Below the pieces are notes generated by a model. It saw nothing but the letters and a program-made list of their open reading frames with translations. It was not told the origin of the DNA and did no database searches. Of a stretch of 64,000 bases of DNA, positions 1 through 64,000 are shown piece after piece; position 1 is the stretch's first letter; every line of letters begins with the position of its first letter. The stretch covers positions 29,946,001-30,010,000 of the forward strand of contig NC_088854.1 in NCBI RefSeq assembly GCF_963853765.1, given 5' to 3'. The position numbers were made by a program, and so were the translations under genes. This stretch comes from Magallana gigas (Eukaryota).

Positions 1-2
1 TT

Positions 3-792
3 TGCTTACTCCCCTTGGCTTTCTGTGCCCCATCGGACATTGATAAGAGATGGCTGATAAACGGTAGGTGTTTACAAATCATACAAACAAACAAACAAAC
101 AAATAAGGAAAACTTAAACAACAACAACAAGAGCAACATATCCAAACAAATAAAATAAGCAAGCAAAAAGAAAATATAAGCATTATTATTATAAACATCT
201 TGACTCGGACGTTGAAATCAAATGGCGGACTAATCATAAAGCTTCTCTTTGCCTAAACTAGTCCACCAAGTGATTGAACAGATCAAACACCTCGTGACCC
301 CAGACATGGAACTTTCCGCCTGTGACACTGCCTGCAAATCCGTCGTGGCTGGACTCGGTGCCCTTGTCTGTCCCACTGCTTGCTCCACGTAAATCTATAT
401 CTCTATTCAAAGATCAAGTTATAAATCCTTGTTTTATCCCCAACATTTCTAATGATGATCTACACTTTTGAGTGCATGCGCATTTGATGGTTAGTTGTTC
501 TACGGTTTTTTTTTGTATATCAATTCAAGGATAACGGTCTTAATTGTTCAAAATCATGTTTTTGAAAATCTTCCTTCACTCCTGATTTAAATTATTGGAA
601 AAAAACCCGTATCTTGAAAAACTTTTTGTTTCCTCATTGATTATACAAACACATTATCGTTATTTTTCGATATGTTAATGGAGGGGGGGGGGGTTAAAGA
701 CGATTTTTTGTTTATTCATATCGATTATTCACCACCACTTTAACGTATATTTCTTTTTTATTTCCAGATTGATCGGCAGTCTTAACGGTTAA
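3..792 (+). CDS. Secreted prepropeptide, 5'-truncated. Exons <3-63, 262-388, 768-792. ...CLLPLAFCAPSDIDKR|WLINVHQVIEQIKHLVTPDMELSACDTACKSVVAGLGALVCPTACSTLIGSLNG*
   Basis: Not in the ORF track. Donors GTAGGT (64) and GTAAAT (389), acceptors ctag (261) and ttccag (767). Phases 1 and 2 join into one open frame ending TAA 790-792, with AATAAA at 795-800. Hydrophobic signal-peptide tail, dibasic KR and four Cys as CxxxC...CxxxC. Confidence 0.85.
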
Positions 793-1840
793 TCAATAAA
801 TATAAAAATCATTTCCTTGTTTCTTATATATTTCATTGGTTTCTTTTGTGTTTGACACCGACTAAAAAATACCGTAATGCATGTGTTCACGTACCTGGAT
901 GAAACAAGGGGTGTTGAACGAGGCGCATGGGGGTGGGCATTCATGGTTGATCTTCTTCGTCCATCTCTCCAACACCCATTATCCCCCATTCCAGAGGATG
1001 GTTCTGTTCTCTGTTTCTAAAAGCTCAATTTGTACAAAAAGAATACTAGTAAGACAATTTAATTCCTTAAATGATTATATTGAATTATTTGAGAGAGATT
1101 AGCAGAGAATTAGACTTTTAATGTTAATTGGCGAATAATGACCATGGCTGCAATATAATTTTTATTTAGGCTACAATAATTACAATTTTTACTGGTCACA
1201 CCTGTAACCAAGGTTACCAACCCAAGAAAATAGGGCACTTACGGCAACCAAAATGGCAGATACCGGTACATGTAAACCACAGGTGTTCGGTTGTTGGATA
1301 GTGGAGTTCTTAATTATCTGTTCCAGAAGACAGAACTGATTAAAATTGGTCATCTTATGTGTGTTTCTATGTATTGCAATAAAACAATGACTGAAAACGC
1401 CTTTTTAACAAGATTGAAACAGGGATTTTCAGTGAACTATTTTTTTATACTGATTTCTGTGATATCTATATGTAACAAATCAGTAATAGTTAATGTATGA
1501 ACCCCAAACTGAGAGTTGCCAAAGGTGGTGTTTGGTTACTTGTATCGTAAAATGGTTTTAGCACACGGATGGAATTAAGAAATTACTCTTGATTTCCCTG
1601 CTTTCAAGTGTATTGATTTGATCAATGAGAAAGTCGGACGTCATTCATATTCAGAACAATATTTTTTTGGAATGTTGATAATAATGGAAACAAGCGAAAT
1701 GGTATAATTAAAAGAAAAAGAAAAAAAAAACCATCCAAAATACAATGTACATGGTTTGATATTAGTTCACAGAATACTTTAGCAGTTTAATGTTTCAGTT
1801 ATACAGGGCAGTTAAATTTGCTTCCATTTGTATATAAATT

Positions 1841-2061
1841 CAGGCACGTAGCATCGATTTTGAAAGCGGGGGACCAGACTCATCCAAAAAGATATTGACA
1901 AGCCAAAAAAAAAAAAGCACACACACCTTTTCGAAATCTTCAAAAACTTAATCCATCGGGGGGGGGGGGGGGGGGGGGATGGGTCATTGTTTAATTTTTC
2001 ATATGTAAATTTAATAAAATTAGTTGCTGAGAGCTCGAGTAAAAGTTATGCTACGTGCCTG
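1841..2061. mobile_element. Non-autonomous DNA transposon (MITE) with 14-bp TIR CAGGCACGTAGCAT and 5-bp TSD AAATT
   Basis: TIRs at 1841-1854 and 2048-2061; AAATT at 1836-1840 and 2062-2066. Contains a poly-G tract. Same family as 29245-29582. Confidence 0.85.
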
Positions 2062-2529
2062 AAATTATCTACGTGTTTTATTACATCTATAAGATATTTA
2101 TAAACGATATAAACTACACAAACCATTTCCAATATACATGTATAACGTTAGGCCTACTGAATTATTTTTGTTTATTCATGATCAGTAACTTAATTTTATA
2201 ATTCTTTTATATCTATAGATATGTTATTTACCTGAAATCAAAACCTTTATTATCTTTGACACATGTATATACAAAATATTTACATAAATTATTTTTTACC
2301 GCGTTGAGACGAGTTGACTGTATGACATACCCTCTAGATCCGAAAAAGTAAATATATCACATACATTTATCGTTAAAACAAAATGTTATAAAACATTTTT
2401 GAACAAACACTTAATATGTACATTTGTTGATAGCTTATCTTTTAAGTTTGTTTCATCGTTTATTCTGTAAAAAGCTTCATTTAATTTTTTGCAGTTTGAA
2501 ATAATTCAAACACTATAGCTGTAACGGTT

Positions 2530-3729
2530 TGTTCCCGTTTTGCACACATTTGATAATTAGGTATCGAAAAAATGTGTGCAAAACGGGAATTTGACCAGGT
2601 GAGATAATTGCTTAATTGCTATAGTCTATATCACAGTTCCTGTAAGGGCAATTGACATTGAAATAAATAAAACATATCTACTCGCAATTGATATTTACAT
2701 TTATTTTATGTTACAATATAACTTGCATAAAAGCACATTTACATAATAATTGACATCCATGTTCTGGAATTGAATTTTAAACATCGATTTGGTCATGAAC
2801 ATTTTCATTAATTTCTTTAAACAAAACAGATTTTTGTATAATGTTGTATATATGGTGCTTTTATTAACTTCCTGCCTTTAGAAAGTATATGTACATGTAC
2901 ACGCTACAAGTTTGAAGAGCAAATATCATATATTAATATTTATTTATTGCTTTTGCTTACATAAATGGAGGAAATGTGTCCAGTGAAAACGCTGCTAATT
3001 ATAAAAATAATTTTTCATTTATGCTGTGGCTTGAATAATCGAAGAAAATACTATTAGACAAATTAATGTACGATGATATGAGGATCAAATGTAGACAAAA
3101 AAAGTGACTCGCAATATACTAAAGCGGTGAAGTCGATCTTAATATCTACTGTCAAGGCTGCTACTTCGAAGATTAAAATATTTTGTGATAAAGGACTATT
3201 TCTTTTCATAATAATCTTTATGTTGATACCAAACAACCAGTTATAAACATGCGTTTTACATATTTTGCAGCTACAATGTAAGTTGTAAAAAGAAACACGG
3301 AGTACCCTATATGACTGTCCGTGTAGTTTTCCCCATTATCATATAATTATCCACTGAATCAGCTTCCAATTGGCCCGGGGACCAACAATTTTTCTTCATT
3401 TCATCGAGTTTAAAGTAAATGGAAAAAAATGTAAAAGTCAAATCATCGAATCCTTAGTTTTCTTATCAGTGAGCAGAAATTTAAGACTAAAAAATTAATT
3501 ATCTTTATCTTATCAAATGAAAAAAATGGTGATAGTCATGAGTTATTAGTCTAAAACAAAACAAAATATCTATATTCTTCCTGTTTCATGGCGCTGATGA
3601 ATGAATGATAAAACACAAGTAAAAATCCAGGTAAAATCTTTGACTGAAAGCAGACTATAATTGCTATCACAACACAATTCACACCTTTTGTTCTATACCC
3701 AATTATCAAATGTGTGCAAAACGGGAACA
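2530..3729. repeat. Inverted repeat pair, possibly the ends of an old ~1.2-kb element or two inverted copies of a small repeat
   Basis: TGTTCCCGTTTTGCACACATTTGATAATT (2530-2558) is the exact reverse complement of 3701-3729. A 20-bp hairpin (2532-2551 / 2570-2589) sits at the left copy. No TSD found. Confidence 0.5.
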
Positions 3730-3831
3730 CTGTAACTTCCCAATGATTAGTAATATACATGTATCTCCGGGGAACCATTCGGTAAAACTCAGCTGATTCC
3801 GTGAGTGACGTAAAACAGTCAGATTCAGTCG

Positions 3832-4119
3832 CAACTTCTCGGGCCTTTCCGGCAAGCTCGGAAAAACACCTCGAATAGAATTTTATACAAAATGGAGTCG
3901 CTTCCCATCAAAATAAATATCGGCCAGACAGCATTGTATGTCGTTTCTGTGGTATATTTTAGGGTATATCATTTACCTTAATGAAGTCTAGCTCACATTT
4001 CAACAGATCGTAAAATGTTTTGAATTTATATCAAGTGTTATAAAAAGGGGGTTGTCATTGAAGCCTAGGTAATACATTCGAGGTGTTTTTCCGAGCCTGC
4101 CGGAAAGGCCCGAGAAGTT
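3832..4119. mobile_element. MITE, older copy of the long-TIR element at 13949-14271, in the opposite orientation
   Basis: TIR CAACTTCTCGGGCCTTTCCGGCAAGCTCGGAAAAACACCTCGAAT and its near-perfect inverse. Internal sequence is homologous to the reverse complement of the 13.9-kb copy. Confidence 0.8.
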
Positions 4120-4696
4120 AAAATTGCAGTCAGATTAAGTGCACATTGGTCGAGGAGTTCCGAGTATAAAGACCGGGGCGTTTTGCAAAGGACTGAACAT
4201 TCAATAGGACATAACAGTGAAACTAACACGTAGAAATCTTTATCAAATTGGCGTTATGAGACGAGGAAGAATCTATAATTTCTTAGCTCTTCTTATATAT
4301 ACTGTATATTGTACATGTACATGTATACTCGTAACAAAGATCTGATAAAAATCATATTCCAACAAAACACAAGGTACATGTATATCCTTATCGATTTCAG
4401 GATACATGTACAGTATTTATTTCGTAATGTTCATATTTACATGTTTTCCTTTGAACTGTCTTATAATTACAATAATGTTAATTCATTTTGAAATGAGTTT
4501 GAATTTTATTTCGGTAAATAAATTATCATCGGTGGACTGCTTATCAAATTTTTTTTAATTTTTTTTTTAAAATATTGTCTTGATTTGTTCGACTGGAGAA
4601 AAAGCAATACTCGTACAAGTAATTGATGTGCCTTCAAAAAACACAATTCAAACAATAGTGGATTAGGGAAATTTTTATGAATTATCTATAATTTAA

Positions 4697-5668
4697 AGGT
4701 ATATGTGGCGTGTTTGGATTAAAATTTTTGACATGAGTTTGGGTAAAAATATACATCATGCTTCTTATAATTAGACGTTTTTCTTTAATTACCGTGCCGG
4801 TAAAAAAAATAATATGTTTTTGATTTCTTGTATCTTTGTTATGCGATTGACTTATAAAGCGTATACAAATTTTTGTGAAAATCCTATCCTAAGTAAAGAA
4901 ATGAAGCAAATAATCAGATATCATTATTTTTATTCACTAAAAATACGTATACACATATACCTTAAATGAAGCGATTCTGGTCACTGAGGTAAAAAAAACC
5001 CCAATGCAACAATAAACGTGACAATAGAATTTAATAGGTAGAAAATCGGGAATTCCGTATCTTGTTTCAAACAATACTAGTATATTTACAAACCGATTTA
5101 CGTATGGTATAAACTCGAATAAAATTGAACTCATTCAAATGAGCATCTGAATATGAACGGAACTTAATTTACCTGATATACCCATCCAATATAACTTATC
5201 TATCCAACAACTGTAATGTCAATCTAAAATCTGATGAAGAAAATATAAAGATCCCATAGAAATTTAAAAGTTGCATCAATCTTGTTAATTAATATTATGC
5301 AAATCTGTGTGAAATTGTTAGAGAATTCTGGAAAATGCTTACTTTTGAAAAATTGTATCATATTTCATTCGCATTTTTATTTCTTCAAAAGAAAATATAA
5401 AAAATAAACAATGTCAAAAGTTTTCAAACTGTCTCGGTGATTATTCTTTGAAATCCGTCACAATATTTATGGGGCATAAACGGCAGTGTTTCACTCAAAG
5501 TCGGAAGGAACTAATTAATAATTGACCACTCTCCTCTGTCATTTCATCACGCACACTTCATCTTCATGTTAATGCTCCGGGACACTTCTAGCGAGTAGCC
5601 ATTACTTAGATACGTCACGCTTTTCTTAAAAAAGAAAAAAGGTCATCTAATTAACCTAACATGTACCT
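4697..5668. mobile_element. Probable Kolobok-type non-autonomous DNA transposon
   Basis: TTAA flanks at 4693-4696 and 5669-5672. Termini AGGTATATGT / ACATGTACCT form a 9/10 inverted match. TTAA TSD with short AGG-initiated TIRs is the Kolobok pattern. Confidence 0.5.
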
Positions 5669-5960
5669 TTAATGGTGGAAATATTTCATCAGATCCTAAC
5701 AAAGTATCATGCTCGAGGTGTTGCTAAAATGGCGTTTTTCACCGTCTTAAATTATACCTTTAATGGTAGGATCATGCTTAAGGTGTCGCTTGAATATGCT
5801 TTTCTTCATTTGTCGGTGCGTAAAGATGTGAAATGGACATTCCCGTAATCCCAATGTCCATGTACCATATACTATTTGCGTGGACCCTGAGGTCCACGCA
5901 GAAAATATATAAGCGAGGTTAAACCGGATGCTATGGGGAAAATTCAGCCTGCGCATGAGC

Positions 5961-6005
5961 TAGCCTGGTTCCTGTGCGTAATGGGTAGCTCAGGGAACCA
6001 GGCTA
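5961..6005. repeat. 45-bp hairpin with 12-bp inverted ends TAGCCTGGTTCC/GGAACCAGGCTA (Academ-like termini)
   Basis: Direct inverted match. TAG...CTA ends resemble Academ TIRs. No TSD seen. Confidence 0.4.
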
Positions 6006-6974
6006 ACACGTTTACGGAATTCCGTGCCATATGCACATATAAGTTCAAAGGCGCTGTAATTGTAAAGTTGTCGGTAAACACTCACTCACTGTACAGAAAC
6101 AAAGTATTCCTTTTAAAGAAATGATTGGCATGTGATATGAACTACCAGTATTATGAAATAAGTTAATATTATGCCGAAACTACAACATGCATCAAATAGC
6201 ATAATTTGCAATGTTTTGTTGTTTTCCGAATACACATGTAACTTAACGTAGTCGAGGCTAGAGAACTTCCCGATTAATTTTTTTAAGCATTTAATTATGT
6301 CACTATAAAAGTTTGAATCTCAAGAAAAATGCATCAAAATATGAAATTTTTAATTTACACAAAGCTGTCACTGCATAGTTAACAAAGTAGTGCGAATCGT
6401 AATGTGTGCGCAAATAGTAGAATTCACCGAATGCCTGATACTATACATGCAAACTTCATTCATAGATAGATCAAAATTATTTTAGAAGTATGAATCCTTT
6501 AAATTCTGAGATAAAAAGTCAGGGCTATACATACATGTATACGTACGTAATACAATGTTAAAAGCAGAGGGCTAGAGTCGGTGGAATCTCTGATAATCTA
6601 CAGGCTTTCACGTTTTCGTTGGAAACACATGCAAATGGTCCACGTATTGTAGTCCTTTTTTTAAGGACAGCAACTTGTTTACATTTTTTGAAAACAATGG
6701 CGTCATTGATTAATAATATAGGATGGCTGACCACAGCTTGTGTAAACTCACACGTCACAGATTGAAGACGTTACTCTGGTATTTGAGTTCTAATGTTTTA
6801 TGGCCAAACGTGACGTGATCTGTCCCTTGAAGGGGAGTAAGAACCAGATTCTTCCATAAATTCTAATGACAAGTGATGATAATATTAACGACACCTCAAT
6901 CCCCCATTGTCAAATCAAATGTTGCCCAACACCTACTTAAGATGTCGTGCGTGCCAATTAGCTGACACCCGTTG

Positions 6975-6980
6975 TATAAA
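6975..6980 (+). promoter_or_regulatory. Putative TATA box of Met/Gly-rich gene 1
   Basis: GTATAAA, 86 bp upstream of ATG 7061. Confidence 0.55.
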
Positions 6981-7060
6981 TTCTTTCTTCGGAGGCAGAT
7001 TCCGGCATTTTGAAAATTGAGGTTGCAACGCTTAGCCATCTCCCCGCAAATAGCTAAACC

Positions 7061-7824
7061 ATGAACGGATTAATAATTGTCGTAGTAGCACTTTTAGGAT
7101 GTGCATGTAAGTATTCAGTGAATTTCTCTTTCTTTCTTTAGGCATCTCTCCTTTTTTCACTTGCATTTGTTTTATTTTGCCTCTTTTAAATTAAAATTCT
7201 CTGTTGCAATGACTTGACTGGCATTAAAAAATATAACATTTCAACAAAAGCGGCAAAAAAATAAATAAATGAAGAAATAAATAAACAGATAAAATTGAAA
7301 ATTTAACGAAAGAAAAACTTTCTTTCTTTTTGTGATAAAATTTGAAATTTTATGTTCTCTGCACTATAGATGCTCAGATGGATAACCCAATGGCCTTGGC
7401 TATGCTTAGCGGGGGGCTACGTGGCAGTGCCAGCTCAGGAATGTCCGGTGGCATGGACCCAATGAGCCTGGCCCTTTTGGGTGGAGCCGGAAACAGTAAG
7501 ATGTTGAGGATGATGACCTTCATGAACATGATGAAGCCCCAGGAACCCACCCCCACCGAGGCTACCCCCGCCGACCCCGCCCAGCCACGAGCCACCCAGG
7601 ACAACACCAGCGTTAACCCAATGATGAACACCCTCATGACCCTCAGTCTGTGCAAGATCAGCGACACCGCCGGGGACCAGAGATTCTGTACTCCATTCAC
7701 CTGCAAGCTGGAATCTCTGCGCCGGTACGCTAACCCCAGCCTCCTGCAATGCCAACAGATGATGGGATGCTGCTTCAAGGATATGAGATCCATGTACATT
7801 GCTAACATGATGAAGGGATTGTAA
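7061..7824 (+). CDS. Secreted Met/Gly-rich protein with Pro/Thr linker and C-terminal six-Cys module, 166 aa (family member 1). Exons 7061-7106, 7370-7824
   Basis: Exon 1 encodes MNGLIIVVVALLGCA plus T|GTAAGT. Acceptor ctatag at 7369 completes Tyr and joins the 7342-7824 ORF (YAQMDNPMALAMLSGG...CKISDTAGDQRFCTPFTCKLESLRRYANPSLLQCQQMMGCCFKD...). GC-richer than flanks. Confidence 0.92.
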
Positions 7825-10543
7825 AAGTACGTTTCTCTTTCTTTTTTGTTCTAACAACTAGTTTTTTCCACCGCTACTGTCGGAATTAATTGGTTTTTCT
7901 AAAATGTACTGACTGTATTGCAAATTTGGTCAAACTGTAATTTTGGTAATTTGAATCCACCCGCTCCATTGAAAAGAAAAACTGAAATTACGGAAATCTA
8001 ATTTACAGTTCAGAATACACTTAAAGTGCTTTTAGAACAGTATTTTGATAAATTGATGCGGATGTGATAAATTGATATAATTTTAAATATGTAATGACTG
8101 ATTTTGAAAACAAATAACGATCCGGTATTCCGCTTACCAAAAAAAAAACCACCCACATGTACTATTATCGTTTCCGCAATCAATATGAGACAATAGTATT
8201 CGTTTACTATAACAGTATACTAGTATATATTTTCCCGATTAAGAACAATCTTTAATCAATAACAGTATCAATCATTCTGAGACATTAATTATTGTCCTTC
8301 TGCAATAAATCTTCAGGACAGAGACTCTCTATCTGCAAATGTCACTTTCGTCGGGTTTCACGTTAAATGTTATAAGTGTATAGATGTATCGGCGCTCAAG
8401 GTGCGCAAAGTGCCATGCCTGCACTTAACACTGACCGCTTGTATATTAAGACAAATTTACATAGACTGCCCCCTGGGGGCAAAGACTCGTAACTACAGCG
8501 TGACAATTACAGGCTTTCTGCCTGCTAAAAACATGTATCTGATGTTATGTGTCGTAATTTATGACCGATGTTTAAAAAAAAATTGTTGTTCTCTTTGCAG
8601 ATATTTTTTGTCTTGGAGATAGAAGAATATCACAAGGTTCATTTTTCATTCCTCCATTTTTTTTTGTTCTGACGGACGACAAACCGGTGATGCCAGCGTC
8701 TGGTCAACAAAGACTGAACATCTAGGTGCCTCTCGTTTTTCATCTGATGGTCTTCAAAAGACTTGTTGTCACTGTACATGTAATTTATTACAGCATAAAT
8801 TATTGTTTTTGTTAATTAAAAAAACAACCAACGTTAATGTATTTTGTTTTATGATATGAATTCAATGTTTTTTTAAAGGCCAAAACCTTACGTGACATTA
8901 GTAAAGAACAAAGAGTGCATTAATTGAGTTAAATTATACATGTAAATGCACTTCGTTTTTGTAGTTTGGTGATTAAATCCACGTGCAATCGTTGCAAAAT
9001 ACAATGTGCTAAGAATAAAGTACACAATAGCAAAGAAAAATCATAAGCTATAGAAAAGCCTTCCTTTTCGCGTATTTAATATGTTTTCTCAAAGTAAAAG
9101 AAAAACAACATTTTAATTTGTTTTCGTTTTTCTGGGATCCAAATATCACAGGCATAAAACAGAGTTGCAGCCAACTAGGATTTATCTACACGAGTACGTG
9201 AAAAAAGTCAGGACCCCACTAGGTGTATCAAAACTGAAGTCACACTTGATTTAAAGTGTATGATTATAAACTTGATTCTAACTGTTAGGAAAAAACTAAC
9301 AAATTACTTGACGTGCCTCTATTGGCAAAGATATATAAGTATGTCTTTGTTTTATAAATATACTAAGTCTTGTAATTAATAAAATCATTAAAAAAAAACA
9401 TGTTTCATTGCTAAATATTATTTATACAATTGAATGCTTTCTTTGGTGATCCATACGGATATGAAAGCTTCGACATTGCAGAAAAAATACATAACTCTTA
9501 GCGGGTTATGTATTTTTTTTTTTAAATGATCGCTACCTTCATAACCCGCATGAATCATTTCTATAGAGCTATGAATTAACTATAAGTTTCCGTAAGAAGT
9601 AGAGGGAATCATATACTTGATAGATGTAAATATAGTAAATAGATAGATGTAAATATATTCTCTTGAACTCGTAATTTTATTACACAAGAATTTTGTGTCA
9701 TCAACTCTTCAAGCAGACGTATCTTATCATTTTTAAAAAAAAAAATAATAATAATATTTATCAAAATAAAATACAAAAAAGACAAAAAAGGCAAACAAAA
9801 TAAACAAGACACCAAACTCAAAAAAAAAAAAAATAACCCCTCCACCCCGCAAAAATGTAACAACAATCATTTGATAATTTTCTGTTATTAATGTTACCAT
9901 TTGCTTTTATGACGTCTGTTGTTCTGTCTCCTTTCTATCATTAATTTATGAATATGAAATGCGTTTTGTTTTTACCATCTTTCTCTTCCACAACCGATCT
10001 TACTTTTCCCCCATATACATATATTTGCAAATTAAGGGATATTATAAGCTACTTTTCTTTTCAAATACTTTTGGCAAATTCATTTCAAAATGTCCGGTCT
10101 GAAGCTAACGCCATCTATCTATCAATATGCATTGTTTGTGAATTGTAAAGTAATTCGAATGACGTAATTGTTATTCATCCAATCAAAATCATTCACTTTA
10201 TACCCAAGTTTTTTTCTAGCTGAATCCGACTAAACGTGTAAATTGTTATGAAATAACTTGGTAAGGTGCTTTCAGAAGAAAGGTTCAGTAAAAAAATATG
10301 ACTATGGTTGCTTGGAGTTGACATTCTTTTACGCCATTTTTTCAAGTTATGTCCAATCCCATCGGAGAAGGCCCGAGAAGCTGCGATTGGTCTAATCAAA
10401 GTAACCGAATGCTACGGCGCTATATATACTGTATCCAAATTAAAAATAAAAAAAAAAGAAATCAACACAAAGCATTCTTGAGAAAAAAATCACATTTATT
10501 AGAAAACAATCAACGAAGAAGACAACAACAATGACGACATGGA

Positions 10544-11400
10544 TTATCCCTGGGCGGCTGTGGAGCTCTGAGATCCGCCACCCCCGCCGTTGAGGAGACT
10601 GAGCATCATGAGCTTGTCCATCTTTGCGCCGCCGCTGTTACCCAGAAGTGACATCATCACGAATGGGTTAATGCCACCCCCGCCTCCTTTGTTGTTTCCT
10701 AGTAAGGACATCATCATCATATTCTGAGCCATGTTTTCTGAGAATTGTGCTTGGACATCTATGGGGAAACCAAAAATGACAATTGAGTTAAATACGAAGA
10801 CAGTCTGTTCTGTTTATAGAAGGTAAAAAAAATATCTTCTGAAAATGAATGAAGCTTACTGATATAAATTATTTCTTCACACAACTGTCAATTTAAATTT
10901 ATCTCTTATCTTTATCCATTCTGAACTTGAGCGCAATTTTTTTGCTATTTTTTGCTATGACTTGAAATTCGGAAATGTATAACGATGGACTTGCATCATT
11001 TATCGCGTATTTACTTAATAATATGAAAATAAATCATATGCATTTACACTTGACATATTGGGAGGAATATTTTTGAGTTACCACAAAAAACAATGCTTTA
11101 AAATGGAGCGCTTAAATAGAATTAAAGTAATCCTTTAAAATGGTATTATACAATCATGCAAATTTGGTAAAAAAATATAAGGAAAAACTCTTGACTTTTA
11201 CTTATATTTGAATTAATTGCGTATTTTTGCTTCGTTACTTCAAATTTTCGACGGAAATTGCTAAGAAAAGAAATTATATTCGATTTGAACAAAAAAAAAA
11301 GGCTTTGTAATTTAACTTTCTAAAAATAGATATGACATAACTTATAAAAATACTTACATGTAACGGTGAATATTAATGCTAAAATAAATAGTCCTTTCAT
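10544..11400 (-). CDS. Secreted Met/Gly-rich protein without the Cys module, 85 aa (family member 2). Exons 11400-11358, 10758-10544
   Basis: Exon 1 encodes MKGLFILALIFTVT plus T|GTAAGT. Acceptor ccatag completes Tyr, giving YVQAQFSEN followed by ORF 10732-10544 (MAQNMMMMSLLGNNKGGGGG...). Same phase-1 split Tyr codon as members 1 and 3. Confidence 0.9.
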
Positions 11401-11491
11401 TTTGACTGTTTCTATAGCATAAAACTATGCGCACAGCGTTGAGGTGATGAGTGTCCGATGTGAATCCTGTCAAACAACTGTGACCTTCCAC

Positions 11492-11498
11492 TTATATA
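11492..11498 (-). promoter_or_regulatory. Putative TATA box of Met/Gly-rich gene 2
   Basis: TATATAA on the minus strand, about 92 bp upstream of ATG 11400. Confidence 0.5.
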
Positions 11499-12004
11499 GT
11501 GGCAACAAAAGCGTCAAGAGCCTCTGGTTTTGGCCAGTGGGCACTAGACGGACGACCATAGACAGTAACTCATGTGTAAGAGACCCCCCTATTTCTCGAC
11601 GTGTAATAAAGATATATCATTGTTTTCCAGAGTTTTTCAGATAGGGGAAAATGTCAAAATTATTTTGATTACAAGATGAATGACGTCTATTATAGCACGG
11701 CTCCTTGACAAGCATTCGGTCTGTACTGTCATAGTTTTCTTTCATCACGCATTCGTATTTTAAGAAATAAAAGTGATATCGGCGGTAAATCTCTACAGAT
11801 TTTTTATTATTTTCATATTTATGCTTAAAAGAGAACTCACCTACCTAACCGGTGCCTTTTATGTTTATTTCTACATTGATTAAAAAAAAGCGTATGCTTT
11901 TCTAAAGTCTATTGTTTTGTACAACGGGGTGCTTGGGTTTTAGAACGTAGAGGAAGACAGCGATGCTTTATTTAGAGACATTAAAGCACAAAACTAAGGT
12001 AGTG

Positions 12005-12209
12005 TTATCATGAAATGTATTGTTTTTACAGTACGTGCAGTATGCTATCAAACCCTAGTTCTTACAAAAACATTTTTTTTGTGGCGTAAAATGAAGATTT
12101 TGTAAAATTAGTTTTATCGTGAAATGTATTGATTTTACAGTCCGTGTATTATGCTATCGAACCATAATTCTTATAAATAATTTTTTTGTGGCGTAAAATG
12201 AAGATTTTT
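12005..12209. repeat. Degenerate tandem duplication, period ~109 bp
   Basis: TTATC(A/G)TGAAATGTATTG...TTTTTTTGTGGCGTAAAATGAAGATTTT occurs at 12005 and again at 12114. Confidence 0.75.
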
Positions 12210-12356
12210 TATTTAAAAAGGTGAACAGTTGCAGAAATCAAGCAATGTCCACTTTTAACACTTATATGAAATATGAAATTTTACTGTCATATTCTTTTAT
12301 CTGTCAAATCATGCTGCATGATTTGCACGTGCTAGAGCTGAAGCGTCAACTGAACA

Positions 12357-12450
12357 TTTTAGGTCACCTGGCTTATTCTGGTGACCTAAATTTATTTGCA
12401 ATTAGGGGTCGGTTGACAGCGGTCATCCTTTGAACATTTTACTTCTTGGT
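12357..12450 (+). mobile_element. Degenerate Helentron/HINE-like (Pearl/CvA-type) 5' end
   Basis: TTTTAGGTCACC...GGTGACCTAAA 11-bp hairpin after a T-run resembles the subterminal inverted repeat of bivalve HINEs. Recognised from memory of the family. Confidence 0.4.
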
Positions 12451-13948
12451 CTACCTTGAATAAATTCTGTATAAATTGTAAAGTTCCTAACTTGCTGACT
12501 AAGCATATTAGAATATCATCCAAACTGAGTGAACAAATGCCCATTCATAACATTAAAGGCCCACGGGCCACACAGCGTACGCACACAAATGACTGATTCG
12601 AACCTGGCTCTAACACAAGTAGCTAATAAGCTCTACAAAATCAATTTCAATATAGCGTTTCAATCCCTATTTCCTTCTAGGGTCATATTTGAAAAAAAAA
12701 ATCTGAGTAAAAATGAAACGTTGTTAAATACTGGCTTACTCTCATATCACTTACACACCTTTTGAAAGATATCTTAATATCTATGCACGACTATGTAAAT
12801 ATTACAATCCCCCCCCCCACTCCTCAAATGACCTCAGAATATCCCCTCCAGACCAAACAGTGTCATGTTTACTTCATTTTATTTAAAACAAAGTTATTTT
12901 TGCTGGGGAAGATTTTTGGAACACTCGATAGAGGAAATGGATCAAGTAATGAAAAAAGACTATCTACAGAACTTTATACAATATTGTTTATTATTTTTAA
13001 TGTTTTGATTCAATACATTTGGTTTTTGGTTTTGGTTTTGGTTTGATTTTAATTTACAATGGTAATGCATATATTTTTCAGCAATATCCGGTACTCGTAA
13101 AACTTAGTTAAATAGGTAACAAGCAGTTTTAAGTAACAAATGCCAAGATCAATTCTCTACATAAGAAGATAATGTAGTAAATAAAATGATACGTTTTTTT
13201 TGTAAAATAACACCTTAAAGATCGATACGCTAACTCCTGTATTTAACCGTTTTTCCTTGTTACATTATAAAAGGTTCTTTTTCAACGGTCATTTTTAAAT
13301 AAAGTTAGAATGTAGTTTTAAAAAAAGGGGGGGGGGGGCGCAATTGACTGTCAGTACCTACATGTATGATGTTTTGACGGGGGATCAAAATTCACATCTA
13401 CATGGAATAATTATAGTTGACAAATTACAAATTTCCATTTTCGGACGTATTTTTCCGAAATAAGCAATGAAATTAACACTAAAGGATACAATTTTTAAAA
13501 TTCATCCGTATTTTCTAACACCCAATAGACAACCTAAGAGTCAGCTTCTGTCTGTGTCAAATACAGCTAATATGAAACACTACAGAATCGTGTACTAGCA
13601 TCTACCTTGAGTTCTACAATTTGTAAAAAATGTTTAAAATAGAGATTTATCATCAATGACAACGCATTTTGAGTAAAAGGTGTAATGGTATCGGCTTTTG
13701 TTTTCAAGAGAACTATGTCAAAGTGATCATTTCTAAGCGGTAAGCGTTTTATAAAATACACTTAGAATAGTACGTGTAAAACAACATGTATCAAACACTA
13801 TCATGCAACGATTTTTGGATCTAAAGATTGTTTATCCAAAGATTTCACCTTTAAACCGTCCCTCTAGCTTGTCAGGTTTCAATCCACGGCTTAAAAATGT
13901 GAAGTCAACGAGAATTTTGTATTGGAACCGACCCGTTTTATTGAAAAA

Positions 13949-14271
13949 CAATCGCAACTTCTCGGGCCTTTCCGGCAAGCTCGGAAAAACACCTCGAATG
14001 TATTACCTAGGCGTCCATGACAACCCCCCTTTTTATAAAACTTGATATAAATACAACACATTTTACGATCTGTTGAGATGTAAGCTAGACTTCATTAAAG
14101 TAAATGATATACCCTAGAATATAACACAGAAGCGACTTATAAGGCTGTCTAGCCGATATTTATTTTAATGGGAAGCGACTCCATTTTGTATGAAATTTTA
14201 ACATCCGGTGATGTTAATACATTCGAGGTGTTTTTCCGAGCTTGCCGGAAAGGCCCGAGAAGTTGCGATTG
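13949..14271. mobile_element. Mutator(MULE)-like MITE, 323 bp, perfect 57-bp TIR and 9-bp TSD ATTGAAAAA
   Basis: TIR CAATCGCAAC...GAATGTATTA is perfect at both ends. ATTGAAAAA at 13940-13948 and 14272-14280. A 9-bp TSD with long TIRs is typical of MULEs. Confidence 0.85.
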
Positions 14272-16122
14272 ATTGAAAAATTGTGCATGGTATTCCGAGT
14301 GACTTCCGAATGGAGAAAAGATGTCAACATCTCCCATCATTAATCTCCTTATGTACTAGTAATCTGGTTTCGTTCCATTGAATTTTTGTAGGTAATAAAT
14401 GATAACGTGTGAAAGAAAATATCTTTTATATTTTCCCTGTTATCTATCTTTCACGGGTACTATTTCGTCCAAATATGTGGCTGAATATCTTGGAACAGAC
14501 TGTAGTGTGTTTTGCACTAATATAAAAAGTAGTTTCCAATGAATGTTGTACTCCAGTCGACTTCTGTTCTGGTCATTTCTTTATAAATATGTTGTTTATT
14601 GAAAAAACGGTAATATTATTTATAGACTGGTGGTTGGTCATCCTTTTTTAAATTGGTTAATGTTAAGACTTACCACACAGGAAATATTGTGTGCAATATA
14701 TTTTCAACAATGTTATAATTAAAGATAAACCCAGTTAAAGAATTTGATAATTGATCTTGAACAAATTTGACATTTTGAAGAACATTTAGTACTTCCATAT
14801 CATTTCTAACCTTAGTTTTTGAATTTTTATTACGAGTACTATTATATTAAATCAAATGGCCAACTAATGTAAGATTTAAAACGTCTTAAAACCGAAATCT
14901 ATTATATCAAATATGATGTAAACATGTACCCTCTTCAAATTGATATTATAAAGTGTTTCAAAACTCTAAGAAAGAGCTATATTTTCTTTATAATTGCTAT
15001 TTTCGCATTCCCTTGTTGAAATATAGGGAATGACGGGAATCCGATGTTAAATTACCGAATTTAACGAAGTGTATGCCAAAACAATTGGGCAAAAATATTT
15101 GAAATGAAGCACATTCATATATGGATTGTGAAATAAAAATATAAAGCGAACTCATCATGTATTTTCGTATTTTATTGGCAACAATCATACACGTCGTAAA
15201 ATGTGGATCCCATCACATTCTCACATGAAACGAAGGAGAGACATTTGGTCTTGCGAACAATTGGTTATCAAACGTGGCTCTGAATTTCTCTTTACCCGCA
15301 ATAACAAAGTGTTGAAGTACCGTTTAGGATGAAATTGGTATTAAGTGAAATGATAAAGAAAAACTGCACAACGGAGAGAAAATAAATAGTAGTTCTTTTT
15401 CAGGCGTTGGTGCATCCTTCTGTGTATTTGGTATGCAGAAAGATAACCTGTAATAGAAAGACAAATTGTTATTTTTAAGGTAGCCATTTTTATTTATAGA
15501 CTATCTTTCTCTTTTGATGGATAGTTCGGATAGAGTCAAACAATTAGATCTGTTTTTGTCCTTTTTGATATCCACGTGTCTTCAAACGTTGATGTTCTAT
15601 TCCGGAAAAAATATATGTGCGCATATAAACTTGTCATTTATTCATCACATCAAACGACAATGACCAACCATGGTCAGGTACGCGCATCGCGTCACCAGCT
15701 GTAAAGGTGTCAAGGTAAAAATCGCTATGCAGTAAAAGGGCTCATGTTTCGACATTGCCGATAAAGTTGTCAGTTATATATTTTTTTTCGTAAGGTGTCT
15801 ATACCTAGCTTATAATGCGCTATAGGGTAATTTTGTGGTCAGTAAATGTCTCATTGGATTGTCATTGCGTCATACTGACGCAATAAAAGACAGAATATGT
15901 TATGAATAAGGATATTGTCGATTAATTTCCTTTAGAATGTTAACTTGAACTGTATAGTTTGGAAATTTAATACCATTCATTATCACATGTTTATCGTATC
16001 ATTTGCTAAGACCATCCGAAATCAAATATTTTTCAACGTGTTATGGTTTTATTCCTATAAAATGACATAATTTTATTTTCTAATGAAAAATATTTTTTTC
16101 GATATCCTTACCTCTGATTTTC

Positions 16123-17406
16123 TCAGTTCATCATTTTGCTAAGCTGTAGTGACATATAGTCTTTCAGACAACAACCAATGCCAGCAGGACTACATTTCAT
16201 CAGGTTTGGCATACGGTATTGTCTGAGTGAAAGCAAGTTACAGATGTTTCCGGTGCGGCAAGGGATGGCTTTAACTCCTTCAGTTTCTTTGCAAAGAGTG
16301 TATGGATTGTTAAGGAGGCGCATCATCATGGACCCCATTCCACTACCACCGGCACCGCCGGCTCCGGATAAAGCCATCAAAGCCATTGGGTTTCCTTGTA
16401 CATCTGAAACAATATAGAAATCGTTTAAAATGAGTAAAACTCCTTAACTGCTTACATTGTAACTCTATACTTTTGTAATGAATATATTTGGAATTCCCAT
16501 TAACTCGCTTTGTTATCATTTTAGATATAAAAGTTAAAAAAAAAATGATTGAGATTATCCCATGTTAATCAACAGTTTATCGTGAAGATAATGGCAATAC
16601 AAGTTGTGTATTTTAAATAATTATCATCATGTGAAAAACAGAATGAACACTGACAGTTTATGATTTACAACAAATGGTTATACATGTATATATCATATGT
16701 ACACATTGATAAACATTCGACAAATTTGGAAAGGCACAACGAATACCGCCACCTAAAATGACGACATTTTACAATACAAGGAACCTGCCTCAAGACGCCA
16801 CATTGATGAATAATATATTTGCAATATTATAAAGGAAAAATCAAGAAACCATATGAATATATATATTTAAAATCTACATTTCAAAAGAAATTTGGGAATA
16901 ACAACAAAATTATCAAATTAAAGGACCCCAAAAAATGCAACAAAATATACTAAAATTGGAAATGTTTCGACTTTCTATAGGAGAAAATCTAAGGTTTGTC
17001 GTTTCTATAAGAAATTTTAAGCTACCAATGAATATATTTAGCTGTCAAAAAACACTGGTCTTACCGCCAGAGCTAAGAGCCAATAGAAGGCCTAAATTTC
17101 GCTGTGCGGCTGTAAATAAAATGGCGACCTTTCCCGACATTAAATGTGCATACAATGATAAAAAAAAAAGTGACAAAACGAAATTTAAAAAAAACAAACC
17201 AAAAACATTTTTGCAAAAATATTAGTATCCTCATATTATAGACATACGGAATTTCACAGATTTAGAAATGTCCAAGAGATTAAAAAAAACGGTAAAAATA
17301 ATCCGGGGAAGATATAAAAACAGATGAGAACGTTCATATCCAAAGTGTGAAACTTACAAGTAGTACAACTGAAAACGGCCAAAGCGAGGACAATTTCCTT
17401 GATCAT
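16123..17406 (-). CDS. Secreted Met/Gly-rich protein with C-terminal six-Cys module, 109 aa (family member 3). Exons 17406-17358, 16403-16123
   Basis: Exon 1 encodes MIKEIVLALAVFSCTT plus T|GTAAGT. Acceptor tttcag gives YVQGNP followed by ORF MALMALSGAGGAGGSGMGSMMMRLLNNPYTLCKETEGVKAIPCRTGNICNLLSLRQYRMPNLMKCSPAGIGCCLKDYMSLQLSKMMN. Confidence 0.92.
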
Positions 17407-17495
17407 GGTGTCTGAGGTTGGGAGAGTGGAGGGTGATGGTTCGTTACCGCCGACTGTACGTGACCCACAGTGCCCGGGCATTAGCTGGTCCGTCT

Positions 17496-17502
17496 TTTTA
17501 TA
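17496..17502 (-). promoter_or_regulatory. Putative TATA box of Met/Gly-rich gene 3
   Basis: TATAAAA on the minus strand, about 90 bp upstream of ATG 17406. Confidence 0.55.
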
Positions 17503-19075
17503 CATCCATTGTCTCCCATCCCATTTATGACACTTTATTGCAAAGGTTTGGTCACATCATTATACAGGGTCAGAGGTCAAAGTTCGAAGTCTCTATACAG
17601 GATTTCTTTTTCTTTCTTTTTGGCGGACATTTGGCATATTTTTTTATTATGTGTCAGCGTCAAATGTAATAGTATATGCCAGCATTCTCTCGCCAAATTT
17701 ATATACATGTAAAGGATAAAGAATATTTGATGTGGTATTGCTCATGATTTGTTTGTTTATAAGGTTTGTACGGATAAACAATAAAAAAGAAACATTTTGA
17801 GCTACGATAAATTGTATAAAAAACAAAAATAAATTTTGTTTCCTAAACAAATGAATAGAGTTTATACAAACATAGATTAAACTTTTTTCCCGTGTCTATG
17901 AAAACTGTTATCTGTATTATATGTGACAGCTTCCTTTCAATGTCGACTGTGCAAAACTTATCTGTTCAATGTTAAATAAATTCAAGTACCAATGTGAATG
18001 GTACGCATCATTTGACAGAATTTTGTTAATCTAATTTATTCGCAAGCTTATTAAAAAGAACTTTGTTTGAATTGAAAGTACGCCACTTAACGGTAATTGC
18101 ATAAGAAACTAATAAAACTGTTTTTTTTAAGATAGTTCTAAAACCTGAACAATTTGATATATTGAAAATATATATTATTGACGATCTTTAGTTTTATTCT
18201 CTCCATTTTTATTTTTTTAAAACTCATAAAAAACCATTTGGAGAAAATTGGTTGATAAAAATATAAAAAAAATGAGATATTTTTAAAGATGTTAGTAATT
18301 TGATCATCGACTAACTAAAGATAACTGCTTCTTCCTATCAGGCTGTCCAAAACCGCAAGATTTTGCATAATAGGGAGGAGGGGTGTTGCGGGTGTGGAAA
18401 AGGGTGTGAATAATTGGCTGTAAATTAAACATAAAGAATACGCCTTTCATGTACTGACAGAATCTGACAGAATCTCTCATTTCAATCACTAACAATAAAA
18501 CTTTGAAAATGCGAATTCTGTAATAAAACATAAGGGGCAGGGGGAGAGGGGTGTACTTTGCAACGTGCTTAGGAGGAACTCTTCTTGGGGAAGAAGATTT
18601 ATTTTTATGACACTGATGTATATGAAAGCTCTAATTCGTTTTATGGCGATTCCGTGTGATTTGCGCAAAAGTTGTGCATGCGCTGTCATGTGCGCACGCT
18701 GCTCAAAATGATTGATAATGTCATGAATCTGTCACTCCCCCTTCCCGCATATTTAATCTTTACAGTCAGTTTTCAGACTTACATTGTACTTCATAATCAC
18801 TGTCCAGATGGTCTTCATCATTTTTTTTTTATATCTGGCATGCTGTGGGTCTTGTTTTCCTCACGCCATCTTGAACATGATGCACATTTTAGATGTGATG
18901 TAATGATTGTATTCATATGAATACGTTATTGCTTTATACCCCATCCCCCTTCTCTATCATAACCAACATTTTTAAAACTTTGAAGTAGTTTAAGGGATGC
19001 GTGTATATGTTTTCCCCATCTAATATGTATTCAAGAAGTATCTTTAAATGTACGAGTTGTTTGATTTTTTTGTTT

Positions 19076-19125
19076 TGTCATGTTGTAAATTTAGAATTTA
19101 CTGAGTGGGTTGTTGTCATGTTGTA

Positions 19126-19163
<38 letters not shown>

Positions 19164-19175
19164 ACAACATGACAG
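19076..19175. repeat. Internally deleted copy of the palindromic element at 24199-24335
   Basis: Right arm matches the 24.2-kb palindrome. Left arm lacks most of the segment GTAAATACAAAATTTACAACATGACAA. Confidence 0.8.
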
Positions 19176-19179
19176 TTTC

Positions 19180-19290
19180 CTGCGCGGATCCGGAAAAAAA
19201 GATTACAAAGCCGCTTCTAGTCAGCTGCGGGGGGGGGGGGGGGGGGAAGAGGGGGAGGGGCTATTTTCTGAAATTTTATTAGTGAAGTTT
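19180..19290. mobile_element. Remnant of a poly-G MITE starting (T/C)GCGGATCC
   Basis: CCTGCGCGGATCC, poly-G, then CTATTTT...AATTTTA. Similar layout at 27796-27963. Confidence 0.4.
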
Positions 19291-20061
19291 GCACCACGAT
19301 AACCCTCCTTAATATCAATTTCAGATTCGTATCTTTTTGCATTAGATTGATCAAAACGATGATATCAATTACGACATCTGTTATTGCAAATTTCTATATA
19401 TCACCAGTCATATTCATGTATATGGTAAATAACTACAACGTTAAATAGTTACAATACTTTAGGAAAAGAAATCTTAGCAAAGGTGAAGCTAGGGATTAAC
19501 AATACACAAAACATCCCAAAATCAATTTATCAGCTAAGGGTCTTTATCTAAATTACTGGATTTACGAAAATTCACAGATTAAAGTGTAAAATATGCAAAT
19601 TAATGTGTAAAAAAAGAAAGAAAAAAGCGTCAATGTGGCACTATATAATACGCTTTCGAACAAAGTTAAAAAGAAAAAAAATGTTTTTTTAAAAAGGTAA
19701 TATTTCAATGAGTTCCAATGATACTTCTGTAAGTTTGAAATCCGAAAGTTTCTTAACTTTAAATCTACATCTTAAATATCACGCCCTTGGTACATCGTAT
19801 TTAATTAAAGCATGTCGTAGACAGCGAAAGTGTTTGTAGAATGTCCTCCAGTAACGAAATGACAAATATTATACCTCAGCAGCTATTATGGTACGTTACG
19901 ACACCTTAACACGGCGGCTATAAACGGCGAACGCTGCATGTTCGAGGTGACAAGAAATAGCAAAGAATAAAAACGGACCTACGTTCAAGATGACCAATGG
20001 CGTGAGATGATGGATGTTAATGGCTTGATGGTGCGTGAGGTGGGACAAATGATAAAATGGG

Positions 20062-20203
20062 NNNNNNNNNNNNNNNNNNNNNNNNNNNNNNNNNNNNNNN
20101 NNNNNNNNNNNNNNNNNNNNNNNNNNNNNNNNNNNNNNNNNNNNNNNNNNNNNNNNNNNNNNNNNNNNNNNNNNNNNNNNNNNNNNNNNNNNNNNNNNNN
20201 NNN
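20062..20203. other. Assembly gap (142 N)
   Basis: Run of N. Distance and contiguity across it are uncertain. Confidence 0.98.
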
Positions 20204-20851
20204 ATTAATAATTAATATACAATCATGTATGATCCTCTAAAATTAGAGGACGAAGGGCACGCGCAGTGAAGGTCAAAATGATGACAACTGAACTAACTTG
20301 TGTAAGGTATTCTAAACACAAAAAAATTCGATCTAATTTATGGCAAACATTTTTAACAACAGTCAACCGAGTTTGTTCATATGGACATGTGAAATTTAAA
20401 TTCATTGCTCTTCTGTAATTTTAATTACTGTTATGTATTAATTCATTTCAAAATTGTTGTGACAGAGCTTTAGTTCCTTTGTTTTGCTTTTTGTTTTTTG
20501 TTTTGTTTTGCTTTGATTTTTTTTTACATGGTTTCTTGCAATTAAACCATGCCTTTTAAAAAAAATGCAAGGTCACTGTAAAATTTGGAAAATGTTAATT
20601 CATAACCAATTTTCCTGGAATTTTTTTCAAAAACAATAAATGTACATGTATCACTGAACATAAGAACAACTGAAACAACTTCGTACAGATTTGTAAGAGT
20701 AAGTTATGTAATGAGCAGACTGGGCATAAAGTAACAATCACTGGTTTGACTCCAACTTGGTTGTCATTCGTCGAGACGTTGCCTCTATTCTACAAACCAA
20801 ATCCGTTATTCGTGGTTTCTGTCTTCCGTACAACAGAGAGATTATGACGAT

Positions 20852-21200
20852 GAGACCATGGACCACATCGCTCATTTAAAAACAATCATGTCCAGTTCAG
20901 AAATAACTCAGACCAAAGTATATGTACTTAAATTCTGAAACCGTTCAATAAAATTTATTGAAATTATTGCAGTTCTTATTGAACATTCAGAAAAAAAGCC
21001 ATGATGATAATAAGCCTAAGAATTATTCTCTACTTTTTATGCATATAAATACTACCAGATTGGAATTGAAATATTCTTCGTGCAGTAACGTTATATAATA
21101 AGCAAGTCTTGGGAACAAATTTTACTAGTGCTTGAAAAATTGAAAATCTCTCTATGTATCTGCATGTACATTTAATAATATTCCGTTAGGAAACAACATT
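20852..21200. mobile_element. Degenerate Helentron/HINE-like remnant
   Basis: GAGACCATGGACCACATCGCTCA resembles the GAGGCCCATGGGCCACATCGCTCACC terminus of oyster HINEs. Recalled, not searched; right boundary approximate. Confidence 0.35.
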
Positions 21201-23266
21201 TAGGAAAGAAAAAGTCCTAACTTCCTTTTTATCAAAATTTCATTCTGTCCCTGTTCTTTATAAACAACTATTACTATATCTAGAATTATTGCATATCGGT
21301 TTCTCAAGAATTTGTATCCAATCTTTTCATCATATAGGCTTTGTTTACTACTTTTATGCTTTTAATGTAGATCTCCCAGCTTGTTCCCTCTCTGAATTTT
21401 AAATGCATTACGTTTTAGCGTCCCAGTTATTAAAGGAAGCTTTAAGGGGTCAATATATTCATGCGCGTTTGTTCGATGAATTTATAATAACTAAATATTT
21501 TACTTAAGTTTGTGAAAAAATATAGTTTTACATGAAAGTGAAAAGAAGAAAGATAGAAAAAAGTACTCGTTTGAATAAAAGTTTGCTTAAAATGCGTATT
21601 TAAAAGGACAGCAACGATCATCTATAACCATAACACATAAGCGGTTTTTTGTGTTTTTTGTGGGTTTTTTTGTTGTTGCAGGGGTTATTGAAAGTAGTTT
21701 CACCTCTTCTTCACAACTGATATACAACTGAGATAAAGACAAAAAGTTTAAAATAAATAATACCGACCTTAATTTTATATATTTTAGTCTGCCCAATTTA
21801 GAGAGAAAAATGTGAAATTTTATTTATATTTTTAAAACCCTCTGCTCCACAACATTGCTAAAAACAGTAAGAAAATGTCACAAAATTGGGAAAATATCTT
21901 TACAAGTGTTCAAAATAAGTGATGAGCAAAAATATAGATACTAATATATATTTTTCATTTTATTTAATACGTATAATTATAAGTGTTTGTAATTCAGTAC
22001 ACTTCCATTTGCAACTATCATCATACTACGTTCAGGAGGCTAAGTTGTCAACAAATTATCCATCGATTCACCTTAAATTTTAAGGTATGATATTTTATGC
22101 CTAAACTATGATTTAGTAGAGAAATAATCCATAAATATTAGCTTTAAAATTTTAATGGTCTTCAATTTCTTTATACAAAGCTCAAAGTTAACAGAAGGTG
22201 TATTCATTGTACATAAAAAAGTAAAGGGACGATCGGCACTCGTATTGGATTAATAGGGGTCCTCGGTTCAAGCTATGTTATAAACAAGTTCTCCAATTTC
22301 TTCAACAATTTCTGGCGAGATCTAGTTTGGAAAATGATCAAATGAAAGTTGAAGCAAACTCATTATGTAATCACTAAGGAGATCCGAAAGCACACGATAA
22401 ACCAAGATTCGCGGATTTTTTTTTTGCTCTCTCTAGACTTATCCCTCGGAACACCCCAGTGATTATATAGAGTATTTACGTCACTCTTATGTAAACTTCC
22501 GTTGCTTAAGATAAGTTTGGCGAGGATGTACCGGTAGTACATTTCAACACAATTTGTTTATCATGCGGCACACAGATATAGTCAGACAATAGGGATATAT
22601 CATATGATCATTTTCTAACCTAGATCTCGTCAGAAATCGTTTGAGAAAAAAAAACTTGTATAAAACATAGTTTGAAGCGAGGACCCCCTATAAATCCAAA
22701 ATGGCAAGTGTCGTCCCTTTGCTTTTTTAAATACATTAAATACACCTTTTTAACACTATTAAAACTGGGGTTGTGAATGTTTTTATTCAATACACAGAAA
22801 TACACATAATATTATCATTGTTATTCATTTTTGTCTTCGGGAACAAATACATGTAATAAAGAACTCCACTATCCAACAACCGAGCCCCTGTTTTCTGGAA
22901 CACGTTGAAACAAAATCTGATTTGCAGAAAATCATGATTAATTTTCTCGTCTATCTTTTACACTAATTCACTCCTCTTTGACATATGGAAATATGTATTT
23001 CGTAATAATTTTAAGGAGAGGTTGTTAAATGGTTATCAATATGAATAAAATCATTGAACCGAAATTCTCCTTTATAGAAATGTGCCCTTTGATAAGGTGT
23101 ATTACTTTGAACATGTGGTATATTGCTTAGAACATGTGATCTAATACCATTTATCTCTTCATAGCAATTGACTTCATGACTCTGGGAGAGATAAGAACTT
23201 GAATAACCATCGTGATTTTACATGTGATCTCTCCGAAAAAAGGCTTGTGTAACTAACATATTGTCG

Positions 23267-23272
23267 TATAAA
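23267..23272 (+). promoter_or_regulatory. Putative TATA box of the divergent fasciclin gene
   Basis: TATAAA, 47 bp upstream of ATG 23314. Confidence 0.45.
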
Positions 23273-23313
23273 TATTCATTGAAATTATTGCAATTCTTAT
23301 TGAACACTTCAAC

Positions 23314-24215
23314 ATGATCAAATTATTGTCTATTCTGTCCTGTGTGCAATTTGCCTTGTGTGGGAACGTGGTAGAAGTTCTCCAACAACAGAACTTGACG
23401 ACGTTGATTTCACTTGTCCAGAAGGCAGGACTTGTTGATGCACTCCTTGGAGGTAGGATTTTCGACATTATGTCTTACACGTACATGTACATGTAACGTC
23501 TGAATTCACAACATGACCGTTGTTGCCTGTTGTAAATTATAGTTTAACACATATAAATTTTAAAATGTTAAATGACGAAAACGGTGAAATTTGATGAAAT
23601 CGAATTTGAAAGTCGACGGATAGAAGTATTAATATTACGCACTGTCTAGTACTATTACATATATACAACTGTACAGCTAAAATTTTTGCAGTTTATTGAA
23701 ATGAATTAGTTTTCACAACTTGTCTTTGCCAGGAGAATTTACCGTTTTTGCCCCGACAAACCAAGCGTTTGAGCGGCTACCGGCTACAACGCTATCATAT
23801 CTCTCAAGCAACACACAAGCTCTCGCCGATGTGCTGAAGTACCACGTGGTATCGGGAACTGTGATGAAGTCAGCTGCATCCAACGAGTTACAAGTAACCA
23901 GTCTGGCCGGCAGCAAAATCAGATTCAACATTTACCCATTTAACGGCATGGTAAATTGATTCTTGAAAAATAACTGTTTACAATTTTAGCTCACCCCCCC
24001 CCCATCCCTTCTTTTGCAGAAAATAGATTAAAGTTATATATTTTGGTTGTGCCTTTAAAAATCAAAAAAATTGGTTGGCTCTCATTTGATCATTTTATTA
24101 AGTTTTAATACTGCAAATGTTTGTTTGCTCGAGCTGCAGATCTGTAACTCTAAGAAAACTATTTGGTTTGACAGATCGCAAAACTCTTCGTAGAACTATA
24201 GATCTGTCATGTTGT

Positions 24216-24253
<38 letters not shown>

Positions 24254-24280
24254 TACAACATGACAACTTGTCATGTTGTA

Positions 24281-24318
<38 letters not shown>

Positions 24319-26136
24319 ACAACATGACAGATCTACAGCTAGGTCTATTGATATATGTAGTGCAACCGTATATTGTGTAATTATCACAATAAATCATTAA
24401 AATTTCGAAGTCGCAAGCAAAACGAGGTTAAATACCGGCATATACGACTAAAGGGTATACAAACAAAGCAACAGTTAGGGACTTTACGTTTTTTTCCTTC
24501 TTGAAGACTCAATTATACATCTTTTTGAATCCCATGGTGTCGAAATAAACCAATATTTCACATTTTTGAAGACTGATGGCATAATAATTTAATTCTGACG
24601 TTACGTTTGAATTTTGTACAATTTTACGTCATTTTAAAGGTCAAATGACCGTTTTGATCTACAATGAATTGTAAAAAAAAAAAATATAAGCAATGGATTC
24701 AATGTTAGTTTTATACGATATGAAATGGTTTGAAACAGTTTACGCTTTTTCATAAACCGCTTTGCGGTTGATAAAGCGTAAACTGCCCCAAACCATTTTA
24801 TTTCCCATAAATCAAATAAATATTGAATTCATTCCTTAAATCAAGAATCTCATTTTAGGCAGTGACTGTCGACGGCGCTAAGGTGAGAACCTTTGACCTG
24901 ATGACGTCAAATGGCGTGGTTCACGTCATTGACTCAGTGATGATACCCCCTGCCGGCGATATAGTGACACAGCTGAATGATAACTTTGATTTCACCACGC
25001 TGGTCTCCAAGGTCACTCAGGCGGGGCTTGCTTCTGCACTACAGGGTGAGAATCGTCGACTTGTACACATTATGAACGGTTCATATAAAAATTAAGGGTT
25101 ATACTTTTTGGGGGATGTGGTAGGGTGGGGTGATTTGGTAATTATTTATTCATATTCTGATTGGTTTGAATATTTTTCTTTCAAAATATCTAGTTATGGT
25201 TTTATATGATGGTTTGGTATCCTTTTTTTAGGCAATAATTTGACCGTGTTTGCCCCTACCAATGCTGCTTTTGCGAAACTTAGTGCTTCAACTCTACAGA
25301 AATTAGAAAATGATCCAAATATGCTCAGAGGTACACCACAATCTCAATATTTTTTAAAAAAAGCTATGGATTTAGTATCTTTAATTAAGAAAGTCAATGT
25401 GAAGCATTGCATTCGTTTGGAATCTGTATTTTTAGAGGTCTTGCTATACCACGTTGTTCCGCACACTGTGTATTCCGCTGGATTATTCAACAAAGAGAGG
25501 CTACGAACTCTGGATTCCAACGGGGACCCTATTCAAGTCACTATTACCGGTGAGCAAACTGTTCAAGTATATTAATCATCATCAATATTACACAGTTACG
25601 GCTGTACTAATTGTTATTTCACCCTAGCGTGTTTGTGGAGTCTTCCGTCCCGAACCAAATGATACAGGTTTCATGCATAGGGAAAAAAATCAAAATATTA
25701 AATCAAATTAAAAGAAAAGAAAAAAATCACACACACACGAAATAAATTAATAAATAAGAAGCAGCAAGCTACATGTAGTGAGTTTAAGAACCTAACTTGT
25801 GTATCCACAAACGTATAATGATGGTTTCCAACCGGAACACCTGCCAAGATTGTCGGAAAGCCAAAAAATAGTATTTTAATAGAATCTTGACCAAAATGTA
25901 AATTATCACAAACATTTTTACACAGATAAACTGTTAATATCAATTAGTAATATGAATAAATATTTAAGAGCTTGTCAATAAATGAACACTTTATAAATGT
26001 TTCAGGTGGCAAGGTGTATCTTGACCTTTATTCCCAAGTCACGGAAGCTGACGTCACGGCAACTAATGGAGCTATTCACGTCATTGACCACGTGATCGTC
26101 CCAGATCGCTATTACTTAAATCTCGTCGTGGGTTAA
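23314..26136 (+). CDS. Secreted protein with two FAS1 (fasciclin) domains, TGFBI/periostin-like, 295 aa; divergent paralog of the array genes. Exons 23314-23452, 23733-23950, 24859-25045, 25232-25330, 25436-25549, 26006-26136
   Basis: Signal peptide MIKLLSILSCVQFALCG. Two sets of FAS1 motifs: H1 TVFAPTN, YH (LKYHVV/LLYHVV) and H2 (NGVVHVIDSV/NGAIHVIDHV). All introns are GT-AG with consistent phases; CDS 888 nt, ending ...RYYLNLVVG*. Confidence 0.93.
24199..24335. repeat. Perfect 137-bp nested palindrome (two 68-bp arms, 1-nt spacer), possibly a MITE with TA TSD, in intron 2 of the fasciclin gene
   Basis: The right arm is the exact reverse complement of the left arm. Each arm is itself an imperfect hairpin around TGGGTGGGT/ACCCACCCA. 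Confidence 0.9.
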
Positions 26137-27024
26137 AAGTGTTTCATAATATGTTTATTTGTATATTTGTGAATTATTTACCTCTTTCATATTCAATTCA
26201 TATGTCCATTATTTAAATATATTTCATTTTACATACATCGTTTCATTTGATACATGTTTAATGTTTCAAACTCATGTGACATGATCTCGATCCAACGAAA
26301 ACATTATGTATGGCTGCTTTTCAATTTGATTTATAATAAAATCAAAATATGTTCTTTTGTTGTTTCTGAATAAGTGGTTTGAACAGTGAAAATATACGTA
26401 CATGTATGCTATTATAATATTCAAAGAATTTACAGCTTATTATAAATAATACAACAACAACCCCCCCCCCCCCCCCTACTATATCTTATGAATAATTTAT
26501 TACCATCATGTCCATAACATTGACTGCATGTGGTATGCAACATCCAGTTAAAACCAGTTCTTGGTAACGCCCGCGTCACCGGTTACCACAAAAAGAATAA
26601 AACGGGCCACAATATTCAAGCAGGTGTGCCATTATTTCAGTTATTTGCAGTACTTTGCCCTTTATTATTTACATTTGTGAAACTTTTACTGACAATTTAT
26701 CGTGTGTTTTTGACCAAGGTGCCATAAGATGACAAGAATAAAAAAGCGTCGATACGTCCGGAATTTACAAAAACAAAGCAATAATTCTCATGATAATGCC
26801 TACCAAACGAGATGCAAGCGCGAAGACCAATACATGTAAAAGATGTTGTACACAACTATCTGTTGCCATTTTAACCTAAAAAAAAAAAAAAAAACTACAC
26901 GCAAATACGTAAAATGAGTATAAATAACATTTTATCACCAAAACAACTGAAAGTGTAGAAGAAGGGGGCATGAAAGCCGCAATGGAATTGGCCAAGTCAT
27001 CTAGTAAAGTGTCATGATTTAACA

Positions 27025-28816
27025 TCAGGAACTGTATTCCACCTTGTACTTCAGCATACATGCCCCAGCCAGGGCGCTCAGAACTCCGCAGACGATGTTA
27101 AAATAGTAGGGCACATACAGGTAATGCGCCAGATTCACTGTGGAGGGAATGGAATCCACCCGGGACCCAAATACAATGGAACCAATTAGAATAAACACCG
27201 CTGAAAATATAGAAGTCAAATATAAGAAAAATTGATTTTTTTTTACCATGAAGTGGAGTAGAGAAGTCAAGAATGCCTTTTACAAATAGGACTTTTACAT
27301 TTAGCTGCTATTGTACAGAGCGCTTGCTAACGTTAATGTTAATATGATCGCAGAGCTAATTAATGTATGATAATGCGAAAAATTTATTCTTCTGCTGTGA
27401 ATCAGAGGGCATGCAGATCAACTCAGTTTTGACTAATTAAATAAAAACTGTATGTTTATCACTCATTAACATGTACCAATATCATGTAACCAATCGTATA
27501 AAACCCTCACATAAACAGACAGGGTGCAAAATATCTAAAATAAGTACGACATAATAAATGATCATGATTACAAAGTACATACCTGCAGTGTTCATTAGGA
27601 TTATTGTTGTCATGTTTAAGACGCGTTCGTGAATGGATAGAAATACGGATATACCACTGCAGACGGCAGCAGCTAGAATCACAATCAGACTCAGGCATTG
27701 CAGGGCTTGCACGGCCACGTACCAGCCTGTAATAGAATGGGCATAAAATCAGATAATTAAGTTATCATAAAAAATTCGAGTATTTTCCATTTGCTTGCGG
27801 ATCCAGATAATTTTTCTTGAGCGGCGGGGGGGGGGGGGGGGGGGTAGGGGGGGGGTGGGGGTGGTTCATGTTATTTATCTGTTTTCCAGGTCCAGGTGGG
27901 GGATGGAGGAGGGGGGGGGGGGGTGTTGAGACCTATTTTTGGAAATATTTTTTTTACTATGTGTATTGTATGGATGTGAACCGGGGAACAATTTAAAGCA
28001 AACAGATTTACAAGTTTTAAACAAATTTCAACATTTCGTGATAAAAGACATCCAAGGTCTGAAAATTTCAACAAGGTCATATATGTGTGAGAGTATGCTT
28101 GGACTACATCCCATCGTTTCGGAAATAGATAAAAGAAAATTAGCCTTTTTTGGAAAACTTTGCAAGCTTGATATTAACTGTCTAGCAAAAAATATTTTCT
28201 TTATCTAGATTATGTGACGATTCATAATCACCATACTGATGAATGGAGAAGTCGCACGGATAATGATCAAGACTTCCGAATGTTTAAAGTTTTTCACAAT
28301 ACAGTCTCTCCCATCAGACTCTGGAAATTTGAATTTTCATTTGATGACGTTCCATTTATTAGATTACTAGCTAATTTTTACTTTCTAAGTGTACTCTTAA
28401 AACAAATTTAAAAAAATCGCAAGAAATGTACATCAGTGCCGATATTTTTTTTTCTGAATATATCCATGAAAATGTTAAAACCGTACTTCATGCCTAATAC
28501 ATAATCATGTATGTATAGTATTCAACGAATATTGCTTGACCTTTGTCATACCTTGATTAAAAACTGAGGGATTACCGATGGTTGAGACGCACGTCTCTCC
28601 GCCAACGTTTCCATAACAGTATCTCCACAATCCAAAATACGAGCTGTACACGCCATTAGAATATAGAACCCACGACGGGACGCTCAAAACCACGATATGT
28701 AAAATCAAACACAGGACAATCAAAGAAAAAGATAAATAGGCGATTTTTGCTGCCCGCATCAACATCTTTCTTTCCTGGCGAAGTGAATTTGAGGGAGAAG
28801 GGCGGTATTTGGCCAT
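27025..28816 (-). CDS. Claudin/PMP-22/EMP/MP20-family tetraspan membrane protein, 194 aa. Exons 28816-28552, 27726-27583, 27200-27025
   Basis: W...FGLWRYC...C signature in the first extracellular loop and four hydrophobic segments. Phase-1 GT-AG introns join ORFs 28505, 27482 and 27025 into a 585-nt frame. Confidence 0.9.
27796..27963. mobile_element. Poly-G MITE remnant in claudin intron 1
   Basis: TGCGGATCCAGATAATTTTTC, poly-G tracts, CCTATTTTTGG...TTTTACTATGTG. Same family as 19180-19290. Confidence 0.45.
27964..28400 (+). mobile_element. Decayed non-LTR retrotransposon (LINE) fragment, RT C-terminal region, antisense within claudin intron 1
   Basis: LYGCE...LQVLNKFQHFVIKDIQGL...MLGLHPIVSEIDKRKLAFFGKL resembles the post-RT region of CR1/L2/RTE-type ORF2. 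Interrupted by a stop codon. Confidence 0.65.
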
Positions 28817-29244
28817 GCTGTTATGACCAGAATGATTATTACTTCCCGGATCTAGCGAGTTATGCTTTCGTTTGTAATTCCGGATTTGTTACATTGTTCA
28901 TTTAAACTAACAGTACATGTATATGTAATAATTATATTTGATATACGTATATCAACCCGGAAATGAAACGAGATTTCAATACTAGAAGTAGACTTAAATT
29001 AATCAAAAGAACGAAAAATACACTGTCGTCATGAAATGCACTAGAAATGAAATAGTTAATATAAAAACAAACAGAAATCGTCAGAAAGTGATACTAATAA
29101 CACAATTCTGTTGAGTAAAAGTAAACTATACATACAAATGGTCAATAACTGAAACTCGCTGTCTATTGCTAAAGGTAGATTAATTATATATTCTTATTAA
29201 ACGTCATTGAAGTCAACATCATGCATTTACTTTATTTCTTTATT

Positions 29245-29582
29245 CAGGCACGTAGCATCAGAGGGGGCGAGGGGGGCCTGCCTCACCCCCCCCCCCTTTT
29301 TTTGGGCAGCAAAGATTTTTCTTAAATTTACATACAAAAAATTGAATTACGATGGAGTTGCTCCCCCCCCCCCACACACACACACTTTTAAGGGACCATG
29401 TAAAAATTTGAATTGAAAATAGGTTCACTGAAGTTAAAAGTAACTCTTTCTCTCCGCCCCCCACCCCACCACCACCACGGTTTAGGATTTTCAGGATTTT
29501 TTTTGCCTTGTCAAGATTTTTTGGATGAGTCTGCCCCCTGCCCCCCCCCCCCCACTTTCAAAAACGATGTGCTACGTGCCTG
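29245..29582. mobile_element. MITE with 13-bp TIR CAGGCACGTAGCA and 5-bp TSD TTATT
   Basis: TTATT at 29240-29244 and 29583-29587. Internal CAGACTCATCCAAAAA..CTTGACAAG is shared in reverse orientation with 1841-2061. Confidence 0.85.
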
Positions 29583-29639
29583 TTATTCTTTAGTAACTTA
29601 TAAACGTTCTAAGTTCAAAAGCTTACACAATTTTTGCGA

Positions 29640-29642
<3 letters not shown>

Positions 29643-29728
<86 letters not shown>
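29643..29728. repeat. (AT)43 microsatellite
   Basis: Pure dinucleotide run. Confidence 0.95.
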
Positions 29729-29730
<2 letters not shown>

Positions 29731-31646
29731 TGTTGTTGGTTATTGATCTCAGTAACATAAATTAACAATGCAGATGCAGACATATGTTACTTTAAATTTG
29801 GACACTCAATAACACTTCAAAGTTGTGTATGTTAAAGGGGGGGGGGGTTGAATACCACAAATGCATAAAAAGAATGGCAACTCTGCAAATATTTAAACAT
29901 TCAATAGGTTAAAAAAAAACATAATACATGTATACGTGTGAAATGGACACTGAACCAAGAAACTGTGGTATTGATTCGTTTATTATGTTTGACGGGTTGT
30001 TTTTTTTTTTAGGTAATCCGCTTCGATTGATTTCATATGAGACATTTATGTAATTTCATTTTCGCATTGATTATGTTTTTTTGTACTGCTTTGTTTATTA
30101 TGCAGCAACACTTCATTTATTAAATTATTTAGTTATTTTTGTCCTAAGGAGCATTATTATGAAACACTTTCCTTCATAAGCAAAAATCATTTCACTCAGT
30201 TACATGATGAAAAATATATCTTTACGTAAACTTGTAAGAATTTCGTTCTGGGCAAATTTTTCCTAGATTCATTTCAAAAGTACAGTATTTTAGGAGCGGT
30301 TACACTTTTCAAGGTTCTTTATAATGAAGATGTATGGTTATTTAGATACCAGCAAACGTCATCACATACACATTTGATATTTTATCGAGTTTTAAAACGG
30401 TAATTTAACCAAAAAATAGTAACCAAATCTGATTTTTAAAAATGCAGCAATAAGAGATAGAGATAAAACACATGATGCAAAGTGAAGTCATGGTTAAGGT
30501 TTAGTTTTACTTTGTTTCAGTTTTCTCACACGACGCCTTCTTGATAGTTTGATTCCCCATGGAATTTTAATTTCAGTACCTGAAAACATTTCAATATAAC
30601 ATGAAAATGTTTTTCTTTTTGTTTTAAAAATCAAGGCATCAGCAAAAATGTAAATATGAATATATCAATGAAAATATACGTAGTGGCTTTGTGAAAAAAA
30701 CAAAAAACTGGCACGGAACATTGTTTATAAAATAGGAAAGGAGGGTGGCCGGGGTGGGGGATGGGGTGGGGAGACTGCCTCGAAATCATAAAAAGGCGAA
30801 AAAATCCCTTCTCTAATTTTCAAAGTATCAATCCGTGATGGTGAGGGTTGGAGGGAGTAGGGCTGCATAGTAACTGAACTTTCCATTATGAAAATGTTTG
30901 CCAGTTTTTTTACAAGCTGCAAAAGGGGGGGGGGGGGGGTAGGTAGCTTCATTTAACACCCCCCCCCTCCCCCCGATGCTAGGTCCTTTGCAAATGGTCA
31001 TTCAAAGATAACGAATTTTGACCTCTACATTCCAAGAACGTGAAGGAATCCAATCTCAACGATAAAGAAAAACGTTTAACGTGTGTCGGTAAACGTGAAA
31101 ATGTGATTACAGAAGGTACATGTACATGTATATCTAATGAAAATGTTATTTACTTATAATATAACGAATCCCTTTTTCACAATTTCTACACGATTTTTAC
31201 ATTGATGCATTTTGCAGATTTAAACGAATTTAAATAAAAAACACACCGCAATGTGATATTAGTATTTGGCATTAGTGCATGCTAGTCTCATTATCACATA
31301 TAATATCATAAGACTTTTTGATTGGTAATTTAGAGACTCTTTTCATACTTTTATTACCAAGCAGTTTAGTAAATTTGTTGATGATATTCCAACTATGTCC
31401 TTTTTAAGATCAACTTAATTTTCTGTTTACATGAAAGAGCAAAATGTTTCACAATAATGAATATTTGGTTTAGGTCGCAAGGGGATTCTTATTTGTTTAA
31501 AAAAAAATAACTCATTTAAATGCAATCTATATTAATTAAACGACCATTTTTCTAAATTACACTTATTTGGATCCTCTACTTCATATTGTGGGTAACATAT
31601 GAAACATGGTGATAAGTAATGAAACTTGTATGTGTTTCATTTTCAT

Positions 31647-31649
<3 letters not shown>

Positions 31650-31711
<62 letters not shown>
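31650..31711. repeat. (GA)31 microsatellite; shorter GA tracts at the equivalent site of the other units
   Basis: Pure GA run. Homologous short tracts at about 38250, 44140, 50044, 56000 and 61700. Confidence 0.95.
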
Positions 31712-31718
<7 letters not shown>

Positions 31719-32240
31719 CACAATTAAAAAAATTATATCCTCAGTCTATCTTTTATTGATGTCCATTAACAAGAATTAGTCAGTAAAGTAATTTTTGTTC
31801 TTTCAATAAATGACACGATTACTTTTAAAAAATCCTTCTTAAAAATAAGTTGTCTAAGAAAAAATATACTGTAGAAATATAGGGCGAGAATGATATCATG
31901 AACTGAAGCTAAGTGAATGTGTGGTCAATTCTTCTAGAGATAAATGTCCCCAACTTACGAAAGACCATGCCACCTGAAGAGGTCCTCGGGGGATTTCTGT
32001 CAAATTTGAAATTTTAAAAGCAATCGATATCAAATAAAAATATTGTCCTATATATTTAAAAATGTTTTTATTCTTAATGAGCATGCAATATCCATACAAA
32101 TGTCTGAAATTTGTTATTTGATATGAAGTGAAATCAGTTAAGGCCCTATCGGAACCCACAGGGTGTCCTTAAGAATTATGAAAACATTCATGGACACATT
32201 TCAACGACGGGTGCTAAGATGGTTACATAAATTGGAAAAC

Positions 32241-32246
32241 TATAAA
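32241..32246 (+). promoter_or_regulatory. Putative TATA box of array copy A. Equivalent sites at 38798, 44688, 50590 (TATAAC), 56565, 62265
   Basis: CTATAAATG conserved 77-78 bp upstream of each array ATG. Confidence 0.6.
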
Positions 32247-32318
32247 TGTATCGAAAATTTACTTGTCTTCACATAACCTTCCTGACAAACCTAAACCACA
32301 ACTTTATAGCCACTAACG

Positions 32319-34354
32319 ATGCTCGCCTTTGTAGCTTTGACCGTGATTGTGCAGAGTGTGTTTGGGGGAAACCTGGTAGAGGTTCTACAAAACGACGGTG
32401 AGACGACTTTGATAGCTCTTGTTAAACAAGCGGGTCTGGCCGACGCTCTACTGTCAGGTATGCTGTTTTCAATAATTTAATATATATTAGACGATTTAAT
32501 GATTGAATTGTTTTGTCTAAGCGGAATTACTAGAAAACTCAAGTAGCATTAGTGAAGAGGAGTTTTAATTTTGTTTTTAATTCAAATATGATATCAATTC
32601 GAGAAATGTTTCACCCATTTAACCTCAAAATGACTGCACCTTGCAAATTTTCATTCAAAATAAAACACTATGTAACCACTATTAAGTTTTTCCAAACCAC
32701 TGGTCATCATTACTGCCTTAAACATAATACATATTCGTGACATTTTACCTTTTACAAAATAAATGATATTACTTAATTGAAAGCAAAAAATGATAATCAT
32801 GATCTATGCGAATTTCAAAATCTCATTACATCATTTTATGACTACATGTATACCCTAAATCCCTAATAACAGTAAACGTTGACTGAAGATAGAAATGATT
32901 TATATTACAAATGATTTAAATATAGAGGGTTTTTCTACGTATTATTTCTGCAAAAAAAAAAAAAAAAAAAAAAAAAACCCGATCCGATCGACCTCCTGAA
33001 TTTGTTCTGTAAACAAAATTCACTTTTACGTATTTTTACATAAATGATCATAATACATGTAATAATGCATAAAATTCAAGCAACAAACAGATTCGAGATA
33101 GTTCACCTGGATTTAAAAGAAACTTTAAATTCTGACTATGTGCTCAATCTCTGATAACAATATCATCTGAACGAGAAGTGATTACTAATTTTAATTTTCT
33201 GTTTACTATCACAGGAGAGTACACCATATTTGCTCCAACAAACGCTGCATTCTCCAAACTTCCCCAGTCTGTCCTTGACGGTCTACAGAGAGATACCACC
33301 GCTTTGGCAAATATACTGAAATACCACGTGGTCAAAGGTTCCATTCACAAGGCCGATGCATCCAATGAGCTTCAGTTGGAGACTTTGGCTGGAACCAAAA
33401 TCAGATTCAACATCTATAATCACAATAACGTATGTGTTTTAAAGTTTTCTTTTTTATGTACTAAAATTAATCAAATATATCTTCTCATAAACAATCATTC
33501 AAACTACATAGACATTTTTTGTTTGTACGTGTAGGTTGTTACAGTGGAAGGATCCAAAATCACACACTTTGATCTGACCGCCTCAAATGGAATGGTGCAC
33601 GTCATCGACACCGTGATGATGCCTCCTACAGGAAGCATCGTGGATTTGGTGGCTGGCAACAGTGACCTGAGCACTCTTTTATCTAAGGTGCAGTCAGCTG
33701 GATTAGCCGGGGCACTACAGGGTTAGTTATTATGCTTGTGTTTTTATACATGTTTTCAAATTTTATTTTCTACCATTACTTAAAAAATGAATATTTAATA
33801 TTCCCACTATTTTATACAGGGGATGCTCTAACAGTGTTTGCACCAACCAATGCTGCTTTCAATAGACTTGGTAGTCATGTTTTGGACAACCTTAGAAGAA
33901 ACCCACAGCTTCTTAAAGGTATGCATTTCTCAATTGATATCTTATTTACTGATGATTACAACTCAAATTTAAAATGCGAGTAAGATCTCTCTTTTCTCTT
34001 TAGAAATTCTGGAGTACCACGTCGTTCCTCACACTGAATACTCAGCTGGATTGTACAACCGAGAATACCTCAGAACCCTTGATACTCACCATGACGTCAT
34101 CAGACTTGGAGTCAGCAGTAAGTGTTCAAGCTTATGTTATTGTCACCTTTATTGTTATTTTAGAAATCTGTGCATCGGTAAAAAAAATAATACAATAAAT
34201 TTTTCTCATTCCAGGTACTAATGGTGTTGTTATTAATCATCGTTCTCACGTGACACAAGCCGACATCAGCGCCACCAACGGTGTCGTACACATCATAGAT
34301 CACGTACTTATTCCATCCCGTTATCTTTTCTCTGCGATATTGGGGAAAAAGTAA
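32319..34354 (+). CDS. Two-FAS1-domain secreted protein, array copy A, 297 aa. Exons 32319-32457, 33215-33429, 33535-33721, 33820-33918, 34004-34117, 34215-34354
   Basis: Signal peptide MLAFVALTVIVQSVFG. FAS1 H1/YH/H2 motifs occur twice. Exons of 139/215/187/99/114/140 nt with intact frame, ending RYLFSAILGKK*. AATAAA at 34480. Confidence 0.93.
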
Positions 34355-37300
34355 TCATCTGAACAAACCATTTTGACATTTTTGAAGCCATGTCTCATTT
34401 GAATCACACATTTTAATTGTATATACTTGTTATTGAATATGCTTGTTATTTTTATTGAGTGAAAACGTACTAAATTTGCAATAAACATTGACAAAAAGTG
34501 AAAATATTGTTCTGGTTGTTCACTACTGGTGACTTGATTTACACTGAGCAAAACGATTTCATGAAAATTTTAACTTGAATACCTATATATGGCTATAATG
34601 ATGCTTAAGAATAACGGCACAAAATCACTTCAACGCAAATTGTATAATCTGTGATTGTTTTGTTAAATTTTTCATCAAAATGAGTTTGATTCTTTAATGT
34701 TTGAAAAAGAAACCATCAAGAATATTATTTTACTAATTATTATGCTTAAAATTTGAATTCCTCTGAAATGAAGTTGTTTTTAAATTAACACGAATTCCAT
34801 AGCGAAAACAAAAATGAAAAATGTTTGTTTTTAAAATTAAGATAAAAAAGGGATGTTTTTAATACAAATATTTTTTTATTGACTCTAATAACAAATGACA
34901 TTTGATCATTATTTCAATTGACACACTCAGATAACTAACACAAGCCATTAATAGTTATGTTATTCCACATCGATTTTATTTCACAACGTTCTGACAAATT
35001 CTTTTACACATTTCCTTTTGGCTTTTTTGGACAGTATTGGCTAAGACATATCTAAATTAAATGTAACAAGCGGTTTTTTTAATTTGGCAAGTACGGGGGT
35101 TGGAACAATTGTCTAAGCCTCAAATGTAAGTGATTATTAAAAAGTAGATATATCTTACTTTATCATTAGTTTAGCTCCAGTCTATTTACACCCCCTATAA
35201 ATATTTTCCAATGCTGTAGTTTTAGGAAGGAATTAACTTAAACGATGTGATTTATAGCTTTATGCTATTAGAAAAGTATATAAATCGAGACAAATCTTTA
35301 AAAAATTATTATATGGATAACCTCTTTTAAATCATTTTACTTTTTCAACCCAAATCCCCCCAAAAAACATAATTTTTTTGGATAGTCTTTTTTAATGATT
35401 CGAAGGGCACCCTTTTTTCTATTGTATCAATCTTAACTTGAACATGCAGTTTTTAGAGAAAAAAATTTTAAAAAACAAGCCAAATAACAAAATTGGCGAC
35501 GATTTATATGTATGACGGAAAATGACCAATCAATAATTTTACGAAAATAAACACAGACGTCAAAATTAACTTTGATTGTAAAATGTGGTCAATGAAGTTG
35601 ACAAAATTTAAAAGACAACAGTTCTTGAAGTTATGCCATGACATCGTTATTTTCGCTAAATTATCCGTGAAATAAAAGACAAAACAACGTTTACAACATA
35701 GTAATTTAGATATGTCACAATAGCGCAACGGTAAAAAAAAATGATCTGCAGAAGTAAATAAATCGATTTTCAATGCTATTACTAGGATACATTTCTTCCT
35801 GGCTGGGTTCAAAGGGGGGAGGGGGGTGTTCCACAAATGTTTCTTCTTCTAAGATTTTCATGTAGCTATATATAATAGTAAATGCGATGTTGTTGATAAG
35901 TAAATGTTTTGTAGGAGTAAAACATATTCTGATTCATTCGCGATTAAATTCTAATATATCTTTCCTTATTCAAGGATGGAAAAGAGTTACAAAACTTTTA
36001 CATGTATAATCGTTACTTGTAGTGTATCATTCAAACAAATCCAAGCCAAATCTGTCAAAGGATTTCTCATGAAGAAGGTTGTAGTTAAAGTTTATTGTAT
36101 TTACAGGCATTACATTTTCAAAGTGTTGCGAAGTAATACCAAAGAAAACAAATAACAGAAAACAGAAAATAAATGGTTGTGAACACTGACTCCACATTAA
36201 CTTAAAAAATTCAATTATTTTATCCTAAAAGAGTAAAAGGCAAAATACTTCTTGTCATGCACACTGCCTATTTCGCAATGCATTAGCGACTATTTCCATT
36301 TCTTCCTCATAAATCTACATATTTAAGACATTCAGATATCAAGTTTCTAAAAGATATAATTTTTTCACAATTAATGATTGTTTAATGGTTATAAATAAAA
36401 AAAAATAAAAACGTTGGAAACGGTCGGTATTTTCGTCACCCCATCTGGCTCGCACAAAAACTCGTATCATTGAAAGCCTGATGGAATGAACGCCACACGT
36501 CCAATGGCTTTGGCACCCCTTCATTCGTCCGATCACCTGATCAGTCGCGCAATCCTATCACATAATCTAATAACAATCGCTTTCAGTGTACAAGAGTTGT
36601 AAATAGACGCAAGACATACAACAAGATTTAATACATTTGCATTTTACAACGGTCGCTCTAAATCGAACTTAGCACGAATACTTTTTCGTATGTGATAACC
36701 TTATACAGGAAATATTTTCCTCGATTTACTTCCACCCTTTTCGCCCTCGTTGTCAACCCAGAAATTTAGGTCTGGGCGAATTCCAATGTCTAAAACGTAT
36801 CTCTCTTTGAATACAGCTTTGTTTCGAAATATTCAGAACAGAGAAAAACCGTTTAATTTGCAAGTCGAGACGACGAAAAATAACACACGGCGAAAATAAG
36901 CCCCATTACAGTATTTTGGCAGCATTTTATGATTGAATACATTGTTACTTTTGCTCATGCACCAATTGCCAAAAGAGTTCTTCATTCAACCCGCAGGTGC
37001 CTGAGAGATAAGGAATTTTGACACCTACATTCCAAGAACGTGAAGGAATCCCATCTTAGCGATAAATATAGCGAAACGTAAAACGCTTGACATGTGTCGA
37101 TAAACGTGAAATTGTGATTACAGATGCCACACGTATATGTATCTCTAATAAAAGTATTAGTTACTTGTAATATCACGGATCCTGAACAGTTTGTTTTTCA
37201 CAAGAAACACACCGCAGTATAATATTAGTATTTGGCATTAGTGCATGCTGGACATGTTATCACATTTAATATCATAATGACGTTTTGATTTGTTATCTTG

Positions 37301-37410
37301 ATACTTTTTCAATGCTTTCATAATAGAGTAATTTAATAAACTTATTAAAAATAGTGTACCTGTGTCCTTTAAAGATCATCTTAATTATTGTTCACATGAA
37401 AGAGTAATAA

Positions 37411-37988
37411 AGGACTATGTGCGGTTTGCTCAAATATCTGCCCCCGATTTTAACCAATTTTTAAATAGTATCGTATAAAAATAAAATCTTCACAAATCAT
37501 TGTATAGAGGATGCCTATAACTTTAATCTTGATTTTAGTCATCATTGCTCATTTGCTGTTTATCTATGACGTCACCTAAATGACCTAATTCCCGCAAATT
37601 TGCAAACAAATGAAAATATTCTCATTTTTGCTCTATATCTTGCATTCGGATGTATAGAGCGCAGGTCTGCTCAAGTGCGATATTAACATATATTTTTTGT
37701 CAGATAGATATACACATTATACTAAAAAATTGTACTTGAGCAAGCCTGCGCTCGATGTTTCCGAGTCGAAAAACCATCGGAAAACACCCATATTTTGCTA
37801 CAAAACATCAATTTATCAAAATAATGCAATCTTCATGACGTCATTTCTACATTATGACGTCACTGTGGTGATAACCTTTTACACCTTTATTTCCAATATG
37901 GTTTTAAATATCTTTCACCTAATTTTTAAAGCTCTTTTTAAAACTTTGAGTTTGGGGGCAAAAAATGCATAAAACGACACATAGTCCT
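37411..37988. mobile_element. Copy-specific 578-bp DNA transposon insertion (Kolobok-like TIR AGGACTATGTG) upstream of copy B
   Basis: 11-bp TIRs. Absent at the homologous site GAAAGAGTAATAA|TTTTTT in the other spacers (e.g. ~43873, ~49778). No clean TTAA TSD. Confidence 0.8.
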
Positions 37989-38874
37989 TTTTTTAAAAAT
38001 GTTTCACAATAATCAATGTTTGGTATAAGTTGTAAGATGATTCTTAAATGTACAAAAATATTAACGCATTTCAGTGCAATCATTATCAATTAAAGGACAA
38101 TTTTTCTAAATAACACTTATTAGTTCATCAACACCATATCAAAATTTCCATACGTTTGAATCGTTGAGAATTTTTGTGTGTAACAAATACAAATGGTCCA
38201 TGTAGTAGAAAAAGAAGCTTACCTATATATTTCATTTTCATACTTTGACTGAGAGAGAGAGAATGAGAGAAATACCATACCATTAAAAAATTATATCCTC
38301 AATCTATCTTTTATTTGATGTCCATTAACAAGAATAAGTTAATAACTTTTTTTCAATAAATGATATGATTACCTTTCAAAATAAACAAATCCTACTTAAA
38401 AATAATTGGTCTCAAAAAAATCTGCTGTATGAATTTAGGGCGAAAATGATATCATGAACTCAAGATAGGTGAATGTGTAGTCAATTCTTCTAGAGATAAA
38501 TGTCCTCAACTTACAAAAGACCATGCCACCTGAAGAGGTCCTCGGGGGATTTCTGTCAAATTTGAAATTAAAAAAAAATCGATATCAAAATAAAATAATT
38601 GACAATTACATATATAAAACATGTCTTTGTTATGAACATGCAATATTCATACTAAAATGTCTGAATTTCATTATTTGATATGAAATGAAATCAGTTAAGG
38701 CCCTATCGGAACCCACAGGGTGTCCTTAAGAATTATGAAAACATTCATGGATACATTTCAACGACGGGTGCTAAGATGGTTACATAAATTGGAATACTAT
38801 AAATGTATCGAAAATTTACTTGTCTTCACAAAACCTTCCTGACAAATCTAAACCACAACTTATAGCCACTAACG

Positions 38875-40922
38875 ATGCTCGTCTTTGTAGCTTTGACCGT
38901 GTTTGTGCAGAGTGTTTTTGGGGGAAACCTAGTAGAGGTTCTACAAAACGATGGGGAGACGACTTTGATAGCTCTTGTAAAACAAGCGGGTCTGGCCGAC
39001 GCTCTACTGTCAGGTATGCTGTTTTCAATAATTTAATATATATTAGACGATTTAATGCATGATTGAATTGTTTTGTCTCAGCGGAATTACTAGAAAACTC
39101 AAGTGGCGTTAGTCAAGGGGAGTTTTAAATTTGTTTTTAATTCAAATGTTCAAAAAAATAAATGATACAATTCGAGAAATGTTTCACCCATTTGCCTTCA
39201 AAATGACTGGACCTTGCAATTCGTCATTCAAAATAAAACACTATGTAACCACTATTAAGTTTTTCCAAACCACTGGTCATCATTACTGCCTTAAATATAA
39301 TACATATGTGTGACATTTTACCTATTACCAAATAAATGATATAACTGATTTGAAACCAAAAAAGTGAATCATGATATATGCGAATTTCAAAACCTCATTT
39401 TATGACTCCATGTATACCCTAAATCCCTAGTAACAGTAAACGTTGACTGAAGATAGAAATGATTTATATGACAAATGATTCAAATATAGAGGGTTTTTCT
39501 GCATATTATTTCGGCAAAAAAAAAAAATAAAAAAAAAAAAAAAAAAAATCCCGATCTGATCGACCTCCTGAATTTGTTCTGTAGACAAAATTCGCTTTTA
39601 CGTATTTTTACATAAATGATCATAATAATAATGCATAAAATTCAAGCAACAAACAGATTCGAGATAGTTCACCTGGATTTAAAAGAAACTTTAAATTCTG
39701 ACTATGTGCTCAATCTCTGATAACAATATCATCTGAACGAGAAGTGATTACTAATTTTAATTTTCTGTTTACTATCACAGGAGAGTACACTATATTTGCT
39801 CCAACAAACGCTGCATTCTCCAAACTTCCCCAGTCTGTCCTTGACGGTCTACAGAGAGATACCACCGCTTTGGCAAATATACTGAAATACCACGTGGTCA
39901 AAGGTTCCATTCACAAGGCCGATGCATCCAATGAGCTTCAGTTAGAGACTTTGGCTGGAACCAAAATCAGATTTAACATCTATAATCACAATAACGTAAG
40001 TGTTTTAAAGTTTTCTTTTTTGTGATACTAAAATTAATCAACTCTATCTTCTCATAAACAATCAATCAAACTACATAGACTTTTTTGTTTGTACATGTAG
40101 GTTGTTACAGTGGAAGGATCCAAAATCACACACTTCGACCTGACCGCCTCAAATGGAATGGTGCACGTCATCGACGCCGTGATGATGCCTCCTACAGGAA
40201 GCATTGTGGATTTGGTGGCTGGCAACAGTGACCTGAGCACTCTTTTATCTAAGGTCCAATCAGCTGGATTAGCCGGGGCACTACAGGGTTAGTAATTATG
40301 CTTGTGTTTTTATAGATGTTTTCCAAATTTTATTTTCTAACATTACTTAAAAAATGAATATTTAATATTATCACTATTTTATGCAGGAGATGCTCTAACA
40401 GTGTTTGCACCAACCAATGCTGCGTTCAATAGACTTGGCAGTCATGTTTTGGACAATCTTAGAAGAAACCCACAGCTTCTTAAAGGTATGTATTTCTCAA
40501 TTGATATCTTATTCACTTATGATAACAAGTTTAATTAAAAATGCAGGTAAGATCTCTCTTTTTCTCATTAGAAATTCTGGAGTACCACGTCGTTCCTCAC
40601 ACTGAATACTCAGCTGGATTGTACAACCGAGAATACCTCAGAACCCTTGATACTCACCATGACGTCATCAGACTTGGAGTCAGCAGTAAGTATTCAAGCT
40701 TATCTTATTGTCACCTTTATTGTTATTTTAGATATCTGTGCATCGTTAAATAAAATAATACAATAAATTTTCCTCATTCCAGGTACTAATGGTGTTGTTA
40801 TTAATCGCCGTTCTCACGTGACACAAGCCGACATCAGCGCCACCAACGGTGTCGTACACATCATTGATCACGTACTTATTCCATCCCGTTATCTTTTCTC
40901 TGCGATATTGGGGAAAAAGTAA
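38875..40922 (+). CDS. Two-FAS1-domain secreted protein, array copy B, 297 aa. Exons 38875-39013, 39781-39995, 40101-40287, 40387-40485, 40572-40685, 40783-40922
   Basis: Same exon sizes and phases, intact frame. Variants MLVF, DAVMM, INRRS. Confidence 0.92.
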
Positions 40923-43151
40923 TCATCTGAACAAACCATTTTGACATTTTTGAAGCCATGTCTCCATTGAATCACACATTTTAATTGTATATACTTGTTA
41001 TTGAATATGCTTGTTATTTTTATTGAGTGAAAACGTATTAATTTTGCAATAAACATTGACAAAAAGTGAAAATATTTTTCTGGTTGTTCACTACTGGTGA
41101 CTTGATTTACACTGAGCAAAACGATTTCATGAAAATTTTAACTTGAATACCTATATATGGTTATAATGATTTTTAAGAATAACAACACAAAATCACTTCA
41201 ACGCAAATTGTATAATCTGTAATTGTTTTGTTAAATATTTCATCAAAATGAGTTTGATTCTTTAATGTTTGAAAAAGAAACCATCAAGAATATTATTTTA
41301 CCAATAATTATACTAAAAATTTGAATTCCTTTGAAATGAATTTGTTTTCAAATTAACACGAATTCTATAGCGAAAACAAAACTGAAAAATGTTTGTTTTT
41401 TTTTAAATTAAGATATGAGAAAGGATGCATTTAAAACAAATATTTTTTTAGAGTCTAATAACAAATGACATTTGATCATTATTTCTATTGACACACTCAG
41501 ATAACTAACACAAGCTATAGTTATTTTATTCCACAAAATAACTATAACACAAGGTATAGTTATTTTATTCCACATCAATTTTATCTGAAAACGTTATGAT
41601 AAATTCTTTTACACATTTCTTTTTGGCTTTTTTGGCCAGTATTGGCCAAGAAATATCTAAATCAAATGTTAAAACTTTTTTTTAATTCGGCAAGCACGGG
41701 GGTTGGAACAATTGTCTAAGCCTCAAATGTAAGTGATTATTAAGAAGTAGATACATCTTACTTTATCATTAGTTTAGCTCCAGTCTATCTACACTCCCTA
41801 AAATATTTTGCAATGCTGTAGTTTCAGGATTGTATAGTTTTTTTAATGATTCGAAGGAGACACTTTTTTCTATTGTATCAATCTTAACTTGAACATGTAG
41901 TTTTTAGAAAAAAAAGCCAAATAACTAAATTGGCGACGATTCATATGTATAACGGAAAATGTCAAATCAATAGTTTTAGGAAAATAAACACAGAGGTCAA
42001 AATCTGCTTTAATTGTGAAATGTGGTCAATGAAGTTGAAGAAAATTTTAAAGATAACAGTTCTTGAAGTTATGACATGACATGGTTATTTTTGCTAAATT
42101 ATCCGTGAAATAAAAGACAAAACAACGTTTACAACATAGTAATTTAGATATGTCACAATAGCGCAACAGTAAAACAAATGATCTTCAGAAGTAAATCAAT
42201 CGATTTTTAATGCTATTACATGTACTAGGATAAATTCCTTCCTTGCTGCTTTCAAAGGGGGGGGGGGGGGGTGTTCCATAAATGTTTCTTCTTCTAAGAT
42301 TTTCATGTAGGTATAGTAAATGCAATATTGTTGATAAGTAAATGTTTGATAGGAGTAAAACATATTCTGATTCATTCACGATTAAATTCTAATATGTCTT
42401 TCCTTCATTCAAGGATGAAAAAAAGTTACAAAAGTTTTACATGTATAATCGTTACTGGTAGTGCATCATTCAAACAAATCCAAGCCAAATCTACCAAAGG
42501 ATTTCTCATGAAGAAGGTTGTAGTTAAAATTTATTGTATTTACAGGCATTACATTTTCAAAGTGTTGCAAAGTAAAATCAAAGAATACAAATAAAAGCAA
42601 ACAGAAAATAAATGGTTGTGAACACTGACTCCACATTAACTTCAAAAATTCAATTATTTTATCCTAAAAGAGTGAAAGGTCTGAATAGCTCATCAGCAAA
42701 ATACTTCTTGTCATGCACACCGCCTATTTCGCAATGCATCAGCGACTTTTTCCATTTCTTCCTATTTAAGACATTAGGATCTCAAGTTTTTAAAAGATAT
42801 AATTTTTTTTCACAATTAATGATTGTTTAATGGTTAAAAATAAAAAAAAAACCACCAAAAACGTCGGAAACGGTCGGTCTATTCGTTACCCAAGCTGACT
42901 CGCACAAAAACTCGTATCATTGAAAGCTTAATGGAATGAACTCCACACGTCCAATGGGTTTGGCACCCGTTCATTCGTCCGATCACCTGATAACTCGCGC
43001 AATCCTATCACATAATCTAACAACAATCGCTTTCAGTGTACAAGAGTTGTACATAGACGCAAGATATACAACAATATTTAATACATTTGCATCTTACAAC
43101 AGTCGCTCTAAATCGAACGAACATAGCCGAATACTTTTTCATATGTGATTA

Positions 43152-43363
43152 CTGTATACAGGAACTTTTTTCATCGATTTACTTCCATCCTTTTCGCCCT
43201 CGTTGTCAACCCAGAAATTTAGGTCTGGGCGAATTCCAATGTCTTAAACGTATCTCTCTTTGAATACAGCCTTGTTTCGAAATATTCAGAACAGAGCAAA
43301 ACCGTTTAATTTGCAAGTCAAGACGAGGACAAATAACACAGGGCGAAAATAAGCCCCATTACG
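43152..43363. mobile_element. Degenerate TA-flanked MITE present in every array spacer (also ~36700-36910, ~49050-49263, ~54995-55205, ~60705-60915)
   Basis: TA-CTGTATACAGG start, repeated TTCGCC/GGCGAA motifs and a ...TTACAG-TA end in some copies. Resembles Tc1/mariner-type oyster MITEs, from recall. Inserted before the array expanded. Confidence 0.4.
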
Positions 43364-44764
43364 TATGTTGGCAGCATTTAACGATTGAATACGTTGTTAC
43401 TTTTGCTCATGAGCCAATTCCTAAAGAGTTCTTCATTCACCCCCCCCTCCCCGAAATGCTAGGTAACTGAGAGATAAGGAATTTTGACATCTTCATTCCA
43501 AGAACGTGAAGGAATCCCATCTTAGCGATAAATATAGCAAAACGTAAAACGTTTAACATGTGTCGATAAACGTGAAAATGTGATTACAGATGCCACACGT
43601 ATATGTATCTCTAATATAAGTATTAGTTACTTGTAATATCATGGATCCTGAACAGTTTGTTTTTCACAAGAAACACACCGCAGTATAATATTAGTATTTG
43701 GCATTAGTGCATGCTAGACATGTTATCACATTTAATATCATAATGACGTTTTGATTTGTTATCTTGATACTTTTTCAATGCTTTCATAATAGAGTAATTT
43801 AATAAACTTGTTAAAATAGTGTACCTGTGTCCTTTAAAGATCATCTTGATTATTGTTCACATGAAAGAGTAATAATTTTTTTTAGAAAATGTTTCACAAT
43901 AATCAATGTTTGGTATAAGTTGCAAGATGATTCTTAAATGTACAAAATATTAACGCATTTCAGTGCAATCATTATCAATTAAAGGACAATTTTTCTAAAT
44001 AACACTTATTGGTTCATCTACACCATATCAAAATTTCCATATGTTTGAATCGTTGAGAATTTTTGTGTGTAACAAATACAAATGATCCATGTAGTAGAAA
44101 AAGAAGCTTACCTCTATATTTCATTTTCATACTTTGACTGAGAGAGATAGAATGAGAGAAATACCATACCATTAAAAAATTATATCCTCAATCTATCTTT
44201 TATTGATGTCCATTAACAAGAATTAGTTAATATTTTTTTTTTCAATAAATGATATGATTACCTTTCAAAATAGACAATCCCTACTTAAAAATAATTGGTC
44301 TAAAAAAAAATCTGCTGTATGAATTTAGGGCGAAAATGATATCATGAACTCAAGATAGGCGAATGTGTAGTCAATTCTTCTAGAGATAAATGTCCTCAAC
44401 TTACGAAAGACCATGCCACCTGAAGAGGTCCTCGGGGGATTTCTGTCAAATTTGAAATAAAAAAAAACTCGATATCAAAATAAAATAATTGACAATTACA
44501 TATATAAAACATGTCTTTGTTATGAACATGCAATATTCATACTTAAATGTCTGAATTTTGTTATTTTATATGAAATGAAATCAGTTAAGGCCCTATCGGA
44601 ACCCACAGGGTGTCCTTAAGAATTATGAAAACATTCATGGACACATTTCAACGACGGGTGCTAAGATGGTTACATAAATTGAAATACTATAAATGTATCG
44701 AAAATTTTATTGTCTTCACATAACCTTCCTGACAAACCTAAACCACAACTTATAGCCACTAACG

Positions 44765-46815
44765 ATGCTCGCCTTTGTAGCTTTGACCGTGTTTGTGCAG
44801 AGTGTTTTTGGGGGAAACCTAGTAGAGGTTCTACAAAACGATGGGGAGACGACTTTGATAGCTCTTGTTAAACAAGCGGGTCTGGCCGACGCTCTTCTGT
44901 CAGGTATGCTGTTTTCAATAATTTAATATATATTAGACGATTTAATGCATGATTGAATTGTTTTGTCTCAGCGGAATTACTAGAAAACTCAAGTGGCGTT
45001 AGTCAAGGGGAGTTTTAAATTTGTTTTTAATTCAAATATTCAAAATAATAAATGATACAATTCGAGAAATATTTCAACCATTTTCCTTCAAAATGACTGG
45101 ACCTTGCAATTCGTCATTCAAAATAAAACACTATGTAACCACTATTAAGTTTTTCCAAACCACTGGTCATCATTACTGCCTTAAACATAATACATATTCG
45201 TGACATTTTACCTATTACCAAATAAATGATATAACTGATTTGAAACCAAAAAAGTGAATCATGATATATGCTAATATCAAAACCTCATCACATCATTTTA
45301 TGACTCCATGTATACCCTAAATCCCTAGTAACAGTAAACATTGACTGAAGATAGCAATGATTTATATTACAAATGATTCAAATATAGAGGGTTTTTCTGC
45401 ATATTATTTCTGCAAAAAAAAAAATAAAAAAAAAAAAAAAAAATCCCGATCTGATCGACCTCCTGAATTTGTTCTGTAGACAAAATTCACTTTTACGTAT
45501 TTTTACATAAATGAGCATAATAATAATGCATAAAATTCAAGCAACAAACAGATTCGAGATAGTTCACCTGGATTTAAAAGAAACTTTAAATTCTGACTAT
45601 GTGCTCAATCTCTGATAACAATATCATCTGAACGAGAAGTGATTACTAATTTTAATTTTCTGTTTACTATCACAGGAGAGTACACTATATTTGCTCCAAC
45701 AAACGCTGCATTCTCCAAACTTCCCCAGTCTGTCCTTGACGGTCTACAGAGAGATACCACCGCTTTGGCAAATATACTGAAATACCACGTGGTCAAAGGC
45801 TCCATTCACAAGGCCGATGCATCCAATGAGCTTCAGTTGGAGACTTTGGCTGGAACCAAAATCAGATTCAACATCTATAATCACAATCACGTATGTGTTT
45901 TAAAGTTTTCTTTTTTGTGTACTAAAATTAATCAAATCTATCTTCTCATAAACAATCAATCAAACTACATAGACATTTTTTGTTTGTACGTGTAGGTTGT
46001 TACAGTGGAAGGATCCAAAATCACACACTTTGATCTGACCGCCTCAAATGGAATGGTGCACGTCATCGACACCGTGATGATGCCTCCTACAGGAAGCATC
46101 GTGGATTTGGTGGCTGGCAACAGTGACCTGAGCACTCTTTTATCTAAGGTGCAGTCAGCTGGATTAGCCGGGGCACTACAGGGTTAGTTATTATGCTTGT
46201 GTTTTTATACATGTTTTCAAATTTTATTTTCTACCATTACTTAAAAAATGAATATTTAATATTCCCACTATTTTATACAGGGGATGCTCTAACAGTGTTT
46301 GCACCAACCAATGCTGCTTTCAATAGACTTGGTAGTCATGTTTTGGACAACCTTAGAAGAAACCCACAGCTTCTTAAAGGTATGCATTTCTCAATTGATA
46401 TCTTATTTACTGATGATTACAACTCAAATTTAAAATGCGAGTAAGATCTCTCTTTTCTCTTTAGAAATTCTGGAGTACCACGTCGTTCCTCACACTGAAT
46501 ACTCAGCTGGATTGTACAACCGAGAATACCTCAGAACCCTTGATACTCACCATGACGTCATCAGACTTGGAGTCAGCAGTAAGTATTCAAGCTTATCTTA
46601 TTGTCACCTTTATTGTTATTTTAGATATCTGTGCATCGTTAAATAAAATAATACAATAAATTTTCCTCATTCCAGGTACTAATGGTGTTGTTATTAATCG
46701 CCGTTCTCACGTGACACAAGCCGACATCAGCGCCACCAACGGTGTCGTACACATCATTGATCACGTACTTATTCCATCCCGTTATCTTTTCTCTGCGATA
46801 TTGGGGAAAAAGTAA
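44765..46815 (+). CDS. Two-FAS1-domain secreted protein, array copy C, 297 aa (A/B mosaic). Exons 44765-44903, 45676-45890, 45996-46182, 46281-46379, 46465-46578, 46676-46815
   Basis: Intact frame with the same exon sizes. Confidence 0.92.
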
Positions 46816-49800
46816 TCATCTGAACAAACCATTTTGACATTTTTGAAGCCATGTCTCCATTTAATCACACATTTTAATTGTATATACTTGTTATTGAATA
46901 TGCTTGTTATTTTTATTGAGTGAAAACGTATTAATTTTGCAATAAACATTGACAAAAAGTGAAAATATTTTTCTGGTTGTTCACTACTGGTGACTTGATT
47001 TACACTGAGCAAAACGATTTCATGAAAATTTTAACTTGAATACCTATATATGGTTATAATGATTTTTAAGAATAACAACACAAAATCACTTCAACGCAAA
47101 TTGTATAATCTGTAATTGTTTTGTTAAATATTTCATCAAAATGAGTTTGATTCTTTAATGTTTGAAAAAGAAACCATCAAGAATATTATTTTACCAATAA
47201 TTATACTAAAAATTTGAATTCCTTTGAAATGAATTTGTTTTCAAATTAACACGAATTCTATAGCGAAAACAAAAATGAAAAATGTTTGTTTTTTTAAATT
47301 AAGATATGAGAAAGGATGCATTTAAAACAAATATTTTTTTAGAGTCTAATAACAAATGACATTTGATCATTATTTCTATTGACACACTCAGATAACTAAC
47401 ACAAGCTATAGTTATTTTATTCCACAAAATAACTATAACACAAGGTATAGTTATTTTATTCCACATCAATTTTATCTAACAACGTTATGATAAATTCTTT
47501 TACACATTTCTTTTTGGCTTTTTTGGCCAGTATTGGCCAAGAAATTTCTAAATTAAATGTTAAAACTTTTTTTTAATTCGGCAAGCACGGGGGTTGGAAC
47601 AATTGTCTAAGCCTCAAATGTAAGTGATTATTAAGAAGTAGATACATCTTACTTTATCATTAGTTTAGCTCCAGTCTATCTACACTCCCTAAAATATTTT
47701 GCAATGCTGTAGTTTCAGGATGGTATAGTTTTTTTAATGATTCGAAGGAGACACTTTTTTCTATTGTATCATTCTTAACTTGAACATGTAGTTTTTAGAA
47801 AAAAAAAAAAAAGCGAAATAACAAAATTGGCGACGATTCATATGTATAACGGAAAATGACAAATCAATAGTTTTAGGAAAATAAACACAGAGGTCAAAAT
47901 TTGCTTTAATTGTGAAATGTGGTCAATGAAGTTGAAGAAATTTTAAAGATAACAGTTCTTGAAGTTATGACATGACATGGTTATTTTTGCTAAATTATCC
48001 GTGAAATAAAAGACAAAACAACGTTCACAACATAGTAATTTAGATATGTCACAATAGCGCAACAGTAAAACAAATGATCTTCAGAAGTAAATCAATCGAT
48101 TTTTAATGCTATTACATGTACTAGGATAAATTCCTTCCTTGCTGCTTTCAAAGGGGGGGGGGGGGTGTTCCATAAATGTTTCTTCTTCTAAGATTTTCAT
48201 GTAGGTATAGTAAATGCAATATTGTTGATAAGTAAATGTTTGATAGGAGTAAAACATATTCTGATTCATTTGCGATTAAATTCTAATATGTCTTTCCTTC
48301 ATTCAAGGATGAAAAAAAGTTACAAAAGTTTTACATGTATAATCGTTACTGGTAGTGGATCATTCAAACAAATCCAAGCCAAATCTGTCAAAGGATTTCT
48401 CATGAAGAAGGTTGTGGTTAAAATTTATTTTATTTACAGGCATTACATTTTCAAAGTGTTGCAAAGTAAAATCAAAGAAAACAAATAACAGCAAACAGAT
48501 AATAAATGGTTGTGAACACTGACTCCACATTAACTTAAAAAATTCAATTATTTTATCCTAAAAGAGTAAAAGGTCTAAATAGCTCATCAGCAAAATGCTT
48601 CTTGTCATGCACACTGCCTATTTTGCAATGCATCAGCGACTATTTCCATTTCTTCCTCATAAATCTACATATTTAAGACATTCAGATATCAAGTTTCTAA
48701 AAGATATAATTTTTTCCCAATTAATGATTGTTTAATGGTTATAAATAAAAAAATAAATAAAAACGTCGGAAACGGTCGGTATTTTCGTCACCCCATCTGG
48801 CTTGCACAAAAACTCGTATCATTGAAAGCCTGATGGAATGAACGCCACACGTCCAATGGTTTTGGCACTCCTTCATTCGTCCGATCACCTGATCAGTCGC
48901 GCAATCCTATCACATAATCTAACAACAATCGCTTTCATTGTACAAGAGTTGTAAATAGACGCAAGACATACAACAAGATTTAATACATTTGCATTTTACA
49001 ACGGTCGCTCTAAATCGAACTTAGCACGAATACTTTTTCATATGTGATAACTTTATACAGGAAATATTTTACTCGATTTACTTCCACCCTTTTCGCCCTC
49101 GTTGTCAACCCAGAAATTTAGGTCTGGGCGAATTCCAATGTCTAAAACGTATCTCTCTTTGAATACAGCTTTGTTTCGAAATATTCAGAACAGAGCAAAA
49201 CCGTTTAATTTGCAAGTCGAGGCGAGGAAAAATAACACACGGCGAAAATAAGCCCCATTACAGTATTTTGGCAGCATTTTACGATTGAATACATTGTTAC
49301 TTTTGCTCATACACCAATTGCTAAAGAGTTCTTCATTCAACCCCCACCCCCTCCGAAATGCTAGGTGCCTGAAAGATAAGGAATTTTGACACCTACATTC
49401 CAAGAACGTGAAGGAATCCCATCTTAGCGATAAATATAGCAAAACGTAAAACGTTTAACATGTGTCGATAAACGTGAAAATGTGATTACAGATGCCACAC
49501 GTATATGTATCTCTAATAAAAGTATTAGTTACTTGTAATATCACGGATCCTGAACAGTTTGTTTTTCACAAGAAACACACCGCAATATAATATTAGTATT
49601 TGGCATTATTGTATGCTAGATATGTTATCACATTTAATATCATAATGACGTTTTGATTTGTTATCTTGATACTTTTTCCATGCTTTCCTTATAGAGTAAT
49701 TTAATAAACTTGTTAAATATAGTGTACCTGTGTCCTTTAAAGATCATCTTGATTATTGTTCACATGAAAGAGTAATAATTTTTTTCAGAAAATGTTTCAC

Positions 49801-50666
49801 AATAATCAATGTTTGGTATAAGTTGCAAGATGATTCTTAAATGTACAAAAATATTAACGCATTTCAGTGCAATCATTATCAATTAAAGGACAATTTTTCT
49901 AAATAACACTTATTGGTTCATCTACACCATATCAAAATATCCATACGTTTGAATCGTTGAGAATTTTTGTGTGTAACAAATACAAATGATCCATGTAGTA
50001 GAAAAAGAAGCTTACCTATATATTCCATTTTCATACTTTGACTGAGAGAGAGAGAATGAGAGAAATACCATACTATTGAAAAATTATATCCTCAATCTAT
50101 CTTTTATTGATGTCCATTAACAAGAATTAGTTAATAATTTTTTTTTCAATAAATGATATGATTACCTTTCAAAATAGACAAATCCTATTCAAAAATAATT
50201 GGTCTAAAAAAAAATCTACTGTATGAATTTAGGGCGAAAATGATATCATGAACTCAAGATAGGTGAATGTGTAGTCAATTCTTCTAGAGATAAATGTCCT
50301 CAACTTACGAAAGACCATGCCACCTGAAGAGGTCCTCGGGGGATTTCTGTCAAATTTGAAATTAAAAATCCTCCATATCAAAATAAAATAATTGACAATT
50401 ACATATATAAACATGTCTTTGTTATGAACATGCAATATTCATACTTAAATGTCTGAATTTTGTTATTTGATATGAAATGAAATCAGTTAAGGCCCTATCG
50501 GAACCCATAGGGTGTCCTTAAGAATTATGAAAACATTCATGGACACATTTCAACGACGGGTGCTAAGATGGTTACATAAATTGAAATACTATAACTGTAT
50601 CGAAAATTTACTTGTCTTCACATAACCTTCCTGACAAACCTAAACCATAACTTATAGCCACTAACG

Positions 50667-52705
50667 ATGCTCGCCTTTGTAGCTTTGACCGTGCTTGTGC
50701 AGAGTGTGTTTGGAGGAAACCTGGTAGAGGTTCTACAAAACGATGGGGAGACGACTTTGATAGCTCTTGTAAAACAAGCGGGTCTGGCCGACGCTCTACT
50801 GTCAGGTATGCTGTTTTCAATAATTAATTATATATTAGACGATTTAATGATTGAATTGTTTTGTCTAAGCGGAATTACTAGAAAACTCAAGTGGTGTAAG
50901 TCAAGAGGAGTTTTAATTTTGTTTTTAATTCAAATATTCAAAATAATAAATGATATCAATTCGAGACATGTTTCACCCATTTGCTCTCAAAATGACTGGA
51001 CCTTGCAAATCGTCATTCAAAATAAAACAATATGTAACCACTATTAAGTTTTTCCAAACCACTGCCTTAAAAATAATACATATTCGTGACATTTAACCTA
51101 TTACCAAATAAATGATATAACTCAATTGAAACCAAAAAGTGAATCAAAATCTATGCAAATTTCAAAATCTCATTACATCATTTTATGTCTACATGTAGAC
51201 CCTAAACTAAATCTCTAATAACAGTAAACGCTGACTGAAGATAGAAATGATTTATATTACAAATGATTAAAGTATAGAGGGTTTTTCTAGGTATAATTTC
51301 TCCAAAACAAATAACCAAAAAAAAAAAAAAAATAAGAAAAAAAAGAAAAGACAATCCGATCGGCCTCCTGAATTTGATCTGCAAACAAAATTCATTTTTA
51401 AATTTTTAAATAAATGATCACGATTATATGCATGAAATTCAAGCAACAAACAGATTATTTCACCTGGATTTAAAAGAAACTTTAAGTCCGGATTTAACAA
51501 TGCAATCAATCTCTACTAATGATTACTAATTTTAATTTTCTGTTTACTATCACAGGAGAGTACACCATATTTGCTCCAACAAACGCTGCTTTCTCCAAAC
51601 TTCCCCAGTCCGTGCTTGATGGTCTACAGAGAGATACCACCGCTTTGGCAAATATACTGAAGTACCACGTGGTCAAAGGCTCCATTCACAAGGCCGATGC
51701 ATCCAATGAACTTCAGTTGGAGACTTTGGCTGGAACGAAAATCAGATTTAACATCTATTATCACAATCACGTAAGTGTTTTAAAGTTTTCGTTTTTTGTG
51801 ATACCCAAATCCGTCAAACCTATCTTCTCGCATACAATTGCTCAAACTACAAAGACATTTTTGCTTGTACATGCAGGTTGTTACAGTGGAAGGATCCAAA
51901 ATCACACATTTCGACCTAACCGCCTCTAATGGAATGGTGCACGTGATTGACACTGTGATGATGCCTCCTTCAGGAAGCATTGTGGATTTGGTGGCCGGCA
52001 ACAGCGACTTGAGCACTCTTTTATCTAAGGTCCAGTCAGCTGGATTGGCCGGGGCACTACAAGGTTCATTATTCTGCTTGTTTTATTATTATTTTTTTTC
52101 CAATTTTATTTTTTTGGCATTGTTTAAAAAATGAATATTTAATATTCCCACTATTTTATACAGGAGATGCTTTAACAGTGTTTGCACCAACCAATGCTGC
52201 TTTCAATAGACTTGGTAGTCATGTTTTGGACAACCTTAGAAGAAACCCACAGCTTCTTAAAGGTATGCATTTCTCAATTGATATCTTCTTTATTGATGAT
52301 TACAACTCAAATTTAAAATGCAGGCAAGATCTCTCTTTTTCTCATTAGAAATTCTGGAGTACCACGTCGTTCCTCACACTGAATACTCAGCTGGATTGTA
52401 CAACCGAGAATACCTCAGAACCCTTGATACTCACCATGACGTCATCAGACTTGGAGTCAGCAGTAAGTATTCAAGCTTACGTTATTGTATCAATCACCTT
52501 TATTGTTATTTTAGATATCTGTGCATCGTTAAATTAAATAATACAATAAATTTTCCTTATTCCAGGTAACAATGGTGTTGTTATTAATCATCGTTCTCAT
52601 GTGACACAAGCCGACATCAGCGCCACCAACGGTGTTGTACACATCATAGATCACGTACTTATTCCATCCCGTTATCTTTTCTCTGCGATATTGGGGAAAA
52701 AATAA
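50667..52705 (+). CDS. Two-FAS1-domain secreted protein, array copy D, 297 aa. Exons 50667-50805, 51556-51770, 51877-52063, 52164-52262, 52349-52462, 52566-52705
   Basis: Intact frame. Variants IYYHNH, PPSG, SNNG. Intron-3 donor GTTCAT. Confidence 0.9.
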
Positions 52706-55700
52706 TCATCTGAACAAACCATTTTGACATTTTTGAAGTCATGTCTCCATTTGATCACACATTGTAATTGTATATACTTGTTATTGAATATGCTTGTTAT
52801 TTTTATTGACTGAAAACGTTATAAATCTGCAATAAACATTGACGAAAAAGAAACCATTGTTCTGGTTGTTGACTACTGGTACTGAGATTTACATTGAGCA
52901 AAATGATTTCATGAAACATTTCAACTTAAATACCTATATATGGCTCTAATGGTGTTTAAGAATTATTATAACAACATAAAATCACTTCAGTGCAAATTGT
53001 ATAATCTATTGAATAGTTTTGTTCACTTTTCCATCAAAATGAGTTTGATTTTTAATTGTTTGAGAAAGAAACCACCACGAACATTATTTTACAGATTCTT
53101 ATGCTTAAAATTCCTCTCAATTTAACACGCATTTTGTAGCAAAAAAATGTTAGTTTTAAAATTAAGATATGAAAAAGGTTGTATTTAAAACAAATATATT
53201 TTGTTTAATATTATAACATATGGCATTTGATCATTATCTCTATTGATACACGCAGATAACTAACACAAATTATAGTTATGTTATTTCTTTTACACTTTTC
53301 CTTTCGGCTTTTTGGCCAGTATTGGCTATAACATATCTAAATTAAATGTTACAAGCGCGTCTTTCTAATTCGACAAGTACGCGGATTGGAACTATTGTTT
53401 AAGCTTCAAATGTAACTGATTATCAAAAAGTAGATATATCTTACTTTATCATTTATTTCGTTTAGCTGCAGTCTATTTACTAACCCTAAAAAGATTTTGC
53501 AATGCTTTAGATTCAGGAAGGTTTAAACTGACACGATGTGATTTATAGCTTTATTGTATTAAAAAAGAACATAAATCGAGACAAACCTTAAAAAAATTAT
53601 CATATGGATAACCTTTTTTTTAATCATTTACTTTTTCAACCAAAATCCCCTTAAAAACCATATTTTTTTGTTAGTCTTTTTTAATGATTCGAAAAACACT
53701 CTTTTTTCTATTGTATAAATCTTAACTTGAACATGTAATTTTTAGGAAAAAAAAATAATAACAAAATTGACGACGATTTATATGTATAACTGAAATTGAC
53801 CAATCAATAATTTTACGAAAATAAACACAGACGTCAAAATTAACTTTGATTGTAAAATGTGGTCAATGAAGTTGACAAAATTTCAAAGATAACAGTTCTT
53901 GAAGATATGACAGTGACATCGTTATATTCGCTAAATTATCCGTGAAATAAAAGACAAAACAACGTTCACAACATAGTAATTTAGATATGTCACAATAGCG
54001 CAACAGTAAAACAAATGATCTTCAGAAGTAAATCAATCGATTTTTAATGCTATTACATGTACTAGGATAAATTCCTTCCTTGCTGCTTTCAAAGGGGGGG
54101 GGGTGTTCCATAAATGTTTCTTCTTCTAAGATTTTCATGTAGGTATAGTAAATGCAATATTGTTGATAAGTAAATGTTTGATAGGAGTAAAACATATTCT
54201 GATTCATTTGCGATTAAATTCTAATATGTCTTTCCTTCATTCAAGGATGAAAAAAAGTTACAAAGTTTTACATGTATAATCGTTACTGGTAGTGGATCAT
54301 TCAAACAAATCCAAGCCAAATCTGTCAAAGGATTTCTCATGAAGAAGGTTGTAGTTAAAGTTTATTGTATTTACAGGCATTACATTTTCAAAGTGTTGCA
54401 AAGTAAAATCAAAGAATACAAATAAAAGCAAACAGAAAATAAATGGTTGTGAACACTGACTTCACATTAACTTCGAAAATTCAATTATTTTATCGTAAAA
54501 GAGGAAAAGGTCTGAATATCTCATCAGCAAAATACTTCTTGTCATGCACACTGCCTTTTTCGCAATGCATTAGCGACTATTTCCATTTCTTCCGCATACA
54601 CCTACATACTTATGACATTTTAGATATCAAGTTTCTAAAAGATATATATTTTTTTACAATTTAAGATTGTTTAATGCCTATAAAAAAAAATAAAAACGTC
54701 GGAAACGGTCGGTATAAACGTTACCCCAGCTGACTCACAAAAAAAACCCCTCGTATAATTGAAAGCTTGATGGAATGAACGCCACATGTCCAATGGCTAT
54801 GGCACCCGTTCATTCGTCCGAACACTTGATCACTCGCGCAATCCTATCACCTAATCTAATAACAATCACTTTCAGTGTACAAGAGTTGCACATAGATGCA
54901 AGACATACAGCAAGATTTCAAACATTTGCATCTTACAACGGTCGCGCTCTAAATCGAACAAACTTATCACGAATACTTTTTCATATGTGATTACCGTATA
55001 CAGGAAATATTTTCCTCGATTTCCTTCCGCGCTTTTTGCCCTCGTTGTCAACCATGAAATTTAGGTCTGTGCGAATTTCAATGTCTTTAACGTATCTCCC
55101 TTTCAATACAGCTTTGTTTTGGAATATTCAGAACAGTGCAAAACCGTTTAATTTGCAAGTCAAGACGAGGAAAAATAATACGGAACAAGAATAAGCCCTT
55201 TTATAATATATTGTCAGCATTTTACGATTGAAATCCAAATTTAACGGTCACACAAATACATTCTTATTTTTAATCATGCGCCAATTGCTAAAATCAACCC
55301 CCCCCCTCCCGAAATGCTAGCTATATATATATAGGTATAAGAGATAAGGAATTTTGACCTCTACATTCCAAAAACGTGAAGGAATCCAATCTATGCGATA
55401 AAGCAAAACGTAAAACGTTTAACGTGTGCCGCTAAACGTGAAAATGTTATTACATATGCTACTCGTATCTCTAATGAAAGTATTAGTTACTTGTAATATC
55501 ACGGATCCTGAACAGTTTGTTTTTCACAAAAAACCCACTGTAATATGATAGTTGTATTTGCTAGACATCTTATCACATTTGATATCATAATGACTTTTTG
55601 ATTTGTTATCCTTATATCTTTTCATGCTTTTATTATAGAGTAATTTATTAAACTTGTTAAAAATATTGTACCTGTGTCCTCTAAAGATCATCTTGATTTT

Positions 55701-56004
55701 CTGTTCACATGAAAGATTAATAATTGTTTTAGAAAATGTTTCACAATAATCAATGTTTGGGATAACTTGCAAGATGATTCTTAAATGTTTATTGTTCAAA
55801 AATATTTACGCATTCAGTGCAATCATTATCAATTAAACAACAATTTTTCTAAATCACACTTATTGGTTCATCTACACCATATTATAATTTCCATACGTTT
55901 GAATCATTGATTATTTTAGTGCGTAACAAATACAAATGATCCATGAAGTAGAACAAGAAACTTATTTATATATTTCATTTTCATACATTGACTGAAAGAG
56001 AGAG

Positions 56005-56041
<37 letters not shown>

Positions 56042-56641
56042 CCATACTATTAAAAAATCATATCCTAAGTCTATCTTTTATTGATGTCCATTAACAAGAA
56101 TTAGTTAATGATTTTTTTTCAATTAATGACATGATAACCTTTCAAAATAGACAAATCCTACTTAAAAATAAATGGTCTCAGAAAAAATCTGCTGTATGAA
56201 TTTAGGGCGAAAATGATATCATGAACTCAAGATAGGTGAATGTGTAGTCAATTCTTCTAGAGATAAATGTCCCCAACTTACGAAAGACCATGCCACCTAA
56301 AGAGGTCCTCGGGGGGATTTCTGTCAAATTTGAAATTTAAAAAAACTCGATATTAAATGCATTAATTGACAATTACATAAATAAAACTTGTGTTTGTTAT
56401 AAACATGCAATATTCATACTTAAATGTCTGAATTTTGTTATTTTATATGAAATGAAATCATCTAAGGCTCTATCGGAACCCACAGGGTGTCTTTAAGTAT
56501 TATGAAAACTTCCATGGACACATTTCAACGACGGGTGCTAAAATGGTTACATAAATTGGAATGCTATAAATGTATCGAAAATTTACTTGTCTTCACATAA
56601 CCTTCCTGACAAACCTAAACCACAACTTATAGCCACTAACG

Positions 56642-58412
56642 ATGCTCGCCTTTGTAGCTTTGACCGTGTTTGTGCAGAGTGTGTTTGGAGGAAACCTGGT
56701 AGAGGTTCTACAAAACGATGGGGAGACGACTTTGATAGCTCTTGTTAAACAAGCGGGTCTGGCCGACGCTCTACTGTCAGGTATGCTGATTTCAATAATA
56801 AATTATATATTAGACGATTAAATTATTGAATTGTTTTGTCTAAGCGGAATTACTAGAAAACTCAAGTGGTGTAGGTCAAGAGGAGTTTTAATTTTGTTTT
56901 TAATTCAAATATTCAAAATAATAAATGATATCAATTCGAGACATGTTTCACCCATTTGCTCTCAAAATGACTGGACCTTGCAAATTGTCATTCAAAAATA
57001 AAATAAAACAATATGTAAACACTATTTAAGTTTTTCCAAACCACTGCCTTAAAAACAATACATATTCGTGACATTTAACCTATTACCAAATAAATGATAT
57101 AACTCAAATGAAACCAAAAAAGTGAATCATAATCTATGCAAATTTCAAAATCTCATTACATCATTTTATGACTACATGTAGACCCTAAACTAAGTCCGGA
57201 TTTAACAATGCATTCAATCTCTACTAATGATTACTAATTTTAATTTTCTGTTTACTATCACAGGAGAGTACACCATATTTGCTCCAACAAACGCTGCTTT
57301 CTCCAAACTTCCCCAGTCCGTGCTTGATGGTCTACAGAGAGATACCACCGCTTTGGCAAATATACTGAAATACCACGTGGTCAAAGGCTCCATTCACAAG
57401 GCCGATGCATCCAATGAACTTCAGTTGGAGACTTTGGCTGGAACCAAAATCAGATTTAACATCTATAATCACAATCACGTAAGTGTTTTAAAGTTTTCTT
57501 TTTTGTGATACCCAAATCCGTCAAACCTATCTTCTCGCATACAATCGCTCAAACTACAAAGACATTTTTGCTTGTACATGCAGGTTGTTACAGTGGAAGG
57601 ATCCAAAATCACACATTTCGACCTAACCGCCTCTAATGGAATGGTGCACGTGATTGACACTGTGATGATGCCTCCTTCAGGAAGCATTGTGGATTTGGTG
57701 GCCGGCAACAGCGACTTGAGCACTCTTTTATCTAAGGTCCAGTCAGCTGGATTGGCCGGGGCACTACAAGGTTCATTATTCTGCTTGTTTTATTATTATT
57801 TTTTTTCCAATTTTATTTTTTTAGCATTGTTTAAAAAATGAATATTTAATATTCCCACTATTTTATACAGGAGATGCTTTAACAGTGTTTGCACCAACCA
57901 ATGCTGCTTTCAATAGACTTGGTAGTCATGTTTTGGACAACCTTAGAAGAAACCCACAGCTTCTTAAAGGTATGCATTTCTCAATTGATATCTTCTTTAT
58001 TGATGATTACAACTCAAATTTAAAATGCAGGCAAGATCTCTCTTTTTCTCATTAGAAATTCTGGAGTACCACGTCGTTCCTCACACTGAATACTCAGCTG
58101 GATTGTACAACCGAGAATACCTCAGAACCCTTGATACTCACCATGACGTCATCAGACTTGGAGTCAGCAGTAAGTATTCAAGCTTACGTTATTGTATCAA
58201 TCACCTTTATTGTTATTTTAGATATCTGTGCATCGTTAAATTAAATAATACAATAAATTTTCCATATTCCAGGTACTAATGGTGTTGTTATTAATCATCG
58301 TTCTCATGTGACACAAGCCGACATCAGCGCCACCAACGGTGTTGTACACATCATAGATCACGTACTTATTCCATCCCGTTATCTTTTCTCTGCGATATTG
58401 GGGAAAAAATAA
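56642..58412 (+). CDS. Two-FAS1-domain secreted protein, array copy E, 297 aa. Exons 56642-56780, 57264-57478, 57584-57770, 57871-57969, 58056-58169, 58273-58412
   Basis: Intact frame. Intron 1 shortened to 483 bp. Confidence 0.92.
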
Positions 58413-61400
58413 TCATCTGAACAAACCATTTTGACATTTTTGAAGTCATGTCTCCATTTGATCACACATTGTAATTGTATATACTTGTTATTGAATATGC
58501 TTGTTATTTTTATTGACTGAAAACGTTATAAATCTGCAATAAACATTGACAAAAAAGAAACCATTGTTCTGGTTGTTGACTACTGGTACTGAGATTTACA
58601 TTGAGCAAAATGATTTCATGAAACATTTCAACTTAAATACCTATATATGGCTCTAATGGTGTTTAAGAATTATTATAACAACATAAAATCACTTCAGTGC
58701 AAATTGTATAATCTATTGAATAGTTTTGTTCACTTTTCCATCAAAATGAGTTTGATTTTTAATTGTTTGAAAAAGAAACCACCACGAACATTATTTTACA
58801 GATTCTTATGCTTAAAATTCCTCTCAATTTAACACGCATTTTGTAGCAAAAAAATGTTAGTTTTAAAATTAAGATATGAAAAAGGTTGTATTTAAAACAA
58901 ATATATTTTGTTTAATATTATAACATATGGCATTTGATCATTATCTCTATTGATACACGCAGATAACTAACACAAATTATAGTTATGTTATTTCTTTTAC
59001 ACTTTTCCTTTCGGCTTTTTTGGCCAGTATTGGCTATAACATATCTAAATTAAATGTTACAAGCGCGTCTTTCTAATTCGACAAGGACGCGGGTTGGAAC
59101 TATTGTTTAAGCTTCAAATGTAACTGATTATTAAAAAGTAGATATATCTTACTTTATCATTTATTTCGTTTAGCTGCAGTCTATTTACTAACCCTAAAAA
59201 TATTTTGCAATGCTTTAGTTTCAGGAAGGTTTAAACTGACACGATGTGATTTATAGCTTTATTGTATTAAAAAAGAACATAAATCGAGACAAACCTTAAA
59301 AAAATTATCATATGGATAACCTTTTTTTTCATCATTTACTTTTTCAACCAAAATCCCCTTAAAAACCATATTTTTTTGTTAGTCTTTTTAATTGATTCGA
59401 AAAACACTCTTTTTTCTATTGTATAAAACTTAACTTGAATATGTAATTTTTAGAAGAAAAAAAATAATAACAAAATTGACGACGATTTATATGTATAACT
59501 GAAATTGACCAATCAATAATTTTACGAAAATAAACACAGACGTCAAAATTAACTTTGATTGTAAAATGTGGTCAATAAAGTTGACAAAATTTCAAAGATA
59601 ACAGTTCTTGAAGATATGACAGTGACATCGTTATATTCGCTAAATTATCCGTGAAATAAAAGACAAAACAACGTTGACAACGTAGTAATTTAGAACTATC
59701 ACAGTAGCACAACAGTAAAAAAATGATCTTCAAAAGTAGATAAACCGATTTTCAATGCTATTAGTAGGATAAATTCCTTCCTTGCTGCGTTGAAAGGGGG
59801 GGGGGGGGGGGTTGTTCCATAAATGTTCCGTTGTCTAAGATTAAAATGTAGGTATAGTAAATGCGATGTTGTGGACTAGAAAATGTTTTATAGAAGTAAA
59901 ACGAATACTGATTCATTTGCGTTTAAATTCTAATATGTCTTTCCTTAATTCAAGGATGGAAAAAAGTTACAAAACTTTTACATGTATAATTGTTACTGGT
60001 AGTGCATCATTCAAACAAATCCAAGCCAAATCTGTCAAAGGATTTCTCATGAAGAAGGTTGTAGTTAAAATTTATTGTATTTACAGGCATTACATTTTCA
60101 AAGTGTTGCAAAGTAAAATCAAAGAATACAAATTAAAGCAAACAGAAAATAAATGGTTGTGAACACTGACTTCACATTAACTTCGAAAATTCAATTATTT
60201 TATCGTAAAAGAGGAAAAGGTCTGAATATCTCATCAGCAAAATACTTCTTGTCATGCACACTGCCTTTTTCGCAATGCATTAGCGACTTTTTCCATTTCT
60301 TCCGCATACACCTACATACTTATGACATTTTAGATATCAAGTTTCTAAAAGATATATATTTTTTTACAATTTAAGATTGTTTAATGCTTATAAAAAAAAA
60401 TAAAAACGTCGGAAACGGTCGGTATAAACGTTACCCCAGCTGACTCACACAAAAAAACCCTCGTATAATTGAAAGCTTGATGGAATGAACGCCACATGTC
60501 CAATGGCTATGGCACCCGTTCATTCGTCCGAACACTTGATCACTCGCGCAATCCTATCACCTAATCTAATAACAATCACTTTCAGTGTACAAGAGTTGCA
60601 CATAGATGCAAGACATACAGCAAGATTTCAAACATTTGCATCTTACAACGGTCGCGCTCTAAATCGAACAAACTTATCACGAATACTTTTTCATATGTGA
60701 TTACCGTATACAGGAAATATTTTCCTCGATTTCCTTCCGCGCTTTTTGCCCTCGTTGTCAACCATGAAATTTAGGTCTGTGCGAATTTCAATGTCTTTAA
60801 CGTATCTCCCTTTCAATACAGCTTTGTTTTGGAATATTCAGAACAGTGCAAAACCGTTTAATTTGCAAGTCAAGACGAGGAAAAATAAAACGGAACAAGA
60901 ATAAGCCCTTTTATAATATATTGTCAGCATTTTACGATTGAAATCCAAATTCAACGGTCACACAAATACATTCTTATTTTTAATCATGCGCCAATTGCTA
61001 AAATCAACCCCCCACCCCCCTCCCGAAATGCTAGGTATAAGAGATAAGGAATTTTGACCTCTACATTCCAAAAACATGAAGGAATCCAATCTATGCGATA
61101 AAGCAAAACGTAAAACGTTTAACGTGTGCCGCTAAACGTGAAAATGTTATTACATATGCTACTCGTATCTCTAATGAAAGTATTAGTTACTTGTAATATC
61201 ACGGATCCTGAACAGTTTGTTTTTCACAAAAAACCCACTGTAATATGATAGTTGTATTTGCTAGACATCTTATCACATTTGATATCATAATGACTTTTTG
61301 ATTTGTTATCCTTATATCTTTTCATGCTTTTATTATAGAGTAATTTATTAAACTTGTTAAAAATATTGTACCTGTGTCCTCTAAAGATCATCTTGATTTT

Positions 61401-62341
61401 CTGTTCACATGAAAGATTAATAATTGTTTTAGAAAATGTTTCACAATAATCAATGTTTGGGATAACTTGCAAGATGATTCTTAAATGTTTATTGTTCAAA
61501 AATATTTACGCATTCAGTGCAATCATTATCAATTAAACAACAATTTTTCTAAATCACACTTATTGGTTCATCTACACCATATTATAATTTCCATACGTTT
61601 GAATCATTGATTATTTTAGTGCGTAACAAATACAAATGATCCATGAAGTAGAACAAGAAACTTATTTATATATTTCATTTTCATACATTGACTGAAAGAG
61701 AGAGAAAATGAGAGAGAGAGAGAGAGAGAGAAAGAAAAATACCATACTATTAAAAAATCATATCCTAAGTCTATCTTTTATTGATGTCCATTAACAAGAA
61801 TTAGTTAATGATTTTTTTTCAATTAATGACATGATAACCTTTCAAAATAGACAAATCCTACTTAAAAATAAATGGTCTCAGAAAAAATCTGCTGTATGAA
61901 TTTAGGGCGAAAATGATATCATGAACTCAAGATAGGTGAATGTGTAGTCAATTCTTCTAGAGATAAATGTCCCCAACTTACGAAAGACCATGCCACCTAA
62001 AGAGGTCCTCGGGGGGATTTCTGTCAAATTTGAAATTTAAAAAAACTCGATATTAAATGCTTTAATTGACAATTACATAAATAAAACTTGTGTTTGTTAT
62101 AAACATGCAATATTCATACTTAAATGTCTGAATTTTGTTATTTTATATGAAATGAAATCATCTAAGGCTCTATCGGAACCCACAGGGTGTCTTTAAGTAT
62201 TATGAAAACTTCCATGGACACATTTCAACGACGGGTGCTAAAATGGTTACATAAATTGGAATGCTATAAATGTATCGAAAATTTACTTGTCTTCACATAA
62301 CCTTCCTGACAAACCTAAACCACAACTTATAGCCACTAACG

Positions 62342-64000
62342 ATGCTCTCCTTTGTAGCTTTGACCGTGTTTGTGCAGAGTGTGTTTGGAGGAAACCTGGT
62401 AGAGGTTCTACAAAACGATGGGGAGACGACTTTGATAGCTCTTGTTAAACAAGCGGGTCTGGCCGACGCTCTACTGTCAGGTATGCTGATTTCAATAATA
62501 AATTATATATTAGACGATTAAATTATTGAATTGTTTTGTCTAAGCGGAATTACTAGAAAACTCAAGTGGTGTAGGTCAAGAGGAGTTTTAATTTTGTTTT
62601 TAATTCAAATATTCAAAATAATAAATGATATCAATTCGAGACATGTTTCACCCATTTGCTCTCAAAATGACTGGACCTTGCAAATGGTTATTCAAAAATA
62701 AAATAAAACAATATGTAAACACTATTTAAGTTTTTCCAAACCACTGCCTTAAAAACAATACATTTTCGTGACATTTAACCTATTACCAAATAAATGATAT
62801 AACTCAATTGAAACCAAAAAAGTGAATCATAATCTATGCAAATTTCAAAATCTCATTACATCATTTTATGACTACATGTAGACCCTAAACTAAGTCCGGA
62901 TTTAACAATGCATTCAATCTCTACTAATGATTACTAATTTTAATTTTCTGTTTACTATCACAGGAGAGTACACCATATTTGCTCCAACAAACGCTGCTTT
63001 CTCCAAACTTCCCCAGTCCGTGCTTGATGGTCTACAGAGAGATACCACCGCTTTGGCAAATATACTGAAATACCACGTGGTCAAAGGCTCCATTCACAAG
63101 GCCGATGCATCCAATGAACTTCAGTTGGAGACTTTGGCTGGAACCAAAATCAGATTTAACATCTATAATCACAATCACGTAAGTGTTTTAAAGTTTTCTT
63201 TTTTGTGATACCCAAATTCGTCAAACCTATCTTCTCGCATACAATCGCTCAAACTACAAAGACATTTTTGCTTGTACATGCAGGTTGTTACAGTGGAAGG
63301 ATCCAAAATCACACATTTCGACCTAACCGCCTCTAATGGAATGGTGCACGTGATTGACACTGTGATGATGCCTCCTTCAGGAAGCATTGTGGATTTGGTG
63401 GCCGGCAACAGCGACTTGAGCACTCTTTTATCTAAGGTCCAGTCAGCTGGATTGGCCGGGGCACTACAAGGTTCATTATTCTGCTTGTTTTATTATTATT
63501 TTTTTTCCAATTTTATTTTTTTAGCATTGTTTAAAAAATGAATATTTAATATTCCCACTATTTTATACAGGAGATGCTTTAACAGTGTTTGCACCAACCA
63601 ATGCTGCTTTCAATAGACTTGGTAGTCATGTTTTGGACAACCTTAGAAGAAACCCACAGCTTCTTAAAGGTATGCATTTCTCAATTGATATCTTCTTTAT
63701 TGATGATTACAACTCAAATTTAAAATGCAGGCAAGATCTCTCTTTTTCTCATTAGAAATTCTGGAGTACCACGTCGTTCCTCACACTGAATACTCAGCTG
63801 GATTGTACAACCGAGAATACCTCAGAACCCTTGATACTCACCATGACGTCATCAGACTTGGAGTCAGCAGTAAGTATTCAAGCTTACGTTATTGTATCAA
63901 TCACCTTTATTGTTATTTTAGATATCTGTGCATCGTTAAATCAAATAATACAATAAATTTTCCTTATTCCAGGTACTAATGGTGTTGTTATTAATCATCG
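62342..64000 (+). CDS. Two-FAS1-domain secreted protein, array copy F, 3'-truncated by the window. Exons 62342-62480, 62964-63178, 63284-63470, 63571-63669, 63756-63869, 63973->64000
   Basis: Exactly 5700 bp downstream of copy E with the same junctions. Signal peptide variant MLSF. Confidence 0.9.

Follow-up and report, generated by a model that had tools for sequence, protein, structure and literature searches.

The 5' end of the window, by which we mean the whole 64,000-nucleotide stretch of Magallana gigas DNA analysed here, raises the question of whether it holds a gene for a small secreted peptide and, if so, what such a peptide might do. The original prediction proposed a hidden prepropeptide encoded by three exons and expected an in-frame ATG and a signal peptide beyond the window edge. 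Our analysis shows that the locus is a genuine, spliced and highly transcribed gene for a small secreted peptide. All three coding pieces (window ..63, 262-388 and 768-792) join in one frame, their splicing is seen in RNA, and translation gives a product of 78 amino acids, consisting of a 16-residue signal peptide (MKVAVFLLCLLPLAFC), the propeptide APSDIDKR and a 54-residue peptide that starts with WLIN and ends in Gly. In the 1.5 kb of upstream sequence that we read, the expected ATG is present 21 nt 5' of window base 1, in frame and together with the signal peptide.

The gene lies on the plus strand. Following a ttttttcag acceptor, its first coding exon begins 33 nt before window base 1, and the 3' part of this exon occupies positions 1 to 63, ending at the donor AAACG/gtaggt (a slash marks the boundary here and below), as supported by the sequence and by the RNA joint to position 262. 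Within it lie the last 9 of the 16 signal-peptide residues (1 to 26), the acidic, eight-residue propeptide APSDIDKR with its dibasic end (27 to 50), which coincides with a family-wide basic site, and the start of the mature peptide, W-L-I-N plus the first base of Val (51 to 63). By inspection, the signal peptide consists of M-K followed by a hydrophobic core of 13 residues and small residues at -3 and -1, with a predicted cut at ..AFC/AP that was likewise judged by eye; M1, P12 and the signal-peptide layout are kept in 25 full-length homologues. Both introns are of the GT..AG type and are supported by sequence and RNA. Intron 1 (64 to 261; 198 nt, phase 1) is A-rich and of low complexity, and is precisely absent from three public contigs. 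The middle coding exon (262 to 388), bounded in both sequence and RNA as ctag/TCCACC..CTCCAC/gtaaat, encodes the QIKHLVTPDM stretch and the two CxxxC motifs, along with the end of helix 1 and the greater part of the hairpin. Retention of intron 2 (389 to 767; 379 nt, phase 2) would lead to an immediate stop (ACG TAA) and, by translation, a product of 71 amino acids. The last exon (768 to 811; tttccag/ATTGAT..GGTTAA) contributes ..LIGSLNG at 768-789, the TAA stop at 790-792 and a 3' UTR of 19 nt, and an AATAAA polyadenylation signal is located at 795 to 800, with poly(A) added downstream in RNA.

To follow transcription, four public RNA runs were compared with a 5,961-nt stretch spanning the gene and its upstream neighbour. 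Junctions had been predicted at 63/262 and 388/768, and both were found exactly, in four runs and two runs, respectively. The 63/262 joint, which skips 198 nt between GT and AG, was present in four independent raw reads from one stranded poly(A) run and in contigs of the three other runs at a word depth of 6,169-26,550, while the 388/768 joint skips 379 nt, again between GT and AG. As the first mate mapped to the minus strand in all four raw 63/262 reads, the RNA is plus-strand. A poly(A) run was attached at approximately window position 811, 11 nt past the AATAAA. Word depth over the exons ranged from about 5 in the sampled raw-read run to 89,274 over the middle exon in one other run, and therefore expression differs greatly among samples. 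A 5' non-coding exon further upstream can be inferred from a TATA-like box at 826-833 and a donor at 878/879 in the numbering of the 1.5-kb upstream stretch, for which no splice joint was seen in the RNA runs. Separately, the stretch just 5' of the ATG exon was covered at about one tenth of exon depth in two of the runs.

Searches of the 564-Mb Magallana gigas assembly revealed two paralogues with intron positions and phases identical to those of the window gene, and each carries an AATAAA right behind its stop codon. One, LOC117681481, lies in tandem 4.4 kb upstream, with RR replacing KR and a C-terminus reading ..NGK; the second is located on chromosome piece C5. Pairwise dN/dS values are 0.05-0.26, at dS values above 1.3 that are saturated, and on these sequence comparisons we judge the paralogues to be old duplicates under purifying selection. 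Orthologues are present in Ostrea and Saccostrea, with mature parts that are 72-83% identical. With Ostrea edulis LOC125645876 the window peptide shares 83% identity, and the C5 copy shares 81% with LOC125645877, which adjoins LOC125645876 in that genome. Since the two copies thus each match their own Ostrea edulis counterpart, the duplication is older than the Ostrea-Magallana split. Among six oyster sequences, the Q, K, H, T, P, D and M residues of helix 1 and the loop are invariant.

These comparisons also bear on whether the locus might lack a functional peptide gene altogether and represent a chance frame, a non-coding transcript or a decaying duplicate. In favour of such a reading, the annotated sources that we searched, whose scope possibly excludes records from the oyster's own genome, hold no protein identical to the 78-residue product, and the tandem paralogue upstream showed zero depth over its exons in all four RNA runs. 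However, the reading is contradicted by the exact splicing and polyadenylation, the intact frame and the conserved intron phases, and it sits badly with orthologue identities of up to 83% and a dN/dS of 0.05-0.26. We regard it as extremely improbable: the shared intron positions of the paralogues, the oyster orthologues and the low dN/dS place the gene beyond chance.

We then asked how far the peptide extends beyond oysters. Among 1.84 billion representative proteins, 33 matched in a profile search and a word-indexed search added 26, so that approximately 60 relatives are recognised in bivalves (Pinctada, Mytilus, Sinanodonta, Potamilus, Dreissena, Mactra, Mercenaria, Ruditapes and Solemya), gastropods (Littorina, Batillaria and Patella) and cephalopods (Octopus and Argonauta). 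Their source names are all "uncharacterized" or "hypothetical", bar one automatic "Conotoxin" label. The original prediction had singled out two CxxxC motifs, and their four cysteines are indeed the sole invariant residues of the family, arranged as CX3C-X10-20-CX3C in alignments of 41 and 37 units; the spacer between the motifs is 11 residues in oysters and 10-20 family-wide. Identity across mollusc classes is 20-35%, with the scaffold alone conserved. The family has expanded in tandem in Sinanodonta (at least 8 genes) and Dreissena (at least 6), and certain precursors from gastropods and Solemya are polyproteins, in which KR stands between 2-7 units, with seven units in Littorina, six in Solemya and four in a partial model from Batillaria. 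Several metatranscriptome proteins have the same layout. The linkers of these polyproteins are rich in Ser, Thr, Pro and Ala and end in KR, and G-KR stands between some units.

A basic site at the position of the predicted KR release site is a feature of the family as a whole. KR, RR, KK or ER occurs there in about 45 single-unit members, as well as between polyprotein units, and it is preceded by acidic residues and followed almost everywhere by F, W or L and then L, I or F. The suggestion that the C-terminal Gly serves as an amide donor is probably also correct. A C-terminal Gly or Gly-basic sequence is the classical signal for peptidylglycine amidation, and one of these endings, G or G[KR], is found in 28 of 49 single-unit members, with ..NG in the window gene and ..NGK in its tandem paralogue. 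Multi-copy precursors spaced by KR are in turn the usual layout of neuropeptide and pheromone precursors.

Drawing on knowledge of the secretory pathway and of CS-alpha/alpha peptides, we infer the following course of maturation. Signal peptidase would remove 16 residues, and a furin- or prohormone-convertase-type enzyme would cleave after APSDIDKR. Pairing of C1 with C4 and of C2 with C3 would pin helix 2 to helix 3, as in CS-alpha/alpha peptides, and the terminal Gly would be consumed to leave an amide on Asn53. This would yield a three-helix peptide of 53 residues, anionic and hydrophobic. If it acts as a ligand, the reading taken up below, its partner would recognise the conserved free N-terminus, an aromatic residue followed by an aliphatic one, together with the invariant polar face formed by helix 1 and the loop.

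In composition, the window peptide contains 2 D, 2 E, 2 K and 2 H, with a computed net charge of -2, a pI of 5.3 and a GRAVY of +0.68; charged residues are absent from its last 24 positions. The slightly anionic character noted from the residue counts was therefore borne out by calculation, and it extends to the family, with an average net charge of -4.8 per unit and values of zero or below in 41 of 42 units. With a net charge of -2 and a four-cysteine, twin-CX3C array, the peptide is also unlike the named bivalve antimicrobial peptides with which it was compared (defensin, big defensin, mytilin, myticin, macin and myticalin), which are cationic and have cysteine arrays of their own, in agreement with the earlier failure to recognise it as one of them. 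The same charge distribution makes a classical cationic antimicrobial peptide unlikely, and thus disfavours the host-defence role that had been put forward, at least in its usual cationic form.

An acidic, His-containing, hydrophobic unit made from an abundant transcript could alternatively be a bulk secreted component without a specific target, such as a constituent of mucus, shell matrix or egg coat, or a carrier of hydrophobic ligands or of metals via His, Asp and Glu. The Ser/Thr/Pro-rich linkers of some polyproteins and the origin of one member in a Pinctada transcriptome are in line with this. A conserved convertase site combined with an amidation signal would, however, be unusual in a matrix protein, and the peptide is short, compact and tightly constrained, with none of the repeats or low complexity of the matrix type. 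We consider a bulk role improbable.

To examine the likely fold, we used AlphaFold on the mature peptide of the Ostrea orthologue, which is 83% identical to that of the window, with a 41-sequence alignment. The resulting model (pLDDT 83) has three helices, at residues 5-12, 22-32 and 35-52, with C25 and C29 on the second and C41 and C45 on the third, so that the two CxxxC motifs are predicted to sit on antiparallel helices. A 76-residue unit from Patella was modelled with the same core and extra N-terminal helices (pLDDT 71). Of the amphipathic N-terminal helix in the original prediction, the amphipathic character was retained, with a hydrophobic moment of 0.45 over residues 1-16, whereas the helix itself covers only residues 5-12 of the model.

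A sequence profile search of the PDB gave no match. The two models were also searched by fold against the PDB (Foldseek, VIA wide), AFDB Swiss-Prot, AFDB clusters and the ESM Atlas, and nothing significant was returned by these searches: the matches were either unspecific three-helix structures or uncharacterised mollusc proteins of the family itself. The top AFDB-cluster matches (Foldseek probability 0.66-0.99) are unnamed or called "Uncharacterized protein", and are taken to be further members of the family. For helical models, values of Z <8 are common according to the search tool, and the scores that we obtained with known structures all lie in this background range. Residues 17-54 gave a Z of 3.7 with both VBP-8 (6o3q) and the leader hairpin of Jug r 2 (9q1l_F), which superpose with an rmsd of 2.4-2.5 A over 37-38 residues, nearly their full length. 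Over the searches with the two models, Z was 4.1 and 4.8 with NK-lysin (rmsd 2.2 A over 55 residues), 4.4 and 4.6 with Ac-SLP-1, and 4.1 and 4.3 with granulysin. NK-lysin was also the top Foldseek match of the Patella unit, at an E of 1.4 and a probability of 0.38.

The loose likeness to a saposin or NK-lysin fold that had been proposed is consequently weak: the Z scores of 4.1-4.8 and the Foldseek E of 1.4 are within noise, and the six-cysteine pattern and SapB profiles are absent. No member matched SapB_1 or SapB_2 of Pfam at E <=10, all having four cysteines rather than six, and Pfam likewise assigned no real family to the four oyster proteins, to seven further members or to any of the 41 units. 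Because the six-cysteine pattern and the saposin profiles are absent, we file the peptide under the cysteine-stabilised alpha/alpha hairpins and not under the saposins. Saposin-like proteins (NK-lysin, granulysin, amoebapores and saposins) are also small, secreted, disulfide-bonded helical bundles, which contact lipids, and saposins are acidic and cut from a polyprotein, as some members of the mollusc family would be. They differ in having six cysteines, three bridges, four to five helices and about 80 residues, whereas the mollusc peptides have four cysteines, with both predicted bridges on one hairpin, and no SapB match.

The same matured peptide could be a membrane- or lipid-active effector of a saposin-, alpha-hairpinin- or amoebapore-like kind, acting in defence, digestion or surface protection and possibly pH-tuned through its His residues. 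Its GRAVY of +0.68, its amphipathic N-terminal stretch and its uncharged C-terminal half are what such an effector might show, saposin-like proteins recur in the fold searches of both models, polyprotein precursors occur in the family as they do for prosaposin and plant alpha-hairpinins (PMC7191063), the RNA depth is very high in some runs, and the gene has expanded in tandem in some species. Set against this, every structural score falls in the range that is common for helical models (Z <8; E 1.4), the six-cysteine saposin pattern and a Pfam SapB match are lacking, the anionic character of the family (mean -4.8) is unlike that of nearly all known bivalve antimicrobial peptides, and purifying selection with invariant polar residues is atypical of fast-evolving immune effectors. 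On balance, an effector of this kind is possible but doubtful.

The general kind of molecule to which the peptide appears to belong, a secreted, convertase-processed and disulfide-stapled helical hairpin, is already known. Plant alpha-hairpinins (EcAMP1, Tk-AMP-X and vicilin-buried peptides such as VBP-8) share with the mollusc peptide the motif C1X3C2-Xn-C3X3C4 on a helix-loop-helix, and many of them originate from multimodular precursors with 2-12 units (PMC7191063), which the gastropod and Solemya polyproteins resemble. They nevertheless belong to another kingdom and have no detectable sequence homology with the mollusc family. Unlike the plant peptides, which are mostly basic and act as antimicrobial peptides or trypsin inhibitors, the mollusc units are anionic and have an extra conserved N-terminal helix, an F/W-L start, KR sites and an amidation signal. 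The most likely explanation for the likeness is convergence on one scaffold.

The same cysteine motif, compared here by description, is found in the cone-snail peptides vil14a and flf14a-c and in the scorpion kappa-hefutoxins and OmTx. These CS-alpha/alpha toxins, of which the cone-snail members are themselves molluscan and have no described precursors, are 22-27 residues long, are produced by venom glands and act as blockers of K+ channels, whereas the oyster peptide, with its 53-54 residues and a third helix, is made by a filter feeder that is not venomous. It might still be an endogenous relative of such toxins (vil14a/flf14a-c, scorpion kappa-KTx) that blocks or modulates a channel or an enzyme, serving for example as a deterrent or to regulate the oyster's own channels. 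The common motif and predicted hairpin point this way, and the toxins have a published I-IV, II-III connectivity, while the precursor of vil14a is unknown (PMC4278219, PMC7191063). One UniProt model of the tandem paralogue moreover carries the automatic name 'Conotoxin'. That name has no Pfam support, however, the peptide is twice the length of the toxins with an N-terminal helix in addition, oysters have no venom, the profile search of the PDB was empty and no Conus is among the family matches, all of which makes a toxin-like function quite improbable.

Having weighed these alternatives, we favour the reading that the peptide is an extracellular ligand (a hormone, paracrine signal or pheromone) with a specific binding partner, a reading to which we assign a probability of roughly 40%. 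This reading is based on the prohormone-style processing, the multi-copy precursors, the conserved free N-terminus and the strong constraint on the sequence. A specific surface is suggested by the invariant polar residues in the six oyster sequences and by the dN/dS of 0.05-0.26. Among the water-borne helical pheromones, Aplysia attractin offers a possible parallel, as it is secreted by a mollusc, acidic, about 58 residues long and built from two disulfide-stapled antiparallel helices, and acts outside the animal; attractin has six cysteines in another pattern and a conserved motif of its own. The family is not in the ganglion-based neuropeptide catalogues of oysters and other molluscs, or in their supplements, and this absence argues against strong ganglion expression and a major neuropeptide, but not against a peripheral hormone or a pheromone. 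Other observations pull away from a ligand. In some whole-sample runs the word depth reaches 10^4-10^5, which, together with the tandem expansions, suggests an abundant effector rather than a neurohormone. The conservation of the scaffold alone between mollusc classes also weighs against a ligand, and contact with membranes or lipids fits the uncharged, hydrophobic 24-residue C-terminal half and the GRAVY of +0.68 at least equally well as receptor binding.

Despite repeated searches for neuropeptides and antimicrobial peptides in molluscs, this family was missed by the catalogues that we searched and by the annotation within reach, although it is conserved from oysters to octopuses, bears clear signals for convertase cleavage and amidation, and reaches very high abundance in part of the oyster RNA samples. 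Full-text searches of the literature returned nothing on the family peptides, on family identifiers or on alpha-hairpinins in molluscs. The twin-CX3C family, its mollusc-wide breadth, its single-unit and polyprotein forms and its anionic character thus appear to be undescribed in the literature and databases searched, in a comparison with known peptides that leaves out Clionin, which PMC8398477 names as a Cys-rich peptide of the oyster. No earlier animal family that is endogenous and not a venom would share its cysteine-stabilised helical hairpin, and it would also be the first such family with single-unit as well as polyprotein precursors, an arrangement that plant alpha-hairpinins alone were known to have. 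To oyster biology, the family offers an abundant and easily synthesised 53-residue candidate regulator or effector. Its present value is that of a well-founded lead, limited by the candidate status of its function.

More broadly, the twin-CX3C peptides might be the ligands of an undescribed, mollusc-wide signalling system with a receptor of its own, acting as a hormone or a water-borne pheromone that is produced singly in bivalves and cephalopods and from polyproteins in gastropods, and from which the vil14a-type conotoxins would have been recruited. We consider this extended scheme unlikely. For the study of toxin evolution, the family offers a testable candidate source of these orphan conotoxins.

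Finally, two known families were considered as possible homes for the peptide and rejected. Eclosion hormone is, as here, a helical, disulfide-bonded secreted molecule, a hormone of about 60 residues, but it has six conserved cysteines; the oyster precursor is reported to contain two ligands split by a dibasic site (PMC8398477). An eclosion hormone cluster came second in a search with the ESM protein language model, with a score of 0.75 that is below the tool's reliability line, and the Pfam profile PF04736 had no match in the 41 units at E <=10, nor in the full-length proteins. Scanning the oyster genome with the same profile led to another locus on another chromosome (C10), at 19.8 bits and below the cut-off of 25; this match reads CVKNCENC followed by a stop and no further Cys, and was discarded as an oyster eclosion hormone gene. 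TMEM59/BSMAP (PF12280), considered for homology to its luminal Cys-rich region, was similarly dismissed, as alignment of the family with the oyster TMEM59 exon by hhalign gave a probability of 2.8%. PF12280 produced weak matches in 6 of the 41 units (best E 0.01) and reached 30.8 bits as a sum over one four-unit protein, while in the oyster genome it finds the true TMEM59 only, on chromosome piece C7. The many small Pfam scores on the polyproteins are likewise sums across repeats.

The gene for the twin-CxxxC secreted peptide has a tandem paralogue upstream of the window, LOC117681481 (G000:C2:29940954-29942192, plus strand; positions 633-1870 of the paralogue locus L011), which has an identical exon plan, carries RR in place of the KR cleavage site, ends in ..SLNGK and shares 63% identity with the window peptide. 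The exons of LOC117681481 had zero depth in the same four RNA runs that showed abundant transcripts of the window gene, and the two copies are therefore expressed differently. The RNA runs were compared with L016, a stretch spanning the window gene and its upstream neighbour. Between the two paralogues, upstream of the window, positions 1394-2388 of L016 (G000:C2:29942293-29943287) displayed heavy depth in all four RNA runs, but fixed differences were numerous and there were reads with only a partial match. This segment looks like a transcribed repeat family with expressed copies at other loci.

Also upstream of the window lie the 470 nt before and up to the ATG exon, that exon included (L016 4631-5164). 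Coverage here was about one-tenth of exon depth in two metatranscriptomic runs (1,770 and 564), compared to a depth of only 8-25 over intron 1, which suggests either that a 5' intron is retained or that there is a second, nearer transcription start. According to database gene models, the ATG exon of a third paralogue (G000:C5:30643780-30646900, minus strand, locus L002; UniProt K1QRH5 and A0A8W8NII5), which is 76% identical in the mature part, is preceded by a short non-coding 5' exon that is spliced on to it. A similar TATA-like box and donor lie 5' of the window gene, at positions 826-879 of the adjoining 1.5 kb (L001), and RNA reads at the window gene contained no splice from this donor.

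Three public contigs from Logan (L013, L014 and L015, from SRR24489187, SRR24489156 and SRR24489157) are collinear with the genome at 96-98% identity, from about 1.1 kb 5' of the window gene to 300 nt inside intron 2. The 198-nt intron 1 (window 64-261) is exactly absent from all three, with its GT..AG borders matched base for base. Since the RNA runs had zero depth across the upstream DNA that these contigs include, they look genomic, and the form without intron 1 would then be a segregating allele produced by precise intron loss. Alternatively, the contigs may be chimeric assemblies of DNA and abundant cDNA.

If intron 2 is kept, the frame reads ACG TAA and stops immediately (window 389-392, at the start of the intron), resulting in a 71-aa product that is complete except for its final seven residues and the amidation Gly. 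Gene callers predicted this shorter form on the same three contigs (P0001). RNA depth over intron 2 was very low (0-27), indicating that the 71-aa form is at most a minor one.

Finally, four plus-strand open frames further downstream (window 25240-25575, 33178-33534, 45639-45995 and 51519-51929) matched the Fasciclin (FAS1) domain with E values of 3e-13 to 4e-21. They look like exons of at least one multi-FAS1 gene on the same strand as the window gene.

What the first reader, a model, noticed from the sequence alone, without database searches (positions are those of the whole stretch)
7061..17406. Three-gene family of small secreted Met/Gly-rich proteins sharing a split-Tyr intron
Seen: genes at 7061 (+), 11400 (-) and 17406 (-) each have a 43-49-nt signal-peptide exon ending T|GTAAGT, a second exon starting AT that completes Tyr (YAQ/YVQ/YVQ), a TATA box about 90 bp upstream, and Met/Gly low-complexity sequence with NP-M / MMxSLL motifs. 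Member 1 has about 21 Met in about 149 mature residues. Established: Gly/Met-rich secreted proteins occur in bivalve hinge ligament and shell matrix (abductin, methionine-rich ligament and nacre proteins). Inference: a local, diverged paralog family of structural matrix proteins, possibly self-assembling or redox-buffering through Met, that may be undescribed.
Basis: partly seen in the sequence, partly recalled or inferred. Interest (0 to 1): 0.8.

Follow-up and report, generated by a model that had tools for sequence, protein, structure and literature searches.

The report
Conserved methionine-rich secreted bivalve protein family
Three neighbouring oyster genes are real, spliced and expressed, and belong to a previously unstudied family of small secreted methionine-rich proteins found across bivalves, most with a conserved six-cysteine end domain; where they are made and what they do is still unknown.

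Summary
The three genes (ATGs at 7061 +, 11400 -, 17406 -) each have a 46-, 43- or 49-nt signal-peptide exon ending T|GTAAGT. A phase-1 intron follows, exon 2 starts with AT (completing Tyr), and a TATA box lies 86-98 bp upstream. RNA contigs confirm both introns of gene 1, including a 3'UTR intron, and the intron of gene 2.

The family is not local. The three-gene cluster, next to Fasciclin genes, is conserved in Ostrea edulis. The six-Cys C-terminal domain (C-x9-11-C-x4-6-C-x15-C-x5-6-CC) occurs in scallop, pearl oyster, mussels and zebra mussel, always with a Met/Gly-rich N-part and the same phase-1 intron. dN/dS against Ostrea is about 0.05.

Pfam, PDB sequence and four fold searches gave nothing. 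Ten literature searches found no paper on these genes. The known Met-rich ligament protein LMP is unrelated.

The function is inferred only. I favour an abundant, tissue-restricted extracellular protein that self-associates (about 0.35-0.4). A big-defensin- or clip-like effector is the main rival. The shell or ligament matrix role is untested, because the tissue of expression could not be determined.

The parts
6975..6980 (+). Gene 1 TATA box (TATAAA), with a CCAAT at 6954-6958
   Evidence: Read directly. RNA depth is 0 in 6797-6993 and starts in bin 6994-7190, consistent with a start site about 30 bp downstream.
7061..7106 (+). Gene 1 coding part of exon 1: signal peptide, ends with T of the split Tyr codon
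   Evidence: A loose end of 13 nt before 7370 in an X3 contig equals the end of this exon.
7107..7369 (+). Gene 1 intron 1, 263 nt, phase 1, GTAAGT..AG
   Evidence: The spliced model equals XP_019928642.3.
7370..7826 (+). Gene 1 exon 2: the whole mature protein (stop 7822-7824). Met-rich NP units, a Pro/Thr linker and the six-Cys domain (7645-7821).
   Evidence: X3 contig record 9 covers 7370-7826 at depth 186; X1 depth reaches about 6000.
7827..8600 (+). Gene 1 3'UTR intron, 774 nt, GT..AG, beginning 2 nt after the stop codon
   Evidence: Joint 7826->8601 in X1 and X3 contigs and in 2 raw reads of X22.
8601..9200 (+). Gene 1 3'UTR exon (3' end approximate)
   Evidence: X3 record 9 reaches 9095 and X1 record 5 reaches 9206.
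11492..11498 (-). Gene 2 TATA box (TATATAA)
   Evidence: The RNA contig ends at 11468, about 25-30 bp downstream.
11358..11468 (-). Gene 2 exon 1 (5'UTR plus signal peptide, ATG at 11400)
   Evidence: X3 record 13 covers 11358-11468.
10759..11357 (-). Gene 2 intron, 599 nt, phase 1
   Evidence: Joint 10758/11358 (CT..AC on the + strand) in X1 (depth 699) and X3 (depth 324).
10478..10758 (-). Gene 2 exon 2 (CDS to the stop at 10546-10544). A Met/Gly-rich mature protein of about 67 aa without cysteines. AATAAA lies near 10500.
   Evidence: X1 record 7 covers 10478-10758. Orthologues at 88% and 68% identity, one of them in Ostrea edulis.
17496..17502 (-). Gene 3 TATA box (TATAAAA)
17358..17406 (-). 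Gene 3 coding part of exon 1: signal peptide, ends with T of the split Tyr codon
   Evidence: It matches the exon-1 part of the C. virginica and S. echinata models.
17065..17109 (-). Optional 45-nt phase 1-1 cassette exon inside the gene 3 intron. It encodes one more hydrophobic unit (…NLGLLLALSSG).
   Evidence: Present in the C. angulata / M. gigas model P0001 and in K1QLF6. AG and GT flank it in the window. Its use was not checked with reads.
16123..16403 (-). Gene 3 exon 2: mature protein with one NP unit, a Gly-rich linker and the six-Cys domain (16299-16126); stop at 16125-16123
   Evidence: dN/dS against Ostrea is 0.044.

Best explanation
What it is (shown). These are three real, expressed two- or three-exon genes of Magallana gigas. 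They form a cluster that is conserved in Ostreidae, and they belong to a bivalve-wide, uncharacterised family of small secreted proteins.

The family architecture has three parts:
- A signal peptide on its own exon, closed by an ancestral phase-1 intron.
- One to four short Met/Leu-rich hydrophobic units. Each is opened by Asn/Asp-Pro and closed by Gly runs (for example NPMALAMLSGG).
- A basic C-terminal domain of about 55 residues with six cysteines in the order C..C..C..C..CC, followed by a short Met-rich helix.

Gene 1 and gene 3 represent two old subfamilies. Gene 2 is a conserved member that lacks the cysteine domain.

How it most likely works (inferred, not shown). The proteins are made in large amounts by one tissue or stage and exported. 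The disulfide-locked basic domain acts as the specific binding or anchoring module. The flexible Met/Leu-Gly part provides reversible hydrophobic self-association. Together they would build or condition an extracellular material that all bivalves share, such as ligament or shell-associated matrix, periostracum, mucus or crystalline style. The ligament or shell matrix is one candidate, not a demonstrated site.
For: - Gene models and splicing.
- Abundant but restricted expression: contig depth reaches about 6000 on gene 1 exons and about 900 on gene 2 in X1, and 186 and 324 in X3. There is zero depth upstream of the start sites. Two poly(A) RNA raw-read runs of the same species have essentially no reads.
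- Apparent co-expression: the top RNA-like runs hold 24-32% of the words of 7050-17040, which is about the exon share of all three genes.
- Only two cysteine-domain loci exist in the 564-Mb genome, and both are here.
- The cluster order g3-g2-g1 beside a Fasciclin gene is the same in Ostrea edulis.
- The profile search finds 19 cluster representatives, 17 of them at E<=1e-10. They include Argopecten, Pinctada, Mytilus and Dreissena proteins, all named 'uncharacterized'.
- A phase-1 intron lies 43-49 nt into the CDS in Ostrea, Mytilus, Argopecten and Dreissena.
- Purifying selection: dN/dS is 0.046 (gene 1) and 0.044 (gene 3), with saturated dS.
- Met content of 6-16% persists across the family.
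- The cysteine part has a net charge of +4/+5 and pI about 9. The N-part is neutral to acidic.
Against: - No tissue, proteome or biochemical datum was obtained, so the extracellular-material role rests on composition, abundance and phylogenetic spread.
- Strong sequence conservation and single-copy status are unusual for shell-matrix proteins, and would equally suit a ligand or another conserved physiological role.
- The proteins are small and not truly repetitive, unlike abductin or LMP.
- Structure prediction is poor (pLDDT 50 and 60), so the domain's fold and disulfide pairing are unknown.
- The homodimer prediction gave no answer.
Confidence: 0.38

Rival explanations
1. Membrane-active or aggregating immune effectors. 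A hydrophobic, fusion-peptide-like Met/Ala/Gly N-part is joined to a cationic disulfide domain with the C..C..C..C..CC order of beta-defensins, big defensins and clip domains. The protein would act on microbial membranes or assemble on microbes, as big defensins do.
For: - The cysteine order and the terminal CC.
- The C-domain has a net charge of +4/+5 and pI about 9.
- UniProt automatically names the M. gigas gene-1 protein 'Clip domain-containing protein'.
- The weak, non-significant fold rows are mostly helix-plus-hairpin defensins and toxins.
Against: - No Pfam defensin, big-defensin or CLIP match for any of the 22 members. The weak CLIP hits in the genome lie elsewhere.
- The C1-C2 (9-11) and C3-C4 (15) spacings exceed defensin ranges (own knowledge).
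- The genes are single-copy, have dN/dS about 0.05 and are conserved across bivalves, unlike the fast-evolving, copy-variable antimicrobial genes of bivalves (own knowledge).
- Gene 2 has no cysteine domain, and the gene 1 N-part is acidic.
Confidence: 0.2
2. Secreted signalling ligands (hormone-, growth-factor- or pheromone-like). Their conserved cysteine domain would bind a receptor, and the Met-rich part would be a pro-region or carrier.
For: - The cysteine domain is very strongly conserved: 91-94% identity among four oyster sequences, including C. virginica and Saccostrea echinata, and nearly invariant CSPxGxGCCxKD from oysters to Dreissena.
- Single-copy orthologues and low dN/dS.
Against: - There are no dibasic processing sites between the parts.
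- The contig depth is very high for a signal molecule.
- The Met-rich composition is itself conserved across the family, and the conserved gene 2 has no cysteine domain at all.
Confidence: 0.12
3. Methionine-based chemistry. The proteins would be soluble Cu(I)/metal-binding or oxidant-scavenging proteins of mucus, haemolymph or extrapallial fluid, using clustered thioethers (MMMM, MxxM, MxM runs).
For: 12-15% Met in all three proteins, with clustered MxM/MMxM runs. Oysters accumulate copper, and Met-rich motifs bind Cu(I) in Ctr1/CusF-type proteins (own knowledge).
Against: The Met positions are interchangeable with Leu among orthologues (for example NPMALAML versus SPLTLAML). This points to hydrophobicity rather than to a thioether ligand. 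There is no His/Cys/Met motif regularity and no experimental datum.
Confidence: 0.08
4. Annotation noise: chance ORFs or decaying gene copies without function.
For: Low-complexity sequence. Several public models of these loci are clearly wrong (fusions, cryptic donors).
Against: Spliced, abundant RNA. Orthologues with the same structure in five bivalve families. dN/dS about 0.05.
Confidence: 0.02

Closest known systems
Big defensins / beta-defensin-like domains (molluscs, horseshoe crab)
   Same: Secreted. A hydrophobic N-terminal part is followed by a cationic C-terminal domain with six cysteines in the order C..C..C..C..CC.
   Different: - No sequence-model match.
- Longer C1-C2 and C3-C4 spacings.
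- A predicted helix lies between C3 and C4, and an extra C-terminal helix follows the CC.
- No dibasic propeptide.
- Both parts sit on one exon.
- Single-copy and slowly evolving.
CLIP domain of arthropod clip-domain serine proteases (PF12032 / PROSITE PS51888)
   Same: Six cysteines with a terminal CC. The C1-C6 span of about 40-44 residues lies within the 37-55 quoted for clip domains (own knowledge). UniProt's automatic name for the M. gigas gene-1 protein is 'Clip domain-containing protein'.
   Different: The Pfam CLIP model matches no member, even at E<=10. The domain is C-terminal and stands alone, with no trypsin-like protease or homologue attached. No clip structure appears in any fold search.
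Met/Gly-rich bivalve ligament and shell proteins (abductin; Pinctada LMP, NU-5, MRNP34)
   Same: Secreted bivalve proteins with unusually high Met and Gly content.
   Different: LMP is a run of MMMKPD repeats, and NU-5 and the other insoluble proteins are 45-190 kDa repeat proteins (PMC7591529). The present proteins are 7-16 kDa and are not tandem-repetitive. They carry a conserved disulfide domain, show no similarity to LMP, and have no proteomic or tissue link to ligament or shell so far.

Membership tests
Bivalve Met-rich six-Cys family (defined here, alignment A4) | C-terminal domain L-C-x9-11-C-x4-6-C-x3-S-x3-Y-x2-P-x4-C-x5-6-G-CC-x-[KRS]-D | tested here: met
   Genes 1 and 3 match. The profile finds them at E 1e-20 and 4e-28 in the genome. 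Gene 2 lacks the domain.
Bivalve Met-rich six-Cys family (defined here, alignment A4) | Signal-peptide exon of 43-49 coding nt closed by a phase-1 intron | tested here: met
   All three window genes, and Ostrea, Mytilus, Argopecten and Dreissena members. The split codon is Tyr only in Crassostrea/Saccostrea (His, Asn, Leu and Val elsewhere).
Bivalve Met-rich six-Cys family (defined here, alignment A4) | Met/Gly-rich N-part with [ND]-P-hydrophobic units | tested here: met
   Met 6-16% and Gly 7-19% in 17 members. NP/DP units are listed.
Big defensin / beta-defensin | Match to the Pfam defensin models | tested here: not met
   No Pfam hit at E<=1 for the three proteins or at E<=10 for the 22 domain sequences.
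Big defensin / beta-defensin | Cysteine spacing about C-x4-8-C-x3-5-C-x9-14-C-x4-7-CC (own knowledge) | tested here: not met
   The observed spacing is C-x9-11-C-x4-6-C-x15-C-x5-6-CC. The order is the same, but two spacings are out of range.
Big defensin / beta-defensin | Three-stranded beta-sheet fold with disulfides 1-5, 2-4, 3-6 | tested here: inconclusive
   The model has pLDDT 60 overall and 70-75 in the domain, predicted as helix, hairpin, helix. No significant fold match was found. The disulfide map cannot be tested here.
CLIP domain | Match to Pfam PF12032 | tested here: not met
   The genome-wide scan with PF12032 gives only weak hits on other chromosomes, and those do not look like real clip exons.
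CLIP domain | Lies N-terminal to a trypsin-like serine protease or protease homologue | tested here: not met
   The proteins end 13-15 residues after the CC. No protease exon is part of the RNA contigs.
CLIP domain | PROSITE profile PS51888 | not testable with these tools
   Only indirect evidence: the UniProt automatic name 'Clip domain-containing protein' for A0A8W8L2E2. The Dreissena orthologue is auto-named 'Hydrophobin', so such names are weak.
Abductin / LMP-type Met-rich ligament proteins | Protein built mostly of tandem Gly/Met or Met/Lys/Pro/Asp repeats | tested here: not met
   There are two to four loosely similar units and no tandem array. The LMP sequence read shows no resemblance.
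Abductin / LMP-type Met-rich ligament proteins | Found in the ligament or shell proteome, or expressed in the mantle isthmus | not testable with these tools
   Run identities are coded. No paper or supplement searched holds the accessions.

The most novel reading that the evidence does not exclude
The family is the conserved, bivalve-specific protein component of a bivalve-specific material, most attractively the Met/Gly-rich rubber of the hinge ligament in non-pectinid bivalves. A new disulfide fold would anchor or cross-link the protein, and Met/Leu-Gly segments would give reversible hydrophobic elasticity or coacervation. Gene 2 would act as a domain-less filler or regulator.
Probability: 0.13. 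Interest if true: 0.75.

Novelty: new variant of a known kind. Interest (0 to 1): 0.45.

Why it matters
Methionine-rich secreted proteins are a recurring but poorly understood theme in bivalve ligament and shell. The few that have been characterised are large, lineage-specific repeat proteins.

Here the family is small and strongly conserved, and it is seen in both pteriomorph and heterodont bivalves. It has clear orthologues in every commercial group (oysters, pearl oysters, mussels, scallops) and in zebra mussels. Its cysteine domain matches no Pfam family, solved structure or predicted fold.

If the proteins prove to be part of an extracellular material, they offer a tractable 7-16 kDa entry point to Met-based elasticity or assembly. 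If they are effectors or ligands, they define a new bivalve cysteine-rich class. Either way, the corrected gene models and family profile make targeted proteome and in-situ tests possible.

Tried and rejected
- **Pfam:** scans of the three proteins and of 22 domain sequences gave nothing.
- **PDB sequence search with the family profile:** only a chance row at E 2.4.
- **Structure prediction:** AlphaFold2 with family alignments gave pLDDT 50 (gene 1) and 60 (gene 3).
- **Fold searches with the gene 3 model:** AFDB clusters, VIA-align wide PDB, Foldseek PDB and AFDB Swiss-Prot gave nothing significant. The best result was Z 2.9, and all E values were above 0.9.
- **ESM Atlas by features:** no usable hit.
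- **CLIP lead:** PF12032 does not touch these loci. The weak genomic hits elsewhere are not usable clip exons, so no profile-profile test could be built.
- **Homodimer prediction for gene 3:** no answer, score 0.00. This is evidence neither for nor against binding.
- **Literature:** ten full-text searches on accessions, LOC ids, UniProt ids, conserved peptides, 'hydrophobin Dreissena', 'clip domain oyster' and Met-rich bivalve proteins found no paper on these genes. One supplement search for the C. virginica ids was blank. The two most abundant 'unknown' digestive-gland peptides of Mytilus (PMC4203926) have four cysteines and could not be linked to this family.
- **Tissue of expression:** run names are coded, and the exact-protein look-ups returned only DNA resequencing contigs.
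- **Possible pseudogene remnant at 14954-15090:** this is chance; the frames are full of stops.
- **More family members within 10 kb of the Mytilus, Pinctada and one unnamed species' loci:** none found.
Full report
**Observation.**
- Gene 1 (+ strand) has a 46-nt coding first exon (7061-7106), a 263-nt intron and a second exon from 7370.
- Gene 2 (- strand) has a 43-nt first exon (11400-11358), a 599-nt intron and a second exon from 10758.
- Gene 3 (- strand) has a 49-nt first exon (17406-17358), a 954-nt intron and a second exon from 16403.
- All three donors read T|GTAAGT. All three second exons begin with AT after the acceptor AG, so a Tyr codon is split in phase 1 (YAQ, YVQ, YVQ).
- The products are 166, 85 and 109 aa.
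- TATA boxes lie 86, 98 and 96 bp before the ATGs.
- By the -3/-1 rule (my inference), the signal peptides end after AYA, VQA and VQG, so the split Tyr belongs to the end of the signal peptide.
- The mature proteins have 14.1, 14.9 and 12.4% Met and 8-22% Gly.

**RNA evidence.** One search for runs and one laying of reads were allowed. I laid 6600-12500, which covers genes 1 and 2.
- Two contig sets (X1, X3) behave as RNA. Depth is zero upstream of the predicted start sites and between the genes, and reaches about 6000 (X1) or 186 (X3) on gene 1 exon 2.
- A GT..AG joint is present for the gene 2 intron (10758/11358, in both runs).
- For gene 1, an X3 contig starting at 7370 carries the last 13 nt of exon 1 as a loose end.
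- The same contig continues across a second joint (7826 to 8601, 774 nt, GT..AG). Gene 1 therefore has a 3'UTR intron that starts 2 nt after the stop codon.
- Two poly(A) RNA raw-read runs of the same species, sampled at about 1%, show essentially no reads on either gene, although nearby repeats are covered. Expression is therefore abundant but restricted.
- The best RNA-like runs hold 24-32% of the words of 7050-17040. That is about what the exons of all three genes add up to, so the three are probably co-expressed (inference).
Its two-exon form is supported by the C. virginica and Saccostrea echinata models and by selection (below).
- The RefSeq M. gigas protein XP_019928642.3 is identical to the gene 1 model, which also identifies the species.

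**Paralogy.**
- Genes 1 and 3 share a C-terminal domain: 37% identity over 57 aa, E about 1e-7 in the window.
- Gene 2 shares only the low-complexity N-part (E 1e-3 to 7e-5). It does share the same intron phase and split codon, the same units (NPFVMMSLLG versus NPMALAMLSG), and its position between the other two.
- A protein search and a profile search of the whole 564-Mb genome find only these two cysteine-domain loci.

**Evolutionary spread.**
- Orthologues of all three genes exist in other oysters.
- In Ostrea edulis the order g3-g2-g1, the relative orientations and a flanking Fasciclin gene are the same as here, spread over about 46 kb.
- A profile of the cysteine domain searched against 1.8 billion cluster representatives found 19 proteins, 17 of them at E<=1e-10.
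- The named hits are 'uncharacterized' proteins of Argopecten irradians, Pinctada imbricata, three Mytilus species and Dreissena polymorpha.
- The alignment splits into a gene-3-like group (NNPxxLC[RK]xTENxxxxPC…CSPxGxGCCxKD) and a gene-1-like group (…RFCTPxxC…QCxxxxGCCFKD). Both occur in several pteriomorph families, so the duplication is old.
- Every member has a signal peptide and a Met/Gly-rich N-part.
- The phase-1 intron 43-49 nt into the CDS is present in Ostrea, Mytilus, Argopecten and Dreissena. The split codon there is His, Asn, Leu or Val. The intron is therefore ancestral, and the 'split Tyr' is a Crassostrea/Saccostrea detail.
- Against Ostrea, synonymous sites are saturated while dN is 0.17, 0.11 and 0.27 for genes 1, 3 and 2. 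That gives dN/dS of 0.046 for gene 1 and 0.044 for gene 3. Gene 2's ratio could not be computed because its dS is saturated.

**Comparison with known families.**
- Pfam finds nothing. A PDB sequence search with the profile finds nothing.
- Structure prediction is weak, with pLDDT 50 and 60. The gene 3 domain reaches 70-75 and is predicted as helix, beta-hairpin, helix.
- Four fold searches give no significant match. The weak rows are mostly helix-plus-hairpin defensins and toxins.
- The cysteine order C..C..C..C..CC is that of beta-defensins, big defensins and arthropod clip domains. The C-domain is basic, with net charge +4/+5.
- UniProt's automatic name for the M. gigas gene 1 protein is 'Clip domain-containing protein', while the Dreissena orthologue is auto-named 'Hydrophobin'.
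- The Pfam CLIP model does not touch these loci even at E<=10. No protease domain is attached, and two of the cysteine spacings lie outside defensin ranges. I therefore do not file the domain under either family. It remains an unassigned disulfide domain that may work like them.
- The Met-rich ligament protein LMP and the other insoluble Met-rich proteins of Pinctada (PMC7591529, supplement) are large repeat proteins with no resemblance.

**Mechanism.** The following points are shown:
- The proteins are secreted, judging from the signal peptide.
- Expression is abundant and restricted.
- The genes are single-copy and under strong constraint.
- The family is bivalve-wide.

The rest is inferred. 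The N-part consists of short uncharged hydrophobic stretches in which Met and Leu interchange between orthologues. Each stretch is opened by Asn/Asp-Pro and closed by Gly. That arrangement favours flexible hydrophobic self-association rather than thioether chemistry. The basic, disulfide-locked domain is the conserved recognition or anchoring part.

My best reading (about 0.38) is an abundant extracellular protein that self-associates in a material common to all bivalves. Ligament or shell matrix is one candidate (about 0.13 on its own). Rivals:
- A big-defensin- or clip-like effector (0.2). Single copy and slow evolution count against it.
- A signalling ligand (0.12). The very high expression, the conserved Met-rich part and gene 2's lack of the cysteine domain count against it.
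- Metal or oxidant buffering (0.08).

**Novelty.** The gene models are in RefSeq as 'uncharacterized'. Several other public models are wrong:
- K1QLF6 fuses genes 3 and 2.
- A0A8W8L097 and A0A8W8L2F2 use cryptic donors inside exon 2.
- The Ostrea gene 2 model starts in a retrotransposon fragment.

Ten full-text searches found no paper on the genes, their ids or their peptides. Subscription journals were not covered. I rate this an undescribed family of a familiar general kind: a lineage-restricted small secreted cysteine-rich protein with a low-complexity part.

**Limits.**
- The tissue of expression is unknown because run names are coded.
- Gene 3 splicing and its cassette exon were not checked with reads.
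- The fold and disulfides are unknown.
- The complex prediction gave no answer.
It makes the same defensin comparison and adds no independent evidence.

Noticed in passing
window 31800-64000 (also 25240-25575): Six tandem copies (period 5.7-6.6 kb, 65-100% identity between copies) of a gene with a signal peptide and a Fasciclin (FAS1) domain exon (PF02469, E 4e-20). A further Fasciclin exon lies at 25240-25575. A Fasciclin gene also flanks the orthologous cluster in Ostrea edulis.
   Followed up: partly
window 17065-17109 (- strand): A 45-nt phase 1-1 cassette exon in the gene 3 intron encodes one more hydrophobic unit. It is included in the C. angulata / M. gigas model (157 aa) but not in the C. 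virginica or Saccostrea models. Its real use is unchecked.
   Followed up: partly
window 7826/8601, and 16111 on the - strand: Gene 1 has a confirmed 774-nt 3'UTR intron that starts 2 nt after the stop. Gene 3 has a good donor (AG|GTAAGG) 11 nt after its stop, which suggests the same layout. Gene 2 has none.
   Followed up: partly
window 6600-6796 and 9358-9751: These two stretches are covered in all four runs, including the poly(A) raw-read runs. They show many loose ends, odd joints and strand switches, as expected for expressed dispersed repeats rather than parts of the three genes.
   Followed up: no
window 11468 (- strand) and beyond: The X3 contig that carries spliced gene 2 continues for about 310 nt past the start site. 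That sequence is found nowhere in the window. It is either a chimeric contig or a distant 5' exon.
   Followed up: partly
window 16123-16125: The TGA stop of gene 3 corresponds to Trp in several relatives, which run on for 1-11 more residues (…MMNWEDHR, …MLNWDTNSK). The M. gigas protein therefore ends one codon early relative to those forms.
   Followed up: no
window 20062-20203: The only run of N in the window (142 bases). It lies outside the finding and was left alone.
   Followed up: no
L008 (Ostrea edulis OX387705.1) 14136-14255: The RefSeq model of the Ostrea gene 2 orthologue (LOC125681962) takes a reverse-transcriptase fragment 17 kb upstream as its first exon. The true signal-peptide exon is probably missed.
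   Followed up: no

Follow-up and report, generated by a model that had tools for sequence, protein, structure and literature searches.

A six-cysteine C-terminal domain in small, secreted, Met/Gly-rich proteins of bivalves

Results

A Cluster of Three Genes for Small Secreted Proteins

The window analyzed here, a 64,000-nucleotide stretch of oyster genome (Magallana/Crassostrea gigas type), is AT-rich (GC = 33%), and public M. gigas protein models agree with it residue for residue over long stretches. It contains a cluster of three genes for small secreted proteins, two of which (members 1 and 3) end in a six-cysteine domain, referred to below as the module. By composition, the mature proteins of the three genes are 12–14% Met and 8–21% Gly.

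Member 1 lies on the plus strand. Its first exon (7,062–7,106), defined by sequence reading together with RNA contigs, carries the start codon, identical in NCBI and UniProt models (P0063, P0006), and a hydrophobic signal peptide; it ends in phase 1 with the T of a split TAT (Tyr) codon, followed by a GTAAGT donor. Splicing was analyzed with contigs of four public runs, of which two are recorded as RNA and the others only guessed to be so. In contigs of all four runs, position 7,106 is joined exactly to position 7,370, skipping the 263 bases of a GT..AG, phase-1 intron (7,107–7,369). The second exon (7,370–7,826) is covered by contigs without a break and encodes the entire mature protein of ~150 amino acids; its coding part is 455 nt long and closes with a TAA stop codon at 7,822–7,824. 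In all four runs the contigs leave the genome at 7,826 and resume at 8,601, indicating a second intron, in the 3′ UTR (7,827–8,600), which begins 2 nt past the stop, with the next exon starting at 8,601. We conclude that member 1 is transcribed and that its splicing follows the reading of the sequence.

Mature member 1 consists of a Met/Gly/Pro-rich low-complexity part followed by the six-Cys C-terminal part. The former (7,372–7,614), recognized by its composition and less conserved than the module, is built of repeated (N/D)P-hydrophobic-GG units, and the residues that precede the first cysteine (C1) are about 16% Met. The conserved C-terminal domain (69 amino acids; 7,615–7,821) was delimited by an alignment of 25 sequences and by an AlphaFold2 (AF2) model. 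Its six-Cys core runs on the plus strand from the C1 codon at 7,651 to the end of the terminal Cys-Cys pair (CC) at 7,773, so that the initial annotation, which had placed the module at 7,648–7,780, was correct to within one codon. A CCFKD motif is encoded at 7,768–7,782, and the stop codon, 16 codons past CC, is confirmed by transcripts. One M. gigas model, A0A8W8L097 (P0006), is wrong at this gene: it quits the module after C1-x11 and enters the 3′ UTR exon.

Member 2, on the minus strand between the other two, is predicted from the sequence to have a signal-peptide exon (11,358–11,400) whose phase-1 donor splits a TAT codon, like that of member 1, and a second exon (10,544–10,758) encoding a Met/Gly-rich mature protein and the stop. 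The mature product (70 amino acids; 14% Met, 21% Gly) contains no cysteines and no Cys module, and is weakly similar to the N-region of member 1.

Member 3, also on the minus strand, starts with an exon (17,358–17,406) that carries the start codon, the signal peptide, and a phase-1 donor, and that matches C. angulata model P0008. Sequence reading places a 45-nt mini-exon (phase 1-1) at 17,065–17,109, which adds one extra hydrophobic-Gly unit. Models P0008 and P0015 include the mini-exon, and orthologues P0012 (C. virginica) and P0010 (Saccostrea) lack it; hence the low-complexity part seemingly grows by exon-sized units as well as by repeats within exons. The last coding exon (16,123–16,403) holds a short Met/Gly region, the module, and a TGA stop codon (16,123–16,125). 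Its Met/Gly part is shorter than that of member 1; otherwise the plan is the same. The conserved C-terminal domain (68 amino acids; 16,126–16,329), delimited by alignment and by an AF2 model with the topology of member 1, contains a six-Cys core at 16,168–16,293 and a CCLKD motif. A good GTAAGG donor predicted 11 nt past the stop (16,111–16,110, minus strand) suggests a 3′ UTR intron arrangement like that of member 1. M. gigas model K1QLF6 (P0015) is chimeric, with the first half of the member 3 module joined to a member 2 exon ~6 kb away.

Other features of the window were noted in passing. Pfam Fasciclin (FAS1) matches (E 3e-13 to 4e-21) fall in plus-strand open frames at 25,240–25,575, 33,178–33,534, 45,639–45,995, and 51,519–51,929; their likely source is at least one multi-FAS1 extracellular matrix gene (periostin/BIGH3-like) lying downstream of the cluster. 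Two identical 41-amino-acid open frames on the plus strand, 5.7 kb apart (55,423–55,545 and 61,123–61,245), suggest that a segment or a transposon was duplicated recently. At 20,062–20,203 there is a run of 142 N, either an assembly gap or a masked stretch, and a (CT/AG)n microsatellite at 31,584–31,745 (minus strand) has a long SL repeat in one frame.

The Module Is a Conserved Unit of About 65–68 Residues

The initial annotation had described the cysteine spacing as C-x11-C-x4-C-x15-C-x5-CC in member 1 and C-x10-C-x5-C-x15-C-x6-CC in member 3. Both spacings were reproduced from the sequence, and both modules contain the two motifs that it had pointed out, L-x-SLR-x-Y-xx-P-x-L between C3 and C4 and CC[FL]KD after. 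When the two mature proteins were compared by BLASTP, the module aligned with 37% identity over 57 residues (E 2e-8); the likeness that had been perceived between the modules is beyond chance. The proposed module size of ~45 residues was too small. The conserved unit instead spans about 65–68 residues, starting about 12 residues before C1 with an NP..L..L-C segment and extending 13–20 residues beyond CC to the C terminus (KD..S....M).

In the alignment of 25 sequences, L12 (which precedes C1), all six cysteines, and G51 (which precedes CC) are invariant, and S34 and P41, between C3 and C4, and D56, after CC, are at least 90% conserved. The distance between C3 and C4 is 15 residues in all members. 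As all six cysteines are invariant, covariation is uninformative on disulfide pairing. Between Crassostrea/Magallana proteins and their Saccostrea or C. virginica orthologues, identity is 91–94% in the module versus 63–78% in the N-region; judged by these comparisons, the module is more tightly constrained than the Met/Gly region. A module profile searched against the whole 564-Mb assembly matched in two places only, members 1 and 3.

The Family Extends from Oysters to Other Bivalves

A search with the family profile of 1.84 billion cluster representatives returned 19 clusters of proteins 91–178 amino acids long, 17 of them at E ≤ 1e-10. The initial annotation had suggested building a profile from the modules and searching with it; searched widely, it gave matches that, where named, are all bivalve, with no non-bivalve member among them (matches from run assemblies carry no taxon). 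Named cluster members come from Argopecten irradians, Pinctada imbricata, Tegillarca granosa, Ruditapes philippinarum, and Dreissena polymorpha, and from Mytilus edulis, M. galloprovincialis, and M. trossulus. A word-indexed search found close orthologues, all annotated as uncharacterised, in Saccostrea, Ostrea, C. virginica, and C. angulata. Hundreds of public run assemblies contain the coding sequence, and member proteins occur on 185–283 contigs.

The layout is uniform throughout the family: the signal peptide is followed by a low-complexity stretch rich in Met and Gly, and the module forms the C terminus. Two subtypes can be told apart by spacing, type A (member 1-like; C-x9-11-C-x4-C-x15-C-x5-CC, except for one outlier whose first two gaps are x9 and x7) and type B (member 3-like; C-x10-C-x5-6-C-x15-C-x6-CC). 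The N-regions, signal peptide included, measure about 24–109 residues with 3–33% Met and 10–41% Gly, and are 28–78% conserved between members. A search of ±10 kb in Mytilus, Argopecten, and one further assembly revealed no tandem paralogue.

UniProt's automatic names for these proteins include "Clip domain-containing protein" for the M. gigas member 1 protein A0A8W8L2E2 and "Hydrophobin" for the Dreissena member. Literature searches by family accession, LOC number, and sequence motif found no paper that mentions the family. The genes are already predicted publicly as uncharacterised proteins; the family and the domain themselves are undescribed. We consider it likely that the six-Cys domain constitutes a previously undescribed domain family that, among named sequences, is restricted to bivalves.

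Profile Searches against Known Domains

When the 25 modules were compared with the whole Pfam library at E ≤ 10, no defensin, CLIP, trefoil, WAP, or chitin-binding match was obtained; the possibility, raised initially, that the module might turn out to be a WAP or chitin-binding domain found nothing in its favor among the 25 members at this threshold. Single-member matches to Tubulin, SAP_RNF34, Vitelline_membr, and P2 (E 0.09–0.2) were taken as chance. A Pfam scan of the three mature window proteins recognized no domain family, and a sequence profile search of the PDB gave nothing credible, its match to CDK inhibitor 3 (E 3.1) being rejected.

Known profiles were also run against the genome in six frames. 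Defensin_beta (PF00711) produced chance-level matches outside the window only and none within it. CLIP (PF12032) gave five marginal partial matches elsewhere and none in the window; the five lack the full six-Cys pattern, and there is therefore no set of oyster CLIP domains for a profile-profile test. Defensin_big (PF14862) had no match anywhere in the assembly, and hence there is no positive control for this search. The absence of big-defensin matches agrees with big-defensin genes being present in some oysters and absent from others; it could instead reflect the limits of the search.

Predicted Fold of the Module

The AF2 model of the member 1 module (mean pLDDT 78.5) consists of a helix (residues 2–15) with C1 near its end, a loop with C2, a second helix (27–38) that begins at C3, a hairpin (44–47/51–54) that carries C4 and the C5C6 pair, and a final helix (57–68). 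A model of whole mature member 3 has the same topology, with pLDDT about 70–83 for the module and below 50 for the Met/Gly region, which is predicted to be disordered. The predicted fold can be summarized as helix (C1)–loop (C2)–amphipathic helix (C3)–hairpin (C4, C5C6)–amphipathic helix. Between C3 and C4, the conserved pattern L-x-S-[LIM]-x-x-Y suits an amphipathic helix; in beta-defensins, the C3–C4 segment is a strand and a loop. The models have moderate confidence (pLDDT 65–79) and derive from shallow, overlapping alignments of 23–25 sequences, for which reason the fold could be wrong.

Fold searches gave no significant neighbor. Foldseek found no match in the PDB at E ≤ 0.001, and the best matches in AFDB Swiss-Prot (E about 0.6) and AFDB clusters (E about 2) were non-significant. 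The ESM atlas yielded no usable match by features, and by shape it returned unrelated large bacterial and fungal proteins only (TM 0.42–0.54), which were rejected. The nearest neighbors, none of them significant, were helix-plus-hairpin scorpion toxins and plant defensins (cis-defensin-like); neither a beta-defensin nor a clip structure was returned by any of the searches (PDB, AFDB Swiss-Prot, AFDB clusters, ESM atlas). Modeling and structure comparison had been proposed at the outset as a check for the beta-defensin fold. What emerged was a prediction of three helices and one two-stranded hairpin with no beta-defensin match, and a predicted fold unlike any solved structure and unlike the three-stranded fold of beta-defensins.

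One weak match touches a known shell protein. The C-terminal residues 231–291 of Pinctada maxima Glycine-rich protein 2 (P86969) were aligned by Foldseek to the whole member 1 module with 27% identity, a TM by query of 0.49, E 2, and probability 0.20; P86969 is not among the 19 clusters of the family profile search. Glycine-rich protein 2 of P. maxima is a Gly-rich, mantle-expressed shell matrix protein (PMC3893171, PMC4660305), and knockdown of its P. fucata homologue (AB734770) produces a nacre phenotype (PMC3893171). We regard this model-based, weak resemblance as a lead only.

Discussion

A Putative Role in the Matrix or in Host Defense

We lean slightly towards the view that these secreted proteins, which combine Met/Gly-rich and disulfide-rich six-Cys parts, represent an undescribed domain family with an extracellular scaffold or matrix role. 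Judged from composition, such a role is plausible rather than probable, and we commit to it because of the Met-rich compositional parallel in the Pinctada fucata and Mytilus literature. In the acid- and detergent-insoluble nacre, prism, and hinge ligament of P. fucata, almost all proteins contain Met-rich regions; a recombinant Met-rich fragment of NU-5 aggregates and undergoes a conformational change with calcium, and nacre is disturbed upon NU-5 knock-down (PMC7591529). M-rich proteins are also listed for Mytilus shell layers (PMC4517812). With a signal peptide and a Met-rich low-complexity region, the family fits the compositional class of Met-rich scaffold proteins. Peptides of the Mytilus family member were absent from one Mytilus shell proteome supplement.

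The flexible Met/Gly part may associate with itself through hydrophobic contacts, perhaps under the influence of Met oxidation, an idea that follows proposals for the Met-rich insoluble proteins of pearl-oyster shell and ligament (PMC7591529). The disulfide-locked end domain would then form a stable knob for partner binding or for capping the assembly.

Alternatively, the proteins could be humoral or mucosal host-defense or signalling peptides, resembling big defensins in function, with a hydrophobic N-part and a cationic C-part. We find this doubtful. The proteins are indeed small and secreted; mature member 3 has a pI of 9.2 and a net charge of +6, and most modules are mildly cationic (range –1 to +5), as would suit a membrane-active peptide. 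An amphipathic helix is predicted for the tail that follows CC, and the 185–283 contigs in public run assemblies suggest strong expression in commonly sampled tissues. Several members, however, have a low or negative net charge, with –1 for the Dreissena member and for one other. Also against this reading stands the 91–94% conservation of the module across oyster genera: bivalve antimicrobial peptide families evolve fast, and conservation as high as this is unusual among them. Presence/absence variation and copy expansion are likewise typical of such families, yet here each genome has one copy per subtype, with neither kind of variation. The composition of the proteins, moreover, parallels that of the Met-rich scaffold proteins (PMC7591529).

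Relationship to Defensins and Other Cysteine-Rich Domains

The initial annotation had offered two options for the module, a defensin-fold domain co-opted into matrix proteins, with the Met/Gly region as the assembling part, or an unrelated new Cys domain. Our results favor the latter; a defensin fold is not supported by profile searches, AF2 models, gene structure, or the nature of the N-part. The two groups do have features in common. All members of the family share the C..C..C..C..CC order of beta-defensins and big defensins, both groups comprise small secreted proteins with a phase-1 intron in the gene, and a hydrophobic N-part precedes the Cys domain in big defensins and in this family alike. 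The spacing in beta-defensins and big defensins is about C-x4-8-C-x3-5-C-x9-14-C-x4-7-CC. The family's C2–C3 (4–7) and C4–C5 (5–6) distances are roughly defensin-like, and its C1–C2 (9–11) and C3–C4 (15) distances fall just outside these ranges.

The module might on these grounds be a strongly diverged trans-defensin (a relative of beta-defensins, of the big-defensin C-domain, or of CLIP domains) with C1–C5, C2–C4, C3–C6 pairing, the AF2 models being misleading. This is unlikely; it keeps a small share of the probability because the models rest on shallow, overlapping alignments. Such an origin would account for a six-Cys order that ends in CC with two of its spacings, C2–C3 and C4–C5, in defensin-like ranges, and it would agree with the position of CC on the last predicted strand, as in trans-defensins and CLIP domains. 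From that predicted position, the side chains of the two cysteines must face opposite sides, as they do in trans-defensins. The "Clip domain-containing protein" name that UniProt assigned automatically to the M. gigas protein points the same way, and the pLDDT of the models is moderate only. Sequence comparisons argue the contrary: none of the 25 members matches Defensin_beta, Defensin_big, or CLIP in Pfam at E ≤ 10, the six-frame genome searches with PF12032, PF00711, and PF14862 never touch the window, and the C1–C2 (9–11) and C3–C4 (15) distances appear somewhat longer than in beta-defensins and big defensins. So do the structural predictions, in which the core of a beta-defensin, a three-stranded antiparallel sheet, is replaced by a helix-rich arrangement with one hairpin. 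The amphipathic pattern between C3 and C4 is conserved and helical in both AF2 models, and fold searches return no beta-defensin or clip structure. A serine protease domain, for its part, is found in none of the family members.

Gene structure and the N-part also differ. Big defensins and beta-defensins share a phase-1 intron directly 5′ of the Cys domain (PMC7203481). In oyster and Mytilus, by contrast, a single exon encodes both the Met/Gly region and the module; the defensin-type phase-1 intron is therefore missing, and its absence immediately 5′ of the module speaks against a trans-defensin, given the conservation of this intron (PMC7203481). The sole coding phase-1 intron follows the signal peptide, 35–93 codons upstream of C1, in both oyster and Mytilus. 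The N-part of big defensins is a conserved globular beta-alpha-alpha-beta domain, whereas here it is low-complexity, length-variable, and predicted to be disordered. The suggestion that the Met/Gly part might stand in for the N-terminal domain of big defensins thus did not hold: it is a variable low-complexity stretch modeled with low confidence, not a conserved globular hydrophobic domain. We conclude that the resemblance to defensins in cysteine order is most likely convergent.

CLIP domains are small, mixed alpha/beta domains with a six-Cys framework that ends in CC. The CLIP domains of arthropod serine proteases (PF12032; PROSITE CLIP profile) have this order in common with the module; they precede an S1 protease, whereas the module forms the C-terminal end of proteins of 91–178 amino acids and is never followed by a protease. 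We do not assign the module to the CLIP domains, as Pfam CLIP matches 0 of the 25 modules, the genome search did not match the window, and there is no protease domain. Trefoil (P) domains, with the spacing C-x9-10-C-x9-C-x4-CC-x10-C, were rejected as well, since the module has no Cys after CC, a different spacing, and no Pfam match. In CS-alpha/beta domains (cis-defensins, scorpion toxins), a CxxxC on the helix is paired with a CxC on the last strand; that the helix-plus-hairpin core of the module should be a degenerate domain of this cysteine-stabilized kind is highly improbable, and was rejected, because it has a single Cys on the helix, CC in place of CxC, and non-significant structural matches.

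Significance and Comparison with Known Bivalve Proteins

Beyond the preferred reading of an undescribed domain family with a scaffold or matrix role, it is conceivable, though speculative, that the module is a new disulfide-rich fold dating back to the base of the bivalves, and that it anchors or caps elastomer-like segments rich in Met and Gly within an extracellular material specific to bivalves. Candidates for this material would be the insoluble scaffold of the shell or the Met-rich ligament of the hinge. If so, a small conserved family would count among the molecular tools behind the bivalved body plan, and a new fold tied to Met-rich scaffolds would help to study the assembly of the insoluble organic framework in shell or ligament. 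If the module were instead a diverged trans-defensin, the known range of that superfamily in molluscs would be widened. In either case, a family conserved from oysters to zebra mussels has been annotated as uncharacterised throughout and is without a Pfam entry, and the size of the domain (65 residues, in proteins of 90–170 residues) suits direct structural and biochemical work. Our results also correct two chimeric or mis-spliced public gene models and call into question the automatic "Clip domain" label.

Lineage-restricted proteins that combine low-complexity regions with small Cys domains abound in bivalve secretomes, and few of them are conserved class-wide. The members of this family are secreted, as are NU-5, LMP, and MRNP34 of pearl oysters, and share with them low-complexity regions that are rich in Met and contain Gly and Pro; regions of this kind are proposed to self-assemble into an insoluble scaffold. 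The likeness is compositional. The pearl-oyster proteins are far larger (45–180 kDa), and the six-Cys domain is not described in them (PMC7591529). The pairing of a low-complexity region with the six-Cys domain is not a demonstrable defensin; it is a variant of a pairing that is familiar among molluscan secreted proteins.

What the first reader, a model, noticed from the sequence alone, without database searches (positions are those of the whole stretch)
30957..64000. At least six intact, near-identical fasciclin genes in a tandem array: apparent dosage amplification
Seen: all complete copies keep open frames, splice sites and 297 aa. Amino-acid differences are few (signal peptide, NHNN/NHNH/YHNH, T/A, PPT/PPS, H/R, T/N), while synonymous, intron and spacer differences are more frequent. 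Exon 5 looks identical in all six. Inference: purifying selection on a protein needed in bulk, such as an adhesive, mucus, shell-matrix or microbe-interaction protein, with probable copy-number variation between individuals.
Basis: partly seen in the sequence, partly recalled or inferred. Interest (0 to 1): 0.7.

Follow-up and report, generated by a model that had tools for sequence, protein, structure and literature searches.

The report
Oyster tandem array of FAS1 genes
The Pacific oyster carries a real head-to-tail array of at least eight intact, almost identical genes for a small secreted two-FAS1-domain adhesion-type protein, kept alike by strong purifying selection and gene conversion; this is ordinary for oyster genomes, and whether the copies exist to raise dosage is still untested.

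Summary
The window is Magallana (Crassostrea) gigas chromosome C2.

- **Genes.** Five complete six-exon genes of 297 aa and most of a sixth lie at 32319-64000 on the + strand, with all splice sites GT/AG. The sixth gene is completed intact 112 nt past the window end.
- **Full extent.** Two more near-identical copies follow, then two diverged intact paralogs and one pseudogene. A diverged paralog also sits upstream in the window.
- **Protein.** It has a signal peptide plus two FAS1 domains, no Cys and no RGD. RefSeq names it "TGFBI ig-h3-like", but it lacks the defining features of TGFBI.
- **Selection.** Between copy subgroups dS is 0.15-0.22 and dN 0.003-0.012, giving dN/dS of 0.02-0.07.
- **Gene conversion.** Exon 5 is identical in seven copies. 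Different exons are homogenised in different gene pairs, while between-species dS in those same exons is 0.7-0.8. That pattern fits patchy gene conversion, not synonymous constraint.
- **Other species.** C. virginica and C. angulata have syntenic arrays. Copies cluster by species for gigas versus virginica. The angulata array is about 25 kb longer.
- **Expression.** This is the weak point. Spliced cDNA exists, but three sampled RNA libraries show little or none. "Needed in bulk" is therefore unproven, and read-depth copy-number variation could not be tested.
- **Earlier scan notes.** The scan has reported similar concerted arrays of other genes elsewhere in this genome.

The parts
23111..26350 (+). 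Diverged upstream paralog c0: six exons, 295 aa, two FAS1 domains. It is about 45% identical in protein to the array copies.
   Evidence: Weak exon hits. C. gigas cDNA contigs L031 and L033 align as six exons at 97-100%. Its protein is the first half of the fused RefSeq model P0286. Contigs from 10 RNA runs carry it.
27025..28816 (-). Claudin/PMP22-like gene between c0 and the array. It serves as a synteny marker.
   Evidence: ORFs at 28505-28816, 27482-27718 and 27025-27270 on the - strand. A PMP22_Claudin gene is called at the same relative place in C. virginica and C. angulata.
30960..32318 (+). Left edge of the repeat unit: upstream spacer and promoter region of copy 1.
   Evidence: blastn homology of 70-87% to the spacers in front of copies 2-8 begins at 30960-31006.
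32319..34354 (+). Copy 1 (subgroup A), 297 aa, intact.
38875..40922 (+). Copy 2 (subgroup A), 297 aa, intact. Exons: 38875-39013, 39781-39995, 40101-40287, 40387-40485, 40572-40685, 40783-40922.
   Evidence: Pfam Fasciclin x2, E = 4.6e-57.
44765..46815 (+). Copy 3 (subgroup A), 297 aa, intact.
50667..52705 (+). Copy 4 (subgroup B), 297 aa, intact. Its protein equals RefSeq XP_065932130.1.
56642..58412 (+). Copy 5 (subgroup B), 297 aa, intact. Its protein equals RefSeq XP_034302106.2.
62342..64000 (+). Copy 6 (subgroup B), cut by the window end inside exon 6. It is intact in the genome (ends 112 nt beyond the window).
40572..40685 (+). Exon 5 (example from copy 2). This 114-nt exon is identical in copies 1-7 and marks a recombination or conversion boundary.
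   Evidence: dS = 0 between subgroups A and B. Copy 7 matches copies 5 and 6 up to about this exon and diverges after it.
40923..44764 (.). Intergenic spacer of about 3.8 kb (example between copies 2 and 3). It holds a high-copy repeat core at 43215-43248 and no Rfam family.

Best explanation
This is a genuine tandem gene family in the Pacific oyster. It was made by repeated duplication of a ~6-kb unit, most simply by unequal crossing-over, and it evolves in concert. Each unit encodes a ~30-kDa secreted protein: a signal peptide, two FAS1 domains, no cysteine, no RGD and no membrane anchor. By homology this is an extracellular adhesion or matrix protein. Selection keeps the protein almost invariant, while patchy gene conversion and recombination between units homogenise stretches as short as one exon. 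Copies 1-7 share promoter-proximal sequence and encode near-identical mature proteins, so they most likely act as redundant copies of one gene, with copy number raising or buffering output (dosage). What is shown: the array, its intactness, purifying selection, conversion, and lineage-specific turnover. What is inferred: the adhesion/matrix function and the dosage benefit.
For: Array structure and intact models. FAS1 identity: Pfam PF02469 twice, E = 4.6e-57; human TGFBI 5nv6 by sequence, E = 2e-66; AlphaFold model with pLDDT 85 superposes on a TGFBIp/periostin FAS1 pair at TM 0.84 and 1.9-2.0 A over 275 residues. Selection: dN/dS 0.02-0.07 at dS 0.15-0.22; 62 synonymous against 16 non-synonymous segregating changes; gigas versus virginica dS 1.18 against dN 0.082. 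Conversion, from uneven dS across exons: exon 5 is 0 between A and B (P = 0.006); exon 2 is 0.02 between c9 and c11 when other exons are 0.12-0.97 (P = 5e-8); exon 3 is 0.03 between cv1,2 and cv6,7 (P = 1e-5). The same exons reach 0.7-0.8 between species. Conversion, from other evidence: introns of c9 and c11 are at shuffled-control identity (51%) while their exons stay alike; units 1/2/3 form alternating mosaic blocks, including 28 consecutive sites where u1 = u3. Lineage pattern: all gigas copies and all virginica copies form separate clades with 100/100 support, and the syntenic order c0-claudin-array holds in three species. Shared upstream 500 nt is 87-100% identical among copies 1-7. Transcription: intron-less Logan cDNA contigs encode the full protein, and strand-consistent exon-only reads occur in run X22.
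Against: Expression was low or absent in the three raw RNA libraries sampled, which does not fit a bulk product in those samples; their tissue or stage is unknown. No copy-specific expression and no read-depth copy number could be obtained. Units 5 and 6 differ by only 0.67% plus a 315-nt indel. That is within oyster allelic divergence, so one of them could in principle be a misplaced haplotype. Function rests on family homology only.
Confidence: 0.55

Rival explanations
1. Neutral turnover. The array exists because this duplication-prone locus keeps gaining and losing units by unequal crossing-over. Each expressed copy is under ordinary purifying selection, but copy number itself is not selected.
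For: Copy number and composition differ between C. gigas and C. angulata. One member is already a pseudogene (c10), and C. virginica has an inverted frameshifted copy. The youngest pairs have higher dN/dS of 0.1-0.3. Other concerted tandem arrays of unrelated genes were noted in this genome. Expression was low in the sampled libraries.
Against: Eight of eight young copies are intact even though silent divergence reaches 0.22. Multi-copy status recurs in C. virginica, Saccostrea, Ostrea, scallops and mussels, which suggests repeated retention.
Confidence: 0.3
2. Regulatory subfunctionalisation. The copies are kept because different copies are used in different tissues, stages or conditions.
For: Subgroups differ in intron 1 length (750-770 nt against 483 nt). 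Upstream 500 nt of c8 is 79-80% identical to copies 1-7, and that of c9 and c11 is 62-67% identical, which is about alignment noise. cDNA contigs were recovered separately for c0, c11 and the copy 1-8 type.
Against: Copies 1-7 share 87-100% identical upstream sequence, and copies 5-7 are near-identical through exon 5. No expression data resolve individual copies.
Confidence: 0.1
3. Assembly artefact. Some units are haplotigs or false duplications, so the true array is much shorter.
For: Units 5 and 6 are 99.33% identical. Oyster heterozygosity is high (general knowledge).
Against: There are no gaps in the array. Units differ in spacer content and length, and each has distinct neighbours. Independent assemblies of C. 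angulata and C. virginica show comparable arrays. Another C. gigas assembly yields at least 5 distinct proteins of this type. In a DNA run, summed contig word depth at exon 2 is roughly ten times that of unique spacer contigs; this is only a rough guide.
Confidence: 0.03
4. The array is read through and spliced into multi-FAS1 (four or more domain) TGFBI-like proteins, as the fused RefSeq models of 582-895 aa suggest.
For: Fused models exist in three species. Exons 1, 3, 4 and 5 all end in phase 1, so inter-unit splicing could stay in frame. An AG lies 9 nt upstream of each ATG and is used by the fused model.
Against: The fused model P0286 keeps an internal signal peptide and joins c0 to copy 1 through translated 5'UTR, which looks like a prediction artefact. 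The cDNA contigs recovered encode single 295-298 aa proteins. No inter-unit joints were seen in the RNA reads, though depth was very low.
Confidence: 0.02

Closest known systems
Vertebrate TGFBI (beta ig-h3) and periostin
   Same: FAS1 domains with about 30% identity. The modelled two-domain packing superposes on a consecutive FAS1 pair of TGFBIp/periostin (TM 0.84). Both are secreted extracellular proteins. A YH dyad is present in both domains (sequence).
   Different: The oyster protein has two FAS1 domains, not four. It has no N-terminal cysteine-rich EMI/CROPT domain (zero Cys) and no C-terminal RGD. The RefSeq name 'TGFBI ig-h3-like' is therefore a similarity label, not orthology.
Small two-FAS1 secreted proteins of marine invertebrates: cnidarian Sym32 and the sea-urchin ~32-37 kDa 'TGFBI' gonad / hyaline-layer proteins
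   Same: Same architecture and size: signal peptide plus 2 x FAS1, about 30 kDa. Sym32 is reported as duplicated in a symbiotic anemone (PMC3141003, title and listing). A ~37-kDa TGFBI-annotated protein becomes a major band in ripening sea-urchin gonads (PMC6669438).
   Different: No sequence comparison with those proteins was made here. Their localisations (symbiosome, gonad/egg) are not shown for the oyster protein. The resemblance in architecture partly rests on my own knowledge.
Concertedly evolving tandem gene arrays
   Same: Head-to-tail units, species-specific clustering of copies, mosaic conversion tracts, and copy-number change between close relatives.
   Different: Homogenisation is incomplete and patchy (units are 65-99% identical). 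Copies form age layers, and conversion between older paralogs is confined to single exons.
Drosophila fasciclin I
   Same: FAS1 domain family.
   Different: Fasciclin I has four FAS1 domains and a GPI anchor. The oyster protein has only a ~10-residue tail after FAS1-2. Its domain packing differs from the Fas I FAS1 3-4 pair (TM 0.44, rmsd 15 A).

Membership tests
FAS1 / fasciclin domain family (Pfam PF02469) | Significant match to the FAS1 profile | tested here: met
   Two stretches, E = 4.6e-57, 192 bits against a cut-off of 22. All homologs carry PF02469.
FAS1 / fasciclin domain family (Pfam PF02469) | FAS1 fold (alpha/beta wedge) in each domain | tested here: met
   Model pLDDT 85.3. Foldseek matches TGFBIp and periostin at E = 1e-26 and TM 0.84. 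Single FAS1 domains match at TMt 0.85-0.93.
TGFBI / periostin orthologs | N-terminal cysteine-rich EMI/CROPT domain | tested here: not met
   The mature protein starts directly with FAS1-1, and there are zero cysteines.
TGFBI / periostin orthologs | Four tandem FAS1 domains | tested here: not met
   Only two FAS1 domains in 297 aa. The longer RefSeq models are fusions of neighbouring genes.
TGFBI / periostin orthologs | C-terminal RGD integrin motif (TGFBI) | tested here: not met
   No RGD in the sequence.
GPI-anchored fasciclin I type | C-terminal hydrophobic GPI-attachment signal | tested here: inconclusive
   Only about 10 residues follow FAS1-2, and the tail ends in charged residues. This looks too short for a GPI signal, but no GPI predictor was run.
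Tandem array under concerted evolution | Paralogs cluster by species rather than by position | tested here: met
   Gigas and virginica clades each have 100/100 support on CDS and 98/93 and 96/93 on protein. Against the very close C. angulata, subtypes c8 and c9 are still orthologous.
Tandem array under concerted evolution | Conversion or recombination tracts between copies | tested here: met
   Mosaic blocks among units 1-3, and a breakpoint in unit 7. There is significant heterogeneity of dS among exons, with a different exon homogenised in different pairs.
Dosage amplification | High total expression with all or most copies transcribed | tested here: inconclusive
   Spliced cDNA exists. However, reads are few in one of three sampled raw RNA libraries and essentially absent in the other two. 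No copy-resolved data are available.
Dosage amplification | Copy-number variation within the species | not testable with these tools
   Only Logan contigs of DNA runs were available, with no raw DNA reads. Indirect support comes from C. angulata and from protein sets of another C. gigas assembly.

The most novel reading that the evidence does not exclude
The two-FAS1 gene is amplified again and again in separate bivalve lineages: tight arrays in Crassostrea/Magallana, and multiple copies in Saccostrea, Ostrea, scallops and mussels. The novel reading is that selection favours mass production of one invariant extracellular coat or adhesion protein of eggs, embryos or larvae, analogous to the two-FAS1 gonad / hyaline-layer proteins of sea urchins. 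Copy number would then be an adaptive, variable trait in oysters, and exon-scale gene conversion would be the mechanism that keeps the product uniform.
Probability: 0.15. Interest if true: 0.55.

Novelty: new member of a known kind. Interest (0 to 1): 0.3.

Why it matters
The locus is a clean, gap-free example of birth-and-death combined with exon-scale gene conversion in an animal genome. The protein has stayed about 93-95% identical between oysters whose silent sites are saturated. If copy number proves to affect output of a secreted adhesion or matrix protein, the locus could be a marker for oyster traits such as larval development, settlement or haemocyte function. It would also be a handy system for measuring conversion-tract lengths. 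As it stands, the genes are already in RefSeq under a misleading TGFBI name, tandem arrays are common in this genome, and the function is inferred only from the domain family.

Tried and rejected
- **Rfam:** a scan of 25.5-64 kb found no RNA family.
- **Literature by accession:** searches for K1PF77, K1R2H7, K1R7Y0, K1PUI7, K1QGQ2 and XP_011415586 gave only an abalone paper that uses K1PUI7 as a BLAST label.
- **Literature by name:** searches for ig-h3, BGH3, TGFBI and fasciclin with oyster or Crassostrea gave scattered differential-expression mentions. These were female triploid gonad, a hyalinocyte marker 'Bgh3-20', and C. virginica larvae under acidification. None can be tied to these particular genes.
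- **Apparent spacer transcripts:** polyA-like reads in the spacer from the single-cell run sit on genomic A and T runs at 41396-41405 and 42840-42851. I rejected them as internal priming.
- **Synonymous-site constraint:** I rejected this as the reason exons 2 and 5 are identical, because the same exons reach dS 0.7-2 between species.
- **Ostrea and Saccostrea:** I first thought both were single-copy, with one gene within +-10 kb. Cluster listing and further loci then showed several dispersed or inverted copies, so I dropped that idea.
- **Read depth:** no raw DNA runs were offered, so read-depth copy number could not be tested.
Full report
**1. Where we are**

The window is G000:C2:29946001-30010000 of a 564-Mb, 29-contig assembly. 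The contig length of 61,469,542 nt equals that of the NCBI record carrying Magallana (Crassostrea) gigas proteins XP_065932130.1 and XP_034302106.2. Those two proteins are identical to copies 4 and 5 found here. The organism is therefore the Pacific oyster.

**2. The observation**

Direct repeats with a 5.7-6.6 kb period fill 31-64 kb. I read copy 2 by eye and projected its exons onto the other units.

- Each gene has six exons on the + strand, of 139/215/187/99/114/140 nt, and encodes 297 aa.
- Every intron is GT/AG.
- Five genes are complete in the window. The sixth is cut by the window end 28 nt into exon 6.
- After fetching the next 58 kb of the chromosome, copy 6 is complete and intact.

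The family continues beyond the window:

| Member | Position (ext coordinates) | State |
|---|---|---|
| copy 7 | 67727-69497 | intact |
| copy 8 | 73775-75543 | 296 aa, one codon lost |
| c9 | 82932-84565 | diverged, intact |
| c11 | 117013-118460 | diverged, intact, 296 aa |
| c10 | about 89078-92967 | decayed; in-frame stop and lost splice sites |

Upstream in the window lies a much more diverged paralog, c0, at 23111-26350. It is separated from the array by a claudin-like gene on the opposite strand at 27025-28816.

A genome-wide search places this subfamily only at C2:29.97-30.064 Mb. Other FAS1 loci are no more than 48% identical.

Exon 5 with its flanks is identical in copies 1-7. There are no gaps inside the array.

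**3. The protein**

- Pfam finds two FAS1 domains (E = 4.6e-57).
- The closest solved relatives are human TGFBIp (E = 2e-66) and periostin.
- An AlphaFold model built on 40 homologs has pLDDT 85 and pTM 0.78. It superposes on a consecutive FAS1 pair of TGFBIp/periostin at TM 0.84 and 1.9-2.0 A over 275 residues. It does not superpose on the fasciclin I domain pair.
- The mature chain is about 280 aa, 30.3 kDa, pI 6.4. It has no Cys, no RGD, no N-glycosylation sequon, and only a ~10-residue tail after FAS1-2.

It is therefore a small secreted two-FAS1 protein and not an ortholog of four-domain, EMI-bearing TGFBI, despite its RefSeq name. Several RefSeq models of 514-895 aa are fusions of neighbouring genes. 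XP_065927608 joins c0 to copy 1 through 9 nt of translated 5'UTR and keeps an internal signal peptide. I regard these as prediction artefacts, since the cDNA contigs recovered encode single 295-298 aa proteins.

**4. Selection**

Nei-Gojobori estimates define three subgroups: A (copies 1-3), B (copies 4-7) and copy 8.

- Between subgroups, dS = 0.15-0.22, dN = 0.003-0.012 and dN/dS = 0.02-0.07.
- For copy 3 versus copy 5 there are 33 synonymous and 2 non-synonymous differences (Fisher P = 2e-19).
- Among copies 1-8 there are 62 synonymous and 16 non-synonymous segregating changes. Four of the non-synonymous changes are in the cleaved signal peptide.
- The youngest pairs have higher ratios (0.1-0.3), based on very few changes.
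- Against C. virginica, dS is 1.18 (saturated) and dN is 0.082.

The protein is under strong and long-standing constraint.

**5. Duplication history and gene conversion**

Whole units are 99.3% identical for 5 versus 6, 98.5% for 4 versus 5, 94.5-97% within subgroup A, about 90% between A and B (excluding unit 7, whose spacer differs), and about 65% for unit 8 against the rest. The low figure for unit 8 reflects its different spacer.

Within copies 1-8, intron divergence roughly tracks dS: introns 2-5 are 79-87% identical between subgroups. These copies are therefore whole-unit duplicates of different ages.

Three observations show exchange between copies.

1. Units 1, 2 and 3 are mosaics of alternating blocks. 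One block has 28 consecutive informative sites where unit 1 equals unit 3, flanked by long stretches where unit 2 equals unit 3. Unit 7 equals units 5 and 6 up to about exon 5 and then diverges through exon 6 and the spacer.
2. dS is very uneven among exons, and a different exon is homogenised in different pairs:
   - exon 5 is 0.0 between A and B, where other exons are 0.11-0.39 (P = 0.006);
   - exon 2 is 0.02 between c9 and c11, where other exons are 0.12-0.97 (P = 5e-8);
   - exon 3 is 0.03 between C. virginica copies 1,2 and 6,7 (P = 1e-5).
3. Introns of c9 and c11 compared with copies 1-8 are at the shuffled-control level (51%), while their exons have dS of only 0.33.

Exons 2 and 5 reach dS 0.7-0.8 against C. 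virginica, and exon 5 falls to 0.51 against Saccostrea. Against Ostrea both exceed 1.4, and exon 2 against Saccostrea is 2.9. Synonymous-site constraint therefore cannot explain the within-species identity. Patchy gene conversion, limited to the conserved exons in the older paralogs, does explain it.

**6. Comparative picture**

- **C. virginica.** The same order is present: a c0-like gene, claudin on the opposite strand, then six intact 297-aa genes plus one inverted, frameshifted copy within 40 kb.
- **C. angulata.** It has c0, claudin, at least four copies, an unfetched 32.6 kb, two c8-like and two c9-like copies, a lone exon 2, and a c10-like pseudogene. Its c0-to-c10 span is 89.8 kb against 65.2 kb here.
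- **Trees.** All gigas copies and all virginica copies form separate clades with 100/100 support, and the protein tree agrees. Against the very close C. angulata, the c8 and c9 subtypes are still orthologous. The c9 duplication is angulata-specific. Subgroup B has no partner among the angulata copies that were fetched.
- **Other bivalves.** Ostrea edulis and Saccostrea have several copies that are dispersed or inverted rather than a tight array. Scallops and mussels also have multiple close paralogs.

The locus is thus an old, continually turning-over family, and copy number differs even between sister taxa.

**7. Expression**

Intron-less Logan contigs of 1.0-1.4 kb encode full-length proteins of the copy 1-8 type, of c11 and of c0. 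Related species yield contigs with the same exon junctions.

I laid raw reads on 38600-44599.

- One polyA library gave about 0.2-1.5x, strand-consistent, on exons 2-6 only.
- A second polyA library and a single-cell library gave essentially nothing in about 12.9 million reads each.
- The tissue and stage of these libraries are not known to me.
- In a DNA run, summed contig word depth at exon 2 (432) is roughly ten times that of unique spacer contigs (30-50). This is compatible with about ten exon-2 copies, but the tool warns that this figure is not a copy number.

Some RNA runs, including seawater metatranscriptomes, hold 11-19% of the sampled words. I could not lay them.

The literature offers only unlinked mentions of "TGFBI ig-h3" genes in oysters: up in female triploid gonads (PMC4222980), a hyalinocyte marker (bioRxiv 10.64898/2026.05.15.723513), and up in C. 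virginica larvae under acidification (PMC9498863). A ~37-kDa TGFBI-annotated protein is a major band in ripening sea-urchin gonads (PMC6669438). That is an analogy and not evidence for the oyster.

**8. Verdict**

The inferences of purifying selection and probable copy-number change are supported. "Dosage amplification for a bulk product" remains a reasonable but untested reading, and the little RNA evidence available does not favour high expression in the samples seen.

The genes are already annotated. Similar concerted arrays of other genes were noted elsewhere in this genome by this scan. I file this as a new member of a known kind, of modest interest. Its most instructive feature is the exon-scale gene conversion combined with an almost frozen protein.

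Noticed in passing
window 23111-26350 (+): Diverged two-FAS1 paralog c0 (295 aa, UniProt K1PF77-like). It is the family member most often recovered as full-length cDNA, with contigs from 10 RNA runs. It sits upstream of the array in all three Crassostrea/Magallana genomes examined.
   Followed up: partly
window 27025-28816 (-): Claudin/PMP22-like gene between c0 and the array. Its position and orientation are conserved in C. virginica and C. angulata.
   Followed up: partly
G000:C2 about 30035078-30038967 (ext 89078-92967): c10 is a decaying family member. It has an in-frame stop, altered acceptor sites, a 2.7-kb first intron and a degenerate last exon. C. angulata has a matching c10-like relic.
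   Followed up: partly
window 43215-43248 (and the same place in other spacers): A ~33-nt core of a very high-copy repeat. It has huge depth in DNA contigs (about 2500) and attracts most RNA reads laid on the unit, all of which continue into unlike sequence. It is probably a transposable-element or SINE core. No Rfam match.
   Followed up: no
RefSeq models on this locus (P0286, 593 aa; also models of 582, 514, 581, 611 and 895 aa in gigas and angulata): Gene predictors repeatedly fuse neighbouring array members into four- to six-FAS1 proteins. The gigas 593-aa model joins c0 to copy 1 via an AG 9 nt upstream of the copy 1 ATG. That AG is conserved and might instead mark a 5'UTR intron.
   Followed up: partly
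runs X15-X17, X20: Seawater and marine metatranscriptomes hold 11-19% of the sampled words of copy 2. This hints that the transcript may be abundant in planktonic oyster stages or in hatchery water.
   Followed up: no
window 20062-20203: The only assembly gap (142 N) in the window, outside the array. I left it untouched.
   Followed up: no
window 29640-29760 and 31650-31711: (TA)n and (GA)n microsatellites in the region between the claudin-like gene and copy 1. The (GA)n also occurs in the long spacer before c9.
   Followed up: no
L018/L020/L021 (C. virginica CM130313.1 48.18-48.23 Mb): One C. virginica array member is inverted relative to the others and carries a frameshift in exon 3. This shows that inversions and pseudogenisation accompany array turnover.
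   Followed up: partly
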